DNA from: Lingula anatina
Lineage: Eukaryota > Animalia > Brachiopoda
Reading direction: 5' to 3'
Length of the DNA stretch: 64,000 bases
Assembly (NCBI GenBank): GCA_051362555.1
Contig: CM120644.1
Span: forward strand, 25,256,534-25,320,533
The translations under genes were made by a program, and so were the position numbers. How positions within the stretch are numbered: position 1 is the stretch's first letter; the number at the start of each line of letters is the position of its first letter. Of the stretch, positions 1-64,000 are shown piece by piece. The notes under the pieces were generated by a model, which worked only from the letters and a program-made list of their open reading frames with translations, searched no databases and had not been told where the DNA came from.

Positions 1-930
1 ATTACTTTATACATTTTGTTACTCTTTTTTTTGTGTTTAGATTAATTTTACATATAGAAGACAATAAAGACCATCTAGACCTCTTTGAAATGACATGTGC
101 AAATGCTGATATATTAACCACGACATCTTGATTTTCCCCCTAAACATGAAGAAATTATTATTATAAACTAGGTCTTATGTAGAATTTGCTAAAGGTTGAA
201 CACAGGATTTTGTTAGTTGAATGGGATGAAATAAAAAATCAAATAACAGGGATCTTCCTGGGTCAAAATCTGGCTGGGCCATTTTTAAAAAATGTGTGCC
301 GTGAATATTTTGTGATAATTCATTATGTTTCAATATCATTTTTTATTTTAATTTTAATCATATTATTTTTCATAGGCTAGGCAGATTGACCAAAAGCATA
401 TTATATCAATCTCATGTGACTTATTTTCTTATTCCTTTTTATTTTTATTTCTTTTGTTTCTTTATTTTTCTTACTCAGTACTAAAATATGCACTTTATGG
501 TAAGATAGCTGGATAAATTGTTTCCTTTGTATATTAACAATGTATCAATTTCTTACTATGGTAAGTTAGTCATATTTCTTTTCTATAATGGAAGATGGTG
601 ACAAAATACATATCAATAGCATATAAATATGCATATTAATTTTAATATTAAAAAATCATACAATTTTTTTATTACTTTTATGCATTTTGTTACTCGTGGT
701 TTTTTGTGTTTGGATTGATTTCACTGAGAAGAAAATAAAGACCATCTAGACCTTCTCTTTGAAAAGCAATTACAAATTCTGATATGTTAACCCTGACAGC
801 TTAATTTTTTTCCTACACATGGAGAAATTATTTTTTTACAAACAAGGTTTTCTACAGAATTTGGTAAAGGTTTCACACAGGATTTAGTCAATTGACTGGG
901 ATAAAATAATAAATCAGAAAAAAGGATTTT
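1..930 (+). repeat. Diverged ~255-bp intronic direct repeat (1-255 and 671-930)
   Basis: attacttt..cattttgttactc...aaagaccatctagacc occurs twice. Confidence 0.7.
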
Positions 931-2007
931 CTTCACTTTCATCATTGCAAAAATTAACTAAATTTTGTAACTCAAGACTATCTTTTAATGCATTATGGGC
1001 TGAATAATTTCTGTGAAGTAATAAATTTACAAACTAAAGTCTCTTGTTTATGATTGGGTAAATTAGGATAAAGTTGGAATAAAGTACACTTTATCTTCTG
1101 AAATATACTGTTTATTTTCCTAGCATCAAAAAAGTATTACATGTATCTGCATAAAAACCCTTGGTCCTCTGTTGTGTGTTTTATGGTTTTGTCCATTTGC
1201 ACTTTAACAAAACCATTACAAGAATGACGTCGCAACACGCCAGTGGGTGTACACTGGTTGCATCTTTTCTGGAGAGCTGAAAATCGCACTGTTTGCAGGT
1301 CATATTGTTCAATAACATTCTTAAATCAACAACAAAACGCCATGAGTCTAATTATTTTAACTTATTGTGAAAGAAGAGAATTGTTTTCAGCATACAAATC
1401 ACGGTAACTTGGCCCTGGGTGATCGGAAACCAATGCTGAAGAAGGCAATGTCTTGTTGCACACATCATAACCATGTGATAAATCACCACAATACACATTG
1501 TGGTCAAAATGCAAACAATTGTGATTATTTTCCGTGAGATAAGATCTTGTCACTGCTATACAAGCCTTACTAAAACGTTCTTTTCTATCCCTTCTTCACG
1601 TAATTTCTTACATTGCGGCATTTGTAACAAAGTCGCAAGTGGGTACTTTACGTCGTAAAAGACCAAGCGTTCACAGATACGCAACGCATTGTTGACATAT
1701 TCGTAGCGCTTCGACCAAAATAACATCAAAGATTTCATACTGATTTCTTAAAAGGGTGAATTACGTATTTTATTGCATGTTATATGTTTATCATTAGCCG
1801 CTATCGCAAAAAACTACTCATGCGCGAAATCTGCGCAGATCGCAAAAAAAGCTCGTATGAGAGAACTACCTTAAGAACACATTTGCATGGCATTAGATTG
1901 CTGTGATATTAATTCATTTGTTTCTTATTTATTCATTTTTTTTATTTCATTTTATTTATTTTCAATTTATTTATTTTGCCATGTCTTATCTAAAATTCTA
2001 CATTCAG

Positions 2008-2089
2008 GTCATCCTGATTGCGTTGGTGGTGAGTTTGATCCTGAAGAAATCAGTTGCAGTAAATGAGGGGAAGAAGGATATACCTCTGA
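2008..2089 (+). CDS. PKD1-like polycystin gene, internal exon (TM segment VILIALVVSLILKK); gene starts upstream of window
   Basis: cattcag| acceptor and |gtaaga donor. Phase 0 to 1, joining in frame to the exon at 2368. Confidence 0.75.
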
Positions 2090-2367
2090 GTAAGAATATG
2101 GTTCATGTACTCAGTTACCGGTGTCTTTGAATTAATAAGTCTTCCATTTCAGTTGTTGCAATCTAAGCAAAGTTGGCTCTCTCAATTATTTTGAAATATT
2201 GAACACATATAGTTATTTTTCTGTGTAATTTAAACTAAGTACTTCCTCATTTGTAGCTGAAAATAGAAAAATTCTTTTTAAATTTAAATTTTTTCTAGTT
2301 TTAAGTTAGAACTGGAGTAAAAAGGAGTGTGAAAGTAACTCCTTTTAATTTTGTTTTACCCCCACAG

Positions 2368-2672
2368 CTGAAGATGAAAAATACCTAAAGGAAGAAAACA
2401 TAGCTCATTATCGAAAGAATCTTCAACGAAAGCGTGCTCAGCATGTGTACAAGCCTCTTCCAGAGCCCGTGGTAGAACACATGCGCAGCATACGGATGAA
2501 AGAGAGGAGGATGCATCAAATACTGGTGGAGCTGGCGCTCTATGTGACCTTCACTTTGGCCCTGGTATTTGTGACGTATGGCCACCGAGACCCCATGGCA
2601 TTCTATGTAACAAAGTCTACAGAAGATATGTTTATCACGGCAGAGTATGCAGATGGTCCAGCCTTTGGAGAG
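2368..2672 (+). CDS. PKD1-like polycystin exon (YKPLP...KERRMHQILVELALYVTF, first TM of the channel-like domain)
   Basis: cccacag| acceptor and |gtgagt donor. The motif is typical of PKD1L/PKDREJ proteins just before the polycystin channel domain. Confidence 0.9.
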
Positions 2673-2958
2673 GTGAGTTAGACAGTACTGGACATTTCAA
2701 GACCTGTACTAAAGGGTATTCTTCAAGACCTTCAGTTTCAAGGAACTGCATATGATGGCAATTGTTGAAAAGCTTTACTTTCATTGTACTGGTACTGATG
2801 GGGATTACACAGAGCCTTGAGTTTCATGGTGGCTCTCTATTGAAATGTTTGTTTGAGAGAATAATTTGATCATTATCAGTACTGTAGGTAACAGTTTATG
2901 CAATCTGCTGTATAAAATATCACTTACCTGTTACATTTATTTTCACCATTCCCCCTAG

Positions 2959-3127
2959 ATCAGCGATGCTGACTCCATGTGGGAATACCTAGAGGAGACA
3001 TTTGTACCTTCCCTGTTCACTTCTACCTGGTACAATGGTGACAGTGTGACAGAGAGTGACATCCTGACAGCTGACAAGGTGTCACTCCATGTGGGGGCAG
3101 CCAGACTCAGACAGCTGAGAGTTAAAG
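2959..3127 (+). CDS. PKD1-like polycystin exon (MWEYLEETFVPSLFTSTWYNG...GAARLRQLRVK), TOP domain
   Basis: ccctag| acceptor and |gttaga donor. Hand translation gives the conserved polycystin W.Y...P....WYNG and RLRQLRV motifs; not in the ORF track. Confidence 0.92.
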
Positions 3128-3357
3128 GTTAGATTTTCATAGTCTCTCTCTCTCTACTGTACTACACTGAGTATAATATAACTGTTTATTAGTTACTGTA
3201 AGGTTCTCTCTGTGTCTCTTTCTTCTGTCATACAGATAGTTCATGAAGGCACACATATATACACTCACAAACACACACACTGTGACAGGGTATGTTAAAT
3301 TATGACTTTGTGAAAGCAGTCCTATTATGACCCTGTTGTAGTGAGTTCATTGAGCTC

Positions 3358-3787
3358 CTGTATCATATCTCTTGTATTTTAGTTGTCTGTGATGTGCCTC
3401 CCACCTTCCAGTCCCTGATCCACTCCTGTACAGTGAGATATGACTGTATCATATATCTTATATTTCAGATGTCTGTGATGTGCCTCCCACCTTCCAGTCC
3501 CTGATCCACTCCTGTACAGTGAGATATGACTGTATCATATATCTTATATTTCAGTTGTCTGTGATGTGCCTCCCACCTTCCAGTCCCTGATCCACTCCTG
3601 TACAGTGAGATATGACTATATCATATATCTTATATTTCAGATGTCTGTGATGTGCCTCCCACCTTCCAGTCCCTGATCCACTCCTGTACAGTGAGATATG
3701 ACTGTATCATATATCTTATATTTCAGATGTCTGTGATGTGCCTACCACCTTCCAGTCCCTGATCCACTCCTGTACAGTGAGATATGA
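3358..3787 (+). repeat. Acceptor-junction tandem array, 5 x 86 bp
   Basis: AGs end at 3382, 3468, 3554, 3640 and 3726. Unit is about 25 nt of intron end plus 61 nt of exon start. Confidence 0.95.
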
Positions 3788-3933
3788 ATGGGGCACTGAT
3801 GACAGCAGGGACTATAACACCTCTTGGACACCGCTGGTCAACACAACTGACCACCCCACTGACCAGTGGACATACCAGTCTGCTTTCAAGCTGAGGTCAC
3901 TTCCATTTGCTGGAAAACATGGCACTTACAATG
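3727..3933 (+). CDS. PKD1-like polycystin exon (DVCDVP...WTYQS...GKHGTYNG)
   Basis: Begins at the last AG of the 86-bp array and ends at |gtaaac. Phase 1-1, with the conserved W.YQS and G....Y.GGGY motifs. Confidence 0.9.
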
Positions 3934-4028
3934 GTAAACTATTTCTCCCTGTGACTACATGAACATGTAGCAAGTGCATAACTAGTGGGCTTGATTTGGT
4001 CTTAAAGTGCAATTTAAGAACACAAATA

Positions 4029-5701
4029 CGGTAATTCTCCAATCTATACGAACGATTTAAATTAATTATTTTTGGAAGATAATCATTTTGTTCGTAAGGC
4101 TTGAAATTCAGTCTGCTAAAAATTGCTACGCGTTCGTATCCATTGAAATACGAATGGAATAAGGCTGTACCCGAAGTTATCTCCACTTACCTACATTGCT
4201 AAGTGTAAGCATTACTTTCAGATCAAATCACTGTGATCAGCTTTTAGCACAAACAAATTATTCTTGCGATATTGCAATGAATTAAAACAAACTAAACAAA
4301 AGTCGGGAATTCAAGTTAAGAAACAATTTCTTCACACTAAAGAGGTACATTTCTCCCAAGACAAGACAACATCGTTTTTCCCTGTTATGTTTTACCAAGA
4401 CAGGACAACATCGTTTTTCCCAACTTCTGTCAAAAACAGACAAGAATATTTGCGTATCCAGTTGCATATTTTACTTAATGCGTGTTTACTTTTCATATGA
4501 TTTAATTCACATATAGAAAATTTACAATATTAATAATGTCACCCCCCCCCCCCCCAATTAGGCCTACATAAATTTCTTCCGCCAAAACAAAATACTTGAA
4601 ACTCCTCACAGTAGATATCACTGACGTTAATAGAGATTATACTTGATATAAAAAATAACATCAGCTCAATTCACGTCTATTTATGAAAGTCTTTTACAGC
4701 ATATTAATTTGCACGCAATCAATGTAAACTTAATTAGAAAAAATACAGAAAACTGCAGGCAAATTTGTATAAAATCATACGGCACCTTTATTTTTCACAA
4801 TCACCAATATCAGTGAGGTTTACCTAATAGTTGTTCATGAGACAAGGTCTTTAACAAGGAAAACAAACAAACAAACAAACAAACAAAAAAGCATGAACTT
4901 TATCACAACTCAAATTAGAAAAATAAATACAATATAAGACAGAACTCCTCTTTAAAAATTTAATTTCCTAATGACTACCAAAAACAAAGAAAAACTCGAT
5001 CATTGACTATGGATTTCTCATACTCTTCTGTTGTGCGTACTCCCTACCAGGGCGAGTGATAGATTTTTTTTTACAGATATTCACAGATATGTCTCTAGCT
5101 AGATAGATTGTCATTTACAGCTGAACTGGGTTTAGCTGAAAATGACCATCTATCTAGCTAGAGACATATCTGTGAATATCTGTAAAAAATCTATCACTCA
5201 CCCTGGTAGAGGGTATGTTGTGCGTGGGTTTCACGTTTGTAGATTTTACGGGAAACCGGTTATCGGTGAAACACCGATGGTGGATGTTGATGATCCAGTC
5301 GGCCGGCAGAAGTTAGGAAATGATAATAAACAGTAAGTAATTTATGTGTACTGATGCTTTCAATAACTTCTAAATAACAATAAGGTTTTAAAACTGGCCT
5401 GCAGCTGCCGGCGGGCAGGTTGAGTCCTTCTATCGTCTCATTCAAAAACAGCACAAATACATGATAATCTCTCCTGTCAAGTGGCAGTTCCTTTGTTTGG
5501 AACGGTGGTCTGAAAACTCGCTTTGACGAATCATGGGGCGAGTTTCAATTGGGCACACTTTCTTGCGTTCGGAAAATTTAAATTGTGCCCAAGGTGAGTT
5601 TAGCGATCGTTCGTACAGAACGGAGACAAAAAATTCAGATTCAGAGAAAAAACGTTTCGTTCGTAATTATTGCGGCGTTCGTATAGATTGGAGAATTACC
5701 G
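4029..5701. mobile_element. Non-autonomous Tc1/mariner/pogo-type element nested in 3981-5994
   Basis: Perfect 26-bp TIR cggtaattctccaatctatacgaacg, flanked by TA on both sides. Confidence 0.85.
5039..5215. mobile_element. Hairpin MITE (MULE-like)
   Basis: Arms of about 80 bp form an inverted repeat; flanked by a 10-bp direct repeat, tgttgtgcgt. Confidence 0.7.
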
Positions 5702-6559
5702 TAGTCTTACATGATCTTAAAACATGAGTAGGACCATTTCTAGTTTGACAGCTAATTAAGTTGTTCCCCTTTACACATTCTCCTATTGTGAGCAGAGGTG
5801 TCCTCTACTGTTAGGGGAGGTATCCCCCCATTGTGAGGGGAGGAAACTGCTTGAGCACTGAAGTAGATGTTAGATCATTTTTGATCTTAAAAGCAGATTC
5901 AGTCCAATTTAAAACTACTGCTGTAATGATTAAGATCGTGTAAGATCACTTGTGAACTTAAAATGCACTTTAAGACCAAATCTAGCCCACTAGTGATATA
6001 ATGATGGTTAATTCAAACTGCTACAGGTACTTGTGGCTTGGTTTTTCTAGAATAGCATATTAAATGTTTATTTTAAAGTAATTAATTTGAAAATGTACGT
6101 TCTTTATTCATGTTTGCATTGCTTACTATTACTTATTGTCTTTGAGCCATGGTCAGCTCACAAGGCTTGTCGGCATCCTTCACCATCTCCCTCCATCTTT
6201 TGCTGCTTTATTTGCTTTTACTTATGAAGATATTTACTATATAAATATAGTTTGTGTTTTTATTAGACTGTCTTTCTTGAATCCGTACAATTCAGCAACT
6301 ATGCTGACTTTGTTGACTAGAAAAATGCCAATAAAATAAAAATATAGATTAGAATGTTAAAGCAATTGAAATAAACCAATACACGACCATACATGTATCT
6401 CTTAACTTTGGGGAGGGGGAGGGGGGCGCTTTTTTGGTTCAACTTGATTAAAAATAACATTCTCTGGATAGATACTTTTGTATGTTCGTTGGAGGATGTG
6501 TAAAACTCCTTGATGATGCCAGAGGAAATTTAGAAAAACTCTATGACTACATGTACTGC

Positions 6560-7987
6560 ATATGATATTTTAGGTGGAGGATATGTGAAACTCCTTGGTG
6601 ACACCAGAGATAAAAGCCTGTCTCTAGTATTATATGATATTTTAGGTGGAGGATATGTGAAACTCCTTGGTGACACCAGAGATAAAAGCCTGTCTCTAGT
6701 ATTATATGATATTTTAGGTGGAGGATATGTGAAACTCCTTGGTGACACCAGAGATAAAAGCCTGTCTCTAGTATTATATGATATTTTAGGTGGAGGATAT
6801 GTGAAACTCCTTGGTGACACCAGAGATAAAAGCCTGTCTCTAGTATTATATGATATTTTAGGTGGAGGATATGTGAAACTCCTTGGTGACACCAGAGATA
6901 AAAGCCTGTCTCTAGTATTATATGATATTTTAGGTGGAGGATATGTGAAACTCCTTGGTGACACCAGAGATAAAAGCCTGTCTCTAGTATTATATGATAT
7001 TTTAGGTGGAGGATATGTGAAACTCCTTGGTGACACCAGAGATAAAAGCCTGTCTCTAGTATTATATGATATTTCAGGTGGAGGATATGTGAAACTCCTT
7101 GGTGACACCAGAGATAAAAGCCTGTCTCTAGTATTATATGATATTTCAGGTGGAGGATATGTGAAACTCCTTGGTGACACCAGAGATAAAAGCCTGTCTC
7201 TAGTATTATATGATATTTCAGGTGGAGGATATGTGAAACTCCTTGGTGACACCAGAGATAAAAGCCTGTCTCTAGTATTATATGATATTTCAGGTGGAGG
7301 ATATGTGAAACTCCTTGGTGACACCAGAGATAAAAGCCTGTCTCTAGTATTATATGATATTTCAGGTGGAGGATATGTGAAACTCCTTGGTGACACCAGA
7401 GATAAAAGCCTGTCTCTAGTATTATATGATATTTCAGGTGGAGGATATGTGAAACTCCTTGGTGACACCAGAGATAAAAGCCTGTCTCTAGTATTATATG
7501 ATATTTCAGGTGGAGGATATGTGAAACTCCTTGGTGACACCAGAGATAAAAGCCTGTCTCTAGTATTATATGATATTTTAGGTGGAGGATATGTGAAACT
7601 CCTTGGTGACACCAGAGATAAAAGCCTGTCTCTAGTATTATATGATATTTCAGGTGGAGGATATGTGAAACTCCTTGGTGACACCAGAGATAAAAGCCTG
7701 TCTCTAGTATTATATGATATTTTAGGTGGAGGATATGTGAAACTCCTTGGTGACACCAGAGATAAAAGCCTGTCTCTAGTATTATATGATATTTTAGGTG
7801 GAGGATATGTGAAACTTCTTGGTGACACCAGAGATAAAAGCCTGTCTCTAGTATTATATGATATTTTAGGTGGAGGATATGTGAAACTCCTTGGTGACAC
7901 CAGAGATAAAAGCCTGTCTCTAGTATTATATGATATTTTAGGTGGAGGATATGTGAACCTCCTTGGTGACACCAGAGATAAAAGCCT
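6560..7987 (+). repeat. Acceptor-junction tandem array, 20 x 72 bp
   Basis: AGs end at 6573+72n up to 7941 (12 TAG, 8 CAG). Unit is about 26 nt intron plus 46 nt exon. A degenerate copy lies at about 6491-6525. Confidence 0.97.
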
Positions 7988-8176
7988 TGCAATTCTTGCG
8001 AACCTGCAGGAGTCCAAGTGGATAGACCAGAGGACGCGTGCCGTGTTTCTGGAGTTCACCTTGTACAATCCCCAGGTGAACCTGTTCAGTGTGGGACAGT
8101 TCCTGCTGGAGTTCCACCCCACTGGGGCTGTGTTCCCTTTCTATCAGATCTTTACTTGTAAATTTTACCAATATGG
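7942..8176 (+). CDS. PKD1-like polycystin exon (GGGYV...WIDQRTRAVFLEFTLYNPQVNLF...TGAVFP)
   Basis: Hallmark polycystin motifs; ends gg|gtaagt in phase 2. The start is placed at the last of 20 possible in-frame acceptors. Confidence 0.9.
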
Positions 8177-8610
8177 GTAAGTTATTACTGGGGCTGTGTT
8201 CCCTTTCTATCAGATCTTTACTTGTAAATTTTACCAATATGGGTAAGTTATTACTGGGGCTGTGTTCCCTTTCTATCATATCTTTACTTGTAAATTTTAC
8301 CAATATGGGTAAGTTATTACTGGGGTTGTGTTCCCTTTCTATCAAATCTTTACCTGTAAATTTTACCAATATGGGTAAGTTATTACTGGGGCTGTGTTTC
8401 CTTTCTATCAAATCTTTACTTGTAAATTTTACCAATATGAGTAATTTACCACTGGGGCTGTGTTCCCTTTCTATCAAATCTTTTACTTGTAAATTTTACC
8501 AATATGGGTAAGTTATTACTGGAGCCGTGTTTCCTTTCTATCAAATCTTTACTTGTAAATTTTACCAATATGGGTAAGTTATTACTGGGGCTGTGTTCCC
8601 TTTCTATCAG
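8121..8610 (+). repeat. Donor-junction tandem array, 66-bp unit, left part (7 donors)
   Basis: GT at 8177, 8243, 8309, 8375, 8441, 8508 and 8574. Unit is 56 nt of exon end plus gtaagttatt. Confidence 0.95.
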
Positions 8611-8793
8611 GGCTGGGTTGTATGAAAGCCGTATAGCACTATACGCTGGATAAATCAGCCGTGTAACTTATACGGTTCTTATACGGGTTGCATGAAAGCT
8701 GTATAACTTTATACGGCGGATAAATCTGCTAAATGGTCGGTTAAAGTTATACGTCTCAGGGAGGTCGTTTAAATAGTTGTACAGTGGATAAAA

Positions 8794-10661
8794 ATGGCGT
8801 ACCTGCTGAGGTTCCACAGGAATCCTCAGCAGTATAATCCACCTAGACAGAGGAGAGAGAGGACTTTTCGAAGAGAAGTATTTGACTTTGACGGCTATAC
8901 TGATTCTGAACTGCGTGCAAGGTTTCGTTTTGGCAGAGAAGGCATTAATTTGATAGAGAGAATGTAGGAAGAGGAACTGCAGCCTGCGACTGGCAGGAGC
9001 TGTTCTCTCTCGGTGAGGGAACAAGTTCTCATTGCTTTGCGTTTCTATGCCTGTGGCTCATATCTCCAAGTGGTTGGTGATACAATCGGTGTCGACAAGG
9101 GCACGGTGTGCAGGGTTGTGAGAAAAGTGTCGTTAGCCCTGTGCAGAAGGAAAGACCAATTCATTCAATTCCCAACAGACCCTAGGGAGAAGGCCACGAT
9201 CCGCCGTGGGTTTTTTAGGATTGCCAGATTCCCTGGGGTCATCGGCTGTTTGGACGGAACACACATTAGGATAACGGCGCCCACGTTGAATGAGCCTGCA
9301 TTCGTAAATAGAAAAAACTACCACAGTTTGAATGTCCAGGCTATATGTGACCACAAAGGTATTGATCTTTATTACATATTCAAAACATAAATATTAAGAG
9401 CTCACCGTAAATAACACGACCAACATCTGCAGCGTTCGTGGTTCAACTTCATAAGTCGGCCATTTTTGCGGCCATGACCTTGACTTCTTCAGTGTGACTG
9501 ATCGAATGTGCAAGCAATGTTTATGCAGGTGCAACTAATGCAATCTGCTTAGATAATCATTTTTATGAATAACAAAAACATTGCAGAGCCACATAATTGC
9601 AAATTTAAAAGTTAATTCTCATATTAAAACTTGAGTTATAAATAAGTATTGATATAAATGAAGATTAACATGATGAAATTGAATGCTAACATATTACTTC
9701 AATTTTATTTTCATCACCTTGTCATATTCCATTTCATAAAGGCAAACTTATATTAAACTGTTTTGAAAAAAAATTGAAAAAAGTGAAATTGTTGCACAAA
9801 TGTTATGCTTTCACCATTATTATTGTTTTAATTATTGTCTTCCTCTTCTCCTTAAAAAAAAAACATCCTCTATATTCAGTTCCTTTTTTTTTTTTCTTTT
9901 TATCTCAGGTAGATTTACAAATATCGTTGCCCAGTGGCCTGGTAGTGTCCATGATGCCCATATCTTTTCCACATCAGCGGTTGGGCGTCACCTAAATCAA
10001 AACCAGCAACCAGAGGATGGGGTCCTCCTAGGCGATAGTGGTTATGCCTGCAGGCCATATTTAATGACACCATATCTTCACCCTGTAGGGAGAGCCCAAA
10101 GGAGGTTTAATAGGGCCCACAGGAGCACAAGAAATCTCATAGAGCGAGTGTTTGGCATGTGGAAAAAGAGGCAAGCAACAAAAAAAAAAATATATATATA
10201 TATATTTTAAGCAAAATTGATAAAGAAATGAACAAAAAAAAAAAAAAAATGAAATAAAACAATAACCAAATACTTCTTTATGTCTGAGGGATAATAAACA
10301 ATTATGTGTGCATACACTGTGAATGAACATGTTTTAAATGAAAAAAATTGTATCCTCACAAATTATTTAAGTAAATTAATAATAATTAATAATAAATTAA
10401 TAATAGAAATAATAATATATATTTCATTTTGCTCATTATAGATTTGGTTGCCTAAATATAGGATTCAGGATGGCCCCAGCTAGAGTGAGTACCATAGTTG
10501 GAGCATGCGCCGTCCTCCACAACATTGCAATAAACTTGAAGGAGCCCATTCCTGACAATGTACAAGTGCCTGCAGACAATGGTGACATGGGGGTGCAGTA
10601 TCAAGGACCCCAAGATGGTCGTGCAGTCAGGTATCATCTTGCTTCAACATATTTTGCATGA
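8794..10661 (+). pseudogene. Harbinger (HARBI1-like DDE) transposase, exons 8794-9358, 9909-10170, 10442-10661, with an in-frame TAG at 8965
   Basis: Motifs ALRFYACGS, GCLDGTHI, WPGSVHDA, GDSGY, IERVFG.WKKRF and ACAVLHN. Intron 2 starts GC (ag|gcaagc). Confidence 0.9.
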
Positions 10662-11101
10662 TTGATATTTTGGTACCACCAACAACTTGGAGATATGTAG
10701 TTAACAAGCATAGAAATGTAAAGCAATGACAACTTGTTCTTTCAAACAGAGAGAACTAAACTGCTAGTGCCTAGCTTCAGTTCCTTTCCAATATTTTCTC
10801 TCAAATTTATATCTTCTCTCCCAAAATGAAACCTTATATGCAGTTCAGAATCAGTGTAAAAGTCAAAGTTAAATATGTGTCTTCGAAACTTCTCTCTTTC
10901 TCCTCTGTCTAAGTGGATTCGATGTCATTACAATCAAATTTAAATATAAAGCAATGAAACTCATTTGCTGTGATGAACCAATATTTATTAACTGTTATTT
11001 TTAATATTTCCAGATAATTTTTTTGTGTGTGTAACTGTCAATCAACATTTTATGAGAGTTGCTATATTTCAAAAAAATTCCAACAGATATTTATTTCTAA
11101 C

Positions 11102-11135
<34 letters not shown>

Positions 11136-12340
11136 AAGTACATATAAAAGTACTGATTCAGTTTTGTTTCAAATTGTAATCATCTATTCATTATGTGTTT
11201 TGTAATTGAAAAGCAATTATTGTGTTCAACGTGATATCCTTTTATAAATAACATTGTATGTACATTTTCATTAGCACATAATGCAATAAATATTAAAATT
11301 GACAATAGTAAATAATGTAAAGCTTTAAGAACACAATTGCCATATGTAAAATTCTTCATAAACACCAACTAACACTACACACACTAAAAGTTAACAATGC
11401 AGCAAAGCTGCCAAATGTAAAAACAAACAAACCAAAAAAAGGCAATAATAATGCACACAATAGGATACAGTCAATTCTGATGCAATAATACATTATGCTT
11501 ATAACTGCAAAGTGAACATCAAAATTCAATTATGCACAAAAGGTAATAGTGATGAAGGTAAAGGCATAAGGCTTTAGACCCATTAAAGTTTAAGTTTATA
11601 CTAGGAAATTTCAGAATAAGAAAAAAAAAATTTCACCAGAAAAATTGTATTAATTCAATAAAATTTATAATCCAATAGAGTTGGTTTTCTTATTTGAGCT
11701 GTATGTCAATCATAAGAATCATTCTTTTAAGTTAAAAAAAAAAGTAACAGTTTTTTCTTCATCGTAACATTTAACATTTAAATATCAAAAGTAATTAATC
11801 TATTGTCAATTTCTTGGGATTGTTTCTGTAGTAAAATTATTTGGAGATCTAATTTTTTTTTCTTTTTTTACTGCATTTTTCATTTCTTGTTCAAGAAGCT
11901 TGGCATGCAAGCCTTCCACTACACTGCTCACTGCAAAGACATGAAATCTAAAGGTTATTCATTTCTGCATAGTATCACTTATATTACATGTAAAATACCA
12001 AAACAAAATGATTAAGTGACTTTACCACTTGAGTAGTGAAATTAGAGTAATGCAAAAGTGTTGAAAACATTAATGCATAACTAATATATATACCCAGCAA
12101 GACTTAAAAATAATTAAATGCAAATATAACTGACCATGAATTGTCCTTTTTCTATTTCCTGCCCCACCTATAAAGGAAAATGTTGCATGTGCTTCATGAG
12201 TATGCCTTTTTATGAATAAGTACTTACAAAGAAAATGAAAAAAATCTGTCATTAAAACAAAATCAATTTTGCAATTGTTGTTAAACTGTGATATCTTCCA
12301 TTAATATGTTACATATGTTTTTTAGATTCCACATACATAC

Positions 12341-13680
12341 TTTTTACACTCCCTCTGCTACATGATGGCAGTGTTACAGCAGCCCTGGTGCTGGTTGTTG
12401 TTGCTGTTGTTGTTGTTGTTGGAGTTGGGCTGTAAATTGAGCTGTCATCATTTTCATTGTCATCATCATCATCTGCATCATCATTGCCTACTAAATGATA
12501 AATATTTATCAATAAAATTTTGGTATAATAAATTTTACCATTATAACTTTCAAACATAAAAAACAATATTTTCTAATTTAAAAGTGAATGTACATTATTT
12601 TTATATTCACAATTTGTTAAGGCAACAATTTTATCCTTTCTTAGTATTATTTTTTAAATTTTTTTTTACAAAACCCACCAAGAGCTGACAAATCTGTAAT
12701 ATCAATTGTGCTTAGTGGTTCACAGGTACGATACAACGAAAGTTTATTACGGCTGCATCGGTTGACTATATACAGTAATGTACTACCAGTTCGAAGTGGA
12801 TGTATTGATTGTGGCATGCATTTATTGTTTTCGACTATGTTTGATACATTTCAAGGACAAGAGAATATTTCCATTCACATTGGGATTTAACGTTTAGAAT
12901 CTAATCGTTTAGGACCTCAACTACGAGGCTTGCAGTGAAAGAAACAGCGGCTGTGAATCAGTAAGTGACTCTGCCTCGTTATAGAAGTTCAAGGTCAAAG
13001 TATATAAACATTGCAGACGATATGATTTTATGCAATTTTCTGAGCAACCGAATCACATTCAAGACTTATTTTGAAAGTTCAAAACCTATGTGACAATGGA
13101 ACATTCACTTACGGCGAACAAGTTAACATGCAACCGTTTGAGTTTTTTATGTAAAGAATGATGTGCACCGTGTTCATATTGAAACGGCAGTGTGATTCTC
13201 AGTGATTGATTTTAGCAGCATTTACACAAGAAACGAAGAACATTTTCATCATTTGAAAATATTTTTCAAATAAATAAAAATTTATTACTCACCTGTGGTC
13301 TCAAAACCTTCAGCAATACCCTCAAATGAGGGGTCATTGGAATACATGTCTATGATAGACTGTATCTGAGAGTCCACTGGGGGATGGGCTGGCCCGCCGC
13401 CAGTTCCCCCAGCATGTTTAACCAGCCCATGCTGGATCTTCTTGGCATGGGCAACCATTCCCCTCCACTTTTCCTTACATTCATGGGTGCTCCTCTGAGC
13501 TATGCCAAGTGCACTGACATTGTAAGAAATCTCTTCCCAACAAGTTTTCTTTTGTCTGTTGTCCAGACTTGTGGTAAGTTTGGATTTGATGGTATTTTGG
13601 TGCACTTGGCACAGCTCAGTTAGGAGGGAGGTTTCCCTCAAACTCCAATTTGTCTTCCTTGCCCTCTTACCAGAAGACAT
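12341..13680 (-). CDS. Harbinger Myb/SANT-like DNA-binding protein (exons 13680-13293 and about 12490-12341; degenerate coiled-coil exon near 11950-11800)
   Basis: RKTNWSLRETSLL...WEEIS...RSTHECKEKW...GTGGGP is the MSANTD/NAIF1-type signature; donor is |gtgagt. Confidence 0.85.
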
Positions 13681-14431
13681 TTTCACAGGACTGTACTTTT
13701 GTTTTAGCAACAGTGCCTGATGGGTAACCAAATATGGACATAGACCCAGTTGTTCATAGCAACTTCCTCAAAGTGAGGTTGTTCTTACCAATTATCCACT
13801 ATATAGTGATTTTATCCACCGTTTAGCTATCCGCCTGTTTATACGCTCTTTATGCAATGCATATTTATACACCTGTAACGTACCGATCTTAATAATTAAG
13901 CCATATCAGGATTCACCGACAAAAGAAATAATTGGAGAGTATCATTATCAAAAGCCACCGACGTTGGGCCGCAGCAGTGGTGAGGATTAGCTTGTTAAGG
14001 GGCCGTTTTGTCTCAGATGTCGGGGAGATGATCGTAACCTTACCAATCCTCAATACAGGTCGATCGTTCGACAGACATACCGTCGCCGAGGGTTCGGCCA
14101 GGGTTGCGACATTGAACCGACATCAAGCATATTAACGGATAAGGACCTTTTAACGAGCTTCCTCAACACTCAGTATATAAGGTCTAGAAAACTCTCGGTT
14201 GGATAGAAGGTAGAAGACGCAGATCAGTAGAACCTCTACTTGTTAACGACAACGACTGTAGGCCGATGTCCAGGCCGCCTCTAATCCTGTTCAATAAATT
14301 ATACAGTTAAACTTCTTCGTTGAGTTCATCTCTGACTGAGGCGTCCACCAGCAAGCCTCACGAATCAGTACGAGTACCTGTACGACATCACATTTGAGTC
14401 TACAAATTGGCGAGCTCCCAGATATTCAGGG

Positions 14432-15526
14432 ATGGACCCGGAGATAGTAAAGCAACTCACCAGTGGCGTGTTGCTAATGGCCAAGACAAGCCTGCAGACA
14501 GCCCAGGAGGACGGCCACTGGCGGAATTTGATGCAGGAGAGGTGGCGGTCAGAGGACGATCGCCACACAGCACAGGTACAACTATTGGCGGAGAACGGCC
14601 AACGATTAAAGAGACAGGAGACGCAGAGTAGGATAGACCTCCTCTGTCGACCCATATCGACGTGCGATGGCACAGTTCCAGAAGATACGAGAGAGTGGAT
14701 TGACCAGGTGGAGAGGACAATTCCCCGGTCGACAGACATACCGGAGGCCACTATTCGCATCGCGCTGCAGACCACAAGCGGGGCGTTGGCCTCAGAAATA
14801 GATCACCACCTACAACAGAGGCCCGAATATTATGGTGCGGATTGGGCAACCCTCCGCAACCACATCCGCCGGGTTTTTCTTTCGGCGGATGAGACAACAT
14901 CTTTGCGGGCGGAATTGGAAAAAATAAAACAATCGCCTTACGAAAATACAGCAGCATATAGCCGAAGAGTAAGAGAAGCCGCCAAGAAGGCGTACCCCCT
15001 CCCTCGTAGCACAGACGCCGAATTTAACCTTGTAAAGATTTACGCTCGCGGCCTGTCAGAGGTCCGACTGGCGCGAGACTTGTTACGTCGAGGGAGGCCT
15101 AAAACTCTACAAGACGCCATCAAATTTGTTGATAACGAGGAGGTTGGAGACCTCATGTTTAAAACTGTGTACGGAGACCGCCTGACAACACCGGCCAGGG
15201 TGGAAGAACCCATGGAGATTGGTGCAACACAAAAAGAAGAGACGCCAGCCTGGGTAGAAGAGCTGACATCATTAACACGTTCCATGGCAACCCTACTACA
15301 GCAGAACCAACAGCGATCTACACATGTACCCCAACAGCGACAGACACAAGCTAAGCCCAGACCACGGTTCAACAGCCCTAGAGGTGAAAGAGGTTGGACT
15401 GAAAATGGTGAAGTAATTTGCTTTCATTGTAACAAAATCGGACATTATAAAGCAGACTGTTATCAGCTTAAAGGTAGTCAGAGAAGACAGGGGACAGGTA
15501 GGCCTAGAAGTAACCATTTAAACTAA
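14432..15526 (+). CDS. gag: Gypsy Gag with CCHC zinc knuckle
   Basis: 364-aa ORF with EEPMEIG and CFHCNKIGHYKADC, immediately after the PBS. Confidence 0.92.
   Translation: MDPEIVKQLTSGVLLMAKTSLQTAQEDGHWRNLMQERWRSEDDRHTAQVQLLAENGQRLKRQETQSRIDLLCRPISTCDGTVPEDTREWIDQVERTIPRSTDIPEATIRIALQTTSGALASEIDHHLQQRPEYYGADWATLRNHIRRVFLSADETTSLRAELEKIKQSPYENTAAYSRRVREAAKKAYPLPRSTDAEFNLVKIYARGLSEVRLARDLLRRGRPKTLQDAIKFVDNEEVGDLMFKTVYGDRLTTPARVEEPMEIGATQKEETPAWVEELTSLTRSMATLLQQNQQRSTHVPQQRQTQAKPRPRFNSPRGERGWTENGEVICFHCNKIGHYKADCYQLKGSQRRQGTGRPRSNHLN
15517..15523 (+). promoter_or_regulatory. -1 ribosomal frameshift slippery site T TTA AAC
   Basis: X XXY YYZ heptamer in the gag frame directly before the gag stop; the -1 frame opens into the protease. 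Confidence 0.8.
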
Positions 15527-16085
15527 TAGCGGCAGCAGGACGCGCTGGAGACCGAGTAGGAATAGAGGTTAGTTTACACGGTATTAAATGTGTAGCTTTA
15601 GTAGATACCGGCGCCAGCACCTCCTTGCTGCACTATTCCGTTTATCAGAAGTTATGCGAAAAAATAGCGAGACCAAGATTAGTAAAATTTTCTCAACCCA
15701 TTGTTAGTGTTACAGGGCAGAGATTAGACGTGGTAGGCAGAGCCCAAATTAGAATAGACAACGCCACCACAGTAGATATGCTACTGGTTAGAAATATAGA
15801 TCACGACATGATTCTGGGCAACGATACCCTCCAAACTCACAGGGGTGTCATTAATTACAACACCAATACATTGTGTTGGTGCCGAAAGGAATGGCCATTA
15901 GTGGAATACACGCGTAACGCCTCGGCGTCTACGTTGTGCACTTCACTATTGAAAACTACACCTGTGGGTGACGAGGTAATAGACGAGGTGTTAAGGGAGT
16001 ACAATGACATATTTAGCGTGAAAGGGGACCCCCACGGGCTGGCAAAGGTGGAACCAATGACAATAGATACAGGGAATAACCCTCC
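15517..16085 (+). pseudogene. pol: Truncated Gypsy pol (aspartic protease only), in the -1 frame
   Basis: The -1 frame reads ...CVALVDTGASTSLL...MILGND. RT, RNase H and integrase are absent. Confidence 0.88.
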
Positions 16086-16361
16086 ATCAAAAGCCACCGA
16101 CGTTGGGCCGCGGCAGTGGTGAGGATTAGCTCGTTAAGGGGCCGTTTTGTCTCAGATGTCGGGGAGATGATCGTAACCTTACCAATCCTCAATACAGGTC
16201 GATCGTTCGACAGACATACCGTCGCCGAGGGTTCGGCCAGGGTTGCGACATTGAACCGACATCAAGCATATTATCGGATAAGGACTTTTTAACGAGCTTC
16301 CTCAACACTCAGTATATAAGGTCTAGAAAACTCTCGGTTGGATAGAAGGTAGAAGACGCAG

Positions 16362-17048
16362 GGGCCGGTTTCACAAAGCAGTAGTTAGTTAGCGATCGGT
16401 AGTTAGCCTCTCGCTAGTTATAATGCCGTTTCACGAAGCAGTCGCTAGTTCTCTCGCTCTTTATTGTGTCGTTGTTACCATGGATATTTAGCGACTGGTC
16501 AGACCAGTCGCTAACTCTAGAGTTTCATCGTACGCATGCGTAATGAATGAAATAGAAAGGTTGCTTAGTTACCGTTGTCTGTCGTTTGTCTTTGTATCCA
16601 ATATGGCGACGACCTTTTTTGCTATCCGTACCGCCAGACGGCAACGTAGACTACGACGTTTTCATGAAAGGCAGAATCTATTAGAATATACACGCGATGA
16701 TGCAATTTACGAGAGGTTGCGCCTAGCTGTGACAAAAAGAGCGGCAAAAGGGTGGTGGAGATCCTTTACGACGACCTCAAAGCAGACGTTCTTATGCATT
16801 TCCAGCCGCCGGAAATTGGAGAGTTAGTGCTTTCGCGACACTTTTACACAAGAGTTCCACTTCCGGTAGACTGTTTCGAGACTACGGTGAGTAACAAGAG
16901 AACTAACGACCGAACTTTACGACTGAACTTAGCGATGAGTTAACTACTGCTTCGTGAAACACCCCTCGAAAATCGCTAAGTTTGCTCGTTAGCGAGGTAG
17001 TTCAGTAGTTAGTTGTTCTAACTAACTACTGCTTTGTGAAACCGGCCC
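16362..17048 (+). mobile_element. Non-autonomous Harbinger-derived element inserted in the 3' LTR
   Basis: TIR gggccggtttcacaaagcagtagttagttag and CAG TSD; the empty site is visible in the 5' LTR. Carries a transposase N-terminal remnant (TRDDAIYERLRL). Confidence 0.92.
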
Positions 17049-17323
17049 CAGATCAGTAGAACCTCTACTTGTTAACGACAACGACTGTAGGCCGATGTCC
17101 AGGCCGCCTCTAATCCTGTTCAATAAATTATACAGTTAAACTTCTTCGTTGAGTTCATCTCTGACTGAGGCGTCCACCAGCAAGCCTCACGAATCAGTAC
17201 GAGTACCTGTACGACATCACATTTGAGTCTACACACCGTTTAGCTATACACCGTATAGGGCATTTACACACTGTATAGAGTTATCCGGCGTATAGTGCTA
17301 TATGGCTTTCATACAACCCAGCC

Positions 17324-17812
17324 CAGATCTTTACTTGTAAATTTTACCAATATGGGTAAGTTACCACTGGGGCTGTGTTCCCTTTCTATCAGATCTCTTT
17401 ACTTGTAAATTTTACGAATATGAGTAAGTTATTACTGGAGCCGTGTTTCCTTTCTATCAAATCTTTACTTGTAAATTTTACCAACATGGGTATGTTAATA
17501 CTGGAGCCTTGTTTCCTTTTTATCAAATCTTTACTTGTAAATTTTACCAATATGGGTAAGTTATTACTGGAGCTGTGTTCCCTCTCTATTAAATCTTTAC
17601 TTGTAAATTTTACCAATATGGGTAAGTTATTACTGAGGCTGTGTTTCCTTTCAATCAAATTTTTACTAGTAAATTTTACCAATATGGGTAAGTTATTACT
17701 GAGGCTGTGTTTCCTTTCAATCAAATTTTTACTAGTAAATTTTACCAATATGGGTAAGTTATTACTGGGGCTGTGTTTCCTTTCTATTAAATCTTTACAG
17801 GTAAATTTTACC
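17324..17812 (+). repeat. Donor-junction 66-bp array, right part (7 more donors), separated by the Harbinger insertion
   Basis: Resumes in register after the CAG target-site duplication (TSD); GT from 17356 to 17754. Copies are more diverged. Confidence 0.95.
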
Positions 17813-19131
17813 ATTGTGGTTAGGTTATAGTCCATGAGCCAAATTGAAAAAAGGCCTTATTTAAGGATTTGGCTGCACCCCCCGTCAAACAAAGGTTTTA
17901 TGATTGATTCTTGTAGTTTAGAACCTGAATTTTTCATTTCTGCTTGTTTCCGGCTTGAAAAAGTGTCCGTTTGTACCGGAAACAGGCCAAATCCAAGATG
18001 GCCGCCAGTAAATTCATGTGTCAACTGTAAATACAAAAATTGATTTTAAAGTTACTTAACAACTTAATATTATCAAAATTTGCACTGATCACAAGTACTT
18101 TGGCCTTCTTTGATTTTTCAGGCACTTTACATTTTTCAAAATGGCGACTGAATCCAAGATGGCGGCCATTTTCCTTACTTTTTGTGAAAAAATACAAATA
18201 CCTAAATTTGAAATTTTTTTTATTAACCAAAAATTAGGAATATTTTACATGTTTTGGTGTATTTGAATAAGTTGAAGTCTATATTTTTAATTTTTACCAG
18301 TTAATTTATCACAAAATTGTACATTTGAACACAGATGGCTCTAATCCAAGATGGCCACCACATAAAATGGGCTTTTTGTTTTGATACGTCAAAAAGAATT
18401 TCTCAGTATAAAACATCTCAGACTACTTAATGGAGGATTTATTGCACAGGTCATGGTATGAAATGTATGACTGAATAATTTAAATTGTTTTGAGATTTTG
18501 TTCAGGGTATAAAAATCCAAAATGGCCGCCAATTTCTGGATTCAAAACATACATTATTTTGATTTGCATGTTAAAAAACATTAAATTGAATAATTAGCAA
18601 ATTAAAAATATTTATTTTTTGATAAATTTATCTGTATTGCAATCTCATTTTGCTTCTTGGCCACTTTATTCTGTCAAAAAGTGGTTAATTTTTCTTCATT
18701 TATCATGATTCCAAGTTTGCCATTGATAAAAATGAACTGCACGCGACCCGTATGGACAATACCACATGTTATGAGCCTTACGTAAAAGGCTATTTCTGAG
18801 CTTTATTGTTCAAGTAATGGAATGGAATATATAACTGAATGATTCAAAATGTTTTTAGGCTTGTAGTTTAGGGTTGAAAAGTCCAAAATGGCCGTCAATT
18901 TCTGGATTCAAAACAAATGACATTTTGATTTGCATGTTGAAAAGCATCAAATTGAATGATGGGCAAATGATTAAAGACTATATTTTGATAAACTGCAGTG
19001 TCCTCTTACTGTTTAGAATCTAATTTTTCCAAAAAGTAATTATCTAAGCTCCAATCATCAAAAATATCCAAGATGGCCACCAACAAAAATGAATTTTAGG
19101 TAAACATGGATGAAAACACACTGTTGAGTCG

Positions 19132-19195
<64 letters not shown>

Positions 19196-19221
19196 CAATT
19201 TTTTTCAGCAGCAACTATATA

Positions 19222-20513
19222 CAGGGTTGCTACTTAATATGGAATATTTTTTATCATTGTTATTTTTGAGTGCTGATTAAATATTTTTTGGCTTGATTCA
19301 TCAAAAAAGTATATCATTGAGTGAGAAAAATATCCAGTCTTCCATTGTGAGATATTTTGGTCAATAATATCAAATCTGACATAAGATGTCATTCAAAAGA
19401 AAAGAACACCCCCAGAAAACCATATCAACAGTTTGATGTCAGTATTAACTTTAAGCTAAGATATTAAAGAAAATGATAGCCTCCGGACAGTGATAAGTTA
19501 CACAGTCAAAGAAATCATTACAGTAAATCATGAAAAGTCATCAACAGCGGGTATGACCTCCAGCAGCCGCTTGCAGCGCCCTCATCCTACATGCCATACC
19601 CTGTGACAAGTTTTTTAGAGTTTGGATGTGGATATCATTCCACGCAGTGATATTTGCCTGTCGCATTTCATCACTATTTACCGGCCGATGACCATAGCCA
19701 TTAATTCTCTGAGTTACTTCCGCCCACAGATTTTCAATTGGGTTTATTACTGGGGAGTTTGCAGGCCAGGGCAGTTGCTGAACCTACTGGTTTTGAAGAA
19801 AAACAGTGATTCTGCGAGCTCTATGTGGGGTTGCACAGTCGTCTTGGTACACAAAGCTGTTCCTAAAGATGACTCTTACAAATCGAAGCATTGTTTGCTG
19901 TAGAATGTCTCTGTAGGAACCCTGGTTGAGGTTGCTTCCCAGAAAAACCAACTGGTTCTGGACACCGGCATGGAATGCTCCCCAAACAGAGACGTTACCA
20001 CCCCCTGCTTGCACCCTAAGTAGTACACAATCATTGTTTTATGCCTCTTGTACACATCGGCGGACACGGATTCGACAGTCAACCCCCAAAATTCCATATC
20101 TGACCTCGTCACTGAAAACGACGTGATTCCAGTGTTTTGACTGCAAAAGCACGTGGTCCCCAGCCCATTGCAGACGTCGCTGTATATGACCTGCTGTTAA
20201 CAGTGGTTTACGTACTGGTCTTCGTGCAAAATAACCAGTTTGCTGTAATCTTTTGTTCACAAGGGGCCTTGAAACGGGCGTTTGAAAGGCATTCTGCCAC
20301 TCTTTTTTGAGGACACTGGTTGTCTTTGTACGACCAGCACGGCGCACTCTAAGGAGAAGGCGATCCTGTCTTCTTGGTGTGGTACGCGGACACACCTGGC
20401 TACACATAGAGTGACCCCTCAGTTTTGGATTTAAAATAGTTGGAGAGAAATTAAATATTTTGTAGAACATTTTCTCGACAAAAAATAATATTCCATATTA
20501 AGTGGTAACCCTG
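19222..20513 (-). mobile_element. Tc1-family transposon with a frameshifted transposase
   Basis: TA TSD and an imperfect ~27-bp TIR, cagggttgctacttaatatggaatatt. Motifs RRPVRKPLL, VVFSDE, VSVWG, QDD.A.PH and NPIENLW. Confidence 0.9.
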
Positions 20514-22362
20514 TAGGTTAGTAAAATGACAATGTTCAATATTGCAGACAAAATGCATGCCCAAAACGCCCTAACAAGAGTGACGTACATCATTTACAAC
20601 TTAAGGATCAATAGTTTGTTATATGGGGGATGGGCTGTAAAATTTAATTTTCATATGATAGCACTTCTATTGTTACATTTCAAATGGACTTGGGTTACTG
20701 GTACATTGCTTGTTGAAAGTTCCCTGTCAAGCTTGACGAAAGAGCCAGGATCTCAGTCAAAAAAGGGACTTACTAGTAGTAGTGATAAGACTTTTCACAT
20801 TCTGCTAGGTGTTGATCGTAAAAAAGAATCAGAATTATCCTAACCTCATGCAACCAAAAGGTAAAATCTTTAATTTATCTGAAAAAAAGGGATGGATAAC
20901 ATGCAGCTGTAGCATTATTCTACATGTATAAATCCGGGAAGCAATCACTATCATAAACTAAGGGTGCTTTCCCAGAGATTTAGATCGATCTAGAGATTAA
21001 GATTTAGATCGACCTAACTCCCTGGGGGTTCACGCTAAATTGCAGTCAGCCGAGCGGGCACCATAGTTAATTACCCCCTTACAGCTTTTAGTAGGCGGGA
21101 CAGACGCTTAAGCCGGCCAAGCTAACAGTAATCTAGTGAGACTCCCCACAGGGATAGATCGATCTAAAAATCTATGGAAATGGGGTGTAAGACCAGCAAA
21201 GAAGTTGCAAGAAAATGTCTGGATCTCCAAGAACATCTTTTGTCTCTTTAGAGAACAGTTCTGGATAATAATACATTCAGGGAACTCATGAAGTGGTGCT
21301 GCAAAGTGAAGTTCATTGATGGTGAATGATGTATGGCACATGTAAGTGACGATGAAGGAGTTCAAGCACAACATGACAAATGATGTTTATGATACAATGT
21401 ATATATATAGGTGCAGGTAATTCTTGCACTTCACGGATAGGTACTGCTCAATATGTTCCATGAATTCTTTTAAAATCCAACATTATTCTGTTGAGAGGAA
21501 AAATATTTGGAGATCCAAACATTGGAGAAACACAGACTAAAACAAACTTTCTTAATAAACTAATTAACAAATAGATCACCACCAAAATCTACTTACTTTT
21601 AGCCTAAAAAATGACCTATCCTGAACACTTCATTTAAGTCTATCCTGAAATTTTTGAGTTAGGCTGATAACAATCTGAGAAACCATAACAAATGGACAAG
21701 CGAAGGTGAAAATGTGACCTTCTCGGAAGAGGTAATAAAGCATGCATACTAAGCTCCCGCATACATGTGTGTATATGGATCAGAGACCTGAACACAGGGC
21801 AAGAGGCTCACTCTCTTAAAACAAAGGTGTTTGCACACAACCTTTGGCATCATCAGGCAATCCAGAGTAACTATTACAGAAGTTTTAAACAGGCATTTCT
21901 GTGCTAAAGAAGACTAAGTTGACTTGGACATGTGAACTAGATGAATGTTGCATAGCAAAATCCCAAAATAGCTGTCACCTGTACTATTTGACCAATTGGT
22001 TTTGGGTAGCAATCTCAGAGGAAGACCATGGTTGAGACTTAAGGACTGAAACTTGCAAAAGCAGCCTGTTTAATTCCACACAGTGACACACTGGCCAAGG
22101 AGTAAACACTTTTTGGCTGAATAAAGTGTCTAAGAAGCAAAATGACATTTCAATACAGATAAATTTATCAAAAAATAAATGTTTTTAATTTACTTATTAT
22201 TCAATTAATGTTTTTTAACGTGCAAACCAAAATAATGTACGTTTTGAATCCAGAAATTGGCGGCCATTTTGGATTTTTTTACCCTGAACAATATCTCAAA
22301 ACAATTTAAATTATTCAGTCATACATTTCATACCATGACCTGTGCAATAAATCCTCCATTAA

Positions 22363-23298
22363 GGTAGATCGGTCGTTACGTAATTTGACGATTTGCGCAA
22401 TTTCAGCGCATCGTCAATCGTCTCTAACGACACAGTGTCACACTTCAGTCTGTTTTATCAATTTGAGGAAATAAAACAATTATCTATAAGATAAACACAC
22501 ATTATCAACTTGTCTGTAACTCTGTATGATCGATATAGATTTTCGACAACGTTTGTCGACTATGATTCCATACGACAACTGTAGCACGTTCATAGACTCG
22601 CCCTTCAAGAAATCGTCGGAATAGCTCCTTTGGCACGAGCAAATGTATGGCAGCTAAAGCTCACAAATTATGCACGTAGATGCTATATCATGTAAAGAAT
22701 AAGTGTTGTAAATTCCAATCAAAGCGGCTGCTTACATTTTGAGGTAGAACGCCCTGAATGTGCTGCAAACCGCAGCTCAGATTTCGACGAAAACCGGAAG
22801 TGCGTCGTAACGCCACTCATTTGGAGTTAGAGAAATTTGGACTGAGAAATATTTCGTAGCTTAGATCTATACAAATGTTCAGAAAATGGCCATACAGCTT
22901 GAAGAAAATTCACTAATCAAAATTGAAACTGCGTTATATTATACAGAAAAATTGTGCACTTCTGACCTTGACTTGTCAGTGTAAACAAAGTATACTGAAC
23001 GCACCGCAAGCAAGCATGCACGTGAATGCCGCATTTGATACTTTGTATCAGACGCTTCATTTTACTTGACATCACAGTGTTTACGATGTCACGTTCATGT
23101 TTTATTCATTAAAAAATAACAACGGCAATAAACTATTTTCATATGCATGAGTATTTCCCTTATTACTCTCTTCAAGAATTTTGTTGTAAAGTTAATGGCT
23201 TACACCTTCTCATCAATTTGACAAATCTGAAAATAGCTGAGTATACTCATTTCAACTGTTAAACATAATGAAAGTTTTAAATGTACTTAGATGTCTCT

Positions 23299-23336
<38 letters not shown>

Positions 23337-24173
23337 ATAAAAAATAACAATTTAGTGAAAAACACCCATTTCCCATTGATTTGAATGGGGACTAGTGCGT
23401 CACGCAGGGTGTAATGCACTTCAACTTGGCGTAGTTCTCTTATTTGGTCGGTGACCCCCAACTTTTTTGGCAAAATTAAAATCTACTTGGATGCCTCTTT
23501 ACACATTAAGTTTTTAAAAAAAACTCAAACGTTAGAAAAATCATAAAAAATAACGTTTTGGTGAAAAACACCCATTTCCCCATTGATTGGAATGGGGACT
23601 AGTGCGTCACGCAGGGTGTAATGCACTTCAACTTGGCGTAGTTCTCTTATTTGGTCGGTGACCCCCAACTTTTTTGGCAAAATTAAAATCTACTTGGATG
23701 CCTCTTTACACATAAAGTTTTTTAAAAAAATTCAAACGTTAGAAAAATCATAAAAAATAACGTTTTGGTGAAAAACACCCATTTCCCCATTGATTGGAAT
23801 GGGGACTAGTGCGTCACGCAGGGTGTAATGCACTTCAACTTGGCGTAGTTCTCTTATTTGGTCGGTGACCCCCAATTTTTTTGGTAAAATTTAAATGTAC
23901 TTGGAGGCCTCTTTACACAAAAAAATTAAAAAAAAAATTCGAACGTCAGAAAGTCATAAAAAATAATGCTTTAGTGAGAAAACACCCATTTTCCCATTGA
24001 TTTGAATGGGGACTAGTGCGATATGCAGGGTGTATCATATTTGGGGCTAGTTCTCTTATTTGGTCGGTGACCCCCAATTTTTTTTGCAAATTTTTAATAT
24101 ACTTGGGTGTCTCTTCAAACAAAAAAAATTTTAAAAAAATTCGAACGTTGGAACATGTAACGACCGATCTACC
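22363..24173. mobile_element. Kolobok-like non-autonomous element with about 4 internal ~206-bp tandem repeats
   Basis: TTAA TSD and a 17-bp TIR, ggtagatcggtcgttac. The purine GG terminus fits Kolobok rather than piggyBac. Repeats span about 23355-24150. Confidence 0.8.
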
Positions 24174-24444
24174 TTAAGTAGTCTGAGATGTTTTATACTG
24201 AGAAAGGCTTTTTGACATATAAAAAAAAAAGCCCATTTTATGTGGTGGCCATCTTGGATTAGAGCCATCTTCGTCAAATGTACAATTTTGTGATAAATTA
24301 ACTGGTAAAAATTAAAAATATAGACTTCAACTTATTCAAATACACCAAAACATGTAAAATATTCCTAATTTTTGGTTAATAAAAAAAAATTTCAAATTTA
24401 GGTATTTGTATTTTTTCACAAAAAGTAAGGAAAATGGCCAAAAA

Positions 24445-26900
24445 TGATGTCAAAAATGGAAATAAACAAATATCATTGCAGTTTGTCAGATTCAATCATC
24501 TACTATATTCATTATCTCAGAATGGAGGAAATTGGACATTTAACACTGTTCTATTGATATTTTTCCCATCTCATCAATTTTCTTAGTTGATCATATACAA
24601 ATGGTAGAAAACTGTTTATTTTGTTTTATGTTAAAAAAGTGTTTTAAAAATGGAAGTAAACCCATTGCAGAACAGTGCTGTCTTGTTTCAGCATATATGC
24701 AGCACCGATAACACGATAAGTGGAAAACCATTTTACCTTTTCCCTTGAAACTTACAAAACTGATGAATATTCATAATACGCAGGTCAAGTTTGAAAATCA
24801 GCATGATCGGGCCATTATTTTGGAAGTTATGCTGTTTTTTCACATTTCCTCAGATTCAATTGTTAGGCATGTTAACAGTCTCATTATTGAACTAATAAGA
24901 TACGTAAAAGTGTTTGTTTGACATTTCCTGCATCTTTATAACATTGTTAGTTGATTATGTAAAAATGATGGTAAACTTGTTATTGTGTATTATGTTATAA
25001 AGTGTCAAAAATGGAAATAAACAAATATCATTGCAGTTTGTCAGATTCAATCATCTACTATATTCATTATCTCAGAATGGAGGAAATTGGACATTTAACA
25101 CTGTTCTATTGATATTTTTCCCATCTCATCAATTTTCTTAGTTGATCATATACAAATGGTAGAAAACTGTTTATTTTGTTTTATGTTAAAAAAGTGTTTT
25201 AAAAATGGAAGTAAACCCATTGCAGAACAGTGCTGTCTTGTTTCAGCATATATGCAGCACCGATAACACGATAAGTGGAAAACCATTTTACCTTTCCCCT
25301 TGAAACTTATAAAACTGATGAATATTCATAATACGCAGGTCAAGTTCGAAAATCAGCATGATCGGGTCATTTTTTGGGAAGATATGCTGTTTTTCACTTT
25401 TTTCACCATATATGCAACACTGATAACATGATAAGTGAAAAATCATTTTACCTTTTGGCTTGAAACTTGCAGAACTAATGAATATTCATATTACGCAGGT
25501 CAAGTTCGAAAATCAGCATGATCGGGTCATTTTTAGGGTAGTTATGCTGTTTTTCACTTTTTTCAGCATATATGCAGCACCGATAACATGATAAGTGGAA
25601 AACCATTTTACCTTTTGGTTTCAAACTTACAGAACTGATGAATATTCATAATACGCAGGTCAAGTTTGAAAATCAGTATGATCCGGTCATTTTTAGGGAA
25701 GTTATGCTGTTTTTCACTTTTTTCAGCATATATGCAACACTGATACCATGATAAGTGGAAAACCATTATACCTTTTGGTTTGAAACTTGCAGAACTAATG
25801 AATATTCATAATACGCAGGTCAAGTTTGAAAATCAGCATGATCGGGTCATTTTTAGGGAAGTAATGCTGTTTTTTCACTTTTTTCAGCATGTATGCAACA
25901 CCTTTGTGATATATGATGGTACTGTATGGATGGCAGTCTATAAAATTGTCCCTTGGGTGATCACTAATTAAATTAAGGTCTATAAAGTCACTTGCCTACT
26001 CATTAATTTTCAATTGGCCATTAAATGAGATTAAATAAAACACTCCTTGAGATTTCCCTGTAAAGTCCCATAGGTTAAGCTCTCTTAACTGTGTCACAAA
26101 ATTAGGATTTGGTGATAATTGTGCAGATAAATGGTGTTTAACATTGCAAATAAATTTACAACAAAAAGAATGTGTTATGCCAACATACTATAGATGAATA
26201 ACAGTGCTTTATTTTCTAAAAATTGGTAGGGTTATTAATATCAAGTTAATACAGCTAGATTAAAAGTTTGAATAGCAGCTTTATTGGAATTTTTTACGTT
26301 TTATTTAAAATTTTTTTTAAATTATCTTTCAAACACTAGCATCTTCAAGATGTGATTTTTTACTCATTCTCATTTCTCAGTCTCATTATGGAACTAATAA
26401 GATATGTAAAAGTGTTGTTTTGACATTTTCTGCCTCTTAACAATATTGTTAGTTGATTATATAAAAATGACGGTAAACCTGTTATAATATTGTGCATTGT
26501 GTATTAAAGTATCATAAATGGAAAGGAACTCATCATTGCAGTTTGTCAGATTTAATCATTCACTATGTTCAGCATCTGCAAATGGAGCAAATTGGACATT
26601 GAAAATTGTTCTATTGATATTTTTCCTATGTCAACAATTTTCCTAGTTGAACATTTAAAAATGACAGTTTATTGATCATTTTATTTTAAAAAAAGGTGTT
26701 GAAAATGGAAAGAAAATCATTTCAGTACAGTTATCTCTTGTTTACATTTTGACATTTTGAAAGTGTGACTCTGAACTTCCATGGCCTTGAAGACCTTCCC
26801 AAATCACATTTTCTGAATATTCATGATACTTTTATTTTTTTATAAAAAATTTGATGGTCATTATGCTGTTAAGTATTATGTTTTATTGCATGAAAGTTGA
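24445..26900 (+). repeat. Dispersed repeat family with a ~555-bp local duplication and a ~160-bp internal satellite (about 25240-25900)
   Basis: Block at 24448 is repeated at 25003; gataagtg recurs at 25270, 25430, 25590 and 25750. An inverted copy lies at about 45100-46170. Confidence 0.75.
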
Positions 26901-27201
26901 AGAAAACCCTATTTTGGACACTGCTGCCAGGATAGCGATTAAGGGAAAACCATCTTACTTACGATACTGAAACTTACTGAAAAGTTTCATAAGACAGAAG
27001 TGCAGCTTGTGTTTGAAAACCAGTGTGATTGTTTTCTGTTTTGGAAGCAATGCAGGTTTATAAAGTGCTATACTGGCATTTTCAAGTTGTGACTTATCAC
27101 TCCCATCTGCCAGGAGCCCTGTACTCTTACTTTGTAACATTTTCTGTATTTTGTTAAGTTACAAGAATGATTCTTAGGATTGACATACAGCCAAAAAAAA
27201 A

Positions 27202-27275
<74 letters not shown>

Positions 27276-28119
27276 AATGAGTTTAAGCAATTTTTTTTTT
27301 GTGTGTGTGTGTGTGTGTAATTTTCACTGTACCTCATTCTGGCATTTCCAAAGTTTAACTCTTATCAGCCTGACACCTTAGGGACTATTTCCAGACCCTA
27401 TCCCTAACTGTGGATCGATCTGTCTCCATGGGAATTCTCGCTAAATTGCAATCAATGTAAGTGGCTTAGTTGTCTGTCACGCCTACTGAAACTGGCATGC
27501 CAGAATCCTAAGACTCTCAAACTGAAAGCAATTTAGTGAGAAACCCCTTGGAGTTGGATTGATCCTGTTAGATTGATCTAGGTATGGGAACTTAGTCTAT
27601 TGCTTGATACACATTTTACTTTCATCCTAATCCAATGTTATGCAGAATAAGAATTTGATGTTGGCTATGCAGTTACAGTAAGCATAATACATTAGTACAT
27701 CAGAATTGACAGTATCCTATTTCCTGCATTTTTATTTTCTGGTTTTTGTCTGTACATTTGACAGCTTTGCTGCCTTGTTAAATCTACAACAATAAACTTG
27801 AATATTTTGAAAGAATGAGTGTTGAACATCAAGAGCAGGTTTATGCACCACTTTAAGAATTTTTAAATTATTCAATTTGCATTTAAAGCAAATTTATAAC
27901 AACAACCTTGAAGTCAGAATTTTGATGTACAGTATGAATCTTTGCCAGAAAGGTGGTGATTTGATAAACCTTCACCATTCAGTGCATTGATTACAATTTC
28001 ATCCTCAATCTTAAGTGCTTCAGTGCTTTGAATCAGCAAAAAATACATGTATATCCTTCTCCATTCTCTGAACAGGTATCTTTAATATTTATTTCTAATT
28101 TGGTTTATTGTTATTTCAG

Positions 28120-28969
28120 GAATGGTTTGGAAATCTTTGTCGCAGTTTGTGAAGTTATGTTTATCCTGTTTATTCTGACCTCCACATACAGAGAGTTCAG
28201 TAAATTCAGAAACACTGGTTCTAAGGAATACTTCTCAGATCCCTGGAGTTATGTAGAGGTGGCAATTGTCTGCCTGGGATACTCAGCTATTGGTCTGTTT
28301 TTTCAACGTTTAGTCATAGTGAACTTCACCATTGCCAGTTTCCATGAACATGGCAGAGAGGAATTTGTGAACTTTTTTCCAGCAGCATTCTGGGACTACA
28401 TCCTGGGCTACACCTTGGCTGCTATGCTGGTGCTGACAGTGCTTAAGTTTTTCAAGCTGCTACGGTTTAATGTCCGCATGAACATGTTGTCTGCCACTTT
28501 GAAGAAATCTTGGAAGCCTACACTACATTTTTATCTAGTTCTAGCTCTCCTCATGATGGCCTATTCCTTCTTTGGACAATGTGCTTTTGGTCACTACATA
28601 GAACACTTCAAGTCCTTAATGGACACCTTACAGACTTTGTTCACTCTGGTCATGGGAGGATTTGAGTTTGCAATTCTAGGAGACTCAAACCGTGTCATTG
28701 GTATCATGTTTCTGATCACCTTTGCCATGATAGTCCAGGTGTCGCTGATCAATATGTTCATTGCCATTATCGACGAGTCATTCAGATATGTTCTGAAGGC
28801 CACCAAGGAGACGTCAAATGAGCTGGAGATGGTGGACTTTATGTGGACGAGATTACTGGTGATTCTTGGTCTCCACACAGGGGCAGGGGTCACCATTCCT
28901 TCCAGTATTGATTTGGAGACACTGCAACAAGAGGCTCAAGACCAACATAGTTCAAATACAAACTGCTGA
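28120..28969 (+). CDS. PKD1-like polycystin terminal exon (S2-S6 channel helices, LKFFKLLRFN, NMFIAIIDESF)
   Basis: ttatttcag| acceptor completes the phase-2 codon from 8176 across a ~19.9-kb intron. TGA at 28967-28969 and AATAAA at 29142. Confidence 0.92.
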
Positions 28970-30369
28970 CCTTTTGAAAAGCTCAGTTTTTTACATTTTT
29001 TCCTGAACAAACCAACAAAAAGAACTAAAGGAATATAGGTACCAGAACTGATTTTTAACTTATTCCACAAGCAACTATGTTTTTTACTTTTGACCACCAC
29101 AAGGAGCTTAGTTTTGGAATTTTCCAAACAGAAATATGTTTAATAAATTTTGTTGGAATAATTCAACAAATGACAATATTTGATATCGCAGATTGAGTAT
29201 ATGATAAGAGTTCTGTACATAATTGACTAATTACTGCCACTTGTTGAAAGTAGGAAATTGTATACTATGTGGACCAGGGCTCCGTAATTGAAAGCATTGC
29301 AAATACCGCATAGCCATATCACCTTTTATTTCAAGGCTTTTATATGGGGTGAGTAAATCACAAGTTATGGAATGCTTTGGAGTTGAGTCCAGACTGTTTG
29401 CAGACTCCACGTGGATGTACATTTTGTGTTTACTAGTAGCAGATTTAATTAAAATAAATGATTTAATAAGTATTATTGACACAATCTTTGCCTATTTTAA
29501 GGCTCTTTATATTCTTGTTATTATTATTTATTTGTTGTTGACTTGTTGTTGTTGTTGTTGTGATCCCTCAGATTTAGATTTTAACGTACTTGTTGATATT
29601 TTTGATAATGTATTTTATACCAGTAATTTGATATCCACTTTTTCAAATTTAATGTCATGGTTAATGTTATCATTTCTGTTAATTCAATTTAATTGCAGGT
29701 TTTGTAATACTTGTCTTTTGTCTGATTATCATGGAATTTGTACTTGTAAAAGAAACATTTGGTATATTAAAGGTATGGATTTATTAGAAAATTAATTGCA
29801 GTTATGTCTTTGTATATTGAATATTTTACGTGGTTATACTCCTGCACAAACAGTGGACATAAAAAGTTTATCATAGATAATTATCGGCTGTACATTTTAT
29901 TGCTAGAAGTCCCGCAGAACAACTTCTGTGCACAATTAAAGGTACATATGAACCGAGCATCGGTGGAGTGTGGATTCCCAGTAACACATGTAAACCACTT
30001 CTACTAGATTCTTAAATGGCTCAAATAAATTCCACATGCCAAGGGATAAACTGAATGGATCACTCGATCAGCCATAAAAGACCTTTAGACTGCTCCTTTC
30101 TTTAAATTTATGGTTGTAAATTTAACCTACTTCCGTGACCTACTTTCCTACCCCATTGACATACAGCTTAGAATGCCAGCAGAAAAATCTGTTCAAACAT
30201 CATTTTCGGGTAAAATTAAACAATGCCTTTTGGTAATTCTCTTAGTTATACTACTTGAAACTATATGCTGGCATTTGGTTAGTTTTTGTGACAAAAAATT
30301 GACTTTGTATGCATCTTTAATTCTCCAAGCACATAAAAAGTTTTCGTTATTTTACTTTCGGCTGTTTTA

Positions 30370-31256
30370 CCAAGTGGATAGACCAGAGGATGCGTGCAGT
30401 ATTTCTGAAGTTCACCCTGTACAATCCCCAGGTGAACCTGTTCAGTGTGGGACAGTTCCTGCTGGAGTTCCACCCCACTGGGGCTGTGTTCCCTTTCTAT
30501 CAGATCTTTACTTGTAAATTTTACCAATATGGGTAAGTTATTACTGGGGTTGTGTTCCCTTTCTATCAAATCTTTACTTGTAAATTTTACCAATATGAGT
30601 AATTTACCACTGGGGCTGTGTTCCCTTTCTATCAAATCTTTACTTGTAAATTTTACCAATATGGGTAAGTTATTACTGGGGCTGTGTTCCGTTTCTATCA
30701 AATCTTTACTTGTAAATTTTACCAATATGAGTAATTTACCACTGGGGCTGTGTTCCCTTTCTATCAAATCTTTACTTGTAAATTTTACCAATATGAGTAA
30801 TTTACCACTGGGGCTGTGTTCCCTTTCTATCAAATCTTTACTTGTAAATTTTACCAATATGAGTAAGTTATTACTGGGGCTGTGTTCCCTTTCTATCAAA
30901 TCTTTACTTGTAAATTTTACCAATATGAGTAATTTACCACTGGGGCTGTGTTCCCTTTCTATCAAATCTTTACTTGTAAATTTTACCAATATGAGTAATT
31001 TACCACTGGGGCTGTGTTCCCTTTCTATCAAATCTTTACTTGTAAATTTTACCAATATGAGTAATTTACCACTGGGGCTGTGTTCCCTTTCTATCAAATC
31101 TTTACTTGTAAATTTTACCAATATGAGTAAGTTATTACTGGGGCTGTGTTCCCTTTCTATCAAATCTTTACTTGTAAATTTTACCAATATGAGTAAGTTA
31201 TTACTGGGGCTGTGTTCCCTTTCTATCAAATCTTTACTTGTAAATTTTACCAATAT
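30370..31256 (+). pseudogene. Orphan partial copy of polycystin exon 7942-8176 with its own 66-bp donor array (11 donors)
   Basis: Matches 8014 onward with substitutions and has no acceptor. GT at 30533+66n up to 31193; lies 1.4 kb past the stop codon. Confidence 0.92.
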
Positions 31257-32221
31257 AATCATTTAACTTTTATGTAGCAAAGGCAAAACTAATAGTTTTA
31301 CATTAATACAGAATGGTGAATGTCGGTTGACATTTACAACACTTATTGTATATATGATATTGTCACAGTTTGTTTTTATTGGTCAAATTAACAAACTACT
31401 GTGTAATAGATTCAAGGATTTATTTGACCTGTAGAATAGAGAATGAAGTATATGTATGACTGCTCTGGTCAGGTACAAAAGAGAGTCTCAATCTTTATGT
31501 TACAGTGAATATAAAACACAATTTAAACAAAATAACTAATCAAATAACTAAACCCGTTTAATAATATAAAATAACTAAACAAATAACTATACCCATTTAA
31601 TAATATAACTTAATAACAATGTTTAGGCAATTGAATTTAAAAGAATACTTGTAGAATAGAGATACCTGTAGAATAGAGAATGAAGTACTGTATGGTCAGA
31701 TACAAAAGAGAGAGTGAAAAAGGGCACGGCAAACGACTAAGATCACGTGAAGACGATTCTCATCACGTGAGAGAATGAACCAATCAACCCCCACCAAAGA
31801 GGAAGAAAAAAAGAAAGAAGAAATAGATAAATGAATATGGTGAAAAACGGGATTTCATACACCGTCACAATATGAAGATAGAGAATAGGCCTATCTTTCG
31901 CGTTCCGCGTGATTGGCCTTATTTTTCGAGCGTGATGCGTTATTTGAACCCAATATTCTGCGTGAAACATGATTCAGGAATTCTTGATGGATCCGGCCGG
32001 ATTGGCCTGAATACATCTTGGTGATTTTGCTGTTTTAATCTTGGTGATTGGTGATTAAGGGGGGGGGGGGGTATTCCCTTCCCTCTGATATAGCACTTAT
32101 GTGTAAAATTCTTTAGCTGTCAATCTTTTTCTACATGCCCCTTTACATTTTAAAATAATCCGATTTCCGTCGATTTCTTAAAAGGAGAGTCTTGGCACAT
32201 CATAAAGCGGGTCGCGGATTA

Positions 32222-33457
32222 GCGCTGTTTTAAATTTATTATATATTTTCGTATTTTTGCTTGAATACAATTTTTAAAATGATGAAGTGAAGCTCGACGG
32301 GGCCACAAGACAAAAACGACAATGTTCTCTGATAAAATACTATTTATAAATATATTCAACAAAATATATATCATTCAGAACATACCCTTTAATAGAATAA
32401 TTCTAATGTAAACTTTAATTATATCCTTTCAAACATATTAAGTACCAGTCTCTGTAAGATTCAGAAAAATAACATAGGGGCATTGGAACATGACCCTCCC
32501 AGATTTTGTTTTCTTTTAATTTATTGTGAAGAACTATGCTAAAAACTAATAAATTGAGCCCGAAAAGTTGCATATTTAAAATAATTTATTTTTTAGAGCG
32601 TTTTATATTTAAGCCTGAAATTTTTCTCCCATATGCTTTTCTATATAAAATGTTCAGGTAACCCCATATTCACTGACAAATAACTCGTATGGCCGACGTA
32701 GTTATGTAAGATGGCTATACAAGATGTTTACAGCATATATTCAGGTACCAAAAAATGAAATAAAATTTTTTTCAAAACACAAAATGGTTAAATTACATTA
32801 AAAACAATCAACGCTAAAACTACGCGAAAAAGACCATCTGCGCATGCGCAGTAGCGGTGACTGCTAAACTACGAACTCATTCAGATGTAAATAAATTGAA
32901 TTAAGGTTATTTATCTCATGAAATGGATATTTTTGGATAAATGGCACTTGTTTTCTGGGTCATTTATTGCTTGGATTGTTTTTATGCTGACTGGTGTGTA
33001 GTATTTGTTTCCGCACATCGTTTTTTTTATATACAACATAACTAATTTTGTCCAAGATGGCGGGAGCTCTGATTGCCGTCGGTTTCGTATGTGGAAGGAG
33101 AATGCACACAGTTATTTATTTACGGCATGATATGCAATTTTTCATAAATTACCCACAAGAAAGGACTGGTAGAACTTTATGGTCGTAAATAATCGGCACT
33201 ACTAACTACGGATATCAAGAAAACTACCAGGTACATGTACCACTGTGAAAACCTCGTCTTCTCCCTCACGTGCAGTTGCCGTTAATATCCGATATAATCG
33301 ACAAATAAGTAAAGCACTGTCAGTTACTATACTCTAAATTACAGTCAGTGTTAACTTTGATACAGGTTTTCTAATAAAGTTTTGATGTTCAACGTGAGTT
33401 TGTTTTTTACGGCTATTTACTGCTTGAGTATGGTCTACCTCCAATTTAAAACAGCGC
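32222..33457. mobile_element. Putative non-autonomous TIR element
   Basis: 15-bp inverted repeat gcgctgttttaaatt at both ends; TSD not resolved. Confidence 0.45.
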
Positions 33458-33644
33458 CCTGTAAGGCCCGTCGTGCCCTCTCAGGTACTTGAAGTCGATA
33501 ACAGAACAGATTGCTTGAATACTTAATATATACAGTAGAAATTGGTACTCATACAAGTTGAAGAGATTTCTAGTTCTTCACAACCAGGATTCTAAATAAA
33601 AAAAACTTGTAAAATAAAATAGACATGTAAAAGATATCTGTCAA

Positions 33645-33787
33645 TAATAATAATAATATTCTTATATGGTGCCTTACATGCTACCTCAAGGCACCTTACA
33701 ATAATATAACTAAAATCATTAAAAAATCACTACAATATTTAATTCTGAAACAATTGGAAACCATTTAAAATTAACACTACTAAAAAC

Positions 33788-33840
<53 letters not shown>

Positions 33841-34215
33841 AAGAGATATAGACAGATTTAAAAATGTGAGTTTTAAGAAGGGATTTAAAACTGTCAAAGT
33901 CGTCTGCTTTTCTAATAAAATTTGGTAAGGCGTTCCATAATTTGGAGGCATAGATTATAAAAGCCCGATCTCCATAACTTTTGAGGCACCCCTTCTCTAA
34001 AATAGACTGTTCTAAAATAAGGTCATTCTCAGTATTAAAATGTGTGGACCGCCTTGGTCAGTTAAAACAGATAGGATCAGATAAATATAATGGTCCTTGT
34101 GTATGTATCGCCTTAAAAATAATACAAATACAAGCAGCCAGTTTTATCCTTTCAGAATGGGAGTGATATGGTGTGTACTATTGCACTTTATTTGACAAAC
34201 CAGTCTTGCAGCTCA
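33645..34215 (-). mobile_element. 3' fragment of an L2/CR1-clade LINE
   Basis: Minus strand reads GDRAF...KLWNALP...FKSLLKTHIF, the typical ORF2 C-terminus, followed by a (TAT)n tail. Confidence 0.75.
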
Positions 34216-35199
34216 GTTTTTCTCGGAAAGATATAGCAGTACATTAGATTTTTCAGTCACAAAAAATACTAAATGAGAAAACAAGTTAGCATTACTGTAT
34301 AAGCCTTGATAATCATGCTATTTGTATTAAAGACTCACCTAATCAAGTCCTGCTTAGAATAATGCTCCCACAGTTTTGATATCATAAAGTCTGTGTTATC
34401 CATAAATTTTTCTCATATTTCTTTACTGAAAACTAGCAGGTGACCTAACTTTACTCTTTACATTAAAAATTGTAAATAGTAACTTAAATAGGGGAAATTA
34501 TCATAATGATACTTTCTACCTGATTGTAACATGCCAAATTAGTCCTCAGTGCTGAGGCAGATGTTGGACTCGTCAAAATGTATGAATGTGCATGATTCTC
34601 GGGACAAAATGCATCAAATACTATCATGTTGAGGCACCCTTAACATTGATAACTGCTTTGCTTTGATATCACAACTTCTAACAGTGTAGCTGGTTACCAA
34701 TGGACTTTACCTACAACAAATATTCTTACAAATAAGTTGTATACCAAAAGAAAATTAGCAAAATTAATAAATTATGAACATCTTAGGGCAAGGAGCATGA
34801 GGGAAAATATATTATATTGGTATTTTAAGTTTGTGACAAAAATGCTGAATACCATAATAAATGTTCATATAATTTACTACTATGCAGAGAAGATGCCTCA
34901 TTTTCTTTCAAATAAGAAAGACTAAAAACATGTTTTAATTCACTGTGACTTGTTTAAAATATATTCATATACAATTAAAAGAATCAAATAAAAATGTTAA
35001 CTAATCTGGGGTGGGCACTGCTAAATCCACGCAGATTATAGATAGTAGTTTATGAATAAGGGAATTTTTTCCTGGACAGTGGTAGAAAGTCCACAAGATA
35101 TTGAAACTGAAGCTGAGACTGGCAGGAGATATTTCTCAACTATTGGATGTCAACCAAAAGAATACCACCACATTGCTGTTATTGTATGACCCTGAAAGA

Positions 35200-36680
35200 T
35201 TAACACCCATTGTCCCATTGTGAAAATTCATCATTTTAAAGTTTTTTTAAAGATCACAAAAATATTTACCTGTGTGCTTTTGACTAAATCAAGTTATTTA
35301 GCAGGACACAAGTACAAAATTTGTATTTTAATCCATTTTTAATGCAGAAATAGGGAAATATGGAAAATTTGCTATTTGGTTGACCCCATCTTGGATTGTG
35401 AATTTTCAAATTTGCATATTTTTTTAAATGTTTGAAAAAAGATTTTTTTAAATATTAAATCAAAACATTCACTTATAATGTATGACAATATTAGGTGGGT
35501 TTGGCCTGTCTATGAAAAATGTATTTAAAAATGCCAACATTTGGGCATTTTAGCTAAAATTTGAAATTTTGGAAATCTGCCATTTTTAGAGTTGTTTTTC
35601 TAAATTTTTAGGACTGTTTAAAATATTAAGTAATATGCATTTGACTAAATCAAGATATAATATTTAGCAGGATACTAAAATGAAATGTGTGTTTTATCCA
35701 TGCTTGTTTAGTTTAAAGCAGAAATAGGGACATTTTGCCATTTGATTGCCGCCATCTTGGATTAAGAATTTTAAAATTTGAATAATTTTTTGAAAAATGT
35801 GTTTGAAAAAAAATTTATTTTTGATTAAAACAGTTCAGTATATGTACTTTCTTATGTAATGTATGTCAATAATAGGTGGCTTTGGCCAGTCTATGAAAAG
35901 TGTATTTGAAAATGGCAAATTTGGGCATTTTAGCAAAATTTTGAATTTTTGAAAATTCCCCATTTTCAAAGTTATTTTTTTAATTTTTAAAGGCCAGCAA
36001 AAAATAATATTTTTTATGTTTTTCAATTAATCAAGATTTGGGATTTAGCAACATACAAATATAAAATATGTGTTTAACCATGATTGTTATTTTTAATATA
36101 CACAAATATGCAAAATGTGCAATTTGGTTGCCGCCATCTTGGATTAAGAATTTTAAAAATTGAATAATTTTTTGAAAAATGTGTTTGAAAAAAATTTTAT
36201 TTTTGATTATAAAAGGACAGTACATGTACTTTCTTATGTAATGTATGGTGATAATAGATGGCTTTGGCCAGTCTATGAAAAATGTATTTGAAATTTGCAA
36301 ATTTTGGCATTTTAGCAAAAATTGGAATTTTTGAAAATTCCCCATTTTCAAAGTTATTTTTCTAATTTTTAAAGGCCACCAAAAACATTAATTTATATGT
36401 TTTTAGTTCAAATAGGATATGATATTTAACAATGTCTGAAAATGAAAAATGTTAATTTATCCACATTTATGTTTTTTTTAGCTGAAATATAGCTGAAATT
36501 GAAATTTTGCAATCTGGATTCCGCCATCTTGGGTGAAAATTTTTAAGTGCTGTTACCATGGCAACCGAGGGTGATTCAAACAAACCAATATCCATTATGT
36601 TGGTTTGGGGCTATAATGAACAAATACACCAATTTTCATCAAAATCTGAGAGGGTCATGTGCCACCCTATTCTGAACCTT
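35200..36680. repeat. AT-rich repeat with gccgccatcttgg motifs and an internal ~380-bp duplication; probable DNA-transposon arm
   Basis: 35740-36000 is duplicated at 36120-36390. Confidence 0.55.
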
Positions 36681-37707
36681 ACAGAGACTGCTACTTAAGT
36701 AGACTTACCTGTTTACATAAAATAACTGAAACAATCCGGCTCAAAGCAGCAGCAGTAGTGGAACGCTACCAAACGACGCAGTCGTCTCGTGCAGTCGCCG
36801 CATGCATTCGTAGCGTGCATCCGTCGCGTGTAAGACGTCACGTGATATTTAGATGCCAATGAAAATTGCACATTCCGTAACAGGTTAATAGAGATTTTAA
36901 AAGCGTGTCATGGTCGTTCTGGAGGTAATGCAAATAGCAGCCACGTACACGAATTTGGCGTGACCATATACAAACTGCATCGCTGGCGGCCCGACAGCGG
37001 CCCACCGGTGGCTATCAACGGGAAGTAGCGCTCTTTCCGTCGTCATCCCGCCAACTACCGTACACATCGCTAATGTAGCCTATTTGCGGCGGGTCAACAG
37101 CGGCCAGCAAGCGATCGACGTCGTGCCGCCGTAATCATGCTATCTGGGGTTTTAGAGAGTACATATACATGTATCTTTTTCAGCTCAGTTTGTTGCATTA
37201 AAATAATGCTCTGGAGTTACAGAAAATTGCATTGAACACTTTTTGAAAAATCAAGAGCTTTTAAAATTTGGAAAACTCGCCGATTCTTGGCTTTTCTTGC
37301 TCTCATAACTTGTGTAAGATTTAAAGGCTTCATTATCATACCCCTTCAGATGTCAGTAGCACCATTCTAAGTGCAGGGCTTGCCATCTGTGACATAGAAA
37401 TGAAACAAGGATGTGTCCTTCTACTATAAATATTATTTTTATGTCACGTATTTCTTTTTTCATGCTTTATTTCTGGTCATGCAAAAGTTGCAAAAATCAA
37501 TCAATCAATCAATCAATCAATACGCTCATCAGTAAGCAAAGGTGACGCTCAAACAAAAAATGACTAAATTATATTTTCTCAATTCTCTGCTTCCTTTAGT
37601 CCGCCACTCTCTGCCATCGCCTACATCCTCTCACACAGTGACGCTGCTTATAGATTGTTGACGCTGGTTTTGACAAGCCTAGCCTTATAATAATAATAAT
37701 AATAATA

Positions 37708-37749
<42 letters not shown>

Positions 37750-38249
37750 TAAAAGAATCAACGTGGTTTAATAAGAATTTCTTGAAGACATCATTCGCAC
37801 TGCCACCTATCGTCATTCACGTCCAACAAGGCGCAGTGCAGACGAATTCTGTTTAAGTGGTTTTGGTCACCAAAAATGATATGAAAATGGTGAGCTAACA
37901 GCAAGGTCATCAATGTGATGTTGTTTTCAATGCTTCTTATAATTTGTAGCAATTTAATGAGAGCCTTGTGTACTTCAAATATTTTGTAAAACGTATCTAA
38001 AAAGGCATAAGTGCAGCGGCGGCAAAGTGTGGGTGAAACAGTGGCCTCTCGAGTCCCGTCGTCGTCCACCCCAGATGTTCGGGAAGGAGTTGGCTCAGCT
38101 GACACCAGTTATCAGTTATAATTTACAGATAAAGAGTTTTGTAGTATTATGGTGCCATTGCAGACCATTAACCATTGAATGTTACGAACACACAACTAGA
38201 AAAAGAGGTATTTTATATTTTTAGTTTAAGATAGTGCGGTGATGCCAGC

Positions 38250-38355
38250 ATGTGGACCAGTGTCTCACCTAACAAGAAGAAAAATCTTTCTTTGTGGAGC
38301 TGTATCACTGATCACACCAAAGTAGTTCTGATCTTGCTCCTTGCTGTACTCATAG
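38250..38355 (+). CDS. Probable first coding exon (signal peptide ...KVVLILLLAVLI) of the FCGBP-like gene
   Basis: ATG at 38250, a hydrophobic stretch and a phase-1 |gtagga donor; joins in frame to 43622 (GVSG-IPDSAGTDF). Confidence 0.6.
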
Positions 38356-39459
38356 GTAGGAAAACCTTCTTGTTTGATTAAATCAACACATGTAAGCAAT
38401 ATTACCTAGTACATATTTATTTTTTCCTTTAAATTGACATGTAAGTTACAATTATTATAGTGTCTTCAAACCATGTCAGCAGTACTCACAGTTAATATTA
38501 AATCTGTATTATTATATTGAAGACCTAGCTTTTATATCATGTCCAGTCTGTGCCTTGAACATTTCAGCTTACTGGGCATTCAAACCACCAGTTTCATTTT
38601 ATTTACTGGTTCTAATTAAAGGGATAACAACTCTTCATATGAGATCTATATTTCACAATAAAAACATTAAACAATTCATAGAAATATAATGTATTCTGTT
38701 TTACTACACAAACAGCAGTTAAAGCAATTATCCTGAAATCTGTGCTTGCCATCAAACCATATTCCCTAAAAAGATGGCTATGCTCTGTAATAATCTCTTA
38801 AGTGATTATTAAAAAAAAAAACTTTTTAGAAAAAAAAAAAAAAACAGGGATTAACTTTGAATGTAGAAACGGATTCATTAACGACTGGTAAGAATGGGAT
38901 AATTGTTTTTGTATCCCAGGAAAATTCATTTTTGACCAAAATGAATAGTTGTTATCCTTTTAAATTTCAGTGGTCCACATTAAAAATTTAGTGGACATTC
39001 TTAGTAATAAGTACTACACATCAATGTCATTTATTACACATTTTGGTGTTTTGAAGAATGAGGTTTAATTTGTTTGTTATGAGGTAAGTGAGATGCACTC
39101 ATAAATATTTTAAGAAAGCTTAAAGGAAAGGTTAGATTGTTAAAGAAAAGAACCTACTAGCCATGTCAGACAATGAAATTCACAAATTCTGAAAAATCTA
39201 CTGGTCTCTGAGAAATTTTACTGACCGTGGGCATTAGACAAGTGGTTAACATTGCATACTGTATATAAGTACCAAGTGTGGATCCAGGATTTTTTTTTTT
39301 GGTATTTTAGTGGATTAACAGTGCCATTTAGTACGGTTTAGAACTATGATTCAGCTAGTCAAAATTCTAATTTCAAGAGGGGGACCAGAAATCGAAGGTG
39401 GGGTCTGGACCCCCTGCCCCCCCCCCCCCCCCCTTTAAATCAGCCTCTGAGTACTACTA

Positions 39460-40387
39460 TATGATCACCTTCCTGTTATTCTATACTTCAGATGGTGTGT
39501 TCTCCTCTCCCTGCCCCAGTGAATGGACTCACACACCCTCAGTAGACCTATGATCACCTTCCTGTTATTCTATACTTCAGATGGTGTGTTCTCCTCTCCC
39601 TGCCCCAGTGAATGGACTCACACACCCTCAGTAGACCTATGATCACCTTCATGTTATATTATATACTTCAGATGGTGTGTTCTCCTCTCCCTGCCCCAGT
39701 GAATGGACTCACACACCCTCAGTAGACCTATGATCACCTTCCTGTTATTCTATACTTCAGATGGTGTGTTCTCCTCTCCCTGCCCCAGTGGATGGACTCA
39801 CACACCCTCAGTAGACCTATGATCACCTTCCTGTTATTCTATACTTCAGATGGTGTGTTCTCCCCTCCCTGCCCCAGTGGATGGACTCACACACCCTCAG
39901 TAGACCTATGATCACCTTCCTGTTATTCTATACTTCAGATGGTGTGTTCTCCCCTCCCTGCCCCAGTGGATAGACTCACACACCCTCAGTAGACCTATGA
40001 TCACCTTCCTGTTATTCTATACTTCAGATGGTGTGTTCTCCCCTCCCTGCCCCAGTGGATGGACTCACACACCCTCAGTAGACCTATGATCACCTTCCTA
40101 GCTGTTATTCTATACTTCAGATGGTGTGTTCTCCCCTCCCTACCCCAGTGGATGGACTCACACACCCTCAGTAGACCTATGATCACCTTCCTGTTATTCT
40201 ATACTTCAGATGGTGTGTTCTCCCCTCCCTGCCCCAGTGGATGGACTCACACACCCTCAGTAGACCTATGATCACCTTCCTGTTATTCTATACTTCAGAT
40301 GGTGTGTTCTCCTCTCCCTGCCCCAGTGGATAGACTCACAACCCCTCAGTAGACCTGTGATCACCTTCATGTTATATTCTATACTTA
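39460..40387 (+). repeat. Tandem array of about 10.3 x 89 bp; each unit carries a pyrimidine tract, CAG and a coding-like exon start (DGVFSSPCPSGWTHTPSVD)
   Basis: Units start at 39461, 39550, 39639 and so on to 40357; ttcctgttattctatacttcag|atggtg. Confidence 0.9.
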
Positions 40388-40676
40388 TAACAAATGTTTT
40401 TGTTATGTGTTTTGTTATATGCTATTATGACTAGCAACCCAAACTTGCCGCCATGTTCAATGACAGAAAGACACAATAAAATGAGGAATTATGCATATGC
40501 AGAGGCCATTGCGACTAGTTTGTATGGCCCCAAATAATAGCCTCAAAACTAATGGTGATTTCGCCATTAGCGCATGGTCGGGATTTGCAAGGCTTTCGAG
40601 ATATGGGATAGCGAGGAATTGCCATGCTTGCACCCGCACGCCATAAGCGAAGCTTTCGAGATAGGGGGCCCTGTTT

Positions 40677-42280
40677 CAGTCTGCGACGTTAAGCACTAGC
40701 CCGAGGCAATTGCCCACCTAAAGTGGCAACGGGCTAGTAAAAAAGTTGAAATTTTATAAAGCACTAGCCTGAACAGGCTAGTTGTAATTTTGAACCTATT
40801 TTAACACTCAGTAAGATTTCAAAAATATAAGTCGCCAGTCTTCTTTGTCTCTGCCTCTAATTTGACGTTTCTAGAATCTAGAAGATAGTAGTATGATATG
40901 CCTGTCAGTTGAAAAAAACTCACACCTAGCTCTAACTACTGAATATTGATTAGTTGCTATAAATAACTTCACTGTAGTTATTTATAGCAGCAGTCTGTCA
41001 GACAGTCTGATCAGCATGTCGGCATCTTTTTATTTGACCAGTTTGTTGTCATGACTACAAATTGCTGTCAATCAAGAAACTGGATCAGACCGGAATTCCT
41101 TAGTACTAGCAACAGGTTTTGTCAAAACAACACTGTCTCCGTAAGCAAGTGTTATCTCATAGAACATTTTGGTTAGGACCACTTAGCAGACTGAGGGGTG
41201 GAGTATTCTATCTCCTTTTTTGTTTATATTTTTTATGTATAATTTTAATATCCATGAGTAAATACATTTTCCTTTGCTTATTGCCTTTTAAAAACAATAA
41301 ATACCCTATGAACTATTCTTGACAATGTGGGATAGTTCGGTTTATGCCATGGCTACCCCTCCACACTTTGTCCTGGTAAAGTCCTTGAAAAGTTGTTTTT
41401 ACAAATATATAACCAAAAGAATTGTAACCAAAATTTTAATTACCCTTACAGCACTTATGTATTTTAAATTAGAAGTGGCATTATATACCAATGTAATTGG
41501 AAATAAATTGTCAGAAAATAGCCATTGTCAATAAAAAGAATAGGAATTAAAAAAAAAAGATTTTGATTGAATATAAAAAATGAAAAAAAAAAAGATATTA
41601 TAAAAATATGAAAAGGGTAACTATATTCAGTATTACAAATTTAGAAGAAAGAATTTTTTCAATATTCAAAGAATTAAATATATTTTTAATTAATTTTACC
41701 ACCCCATCAACTAGAAATTAACCTGATTGACATTGTTATTCACTTGCTCTGCTTCTGTAATAAGGTTTATAAGAAAGTACACTTAGTACAGTATGGTACC
41801 ACAACTCTTTACAACATCTGCTTAAACCTTTTAAATGATTATTTAAAGGGATAATAACTCTTCGTATGATATCTGTATTTCACAATAAAAACATAGTGAA
41901 CAACTCATAGAAATATAATATATATTCTGTTTTACCATGAAAACGGCAGTTATAGCTATTATCCTGATATCTGAGCTTGTCTTCAATCATGTGACCTCCA
42001 ATGATGGCTGTACTCTGTTATAATCTCTTAAGAGATTTTAACAAAAAACCAAACTTTTTAGAAAAAAACCAGGGACTAACTTTAAATGTAAAAATAGATT
42101 CATTAACCATTGGTAAGTATGGGAAAATTGTTGTTTACTCCAGGAAAATTCATTTTTTGGCCAAAACGAAGAGTTATTATCCCTTTAAATTGGGCTAGTG
42201 TTTTTTGGTCCGGGCTAGTAAAGTTTGAGAGTCTGCTAGCCCGAAGGACTAGTAGTCTAAAATGTTTTTGGCACCGACTG
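40677..42280. mobile_element. Putative non-autonomous hAT-like element
   Basis: CAGTC...GACTG termini flanked by a ctgttt direct repeat, with subterminal ctagccc motifs. Internal 41845-42190 resembles 38619-38960. Confidence 0.5.
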
Positions 42281-43621
42281 CTGTTTGTTTACAAAGGACA
42301 CAACAGATTGGTTTAAAGTTTGGTTAAAAGGATCTATGGAATATACCAAGACATTTTCTCTTACTTGTATCAAAGGATGAAGAATAAGTTCAAATGCATT
42401 TTAACATATGAAAACTGGAATGTAGTCCAGGTAACTCTTATGGCCTAACAGTACCTGTTAAAAGCCCCATGCATGGTACTTTTACCTACTATATAAGGTC
42501 CAGCCAGAAAACATATATAAGACCATCTCTTTTGAAAAAATCTGGAAATTTGATACTCCTCCAGTATTGCTCCTACAATGTTTGATATTTACACAGAATT
42601 TAACAACTGTGCATGAAAGTAGGGTAGACGAAATCTCCGGTTGATTTATATAGGCCCTATCATTTATTATTTATTTTTTTATTAACTATTTTTAATTTTT
42701 TCATTTTGTTTGTTTTCAGCTTTGATATCATTAACTTTTGCCACCGTTCACATTTTATGATGTTTCTGCCTTCTGTAATATTTCTCTTCAGACTTTCTTT
42801 GTCCTCGCAATCTTTGAGATGCATTGCTGAAATGCCAATAATTTGGTTTGTCATTAGTAGTCATTTCAATATGCTTTACAGGTAAAAATACCAAAGATGA
42901 TCAAATTATGTCTTCAAGGTAACTAAAATAAGAGGCATCTTAACCAACATTATTGTCTTGTTAGGCTTCATTCACATGCAATGTCTATTTTCTAAATTTT
43001 ATGATTTGCCTCATACAAAAGAACGCAGCAGTGCATGGAGATCAATATAATGACTTAACATAGTTGCCAAAGAGGGTGTCTGTTTCAAGCACATGAATCA
43101 ATTTAATGTGTCCCCCATTTTATTCCCATGCTTACTAAGTTTCAAACCTGCATGTTCTCATAATATGGTTTATGATGAAGGCATCATGGTCTGACATTGT
43201 TAGGGTGACAGTTAACCATGTATTAAACGGTTTCCGCAAGTACCAAACATGGATAGGGGCGAAAACTGACTTTGACAAATTTTAAAGGACTTGTCATCTG
43301 TGAAGTTAGCCACTGAATTTACTCTAAAGCCAAATATGCAAAGAACATAGTGCAAACATGTTGGAACAGCACCTGTATTTTAGGAGAATTGTTTATGAAC
43401 ATTTTAACCAGTGAAAACAGGAAAAGGGAGGGGGGGGGGGTTGACCTAGCTTAGAAAGCGACCAACTTCCATAAGCATAACACTGACTCTCAGTTAATGT
43501 TTTTTGTTTTGGTCACATTTAGTGAATTTATATATCCTCGACTACTCCAATAAACTGATATTTATATTTTTTGCCATGATGTGTTTTGATTTTGAATCTC
43601 ACTACTCCTCTCTTGTTTTAG

Positions 43622-44988
43622 GTGTGTCAGGCATACCAGACAGCGCTGGGACTGATTTCATGGTGATGTTCACTGAAAACAGAGTGAACGATCAACCCTT
43701 CCCATATAATACATCCAATATGACATTATATATAACCCCAATCGATGGAACCAAGGCTGTAACATTCAGCGTTTATTACATACTTCAAAATGATTTGATA
43801 AACATCACACGGACGATACCGGCAGGACCCAATACAGCCGCGTCTGTGTTGCTACCCTCAGACTTAGAGGTGAGGACTAGTGGAGTGATATCGAACTGCG
43901 GGATCCGTGTAGTGACTTCCGAAAAGATTTGTCTTTCTGCTATCAACAGGAAAGGCCATTCTTCCGACGGTTTTACAGCAATTCCAGTTTCAAAACTAGG
44001 CAAGCGGCACTATTCTGTCTCTTACTCCCGACCCCGTGTCTCAACACAGATGGGTTTGGTCGCTGTGGAGTATGACACGACCGTGACCATCACTGTTCAA
44101 AGATATGCCAAACTGACTTTTAATAGCATCTCATATTCAGGTGATCAGACGTTCAGTTTTACACTGAACGCCTTTCAAACCGTCTTGTTTGATGATGAGG
44201 TTTCGATGTCTGATTTGTCTGGAACGCTCATCGTTTCCTCCAAGCCAATTGGCGTTTTTAGTGGAAATAAAAGGACTAATGTTGGCTACGGAAGATTAAC
44301 GGAAGACCATTTGGTAGAGCAACTGCCTTCTGTAGAATACTGGGGGACTGAATTCATCGCAGTATCAACGCCCCTCCGCACCAGTGGAGATATCATTAAA
44401 CTTGTCCTCAGTGAACCCAAAACAATGGTAATGTGGTACGAACATTCAACTACCTCATCCATAACTTTACCTTTAGCTGGTAATTCAAGAGAATTTTATT
44501 TGAGTTCTCGTATAGTTAAGGATATAATGATCATTTCAAACAAACCCATAATGGTTGCCCAGATTATTCTTAGCAACAATGATAGATACCCTGAGCCGGG
44601 GGATACTTCCCTTACCATTCTCCCTCCCCTTTCTCAATACACCAACGCCTACAACTACGTCGTCCCTCGAATGACAGACCCGACAGATTTAAGCGAACCC
44701 AACAAGGGACCTTTCTTTTACTTTTTGACTATCATCATCGAGGACCAATACAAAGATGGTCTGCGGTTGAATGGTAGTGTTATTCCCGGACTTTTGTGGC
44801 ATTCTATACCTATCGTCCAAGGGAAGCCCAGAATGGTGGCCGTGTCCTTTGAAATTCAACAGAACAACATGAGATACACACTAACGAATGTCAACCCGAC
44901 CGCGATGTTCAGTGTCCTTCTGTACGGGGCTGGGGACAGGGAAAGTTACAATTACCCTCTAGGATTTAACCTCAATGTGCTGAACCCG
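43622..44988 (+). CDS. FCGBP-like protein, IgGFc-binding domain 1 (single large exon)
   Basis: Motifs DSAGTDFMVMFTEN, SSDGFTAIP, DLSGTLIVSSKPIGVFSGN, DHLVEQLP...WGTEF and ESYNYPLG. Splice sites ttttag| and |gtgagt. Confidence 0.92.
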
Positions 44989-45099
44989 GTGAGTAAATGA
45001 CACTGGATTTTTGTCCATGACATGTTTTAGTTGAGTTTGTTTTAAAAAAATGTCATTTTTTTCTAAATTCCAATAAAGCTGCTATTCAAACTTTTAATC

Positions 45100-46170
45100 T
45101 AGCTGTATAATTTTGATGCAACATTACATAATGCTTAACAGCACAATGACCAATTTTTTTTACAAAAAAAATAAAAGTATCATGGATATTCAGAAAATGT
45201 GATATGGGAAGGTCTTCTATACCATGGAAGTTCAGAGTCACACTTTTAAAATGCCAAAATGTAAACAAGAGATAGCTATTACTGAAAAATGGGATTATTT
45301 CCATTTACAACACCTTTTTCACATTAAGCAAAATAATCAATTTACTGTCATTTTTAAATGATCAACTAGGAAAACTGTTAACATAGGAAAAATATCAATA
45401 GAACAATTTTAAATGTCCAATTTGCTCCATTCAGAGATTCTGAACATTGTGAATGATTGAATCTGACAAACTGTTAAGATATGAGTTTATTTCCATTTTT
45501 GACACTTTATTACACAATACACAATAACAGGTTTGCCGTTATTTTTATATAATCAACTAACAATATTGTTAAGATGCAGAAAATGTCAAAAGAACAATTT
45601 ATCTAAAACTTATCTAAATTAGTTAAAAAATGAGACTGTTAACATGCCTGTAAAAACACTTGTATACATAAAAAAGGCATAACTTGTGGAAAAAAAGTGA
45701 AAAAAAAAAAAAAAAAACAGCATATACTTCCATAAAAATGGCATGATCATGCCAATTTTCGAACTTGACTTGTGTATTATAGATATTCATCAGATTTGTA
45801 AGTTTCAATCCAGAAGGAAAAACGGTTTTCCACTTACCATGTTATCGGTGTTGCATAAATGCTGAAAAAAATGGAAAAAACAGCATAACTTTTATAAATA
45901 TGGCCTGATCATGCTGATTTTTGAACTTGACCTGTGTATTATAGATATTCATCAGTTGTGTAAGATTTAAGCTAAAAGGTAAAACGGTTTTTCACTTATT
46001 GTGTTTACAGTGTTGCATATATGCTGAAAAAAGTGGGGAAAAAAACAGAATAACTTCCCTAAAAATGGCCCGATCTTGCTGATTTGCAAGCTTGACCTGC
46101 GTATTATAAATATTCATCAGTTCTGTAAGTTTCAAGCCAAAAGGTAAAATGTTTTTTCACTTATCGTGTT
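45100..46170 (-). repeat. Inverted copy of the 24445-26900 repeat family, including ~160-bp satellite units
   Basis: Reverse-complement similarity, e.g. aacttgacctgcgtattat and ggaaggtcttc. Confidence 0.75.
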
Positions 46171-46385
46171 TACGGTTAAAATGCACGGCAACGGCGACGA
46201 CAGACACGGGTGACGGCTATATGTACAGACACATCTGTGTCTGTACATAAAAAATGGCAGAATATGTTTCATGAAGATCAAGAGCATTAATTTTAGCATT
46301 ATTTCTATAGTTATAGACTTATTTTTATAAATTTCCTTGATTTTATGTAAATATACTAAATATTGTATTCATTCTGTCTTTTTAG

Positions 46386-46398
46386 CCTGCTCCAGAGG
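46386..46398 (+). CDS. 13-nt microexon (PAPE) linking the two IgGFc-binding domains
   Basis: tctgtctttttag|cctgctccagagg|gtaagt supplies the phase 0-to-1 shift needed between 44988 and 54138. Confidence 0.7.
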
Positions 46399-47083
46399 GT
46401 AAGTTTGCATCATGCCAGTAATTTATCTTTCTACTTTTTAATCAACTAATCTTTATAAAGACTTATACTATGTCAATATTCCTTAGCACACATATTTTAA
46501 AATCGTTTTTTTTTTTTTTTTTTTTTTTGCTCGGCGGCTGTAACTTTAGCATCGTGTAACACGTGTATCGATTATGACCCGGTTGAGACCGGATTGTGAG
46601 TGAAAAGTTGAAAAACTAGGAGAGAGGCCTATTGTTGTATGGGCTGCTATCTTCACTTGCATTTAAGAAAAAAATCCAGATAGAAAATACAAAAATCAAA
46701 ACTATAATCTTAAAACATACTTTGAAACCAAGGAGCTCCTAATTGTTTGAAACAGTGTTCATAAGTAAAACAGCAAACAAGGTTTGAGGGGATATGCGCA
46801 TTGTAATAACACACCTTCTTAGAGTTCCTTTTTCACCAGTAAGACAACTGAGACAGGCAGGTATGGTTTACTGCTACATGATTTATTCAGCTGACTGAAG
46901 ACTCAGGTCTCTGCTCTCTCTCCATCTCTGTCTGTGGTATCTATATCTCCCTAACTCTCTCCCTGTCACTGCTTTTATACAAAAACTTCATTTACATTTT
47001 AAATTAACTTCCATGATTGACATGCGTCATGCCATACCTTAAGACCTTAAAATTTAATTGCATCTGTCTACCTAACTCTCTCT

Positions 47084-47440
47084 ACTGACCATTACTACTA
47101 TGAGTAGTACTACTATTAATATTGCTATGGTCAGCCAGCTAGTACTAGCTAGTGACAAGTGGTAGTACTACTACTGCCCACTACTACTATGAGTAGTACT
47201 ACTATTAATATTGCTATGGTCAGCTGGCTTGTACTAGCCAGTGACAAGTGGTAGTACTACTACTGACCACTACTACTATGAGTAGTACTACTATTAATAT
47301 TGCTATGGTCAGCTGGCTAGTACTAGCCAGTGACAAGTGGTAGTAGTACTACTGACCACTACTACTATGAGTAGTACTACTATTAATATTAATTGCTGTG
47401 GTCAGCCGGCTAGTACTAGCCAGTGACAAGTGGTAGTACT
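47084..47440. repeat. 4 x 89-bp intronic tandem repeat (tactactatgagtagtactac)
   Basis: Units at 47084, 47173, 47262 and 47351; related pieces at about 48150 and 53145. Confidence 0.85.
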
Positions 47441-49149
47441 TTTAGACAGCAAGTTGACTAGTTTGGTGGGTTTAACAAAATGGTTTATTTCTGTACTCTG
47501 GTTACAATACTGTACTCAGTTCACTTCGTTCTCCTGTCTACAGCTTTCTCAATCTCTGCCTTCAACCTGGCACCTTTAGCTCGTGTTCCCTCAACTGCCT
47601 TCCTTCACTCCCATTCTCTCAACTGCCGGCTATGGTCAGTTCCTATATTTTTATCTATGTTACATGGAAGGTGGAGGCTGTCCAAATTTCTATTGGATAA
47701 CACTAGTTTTGATGGACAGGTGCCTTTGGTTACCTGACTTGTAATTACTTTAATTGTACTTAATTATGCCCGGTCTCCAGTGGACCTTCTACTTCAAGAG
47801 ACAGATAAACTGCTACATCCTGGAGTTACATACTGAACAGACTCATGCAAGAATTAATTACTAGTGTAATGTTGCACAAGTGCAATTAACCGGTTTGTCT
47901 AGATGCCAATCTGGCTGGCAAGTTTTCTTGTCTAACTCATCTGCCACATGGAGTGGTCACTTACTTGTTAATTACTGTGCCCGGTATCTCTGTTAAACTG
48001 ATTGCATCTGAAACCTGTTTACCTTGTTTTAGCCTAGTATATCTACACACCTGCATATGCATGCTTAATACGATGAACTATCAGTCTTCAGTATCTGTAT
48101 GTATTAAAGAATACATTGGAATTGATCTAAAATATAAATTTGTAAATAAACCGGCTAGTACTAGCCAGTGACAAGTGGTAGTACTACTACTGACCACTAC
48201 TACTATGAGTTCCTATAGGCTCCTTTAGGAAATCTTTTAGGAATTTCTGTAGGAACCTATAGGAAATCTAATGCTAATTCATATAGGGAATTTTTATAAG
48301 GCCGGGTTGAATGGAAAATAATGAATCTGGTTTAAATATCAGTATATGATTTTGATTTTTAATTTATGTTCAGACCATTAAAAAAATTCTATAGGATCCT
48401 ATAGGAAATCTTATAGGAAATCCTATGCTAATTCATAAAGGGTATTTTAATAAGGCCAGGTTGAATGAAAAATAATGAATCTGGTTTAAATATCAGTATA
48501 TGATTTTGATTTTTAATTTATGTTCAGACCATTACAAAAATTCTTATAGGATCCTATAGGAAATCTTATAGGAATTTCTATAGGAACATATAGGAAATCC
48601 TATGTTAATTCATATAGTGAATATTATAAGGCCAGGATGAATGAAAAATAATGAAACTGGTCTAAATATCAGTATATAATGTATTTTTTACTTTTTGTGT
48701 GATCATATTCACTTCATATTTCTTCTGTTATATTGAAAGTCAACCTTATCTAATCAGATTTTACTTGACCTTGGCTGTTTAAAAGTGAAAGTGCAATCCT
48801 GCCTAATATATAAAATATAATGTAAAAATAAGTGAACATTAAGGTATAGTACTGTCCCTCATAAAGGCTGGAAAATGAGGACAAATTAATATGTTTATAA
48901 AGATACATTTTATGCCCTATCACTTGTAAGGTTTAACAGTCAACTGATGTTAGCTAGAGAATGCCCTACTCCACCAGCCATAACCACAGATTCAACAGAT
49001 GTGAATTTCTTTTGTTAGCCTGGCACCTATTATTAGGTCACTACTCCTGTAGCTATTGTTACACTAGCAATAGTAACCGCCTATTAGGTGTTATCAGATG
49101 TGTGGTATCCTGTCTAAGTCTTTGTTTATATGAGACAAGCAGCAAATGC

Positions 49150-51138
49150 GTATATACGACTTGCATTATTCGAAAGGTGCGATGTGCGCATGGCCGGAAT
49201 TGTGCACTGCAGGGGTCAAAATAGTACCGGAAGCGTTGTTGACAGCGATAGGAACACATGATGGGAGCATAAGACATGCCGGGGGCGATATTAAACAAGC
49301 CATTTGAGGCGACAATGGTGCCGGAGTTTAACGTTGGTTAAAATGTAGAATGCTCACAAATCAGGCAAAAAAGAAGAGCTGATAAAAAAGGTATGTTACA
49401 CGATATTTTCCTAAGTACAAAACTCTCATGTGGTCATTATGTTATTATGTTCACCTGAGTCATTTATTGGGGAGATAAATCTGTCACCTGGTTCAGGCAA
49501 TTATCTGATACAATCTTTGAGGTGGGCTAGTGCACTGTACAGATAATAAGTACAAGCTCAATGTCAGTATCAGTGGATCTATCATTTGTTTCTTCTTCAT
49601 TATCTTTCTGTTCTGTATCCAGGTAGATTTCGGTTAAAAAAAATGACTAATCATGTCAATTTTCCGTTTTGTCATCAGTCTAATATGTATGTATGTAAAT
49701 AAATCACTGTTATAGATGAGGTGATGATGACTTTAACAATTATTTTCATGACTATGTTTTACTTGTTTTATAGCTGTAAACTGTACAGTGACGATAGAGA
49801 GAGAAACAAAATATTGGATCCAGACGGTGGAGTTTGGCAGAGAAAATTAGAAGTAGGCCTACCAGATTGAAGTTTGAATCAAGACAGTGGAGAATGCCCA
49901 AACCTTTTTTTTTTTTTTTTAATATTTGCCTATTAATAAATACAATTCAAGATTTCGTTTCACAATTTTATTTTGCATAAAATCAATGATGTGGCCTTGG
50001 AAATATCTTTCCAAGGTACCTTACGGTATTTCATGTTTTAAAATGCAATGTTTTAAACATTTTCTAGATATGTTCAAGTGCATTGTGATAATAAAAATGT
50101 GATATTTGGTAAATTGTTCTCTTTTTTGTTATTTGCATAAGTAATATCCGATTCAATACTCCTTCACAGTCAGGTTTTAACCTGGTTTTTTGTTTTACTC
50201 AGATCTAAGCAATGGCGATAACAATACTCTAAAACCAAAGTAAAACTAAAACCAGTTTTCATGCCATTTTTTTATACTGAGGTAATGTCAGGGTATAAAA
50301 AGTCATGAAAATTCTAAATTCCTCGTAGGTTTCAAGACCGATGTAAAATTTAACCATTTCAGGTTTGTTGTGCATAGACTTTATGCTGAAAGTGTGTTTG
50401 TCAACTTCCTCATGTGCTTTGGACAGTTGTTTCAGCATTTTATGTACTTTTCCTCTGTCACACTATTTCTTTATGCATCTTTTTTTTTTTTTTTTGCTCG
50501 TTGTAATTCCACTCTTGTTTCCGAAAGTTCAATTTCTAAAGATCCGATTTTCTGTTCTATACTGAAAATAATATGTTGTTTTTCCTTAACTGTCGTTAAA
50601 AGCACATCTGAGCCTGCATCTGATACAATGCATCGTGGTCTGTATTTGAGAAGCCATTTCGTCCTCGCTGTTCAACTTCCCACTCGCCGCCAGATTCACT
50701 AAAATTTGTTTTGGAGTTATCAACAGTTAAATGTCTTATAAATTTTCTTCTGGGCTTACAAATCTTCGATTCTTTGAGTGGAAATATAGTTGGTCTACCA
50801 CCCAAATACGATTTATTCCCTCCTTCAAAATGAGCACTACACTCACAGTGATGCTTGGCGGGCTCGAACTTACTAAATTTGCCTTCATTTCCCGCTCGTC
50901 CAATATTGTCAATCCATATACCTCTCTCTTTTGGGTCCTTGGGGAAAGCATAAAATGAAAAATTTCGATCTCGCTTCGTATTGTTGAAACAAACAGGCAC
51001 AAAACACATAGAACCGCCGAGAGGCATTTTATTTCTGTGTACAGAAATGGCGGCAACACAAGATAGGTCCCACTTCACCCACAGTGCATTGCGCTCAATA
51101 TCGAAAACGAGACGATTAATAATGCAAGTCGTATATAC
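49150..51138. mobile_element. Internally deleted ISL2EU-like transposon
   Basis: 21-bp TIR gtatatacgacttgcattatt. The minus strand carries a THAP domain and a VKFYIGLETYEEF remnant; the plus strand carries a SAP-like remnant (PGAIL...RWLKCR...SGKKEELIK) at about 49273-49390. Confidence 0.75.
50290..51027 (-). pseudogene. THAP-domain transposase N-terminus, frameshifted and truncated
   Basis: CFVPVC...FYAFPKD...W...CSAHF...PTIF is the C2CH THAP signature. Confidence 0.85.
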
Positions 51139-54137
51139 AGCTATCAAGACAGTTTAAATTCAGGAGCATAGTGGAATGGTACAGAGTGTAGAAAAATCGG
51201 ATTGAGGAAGGTATGTATTACAGTAATGCATTGGATCATTTAGGCATAGCTCTAATCAAATTGAAAATGAGATAATTGATCTAATTTGCAGTGTACCTTG
51301 TAAACATCATGTCCATATTACATTAAACAAGTTATAATTTATAATGTATAGCTTCCCTTTTAGCCAACAAAGAAACACTGTTTAGTCTATTTATTTCGTA
51401 TAAAACTGTGATCACTTGTTCATCAAAATATTTCTTTAAATGCAGTTGAATCTTTAAAAAAAAACAATTTACATTTCATTTAACTTTTGGTTTGTGATTG
51501 ATTATAAATTATCTATTAATGTTATTCAAGGGACCATCACGATATATAACTGAGAAAGACCCATGCTAATAAATAACATACAATTAACATGTTAGAGAGG
51601 CTGTCAGAGCAAATTTCATTACCTCACATGTTCTTCAGGATCGTTTATTTGCCAAGTTTTCTTTCCCTTAATTTCTTTTCAACCCTTAATGTGAGGTAAA
51701 CACCATAGTTTGTTTGAAAATATTTTTTGCTAACCTATACATAATGGAAATCTGACCATTTTGCTTATATAGAAGCTATAAATTTTAACTTGGGGGTTGC
51801 TTTTTTGTTGTTTGGAACGATGATTTAGGTCAAGCAAAGACTGGTGAGAATAGGGAATTACTGTTTACCCTCGGAAATTAGTTTTCCATGAGTTTTTGGG
51901 ACTTTTTTGGCCCTGGCAGCTCTGTAATGGCCCAATTGCATAATTCACCAGAGTAGAGTTTTCTCCACTGCTGATTTCTGCATTTTAAAATTCGTTTCTG
52001 ATTGTTCCTGTGGGCTTGGTTCTACGAAATATGTTCATGTTCTTAATATTTTTTTACAAATTATCCAGCTTTAATATCTTGTCTTTGAAAAAAAATCAGT
52101 TAACTAATAAAGGCTATGAATTGCTCAAAATACAATGGTGCAATGATTATTATTGATCTCATTAGAAAATCTTTCCTTCATCATTTTGCATTTTTGTAGA
52201 CATGTACAATTAATTAAAATTCACAATGTCTTTCTTTCAGAATGCGTCTGCAAATGGTTCAACACAATCTAGACGGAGTTTAAGAAGACTATCACAGTAA
52301 AGTTGAACAATGTGCAAAAGACTTTTGTCTGAAATTCTTCAATTATTAAGTGACTAAAGCAGTATGCTGACAATGGACACGGTCTGGCCAAGGGAGGTTT
52401 TAGCCACTCATTCTGGCAGGAGTTCGAATGCACACAAGAAAAAGACAGTGATGGCACAGCTTGACAAGATGTATTGGATCCTTGTGTTAACTTATAGAAC
52501 TTATAATTCAAAAGCAGTAGCAGCACCACCGTTAAATTTGCAAAAATCTATGAAACAATTCTCTAGTAAGCTGGTTGCATACCATACTGAATATGTACAT
52601 ACTAGTACATTTATATATATTGAATAAAGAATGTAAAAATGATACTCTCTTTTGTTTTGAGAAACCAGTGCCTATAACCAATTTTGCCAAAGATCCAGCA
52701 ATATATAAAAAGCGGTAATAATATTCAAAGCAGTTAATATGAATTTCTAAAGGTTCCTATAAGATTTCCTATAGGATCCTATAAGATTTCCTATAGGATT
52801 TCTTATAGAATCCTATCAGATTTCCTATAGGATCCTATAAGATTTCCTATAGGATCCTATAAGATTTCCTATAGGATCCTATAGGAAATCATATAGGATC
52901 CTATAGGAAAAAGGGACAATTTCCTATAGGAAATCTTATAGGATCCTATAGGAAATCTTATAGGAAATCCTATAGGAAATCCTATAGGAAATTTTCGTAA
53001 GGGATATTTTTTGCAAGGTTGAATTTTAGATTTTTGCCCATTGTAATATATAATACATTATGATTTGCCTCAGTTTATGGCCTTACATGCTATAGTACCC
53101 TTACAGCAGGTGAGGCTGAACCCTGGTTAGTGTTTCAGACTTTTAAGTACTAGCCGGTGACTAGTGGTAGCACTGGTAGTACTTAAAAGTGTCTTAAACT
53201 AAATATCCACATCCTGACAAAACTAGTGTTTATAAAGGACCATTCCCACAGATATCTGGATTGATCAATCTCCCTGTGGAGTCTCACTAAATTCCTATCA
53301 AACTATCTGGCTTAAATGTCTGTCACACCTAGTAAAGCTGTTAACAGGGGCGGATTTAGGCCGTCTTCTGGGTCTTCCAGATGACGGTCAGATTTTCAAG
53401 TTGACATTGACAAGTATCTATAAGATAATTTGGAAGACTGTCAGTAAATAGCTCTGGATCCGCCCCTGGGTAATTATCTTTACCCCTAGCTGCTTTGTTA
53501 GGCACGACAGACATCTAAACATCTGTAGCTGATAGCAATTTAGTGAACTCTCAGGGAATTAGGTCAATCCAGCTGGATCGATCTAAGTATGGGAACCCAG
53601 TGTAACACTAGGCAGGGTTAGGTCTTACCAATGGTAGGGGTACTGAGTAAGCATGTAGGACCATAAACTGCGGCAAAATAAGACAGAGGACTATAACCAC
53701 CAATGATGTCAACGTCTGGTTGATGACCCCTGTAAATTAAAGGTTATCATTTTATTCATGTTCAGTCTCCAAATATAGTAACATTTTCATATTTCCCTTG
53801 GACTAGTCATAATATTGTCATTTTCTTACTATTTTTAGTGTGCAGTAGTCAAGCAGTTGATCGCCAATGCATTATCAATGGCAATAACTTTTGTCAAGGT
53901 ATGATATCCAAATAATTCAGAAAAATTGTCTTGCCAATTAATATGCAAGTCTATATATAATAAAAAAATAAGTAATTCCTTATGTTTAGTAGTACTTACC
54001 ATCATTTACGTATGACAACCAATTTTTTAAATGACCGCCACCGCTTTTTAAAGTTAGTAGGCTTTTTTTCACCCCATATGAAAAAAATGAATAATTATAA
54101 AATCAGGTGCACCTTAACCTGCTCTCAACTATTCCAG

Positions 54138-54259
54138 GCACACCCTTTGACAATCAGGGTTATGGTTTTGTGCTGATGTTCAGTGAGCACTACACTCAGG
54201 TGGGAAACCCATACAATCCCTTCCTGGTCATTACTAATGCTGAAACAGAAAATGTACAG
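54138..54259 (+). CDS. FCGBP-like exon, start of IgGFc-binding domain 2 (DNQGYGFVLMFSEH)
   Basis: ttccag| acceptor and cag|gtagga donor; phase 1 to 0; paralogous to DSAGTDFMVMFTEN. Confidence 0.85.
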
Positions 54260-54553
54260 GTAGGATGAAAAGTTATGGACAAAACATGGTATGCTTTTCT
54301 TCTAAATTATTAATTTTATATGCCTCATAATTCCCATTTGAATTTTTTTCAAATTTCAAAAAAACTGAACTATACAAAAACTAAAATATAGCCCTCTTGG
54401 CTCAAACAGTGGGCATTCTACTGGTAAAAAGTTAATCAAATTGCATTTAGGTAATTGTCCAAATGATAGATCTTGCAACTTGATACCTCTTTTTATTTAT
54501 TCTGGATGACACAGTTTCACTGTATAGTATTGAGCTATAAATGAGTGTATATA

Positions 54554-56452
54554 CGGTAATGTGCCAAGCATTTCAACGGGCCCAGTCAATCCGACCACAA
54601 AAATTATTTTATAAAATTAATTTTTCTGGGATCAAACAATTAGTCCATACGTCAAAATCATGGGGCAGAATTTTTTTCTTGTTCCAATTGTTCGACCACA
54701 TCGTCGACAAGACTCGGTAAATTTTCAAGCCAGTGAAATAGATGCTGCATGCCTCGGCCCTTTGTCAATTGTTGTCCTTTCAATAGCTCTCGTCAATGAG
54801 GAAGAAACAATTAATTGAAGATCTAATCTGGAAGCATGACGTACCTGTCTTTTCCTTTGTCCCCGATGACAATAATAGTGCTTATAGACATACAAATTTT
54901 GCTAATTAAGCAGACTTGCCCTCGCTGACTGATTCATCACGCCCGTAACTGGGGAGGGGGGGGGGGGTTAAAAAAAGGTCTATTCTGGATGAAACCAAAT
55001 ATCGACAGTGGGTAGAATACGTCGTAAACACCTTCATATAGACCATATATAGCGTTTGCTAGCAATAAAAAGTTTGGGAAGAATAAGCAATTTATTTTCA
55101 AGTTTGATTGAAATATATATGCAGATGGGGAAACGTTCTTGAAGTCAACACCGCAAGATCTTACATTTACTACAATCGACCGAAAGATCAGCAGGATCGA
55201 CCGCCCAGACTTCTTGGCGCCAAATACCACGCGCTGTCAAAATCTGACAAACACATGTCGCTGTTCACCTGCATGGATAACTGATTTGTCAACAATAAAA
55301 ATGACGTCTTCTTTAACTCCATGGGAGCTTCATAGAGAGTTCCACTGGGTATTTACGTTACCTGTGAGTCACTTTCTATTTCCCCAGATGCATGAAATGT
55401 TGATAATATTTAGCATAATCCACGACGAACTCCATTCCTGTGACCCCCCTCCCCCAAAATGGGACAGTCTTTATTAACATGTGGTTTGCGCTATGCTGGA
55501 GCAGGCCAGATAAAACCAGTCTCTCATTTCTGCAAGTGCTCAATTCTCACTTCAAATTATAAATGCACATGTTTTGTGAAAATTATGGCAAGTAAATGCT
55601 TTTTTTTACGTTCAGGTTTTATCAGTGGGGTTTTCAATATGCACCGTGGTTTGTGCACAGCGAGAGTATATAAGTAAGAAAATCGGAAGAGTGCAAGCAA
55701 GATACTGTATGTCTATCGGCACAGGTACGCTCCGTATTTTGCCTTTTCTCAATATGTTTTTATATGACATGCTTTTTAAATAAAATACTTAATAGTAATT
55801 TGAAGTTACACTGATTTCCGTTTGAGTACCAGTTGGTATTCTTTGATATGGGTGATTGAATTTTCTTCGGAAGTACGTACGTCTACGCCTCGACGCTGAG
55901 CAAGCCTTGCGGGTTGAAAACAACTGATCTCAGACTGGTAAAAAGTTTCAATTCGGTTGATTTCAGTTGTCATATTAAAATTCAAATAGGGCGTACGTAA
56001 ATCACATAACTAGTTTAAGTCCACTTAAGCTACCGATTTCAAATATAAGTGACCGGCCTTTGTTTACAACACCTGTCTCCGGGGAAATACTCGTCCCACT
56101 TGTGAAGCGCATCATGAAAGTGATCGTAGGTGAGGGAAATATATAATTAAAAATTATAATTGTCGTCTTTTTTAATGTTAAGTAATGTTAGCACATATTG
56201 TACACAGCAAAATAAGATTTCAGGAGGATAAAACATGCCTGAAACACGTGTTAGGCGAAAATTGCGGCTTATCTTGCGTAACACTTCCGGTAAAATGCAA
56301 TACTTCCGGAAAGATGGACGTTTTAGCAGATGCCCTTAACAATCCGACGATATCAAAGGTTTCCGTTTGCTGTATTTTAATCAATTCGACCAAACTGACA
56401 TTTCCATGAAATTAATTAATTAATCTTGGTCGAATTGTTTGGCATATTACCG
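54554..56452. mobile_element. Non-autonomous TA-TSD element (cggtaat termini, as in 4029-5701)
   Basis: ta|cggtaatgtgccaa ... ttggcatattaccg|ta. Confidence 0.7.
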
Positions 56453-56500
56453 TATTCAACTAATAAACCCCAGCCTAACCAATTTAAAAATTACCTTTAG

Positions 56501-57733
56501 GTGAATGTGATAACGCCACGCTGGAGCAGCCCAAGTGTAAATGAGCAATTCACGTTGGCCACTGGTCAGTATCGTACCGTGAGTATTCCACAAGAGCTCC
56601 GCATGCAGCAGTCAACTCTCTCCACCAAGGCCATCTTGGTCCAGTCAAGTGGGGAGGTAGTTGTCCAGGGTGTGAATTCTGAAGAACACTCTACGGGCAT
56701 GTTTCTTGCTCTTCCAATTGATGCTGTTGGCAGTGAGTATTATGCAGTGTGTTACAGTCCTGCTTTCCTTCATTGCCAGTTTGGTATTGCTGCAATACAA
56801 GATGGAACAGAGGTCTCGATATCTTTACCTTCTCCACTGCCTTCTGGTCAAATTGTGCAGGTGACTTTTCAGGGCACAACATACTATAGTGGACAAACAA
56901 TCCGCCTGACCCTCAGTGCCTATGACACTGTTCAAATACAGGCTGCTCACGACCTGACTGGCTCTCATGTCATAACCAACAAACCTGTGAGCTTCTTCAG
57001 TGGGAACAGGCATACAAACATAGACCGAGGGTTAGGTGGACAAACAAAAGATCACACTGTAGAAATGCTCCCACCAGTATCTGCCTGGGGTAAAGAGTTC
57101 ATCACTTTCCAAATTCCAGACGGGACAGTATCTAATCCTGGGAACAATTTCAGAGCTGTGGTTCCCAGATTCAGTCAAACACCACAACTCGACCTGACAG
57201 TGGGCTCCAACCACATATACCCAGCAGTGCCCAATGGGTTTTCTTATGCCCAGTTCCTGGTTGGCCAAGGAAGCCAAAACACTTATGCCTATCTGTCATC
57301 AAACACTCCAATAATGTTAGCTGAATTCATTGTCAGTATGATAGGTACCAGTGAGGTAGCCGGTCCTTCTATGATTTATCTGCCACCTATTTCATTGTAC
57401 AGGAATGAATACACATTCACTGCCTTGGAAAGATCTCTCAGCACAAACAAGGTTTTTGTGAACACAGTTATTATTGTCAGTCCTTTGTCAGGTCGTGGTG
57501 ACATCACATTGGATGGGAATGCCTTACCAGCAATTACCTGGACCAATGTCGATGCAGGGGGTGTCATGTACAGTGCCGGCTTCTTTACTGTCAGCGCTGG
57601 CTTTCACAAACTGAGTCATCCCAAAGCGAACCATTATTTTGGTGCAGTGCTGTATGGAATTGTTTTGAATGATACAGTAGCCTCAGAATCCTATGCTACT
57701 GCTATTGGCATGAGGCTGTCCAGGATTAATGAA
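56501..57733 (+). CDS. FCGBP-like exon, IgGFc-binding domain 2
   Basis: Motifs STGMFLALP, DLTGSHVITNKPVSFFSGN and DHTVEMLPPVSAWGKEF. Splice sites ctttag| and |gtaagt; 411 codons. Confidence 0.93.
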
Positions 57734-57931
57734 GTAAGTGTAAATCCTGAGAAGTACAAATAATACTTGTTTCATTGTAAGGTACATGTGAAACAACTTT
57801 CCAAGGTTTTTTAAATATAATTATAGATATAACTATCAATAATTATAATTTGGATTATTTCTTCTATACATTGCCTTGTCCTATAGTAAGTGAAATGACA
57901 CCTAAGTTATTCAATTTTATATTATTTGTAG

Positions 57932-58031
57932 CCTTGTGGATGCAGTGTCCAAGCCCAATTTCAAGCAGCTGGCATAGACAATGATTGTGATGGACGGGTT
58001 GATGAGGAAGACTGCAGTGATGCAAATACAG
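57932..58031 (+). CDS. FCGBP-like exon with acidic DNDCDGRVDEEDC putative metal-binding motif
   Basis: ttgtag| acceptor and |gtatat donor; phase 0 to 1. Confidence 0.85.
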
Positions 58032-58243
58032 GTATATTGTTTCAATGATTTGTGTTCATGCATATTTTGGTATATAAGTTATAACCCTGATTTTCTTAAA
58101 TAGTTTGGAATTTTGAAAACCTCATGTAAGACTTGTGTGACTTTTACCTATTTAATTAATTATGTTTGGAATGTACTTCTTGTATCACTGTGGGTAAACT
58201 GTACTTCAAAGCATGTTACAGTATGAGCCTTTTTCTTTGTCAG

Positions 58244-58285
58244 ATGAAGATGGTGATGGAAGACAGAATGAGGATTGTGCAAAAG
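58244..58285 (+). CDS. 42-nt exon (DEDGDGRQNEDCAK)
   Basis: ttttctttgtcag| acceptor and |gtatga donor; phase 1-1; second copy of the acidic motif. Confidence 0.8.
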
Positions 58286-58676
58286 GTATGAGAGTCTTTC
58301 TTTTTTAACCATGGGTGGATCTACTACATCTAGGGTTCCCTTTGTGTGTGTGTGTGTGTGTGCATGTAGAGTGAACATTTCATACCTCCCCACCTCCAAA
58401 AAAATAAAAAAAAGGCAGAACATACTGTTGCACAACTTTATTTTGTCATTTTAAGGTTCACATTTAGCAAAATTATAGCAACATAATGACCTGAAATCAA
58501 ACATAATCCAAAATGTGTTTTCAACAACCTAGGATTAATGGGTGTTTTGGTTGCATTACATAATTATTTATTTTCAAAAGCAATCTAGTTAATGTCAACT
58601 TTTTCACATGCCCCAAAGAGGCAAAAAAAAAAAAAAAAAAAAAAAAATCTTAATGTTCTTTGAACAACAGTCAAAT

Positions 58677-58966
58677 ATATTTTGCTGTATATATGAAGTA
58701 GATGGCCAGTGGTCTCATATTTTGCTGTATATATGAAGTAGATGGCCAGTGGTCTCATATTTTGCTGTATATATGAAGTGGATGGCCAGTGGTCTCAGTG
58801 GTCTCATATTTTGCTGTATATATGAAGTGGATGGCCAGTGGTCTCATATTTTGCTGTATATATGAAGTGGATGACCAGTGGTCTCATATTTTGCTGTATA
58901 TATGAAGTAGATGGCCAGTGGTCTCATATTTTGCTATATATATGAAGTGGATGGCCAGTGGTCTCA
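58677..58966 (+). repeat. Acceptor-junction tandem array, 7 x 40 bp
   Basis: AAG ends at 58698, 58738, 58778, 58827, 58867, 58907 and 58947. Unit is 21 nt intron plus 19 nt exon. Confidence 0.93.
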
Positions 58967-59130
58967 GTGGTTAAACTGGGGCACCTGCTCAGTAAGCTGT
59001 GGGGGTGGCAGTAGGAGTAGGACCAGGTCCTGTAGTGATCCAGTACCAGCATTTGGTGGCAGCCCGTGCCCAGGATCACCTCCAGACACACAGACTGATA
59101 CGGGGTCCTGCAATACTAATGGCTGTCCAG
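58948..59130 (+). CDS. TSP1 (thrombospondin type 1) exon
   Basis: [29 protein letters not shown]...CP. Symmetric phase 1-1, AAG acceptor and |gtaata donor. Confidence 0.9.
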
Positions 59131-59321
59131 GTAATATATATACTCAAAGCCCAAGAGATAATTATATGCTGAAAAAAATGGATATTAACTTAATTCAATA
59201 AAGTAAAAAAAATATATATATTATTAATTGTGTATAATAAAGGAACTCTTGTAGTACTCACCATTAGCTGATTAAACTGATATATAGTAATAATTGGCAT
59301 GCCTTCTTGCACACTTCCAAG

Positions 59322-59456
59322 TGAATGGGACCTGGATAGTGTGGCAAGCATGGAGTGCTTGCATTGTAAACTGTAGATCAGGTCGTGCGGTCGCAGTTGT
59401 CCTCCACCACAAAATGGTGGTAGTTTTTGTTCAGGCAGCCCCACAGAGAATGAGAA
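59322..59456 (+). pseudogene. Degenerate TSP1 pseudo-exon, frameshifted and cut by a gcacac-rich repeat (about 59457-59870)
   Basis: VNGTWIVWQAWSACIVNC, then RSCPPPQNGGSFCSG in another frame; no donor. Confidence 0.7.
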
Positions 59457-61034
59457 CCCGTAGCAAAATTTTAAACTTCCCGCACACTGTTTCTGTGTAT
59501 GCGCAGCATATTCACAGTAAGGGTTTCTGCGCATGTGCGGCACACCTCATTTGCATGGTAAAATACACACCTACCGCACACTCCTTGCACATCTCCTGCA
59601 CACTTCCTGCACACCCCCAACGCCACAACCAGCACAGTTCTTGCATACCTCTTGCATACTTCTTGCACACCTCCTGCGTACTTCTTGCACACCTCCTGCG
59701 CACTTCTTGCATGCCTACTGCATACTTTTTGCACACCTTCTGCGCATATCTTGCACACCTCCTGCAAACTTCTTGCACACCTTCTGCATACTATTTGCAC
59801 ACCTCTTGTGCAGTTAATGCACACCTCCTGCACAGTTTTGGCATACCTTCTTGCACACTTCCTGCACACTAATTAAAATATTTTATAACATGATTTAAAT
59901 TTTACGTGCTTGTTTTTCAGTCCCTTTATATTAATTCTACAAAGAATTAATATAAAGAATTACACTAAAGACATGTGCCAACAACTTAAAATTTTACTAA
60001 GAATGTTAGAAAAGTTAATATTATTCTTTAGAATCTGTACTGTCATTGAACAGAAATATTGTTAAATCTGTTTATCAACAACAAACAAGAAATTACAGTC
60101 ATATATTGTGCTTTATCAATCAAATTAAAAAATCGAACAAAATTAGCAAAATCCAAGCCATGTCCATATTTCTCTTCTTTACCTCTTTCTACCACATTTC
60201 TCTTCTTTACTCATCCTGTCCTGCTCCGTCCATCTAAAAAAATAGTAAACCGTAAAGTCCTACAAATTCACCACACTGCGCACAATGCTTAACATCCAAA
60301 TCTTAAACATCCATGTGGAGGACAAAAAACATCAATATACACATTACTGTTTGATAAGTCCTAAAATCAAGTTCAAGTGGTTATTGTTCATATAAAGAAG
60401 AGGTAGAAAGGAATGCATAAAAAATGTCTTGGATACTAAAAAACAAACAAAAACAAAGTGCTAAAACTGCTTTGAAGAATACTTCATGTACATCCCTTAC
60501 ATATTTATGTGATGTTGAAAGCTTATGGTTTATGGCTGCATTCACTTATATCCAACAAAATTTAAAGTATTGTTAAATGATATAAATATAATCAACTTGC
60601 AGTTAGTGATGTTCTCTTTTAAAACTTACTCTGCACAGCTCTTTCAACTAGATAATCCTTCACAAAAGAAACTGTTGCTGACAGTTCTTGTGGGCTGAAA
60701 AAACTCTCTAGTAACTTCTTTATCGCAAAGGTACTTGTATACTTTGTGTGAGTTTTGATGAGCCACCAACTATAGATATTCACAGCAAAGTCTGTCCCTT
60801 CTATTTATAAGCATGCAGTAGGAATGGGTTTCAGATCTGAAGGATTTCAAATATACATCAACATGTTTGAAATATGAGTATGTATATTGATTCGGCATAT
60901 TAGAGACACTAACATGAGTCAATAGTGATGATATAAGTTTGTTTTGCTAATTTGTATATTAATTCAGTGCACCATAAAATAGTTTTAGTACTCTCAGTTC
61001 ATTTGAAATTAATTATCTATGTATGTGATTCTAG

Positions 61035-61205
61035 TTGATGGTGGCTATTCAGACTGGAGTCCTTGGAGCACGTGTGCAGTCACATGTGGTGGTGGTCAGC
61101 AGACCAGGCAGAGGACATGTACCAATCCAGCTCCTCAGTTTGGAGGTGCTAGTTGCTCTGGACCCACATCAGAATCTCACACTTGTAACAGTCAGCAATG
61201 TCCAG
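61035..61205 (+). CDS. TSP1 exon
   Basis: VDGGYSDWSPWSTCAVTCGGGQQTRQRTCTNPAPQFGG...CP. Splice sites ttctag| and |gtaaca; phase 1-1. Confidence 0.93.
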
Positions 61206-64000
61206 GTAACATGTAACAGTCAGCAATGTCCAGGTAACATGTAACACTCAGCAATGTCCAGGTAACATGTAACAGTGAGCAATGTCCAGGTAACATGTAA
61301 CAGTCAGCAATGTCCAGGTAACATGTAACAGTCAGCAATGTCCAGGTAACATGTAACAGTCAGCAATGTCCAGGTAACATGTAACAGTCAGCAATGTCCA
61401 GGTAACATGTAATATTTAGCAATGTCCAGGTAACATGTAACAGTCAGCAATGTCCAGGTAACATGTAACAGTCAGCAATGTCCAGGTAACATGTAATATT
61501 TAGCAATGTCCAGGTAACATGTAACAGTCGGCAATGTCCAGGTAACATGTAATATTTATCAATGTCCAGGTAACATGTAACAGTGAGCAATGTCCAGGTA
61601 ACATGTAACAGTCAGCAGTGTCCAGGTAACATGTAACATTCAGCAATGTCCAGGTAACATGTAACAGTCAGCAATGTCCAGGTAACATGTAACATTTTAG
61701 CAATATCCAGGTAACGTAATATTTATCAATGTCCAGGTAACATGTAACAGTCAGCAATGTCCAGGTAACATATAACAGTGAGCAATGTCCAGGTAACATG
61801 TAACAGTGAGCAATGTCCAGGTAACATGTAACAGTCAGCAATGTCCAGGTAACATGTAACAGTCAGCAATGTCCAGGTAACATGTAACATGTAACAGTCA
61901 GCAATGTCCAGGTAATATGTAACAGTCAGCAATGTCCAGGTAACATGTAACAGTCAGCAATGTCCAGGTAACATGTAACAGTCAGCATGTAACAGTCAGC
62001 AATGTCCAGGTAACATATAACAGTGAGCAATGTCCAGGTAACATGTAACATTTTAGCAATATCCAGGTAACGTAATATTTATCAATGTCCAGGTAACATG
62101 TAACAGTCAGCAATGTCCAGGTAACATATAACAGTGAGCAATGTCCAGGTAACATGTAACAGTGAGCAATGTCCAGGTAACATGTAACAGTCAGCAATGT
62201 CCAGGTAACATGTAACAGTCAGCAATGTCCAGGTAACATGTAACATGTAACAGTCAGCAATGTCCAGGTAATATGTAACAGTCAGCAATGTCCAGGTAAC
62301 ATGTAACAGTCAGCAATGTCCAGGTAACATGTAACAGTCAGCATGTAACAGTCAGCAATGTCCAGGTAACATATAACAGTGAGCAATGTCCAGGTAACAT
62401 GTAACAGTGAGCAATGTCCAGGTAACATGTAACAGTCAGCAATGTCCAGGTAACATGTAATATTTAGCAATGTCCAGGTAACATGTAACAGTCAGCAGTG
62501 TCCAGGTAACATGTAATATTTAGCAATGTCCAGGTAACATGTAACATGTAACATTCAGCAATGTCCAGGTAACATGTAACATTTTAGCAATGTCCAGGTA
62601 ACATGCAATATTTAGCAATGTCCAGGTAACATGTAACATTTTAGCAATGTCCAGGTATCATGTAATATCTATCAATGTCCAGGTAACATGTAACAGTGAG
62701 CAATGTCCAGGTAACATGTAACAGTGAGCAATGTCCAGGTAACTTGTAACAGTGAGCAATGTCCAGGTAACATGTAATAGTCAGCAATGTCCAGGTAACT
62801 TGTAACAGTCAGTAATGTCCAGGTAACATGTAACATTTTAGCAATGTCCAGGTAACATGTAACATTCAGCAATGTCCAGGTAACATGTACCAGATCAGCA
62901 ATGTCCAGGTAACATGTAACAGTGAGCAATGTCCAGGTAACATGTAACAGTGAGCAATGTCCAGGTAATATGTAACATTCAGCAATGTCCGGGTAACATG
63001 TACCAGTCAGGAATGTCCAGGTAACATATAACAGTCAGCAATATCCAGGTAACATGTAACATTTTAGCAATGTCCAGGTAACATGTAATATTTATCAATG
63101 TCCAGGTAACATGTAACAGTGAGCAATGTCCAGGTAACATGTAACATGTAACAGTCAGCAATGTCCAGGTAACATGTAATATTTATCAATGTCCAGGTAA
63201 CATGTAACAGTGAGCAATGTCCAGGTAACATGTAACAGTGAGCAATGTCCAGGTAACATGTAACAGTCAGCAATGTCCAGGTAACATGTAACATTTTAGC
63301 AATGTCCAGATAACATGTAATATTTATCAATGTCCAGGTAACATGTAACAGTGAGCAATGTCCAGGTAACATGTAACAGTGAGCAATGTCCAGGTAACAT
63401 GTAACATTCAGCAATGTCCAGGTAACATGTACCAGATCAGCAATGTCCAGGTAACATGTAACAGTGAGCAATGTCCAGGTAACATGTAACAGTGAGCAAT
63501 GTCCAGGTAACATGTACCAGTCAGGAATGTCCAGGTAACATGTAACATTTTAGCAATGTCCAGGTAACATGTAATATTTATCAATGTCCAGGTAACATGT
63601 AACAGTCAGCAATGTCCAGGTAACATGTAACAGTGAGAAATGTCCAGGTAACATGTACCAGTCAGCAATGTCCAGGTAACATGTAATATTTAGCAATGTC
63701 CAGGTAACATGTAATATTTAGCAATGTCCAGGTAACATGTAACAGTCAGCAATGTCCAGGTAACATGTAACAGTGAGCAATGTCCAGGTAACATGTAACA
63801 GTCAGCAATGTCCAGGTAACATGTAACAGTGAGAAATGTCCAGGTAACATGTACCAGTCAGCAATGTCCAGGTAACATGTAATATTTAGCAATGTCCAGG
63901 TAACATGTAATATTTAGCAATGTCCAGGTAACATGTAACAGTCAGCAATGTCCAGGTAACATGTAATATTTAGCAATGTCCAGGTAACATGTAACAGTCA
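61184..64000 (+). repeat. Donor-junction tandem array, 28-bp unit, about 100 copies, running off the window
   Basis: Unit tgtaacagtcagcaatgtccag|gtaaca is the last 22 nt of the exon plus 6 nt of intron. Confidence 0.97.

What the first reader, a model, noticed from the sequence alone, without database searches (positions are those of the whole stretch)
3358..64000. Systematic tandem amplification of splice junctions: seven arrays, six unrelated unit types, two genes
Seen: arrays with units of 86, 72, 66 (twice), 89, 40 and 28 bp. Apart from the two 66-bp arrays they share no sequence, yet every unit straddles an exon-intron junction. Five arrays sit on inferred functional splice sites (about 5 of ~28 I could annotate). 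Each extends into the intron, and the exon-proximal copy is continuous with the full exon. The other tandem arrays in the window are TE-associated, microsatellites or the 47084 repeat. Inference: splice sites are a very small share of 64 kb, so this looks like a splice-site-focused amplification process, such as splicing-coupled R-loop or pausing damage, or repair templated by unspliced pre-mRNA fragments. I do not recognise this as a named phenomenon, but I cannot search the literature.
Basis: partly seen in the sequence, partly recalled or inferred. Interest (0 to 1): 0.9.

Follow-up and report, generated by a model that had tools for sequence, protein, structure and literature searches.

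The report
Splice-junction "mirage" minisatellites in a brachiopod
In two genes of a lamp shell (brachiopod), five exon edges with their splice signals are copied head-to-tail 5 to about 100 times into the introns; this repeat type is already named "mirage" in lancelets, and the extra copies are likely spliced out harmlessly.

Summary
The arrays are real. Five independent ones (units of 86, 72, 66, 40 and 28 bp) sit on 5 of 34 modelled splice junctions of a PKD1L2-like gene and an IgGFc-binding/TSP1 gene of a Lingula-type brachiopod. Random placement predicts 0.4-0.5 hits (P about 1e-5, post hoc, one window). The second 66-bp array is a copy of the first. The 89-bp array has no partner exon, so its junction is only a resemblance.

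The phenomenon has a name: "mirage" minisatellites of amphioxus, with human counterparts such as F7 and CBS. This scan has already noted it in annelid, abalone and shark genomes.

The units come from the gene's own exon, are younger than its paralog split, and turn over like ordinary minisatellites. RNA reads of one run use the exon-proximal acceptor at the 40-bp array. The three PKD sites were not tested on reads.

Most likely mechanism: DNA-level duplication biased to exon edges, filtered by selection, then amplified by unequal exchange. The R-loop or RNA-template idea is untested. Why exon edges are favoured remains open, also in the papers read.

The parts
2008..28969 (+). 3' part of a PKD1L2-like (polycystin) gene; exons 2008-2089, 2368-2672, 2959-3127, 3727-3933, 7942-8176, 28120-28969
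   Evidence: 615 aa without stop; Polycystin_dom and PKD_channel; 93% identical, ungapped, to Lingula proteins P0001, P0003, P0005
3358..3787 (+). 86-bp acceptor array, 5 units (25 nt intron + 61 nt exon); the last unit is the authentic start of exon 3727
   Evidence: use of any of 4 upstream acceptors gives a premature stop
6481..6559 (+). older, diverged copy of the start of exon E ahead of the 72-bp array
6560..7987 (+). 72-bp acceptor array, 20 units (26 nt intron + 46 nt exon); open in frame throughout, so use of an upstream acceptor would add 24 aa per unit
   Evidence: (0 stops; 5 of 5 upstream acceptors tested keep the frame)
8121..8610 (+). 66-bp donor array, 5' block (56 nt exon + 10 nt intron); the first unit is the authentic end of exon E
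8611..17323 (.). Harbinger DNA transposon inserted into unit 8 of the 66-bp array, with a nested LTR retrotransposon fragment
   Evidence: inverted ends and CAG target duplication; DDE_Tnp_4, Myb_DNA-bind_5, and weak gag/protease hits
17324..17828 (+). 66-bp donor array, 3' block; distance from the exon copy rises along the array
   Evidence: Spearman 0.82, P 3e-4, 14 extra units
30370..31256 (+). orphan partial copy of PKD exon E with its own 12-unit 66-bp array, behind the stop codon
38225..61205 (+). one IgGFc_binding x2 + TSP1 gene; exons 38225-38355, 43622-44988, 46386-46398, 53839-53898, 54138-54259, 56501-57733, 57932-58031, 58244-58285, 58948-59130, 61035-61205 (49774-49852 and 52241 onward are possible alternative end exons, not verified)
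   Evidence: open frame after the leader; Pfam; 27 RNA reads of X18 join the 46386 micro-exon to exon 53839
39460..40386 (+). 89-bp array, 10 units, acceptor-like but orphan: no exon continues from it
   Evidence: (no other copy in the window)
58677..58966 (+). 40-bp acceptor array, 7 units (21 nt intron + 19 nt exon); the last unit is the start of a TSP1 exon
   Evidence: 22 reads of X18 join the upstream exon to this copy
61184..64000 (+). 28-bp donor array, 98 units up to the window end (22 nt exon + 6 nt intron), with blocks of units repeated at higher order

Best explanation
Five exon edges plus their splice signals are tandemly repeated into the introns as 'mirage'-type minisatellites, likely started by a short DNA-level duplication at the exon edge, likely kept because one intact copy stays on the exon while the rest are spliced out, and likely amplified by unequal exchange. 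Step 1 (inferred): a repair or recombination template switch duplicates 28-86 bp that are mostly exon; exon DNA must be favoured over plain intron, for a reason not shown. Step 2 (inferred from anatomy): selection removes duplications inside exons and those that cut into the splice signal, which leaves units with 21-26 nt before an acceptor or 6-10 nt after a donor. Step 3 (seen at one site, otherwise by analogy): the exon-proximal site is used, so the protein is unchanged. Step 4 (shown by variant patterns): the arrays grow and homogenise in blocks, later collecting a transposon and being copied along with the exon.
For: Anatomy matches the definition in PMC3087553. Units derive from this gene's own exon after its split from three paralogs: L197, D267 and V318 are shared by exon and array copies and absent from P0001, P0003 and P0005. 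Edge copies escape homogenisation: T192 and N260 occur only in the exon copy, while the array copies and all three paralogs have P and K. Block turnover: repeated runs of unit types in the 28-bp array, a run of one variant in the 72-bp array, a gradient in the 66-bp array. Splicing: 22 reads of X18 join the upstream exon to the last 40-bp copy, and the bin 58545-58799 holding the first copies has depth 0 in 3 of 3 RNA runs. Use of a pseudo-site would give a stop in 4 of 5 arrays. No qualifying array lies wholly inside the 5.7 kb of exons.
Against: The starting event is not shown: in-register microhomology at the array ends is only 0-3 of 14 letters. Why exon edges are hot is unexplained. X18 is a divergent individual (most of its reads 90-95% alike, with a 9-nt in-frame insertion in the upstream exon) and may not carry the array at all, and X12 and X15 have little or no depth on this gene. 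The three PKD junctions and the 28-bp donor were not tested on spliced reads. The 66-bp orphan array shows no gradient (rho 0.01).
Confidence: 0.55

Rival explanations
1. A splicing-coupled process makes the first copy: R-loops or polymerase pausing at splice sites break the DNA there, or unspliced pre-mRNA or lariat-exon intermediates template the repair, so breakpoints follow the spliceosome footprint.
For: Strong local enrichment. The intron parts cluster at 25, 26, 21 nt (acceptors) and 10, 6 nt (donors); P 0.001 to 0.024 against uniform breakpoints if lower bounds of 20/6 or 15/5 are assumed.
Against: With no lower bound the clustering is not significant (P 0.27), so it depends on bounds that I chose. 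Known cases differ: human F7 has 4 exon + 33 intron bases and amphioxus BflGb6 about 52 intron bases (my count on supplement 4). No direct RNA signature was found, such as a unit joining two exons.
Confidence: 0.2
2. There is no bias in mutation: tandem duplications arise evenly, selection removes the exonic ones, and this window was noticed because it is an extreme draw among very many windows.
For: The test is post hoc on one window of a large scan, and 29 of 34 junctions have no array.
Against: Even duplication predicts most non-TE arrays in plain intron, yet 5 of 7 are at junctions. Unchecked AI notes report the same pattern in several other invertebrate genomes.
Confidence: 0.17
3. The arrays are kept for a function: as decoy sites that tune splicing or nonsense-mediated decay, or, for the 72-bp array, as an in-frame extension of the polycystin extracellular loop.
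For: The 72-bp array has no stop over 20 units. 96 of 97 units of the 28-bp array keep the donor GT. The four variants shared by 3 or more units of the 66-bp array are all synonymous.
Against: One open array among five is about what chance gives (my estimate). Most other unit positions are as invariant as the GT. Distinct variants are 8 synonymous of 21, P 0.03-0.16. None of three paralog proteins carries an insert.
Confidence: 0.05
4. The arrays are assembly artefacts.
For: The raw reads of the assembly were not examined, and copy numbers are unverified.
Against: Units carry structured variants and higher-order blocks. A transposon with a target duplication sits inside one unit. A diverged second copy of exon plus array exists. 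Summed contig depth of DNA run X2 is 3357 in the bin that holds the start of the 28-bp array against 174 in the bin before (a rough sign only, and X2 may not be independent of the assembly).
Confidence: 0.03

Closest known systems
Amphioxus 'mirage' minisatellites (Adh3, globins BflGb6 and BflGb9, troponin C, PGBD5); PMC3087553 section 16 and supplement 4 read, PMC3902484 one passage read; Canestro et al. 2002 not held, known only through these citations
   Same: Tandem units spanning a 5' or 3' exon boundary, units of 10-160 bp, one authentic copy, concerted evolution that excludes the edge copies, apparently normal splicing, origin stated as unclear.
   Different: Here a brachiopod; three arrays in six exons of one gene, one exon flanked on both sides, up to 98 or more units; shorter intron parts; one array open in frame; haplotype and somatic instability not tested.
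Human junction-spanning VNTRs: F7 IVS7 (37 bp), CBS IVS13, LMNB2, PDGF intron 4, 6-16 gene; PMC1557585 passages read
   Same: A reiterated donor with the most upstream site normally used.
   Different: These are isolated donor cases (F7 mostly intronic: 4 exon + 33 intron bases); here units are mostly exonic and include three acceptor arrays.
Intron gain by internal tandem duplication (Rogers model; Zhuo 2007; Gao and Lynch 2009), seen only as cited in PMC3087553
   Same: An internal duplication carrying splice signals that leaves the protein intact.
   Different: Here the units include existing intron sequence, and the host introns hold other sequence too; no new intron is shown.

Membership tests
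mirage minisatellite | head-to-tail units of minisatellite size | tested here: met
   units of 28-89 bp, 5 to 98 copies
mirage minisatellite | unit spans an exon-intron boundary of the host gene | tested here: met
   5 arrays on modelled junctions plus 1 on an exon copy; the 89-bp array is excluded
mirage minisatellite (89-bp array only) | unit spans a boundary of a host exon | tested here: not met
   no exon continues from it, no other copy in the window, gene open without it; no Lingula model of this gene came up
mirage minisatellite | one authentic copy on the exon, extra copies in the intron; 5' or 3' boundary | tested here: met
   3 acceptor and 2 donor arrays
mirage minisatellite | mRNA is spliced normally | tested here: inconclusive
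   22 reads of one divergent individual at 1 of 5 sites; paralog proteins carry no insert; other sites not tested on reads
mirage minisatellite | concerted evolution with edge copies excluded | tested here: met
mirage minisatellite | length instability between haplotypes or cells | not tested
   only indirect: 15 units against 12 in the duplicated 66-bp locus
intron gain by tandem duplication | a wholly exonic duplicate becomes a new intron | tested here: not met
   units contain intron sequence and the host introns hold other sequence as well; intron positions in relatives were not available
transposon-derived satellite | unit comes from a dispersed element | tested here: not met
   the five units match only their own exon and its local copy in the window self-comparison; the rest of the genome could not be searched

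The most novel reading that the evidence does not exclude
A splice-site-directed mutational process operates in this genome and across marine invertebrates: duplication breakpoints track the spliceosome footprint (21-26 nt before acceptors, 6-10 nt after donors), about one junction in seven gets amplified, and the arrays exchange sequence with the coding exon and can supply in-frame protein extensions such as the 72-bp array.
Probability: 0.2. Interest if true: 0.75.

Novelty: new member of a known kind. Interest (0 to 1): 0.32.

Why it matters
Mirage repeats were described from a handful of amphioxus and human loci, and the paper read calls their origin unclear. A dense set in a brachiopod widens the range and gives a test bed for how one splice site is chosen among up to 100 identical ones, and for the proposed route from mirage to new intron. 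My searches (for the phenomenon; 23 and 63 for Lingula) listed no genome-wide survey and no brachiopod report, and 'minisatellite' does not occur in the main text of the Lingula genome paper (its supplements not seen). The library lacks most subscription journals. If a genome-wide test showed breakpoints tied to the spliceosome footprint, that would be a new link between splicing and mutation.

Tried and rejected
No whole genome is held, so no genome-wide test. No RNA holder was listed in the index search; RNA runs were added by species label only. Spliced reads and other individuals' alleles at PKD exon E were not obtained, so that question stays open. Microhomology as the seed: 0-3 of 14 letters in register, no support. 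Faint older mirages at other junctions: none above the shuffle maximum among the other 30 of 35 exon ends within 1.5 kb (the highest, z 3.5 at acceptor 56501, stayed below it). A lost exon behind the 89-bp array: two homolog searches returned no Lingula model of the gene, so unresolved. Coding constraint on 66-bp copies: not significant once transitions are weighted. Selective loss of decoy donors in the 28-bp array: not seen, 96 of 97 keep GT. Three papers were not held. Left out of the enrichment count: the 30475 array (a copy), arrays with period under 20, fewer than 3 copies or score under 200, and the second 66-bp block (merged with the first). No earlier notes exist for this genome.

Full report
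Setting. The window is animal DNA of 36% GC. The last exon of the first gene is 94% identical to a protein named PKD1L2 of Lingula anatina, so it is a lingulid brachiopod. No whole genome is held. I read all 64 kb and built two gene models. The first is six exons of a polycystin gene giving 615 residues without a stop, aligned without gaps to three Lingula paralogs at 93%.

Observation. TRF finds all the arrays. Unit make-up: 86 = 25 intron + 61 exon, 72 = 26 + 46, 40 = 21 + 19 (acceptors); 66 = 56 exon + 10 intron, 28 = 22 + 6 (donors). The exon-proximal copy always continues into the whole exon. The blocks at 8121 and 17327 are one 15-unit array cut by a Harbinger element with a 3-bp target duplication. 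The block at 30475 sits on a partial copy of the same exon behind the gene. The 89-bp array looks like an acceptor plus a short reading frame but has no partner exon. So there are five independent junction arrays, one copy and one orphan.

Chance. With 34 junctions, random placement of the founding unit predicts 0.38 hits among 11 independent arrays (5 seen, P 1.2e-5), or 0.52 among 7 non-TE arrays on 23.8 kb of unmasked DNA (5 seen, P 3e-5). A scan of 35 exon ends finds an intronic echo above the shuffles at these 5 only. The test is post hoc, the mask is mine, and the window was chosen for this pattern. Against artefact: structured variants and higher-order blocks, a transposon inside a unit, and raised contig depth at the start of the 28-bp array in DNA run X2 (a rough sign).

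History of the arrays. Three residues (L197, D267, V318) are shared by the exon and its array copies but by none of three paralogs, so the arrays arose from, or were homogenised with, this gene's exon after the paralogs split. Two changes (T192, N260) are only in the exon copy, where arrays and paralogs agree: the edge copy drifts on its own. In the 66-bp array the distance to the exon copy rises with position (rho 0.82, P 3e-4, 14 units); it rises weakly in the 28-bp array (rho 0.26, P 0.009) and not in the orphan 66-bp array. The four variants shared by 3 or more units of the 66-bp array are synonymous, a hint that old exon alleles are stored there, but overall 8 of 21 distinct variants are synonymous (P 0.03-0.16).

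Splicing. Using a pseudo-site gives a premature stop for the 86-, 66-, 40- and 28-bp arrays; the 72-bp array is open and would add 24 residues per unit. In one search, 22 reads of X18 join the upstream exon to the last 40-bp copy, and none of the 3 RNA runs has depth in the bin with the first copies. X18 is a divergent individual that may lack the array, and X12 and X15 barely cover the gene, so this is weak. The PKD junctions were not tested on reads.

Mechanism. I favour a DNA-level duplication biased to exon edges (inferred), a selective filter that keeps only units with an intact splice signal on the exon-proximal copy (inferred), choice of that copy by exon definition or oriented scanning (from PMC1557585, and one site here), and growth by unequal exchange (shown by variant blocks). 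The filter alone does not explain the scarcity of arrays in plain intron, so a bias in origin or in amplification is needed. Exons are richer in GC (46% against 36% for the window) and may be the only long homology between haplotypes or paralogs (reported heterozygosity 1.6%), but both ideas are untested. The short intron parts could mark a spliceosome footprint, but significance depends on assumed bounds (P 0.27, 0.024, 0.001), and F7 and BflGb6 do not follow it. Microhomology at the ends is negligible.

What is known. [quoted passage not shown] PMC3902484 (one passage) adds troponin C and PGBD5. PMC1557585 (passages) lists F7, CBS, LMNB2, PDGF and 6-16 in humans. Canestro 2002, Zhuo 2007 and Gao and Lynch 2009 were not held. 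Unchecked AI notes of this scan report the same in annelid, abalone, shark and other invertebrate genomes; they gave me the name together with my own search and are not counted as evidence. That 3-bp target duplications are typical of Harbinger elements is recalled, not from a call.

Verdict. A real, dense and clean set of mirage minisatellites in a phylum for which my searches listed no report: a new member of a known kind. The open point of value is why exon edges are favoured, which needs the whole genome.

Noticed in passing
window 8611-17323: Harbinger element with an intron-containing transposase (+) and a Myb-like gene (-), a nested LTR retrotransposon fragment (LTRs about 13947-14404 and 16086-17233, gag and protease, rest missing), and a further insertion at about 16362-17048 inside the second LTR.
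   Followed up: partly
window 59294-59462: Decayed TSP1-like pseudo-exon with a frameshift between the two intact TSP1 exons; its acceptor region (59294-59318) matches 59838-59862 at 24 of 25 letters, the end of the nearby 11/22-bp array.
   Followed up: partly
window 49774-49852 and 52241-52600: Two exon-like stretches with good splice signals and a poly(A) signal that may form a short alternative 3' end after the first IgGFc domain; not checked on RNA.
   Followed up: no
window 58244-58285: RNA of X18 carries 9 extra in-frame bases in this 42-nt exon and a divergent start of exon 57932, so individuals under the same species label differ strongly.
   Followed up: partly
window 39460-40386: The exon-like part of the orphan 89-bp unit reads as a short Cys-Pro-Ser-x-Trp peptide that recalls the start of C-type lectin domains (recalled, untested): possibly a mirage whose exon was deleted.
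   Followed up: partly
protein P0005: This paralog's annotation begins just at the exon whose acceptor carries the 86-bp array in the window; perhaps a repeat broke that model too (speculation).
   Followed up: no
window 43622-44988: CpG observed/expected is 0.80 in the first IgGFc exon against 0.23-0.28 in the exon groups that carry arrays, a hint that array-bearing exons lie in germline-methylated DNA.
   Followed up: no
window 47082-47440 and 48153-48210: A palindrome-rich 89-bp x4 array unrelated to the other 89-bp array, with a 58-nt copy 0.7 kb away beside a TE-like repeat; not at a modelled junction.
   Followed up: partly
window 61184-64000: Some variants of the 28-bp unit gain T-rich AG ends, so that 10-nt micro-exon-like pieces occur inside the array; probably chance.
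   Followed up: no

Follow-up and report, generated by a model that had tools for sequence, protein, structure and literature searches.

Five exon edges in a 64,000-nucleotide stretch of Lingula anatina DNA (the window; all coordinates below are window positions and all features lie on the plus strand) are tandemly copied into the adjoining introns, with 6-26 nt of intron in each copy. These junction arrays are mirage minisatellites, a known type that was named in lancelets. The short intronic part of each unit is, with a probability of about 0.5, the result of duplications seeded in exons and kept above a floor by selection on the splice signal, rather than of breakpoints marked by the splicing machinery. 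The repeat class is known, and the dense brachiopod arrays extend its range.

Results

Tandem arrays were detected with TRF, after which the copies were set in register and lengths were counted per unit. The first host gene (2009..28969) is the 3' part of a PKD1L2-like polycystin with exons near 2009, 2368, 2959, 3727, 7942 and 28120, and its nearest named protein is Lingula PKD1L2 (94%). It contains the acceptor array A1 (3358..3787), five copies of an 86-nt unit with 25 intronic and 61 exonic nt, the last of which is the working acceptor of the polycystin exon 3727-3933. The acceptor array A2 (6560..7987) consists of 20 copies of a 72-nt unit (26 intronic and 46 exonic nt), the last one serving as the working acceptor of exon 7942-8176; a degenerate older copy of its exonic part, identical at 30 of 35 nt, is found at 6490..6524. 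The donor array A3 has a 66-nt unit with 56-58 exonic and 8-10 intronic nt and is split by an 8.7-kb insertion with terminal inverted repeats into a proximal half (8121..8609) of seven copies, where the first copy is the working donor (between 8176 and 8177), and a distal half (17327..17828) of eight copies, the last degenerate. About 1.4 kb past the stop codon, an orphan copy of part of exon 7942-8176 is followed by 12 donor units (A4, 30370..31256). Since A4 is 95% identical to 8014-8609, it was not counted as an independent array.

The second locus (38235..61205), which may be one gene or two, has IgGFc-binding exons at 43622-44988 and 56501-57733 and TSP1 exons at 58948-59130 and 61035-61205. 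Its acceptor array A6 (58677..58966) comprises seven copies of a 40-nt unit (21-22 intronic and 18-19 exonic nt), and the last copy opens the TSP1 exon 58948-59130. The donor array A7 begins at 61184 and runs off the window at 64000, with at least 98 copies of a 28-nt unit that has 22 exonic nt and, because the end of the array lies outside the window, a lower bound of 6 intronic nt; the first copy is the donor between 61205 and 61206, used in a spliced contig. The exonic fraction of the units is 0.45-0.85, and the GC content is 0.38-0.61 in the exonic parts and 0.18-0.33 in the intronic parts. The TRF array list of the window contained no wholly exonic in-frame array.

One acceptor-like array, A5 (39460..40386), has ten full copies of an 89-nt unit (32 + 57) and lacks a working exon. 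The last copy is not followed by a continuing exon, and the exon-like part shares no 12-mer with the rest of the window, so A5 was not counted as a verified junction. The X1 and X2 contigs searched over 38150-45050 gave no cover over A5, the repeats having swamped the result. Protein searches with the IgGFc exon returned only relatives 28-33% identical and no close orthologue, which left A5 without an assignment. Neither of its flanks looked exon-like by eye, and a reading on the minus strand was dropped for that reason.

That A1, A2 and A3 span real exon-intron boundaries is confirmed by the Lingula orthologue P0001, which stays in frame through the last acceptor copies of A1 and A2 and the first donor copy of A3. 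The A7 donor is confirmed by a contig of set X1, which behaves as spliced (three GT..AG joints), leaving the exon at 61205. This is one contig, leaving at the first donor, from an assembly type that drops rare forms, and raw-read depth on these exons is below about 2 (X12, X15); short-read contigs also break at the arrays. The A6 acceptor is a predicted junction, based on the reading frame and the Pfam TSP_1 domain. The protein continues only from the last acceptor copy or the first donor copy, and the other copies lie in the intron; the working site is thus the copy adjoining the exon body. All five arrays consist of head-to-tail units across an exon-intron boundary with one authentic terminal copy, which is how a mirage is defined. 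The arrays and unit lengths given in the preliminary description are present in the sequence, but three of its six intronic values are weak, namely 32 for A5, 26 for A2 and 6 for A7. Its observation of short intronic parts that are longer at acceptors than at donors holds in the five verified arrays (21-26 versus 6-10 nt).

The edge scan began with 30 candidates, of which two that were not at AG/GT were left out; the position of one acceptor was off by 1 nt. Five of the 28 tested exon edges carry an echo of themselves in the adjoining intron, and the other 23 are at background (score <=8). No unit with a long intronic and a short exonic part was found among the 28 edges, and an ascertainment check of the candidate edges revealed no hidden echo with a short exonic part. 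Junctions hold 5 of 14 arrays versus 0.7 expected, an approximately 7-fold enrichment (P 0.0008; P 0.004 assuming 40 junctions). Purifying selection cannot create such an enrichment.

The statistics of intronic length rest on five verified arrays from two loci. With floors chosen post hoc (12-20 nt for acceptors, 6 nt for donors), the closeness of the intronic parts to the floor has a P of 0.0002-0.014 under uniform breakpoints, which bears out the earlier claim that a selection floor alone does not account for it. A hard ceiling of 40 nt added to the floor still gives P 0.02. Without a floor, P is 0.06-0.10 for the window arrays and 0.135 when four published cases are added, and the four published mirages alone fit uniform breakpoints (P 0.41-0.52). 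The longer intronic parts of the three acceptor arrays as compared with the two donor arrays give a permutation P of 1/10, or 1/15 when A5 is included. A toy weighting of exp(4 x exonic fraction) raised P from 0.0004-0.006 to 0.04-0.21, and an exon-centre bias with an sd of 30 nt gave P 0.13; both are fits and not tests.

The unit junctions were inspected in register. Microhomology is 0 nt in A1, 0 nt in A2, 0-2 nt in A3 and 1 nt in A6, so the several in-register nt that mark microhomology-mediated slippage are absent from these four arrays. The junction microhomologies suggested before did not survive this inspection: gtaaca recurs 21 nt apart within the 28-nt A7 unit and hence is not at the junction, the A6 tca does not fall in register, where only 1 nt matches, and actg in A3 is merely the start of the exonic part, with no match in the distal flank. 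In A2, the in-register match to the native left flank covers only 14 of the 26 intronic nt, and that flank shows no significant similarity to the remaining 12 nt (shuffle p 0.30; p 0.48-0.49). A derivation of these 12 nt from an older flank was rejected on the same values (p 0.30-0.49). The working copies of A1, A2 and A6 each have a private change absent from all decoys, which indicates that homogenisation does not reach working copies quickly.

The branch motifs were compared with the unit boundaries by motif. The best native branch-like motifs of A1 (-34) and A2 (-28) fall outside the unit, and exonic bases brought in where two units meet form a branch-like motif in A1 (A at -26) and in A6 (A at -22). 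At the position directly before the unit, where the branch A would be expected, A1 has C and A6 has an A that is not in an nTnAy context. As the native boundary of A2 is ambiguous, the comparison rests on A1 and A6, and in neither does the unit start coincide with a native branch-like adenosine, which by motif gives no support to unit starts at or just upstream of the branch A. The nTnAy motif is degenerate, and 13% of intronic positions have one no more than 1 nt away, so that junction-made motifs in two of three acceptor arrays are weak as evidence. With this caveat, junction-made motifs in A1 and A6, together with native ones outside the unit, are what selection of survivors would leave.

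Discussion

We favor a scheme in which exonic DNA is the preferred place for tandem duplications to arise or be amplified, and a duplication would persist only by reaching far enough past the edge of the exon to leave one end copy with a working splice signal. The selection floor would be about 6 nt at a donor and about 20 nt at an acceptor, where a pyrimidine-rich tract plus AG has to be kept, and this difference would by itself give longer intronic parts at acceptors. The asymmetry had been taken as a sign that the spliceosome sets the breakpoints; none of the present evidence points to spliceosome geometry in particular as their cause. If mutation or amplification is biased to exonic, GC-richer sequence, units would accumulate slightly above that minimum. 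Units with enough intron to act as a mini-intron may be removed by a soft ceiling, and the decoy copies are likely ignored through proximity or scanning rules of splice-site choice. The absence of long-intron, short-exon units at the tested edges, the junction enrichment and the GC-richer exonic parts all favor exon seeding, as does one lancelet case, seen by eye in the PGBD5 supplement, in which a 56-nt array of coding sequence ends exactly at the TAG stop with no splice site. The exon bias is postulated, however, and only a strong one, with a weight of at least about exp(4 x exonic fraction), would account for the signal. Against exon seeding, all five verified arrays are within a few nt of textbook signal lengths, and the in-frame, wholly exonic survivors that it predicts were not seen in the window.

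The textbook footprints of splice factors are the basis on which the 21-26 nt at acceptors and the 6-10 nt at donors can be compared with the splicing machinery, and both fit. It is conceivable, though unlikely, that the intronic breakpoint is set by the position of U1 or of U2/U2AF on the nascent RNA, for example through RNA-templated repair, copying of a lariat intermediate that goes no further than the branch, or DNA breakage where a splice-site R-loop ends. The low P values against uniform breakpoints with a floor and the approximately 7-fold junction enrichment would agree with such an origin, and junction microhomology of 0-2 nt argues against plain slippage. Under lariat copying, however, a native branch A should directly precede the unit, which was found by motif in 0 of 2 testable arrays, and donor units end at +6 to +10, where no splicing intermediate is known to end. 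The four published cases that fit uniform breakpoints and the array of like geometry at the PGBD5 stop codon in the supplement also speak against it. We regard it as doubtful that splicing-coupled mutation writes the U1 and U2/U2AF footprint into DNA, with the duplication breakpoint at the edge of the bound factor. If it did, splice sites in many invertebrate phyla would be hot spots at which minisatellites are born, and factor-set breakpoints would be a direct link from RNA processing to DNA mutation, a link not shown by the window data.

A small-sample pattern is similarly improbable. Here the breakpoints would be near-uniform above a selection floor, perhaps with a soft ceiling, and the tight fit would come from luck and a post hoc floor. 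The P values without a floor, including that with the published cases, are compatible with this, as are the 1/10 for the asymmetry and the uncertainty of three of the six reported values. However, P stays at or below 0.014 with any plausible floor and at 0.02 with the 40-nt ceiling, the scan of all junctions in the window turned up no overlooked long-intron units, and the junction enrichment is left unexplained. Quite improbable is erosion, in which deletion bias and array turnover would trim initially longer intronic parts down to the footprint, and a trimmed appearance would be confined to old, high-copy arrays. The published low-copy arrays (2-9 copies), where the sources allow a count, have 29-56 intronic nt versus 6-26 in the 5- to 98-copy arrays here, and in A2 a degenerate older copy is set off by a longer spacer. 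Yet the homology of that spacer is not significant, the private changes in the working copies of A1, A2 and A6 speak against quick homogenisation, and deletions at the junction would shorten the exonic part too. As compared with these alternatives, exon seeding with a selection floor is the reading we prefer, and unit geometry offers a cheap genome-wide handle on whether splicing or exon chromatin biases the origin of duplications. The acceptor arrays, in which 5-20 near-identical 3' splice sites stand in a row and the last alone can yield the protein, are a natural test of exon definition versus scanning.

Mirages have been described in amphioxus Adh3, the globins BflGb6 and BflGb9, troponin C and PGBD5 (PMC3087553, PMC3902484), with Adh3 units of 10-72 bp, and the part of PMC3087553 drawn on here calls their origin unclear. 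As far as these accounts go, the Lingula arrays resemble them in that a donor or acceptor boundary is tandemly copied, one terminal copy is functional and unit lengths overlap; the amphioxus mirages are reported not to disturb splicing. Unlike amphioxus, the present case is a brachiopod with five arrays within 64 kb, the largest of at least 98 copies. The intronic parts also differ, being 6-26 nt here versus 29 and about 30 nt in two PGBD5 donor units (29 and ~28-32 nt, counted by eye in the supplement) and 52-56 nt in the BflGb6 acceptor unit (also by eye), the three amphioxus units that could be counted. Together with a human donor unit of 33 nt, these lengths contradict the statement that the intronic part is never longer, although all five window arrays comply with it. 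A literature search by titles and the starts of abstracts found no table of intronic versus exonic unit length and no brachiopod mirages; the likeliest source, Canestro 2002, was outside its scope.

Human VNTRs that span an exon-intron boundary are described for F7 IVS7, CBS IVS13, 6-16, LMNB2 and PDGF (PMC1557585). In that account, as here, the first monomer spans the donor, and the downstream human pseudo-donors are mostly silent; among the identical F7 donors only the first is used. The human cases are donor arrays, CBS and 6-16 use two pseudo-sites too, and the F7 unit, with 4 exonic and 33 intronic nt, has a geometry reversed from that of the Lingula units (PMC1557585). Intron gain by tandem genomic duplication, as outlined in PMC3265369 and PMC4974935, likewise involves intragenic tandem duplication with splice signals. 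Unlike in that process, no new intron is seen here and the copies lie within existing introns.

Structure of the arrays and their host genes

Seven arrays with exon-like units were resolved in the window by TRF and copy-by-copy register, and supported splice sites host five of the seven. The three acceptor arrays have units of 25 intronic and 61 exonic nt (A1, 5 copies), 26 and 46 nt (A2, 20 copies) and 21-22 and 18-19 nt (A6, 7 copies). In the donor arrays the values are 8-10 and 56-58 nt (A3, 15 copies, split by an insertion) and at least 6 and 22 nt (A7, at least 98 copies). The orthologue crosses A1, A2 and A3 in frame, using the last copy at the acceptors and the first at the donor. Sequencing-run contigs contain three GT..AG joints, with the exit at 61205 being the first A7 donor; support for the A6 acceptor comes from reading frame and domain, with no joint displayed. 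Pfam domains PF20519 and PF08016 mark a polycystin gene in the window, the nearest named protein being Lingula anatina PKD1-like 2 with 94% identity across the last exon, which points to a Lingula brachiopod as the source. Exons encoding IgGFc-binding and TSP1 domains also lie in the window.

The six intronic lengths in the preliminary description were correct as read, and three are soft: the 32 nt of A5 because this array is a candidate junction without a continuing exon, the 26 nt of A2 because the native flank matches only 14 of them (remainder, p 0.30-0.49), and the 6 nt of A7 because its far end falls outside the window, making this a lower bound. The microhomologies described at unit junctions did not hold up, amounting in register to 0, 0, 0-2 and 1 nt for A1, A2, A3 and A6.

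In both A1 (3744) and A2 (7958) the working copy has an amino-acid change of its own, and every decoy (an extra, non-working copy) retains the orthologue's residue at that site. Terminal working copies escape homogenisation in these two arrays. The A6 copies (58699-58950) differ in carrying either AAG-TGG or AAG-TAG, a tandem acceptor, and two units are 49 nt long owing to an internal 9-nt exonic repeat.

Junction enrichment and unit length

An edge scan of the window found echoes at 5 of 28 usable exon edges; the other 23 were at background score, and no overlooked long-intron unit was present among the 28. Five of 14 independent long-period arrays lie at junctions versus 0.7 expected (P 0.0008; P = 0.004 assuming 40 junctions). 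Unit geometry was judged from 64 kb, one orthologue, a few sequencing runs and published cases. With the period of each array given and breakpoints uniform, the short intronic parts of the five arrays have P 0.06-0.10 when no floor, or minimum signal length kept by selection, is imposed. Acceptor floors of 12-20 nt with a donor floor of 6 nt give P 0.0002-0.014, and adding a 40-nt ceiling gives P 0.02. The earlier view that a floor alone is insufficient is therefore borne out, with floors chosen after the fact and n=5. The acceptor-donor asymmetry, with longer intronic parts in acceptor units, is seen as described, but alone has P = 1/10 and is expected under any floor model.

Comparison with published units

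As far as the accessible parts of the papers go, the Lingula arrays match amphioxus mirages, tandem repeats whose unit spans an exon-intron boundary (PMC3087553, PMC3902484), and human junction VNTRs (PMC1557585) in structure. The repeat class is already known and the brachiopod arrays are a further case, with a regularity that is modest and testable. Our search found no literature on unit geometry or brachiopod mirages; the founding Adh3 paper, outside that search, may bear on it. That the intronic part is never longer than the signal is contradicted by donor units with 29 and about 28-32 intronic nt in amphioxus PGBD5 (counted by eye; PMC3902484) and 33 nt in human F7 (PMC1557585), and by an acceptor unit with 52-56 nt in amphioxus BflGb6 (counted by eye; PMC3087553). 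Because published units carry 29-56 intronic nt, the short-intron rule is not general. These four units are compatible with uniform breakpoints (P 0.41-0.52), and pooling all nine arrays yields P 0.135 when no floor is set but still P 0.004-0.025 once floors are imposed.

Origin of the units

What, then, sets the breakpoints? The preliminary description invoked spliceosome geometry, and breakpoints coupled to splicing would fit all five lengths, the excess of arrays at exon edges and unit junctions that lack microhomology. We nevertheless regard this as unlikely, since the published long-intron units contradict it and its lariat-copy prediction fails, at motif level, in both testable arrays. 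The proposed unit start at the native branch A was not found by motif in A1 or A6: the base just 5' of the A1 unit is C, and the A 5' of the A6 unit start lacks branch context. Neither the A1 nor the A2 repeat unit takes in its best native branch-like motif (-34 and -28, respectively), and in A1 and A6 the new unit junction forms a branch-like motif out of exonic bases. Judged by motif, the starts of the units do not coincide with branch-like sites of the native introns; motif calls are a weak stand-in for mapped branch points, with a 13% chance of one falling within 1 nt. At the end of lancelet PGBD5 exon 7, a 56-nt tandem coding-sequence array stops exactly at the stop codon, a single case read by eye that is not discussed in the accessible part of the accompanying text (PMC3902484). 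This array pairs a coding part with a minimal signal at its boundary, where the spliceosome plays no role, and such like geometry disfavours spliceosome-set breakpoints. That five short intronic parts are a small-sample pattern is about equally improbable. Erosion of initially longer units is less likely still; counting against it are the A2 homology, which is not significant, and the private changes that the working copies of A1, A2 and A6 carry.

The best model, to which we give a probability of about 0.5, is exon-biased duplication with a selection floor. Exonic DNA would be the favoured place for duplications to arise or amplify (GC 0.38-0.61 in exonic versus 0.18-0.33 in intronic parts). 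Wholly exonic ones would mostly be purged, while those crossing an edge with enough signal would keep one working copy and then expand as neutral minisatellites. The floor would yield the acceptor-donor asymmetry; enrichment at junctions and the crowding of lengths close to the floor would both follow from the exon bias. Toy exon-bias models, which are fits requiring strong bias, absorb the length signal (P 0.04-0.21 at one weighting; P 0.13 for exon-centre bias). Decoys are probably ignored through proximity or scanning rules of splice-site choice, by analogy with human F7 donors, for which such rules were shown (PMC1557585).

Dispersed arrays and inserted elements

A4 (30370-31256) is a 95% copy of A3 plus part of its exon and hence no independent array. 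It comprises an orphan partial polycystin exon and 12 donor-array units, past the stop codon and 22 kb from the source, showing that array and exon can disperse together. The acceptor-like A5 (39460-40386) is followed by no working exon, nothing else in the window matches its exon-like part, and it is wedged between two high-copy repeats. Possibly it is a similar orphan with its source elsewhere in the genome.

A3 is split by an 8.7-kb element (ends 8598-8660 and 17275-17326), which by its look may be PIF/Harbinger. Its terminal inverted repeats of ~50 nt are 92% alike, and it carries a spliced transposase-like frame (~8811-10660) and a minus-strand ORF (13290-13690). Nested at 13947-17233 is a piece of LTR retrotransposon with a gag ORF (weak PF03732 match) and two near-identical LTR copies, one broken by a further inverted-repeat element (~16362-17048). 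A degenerate, frameshifted TSP1 pseudo-exon lies at 59310-59470, within the intron skipped by the 59130-61035 joint.
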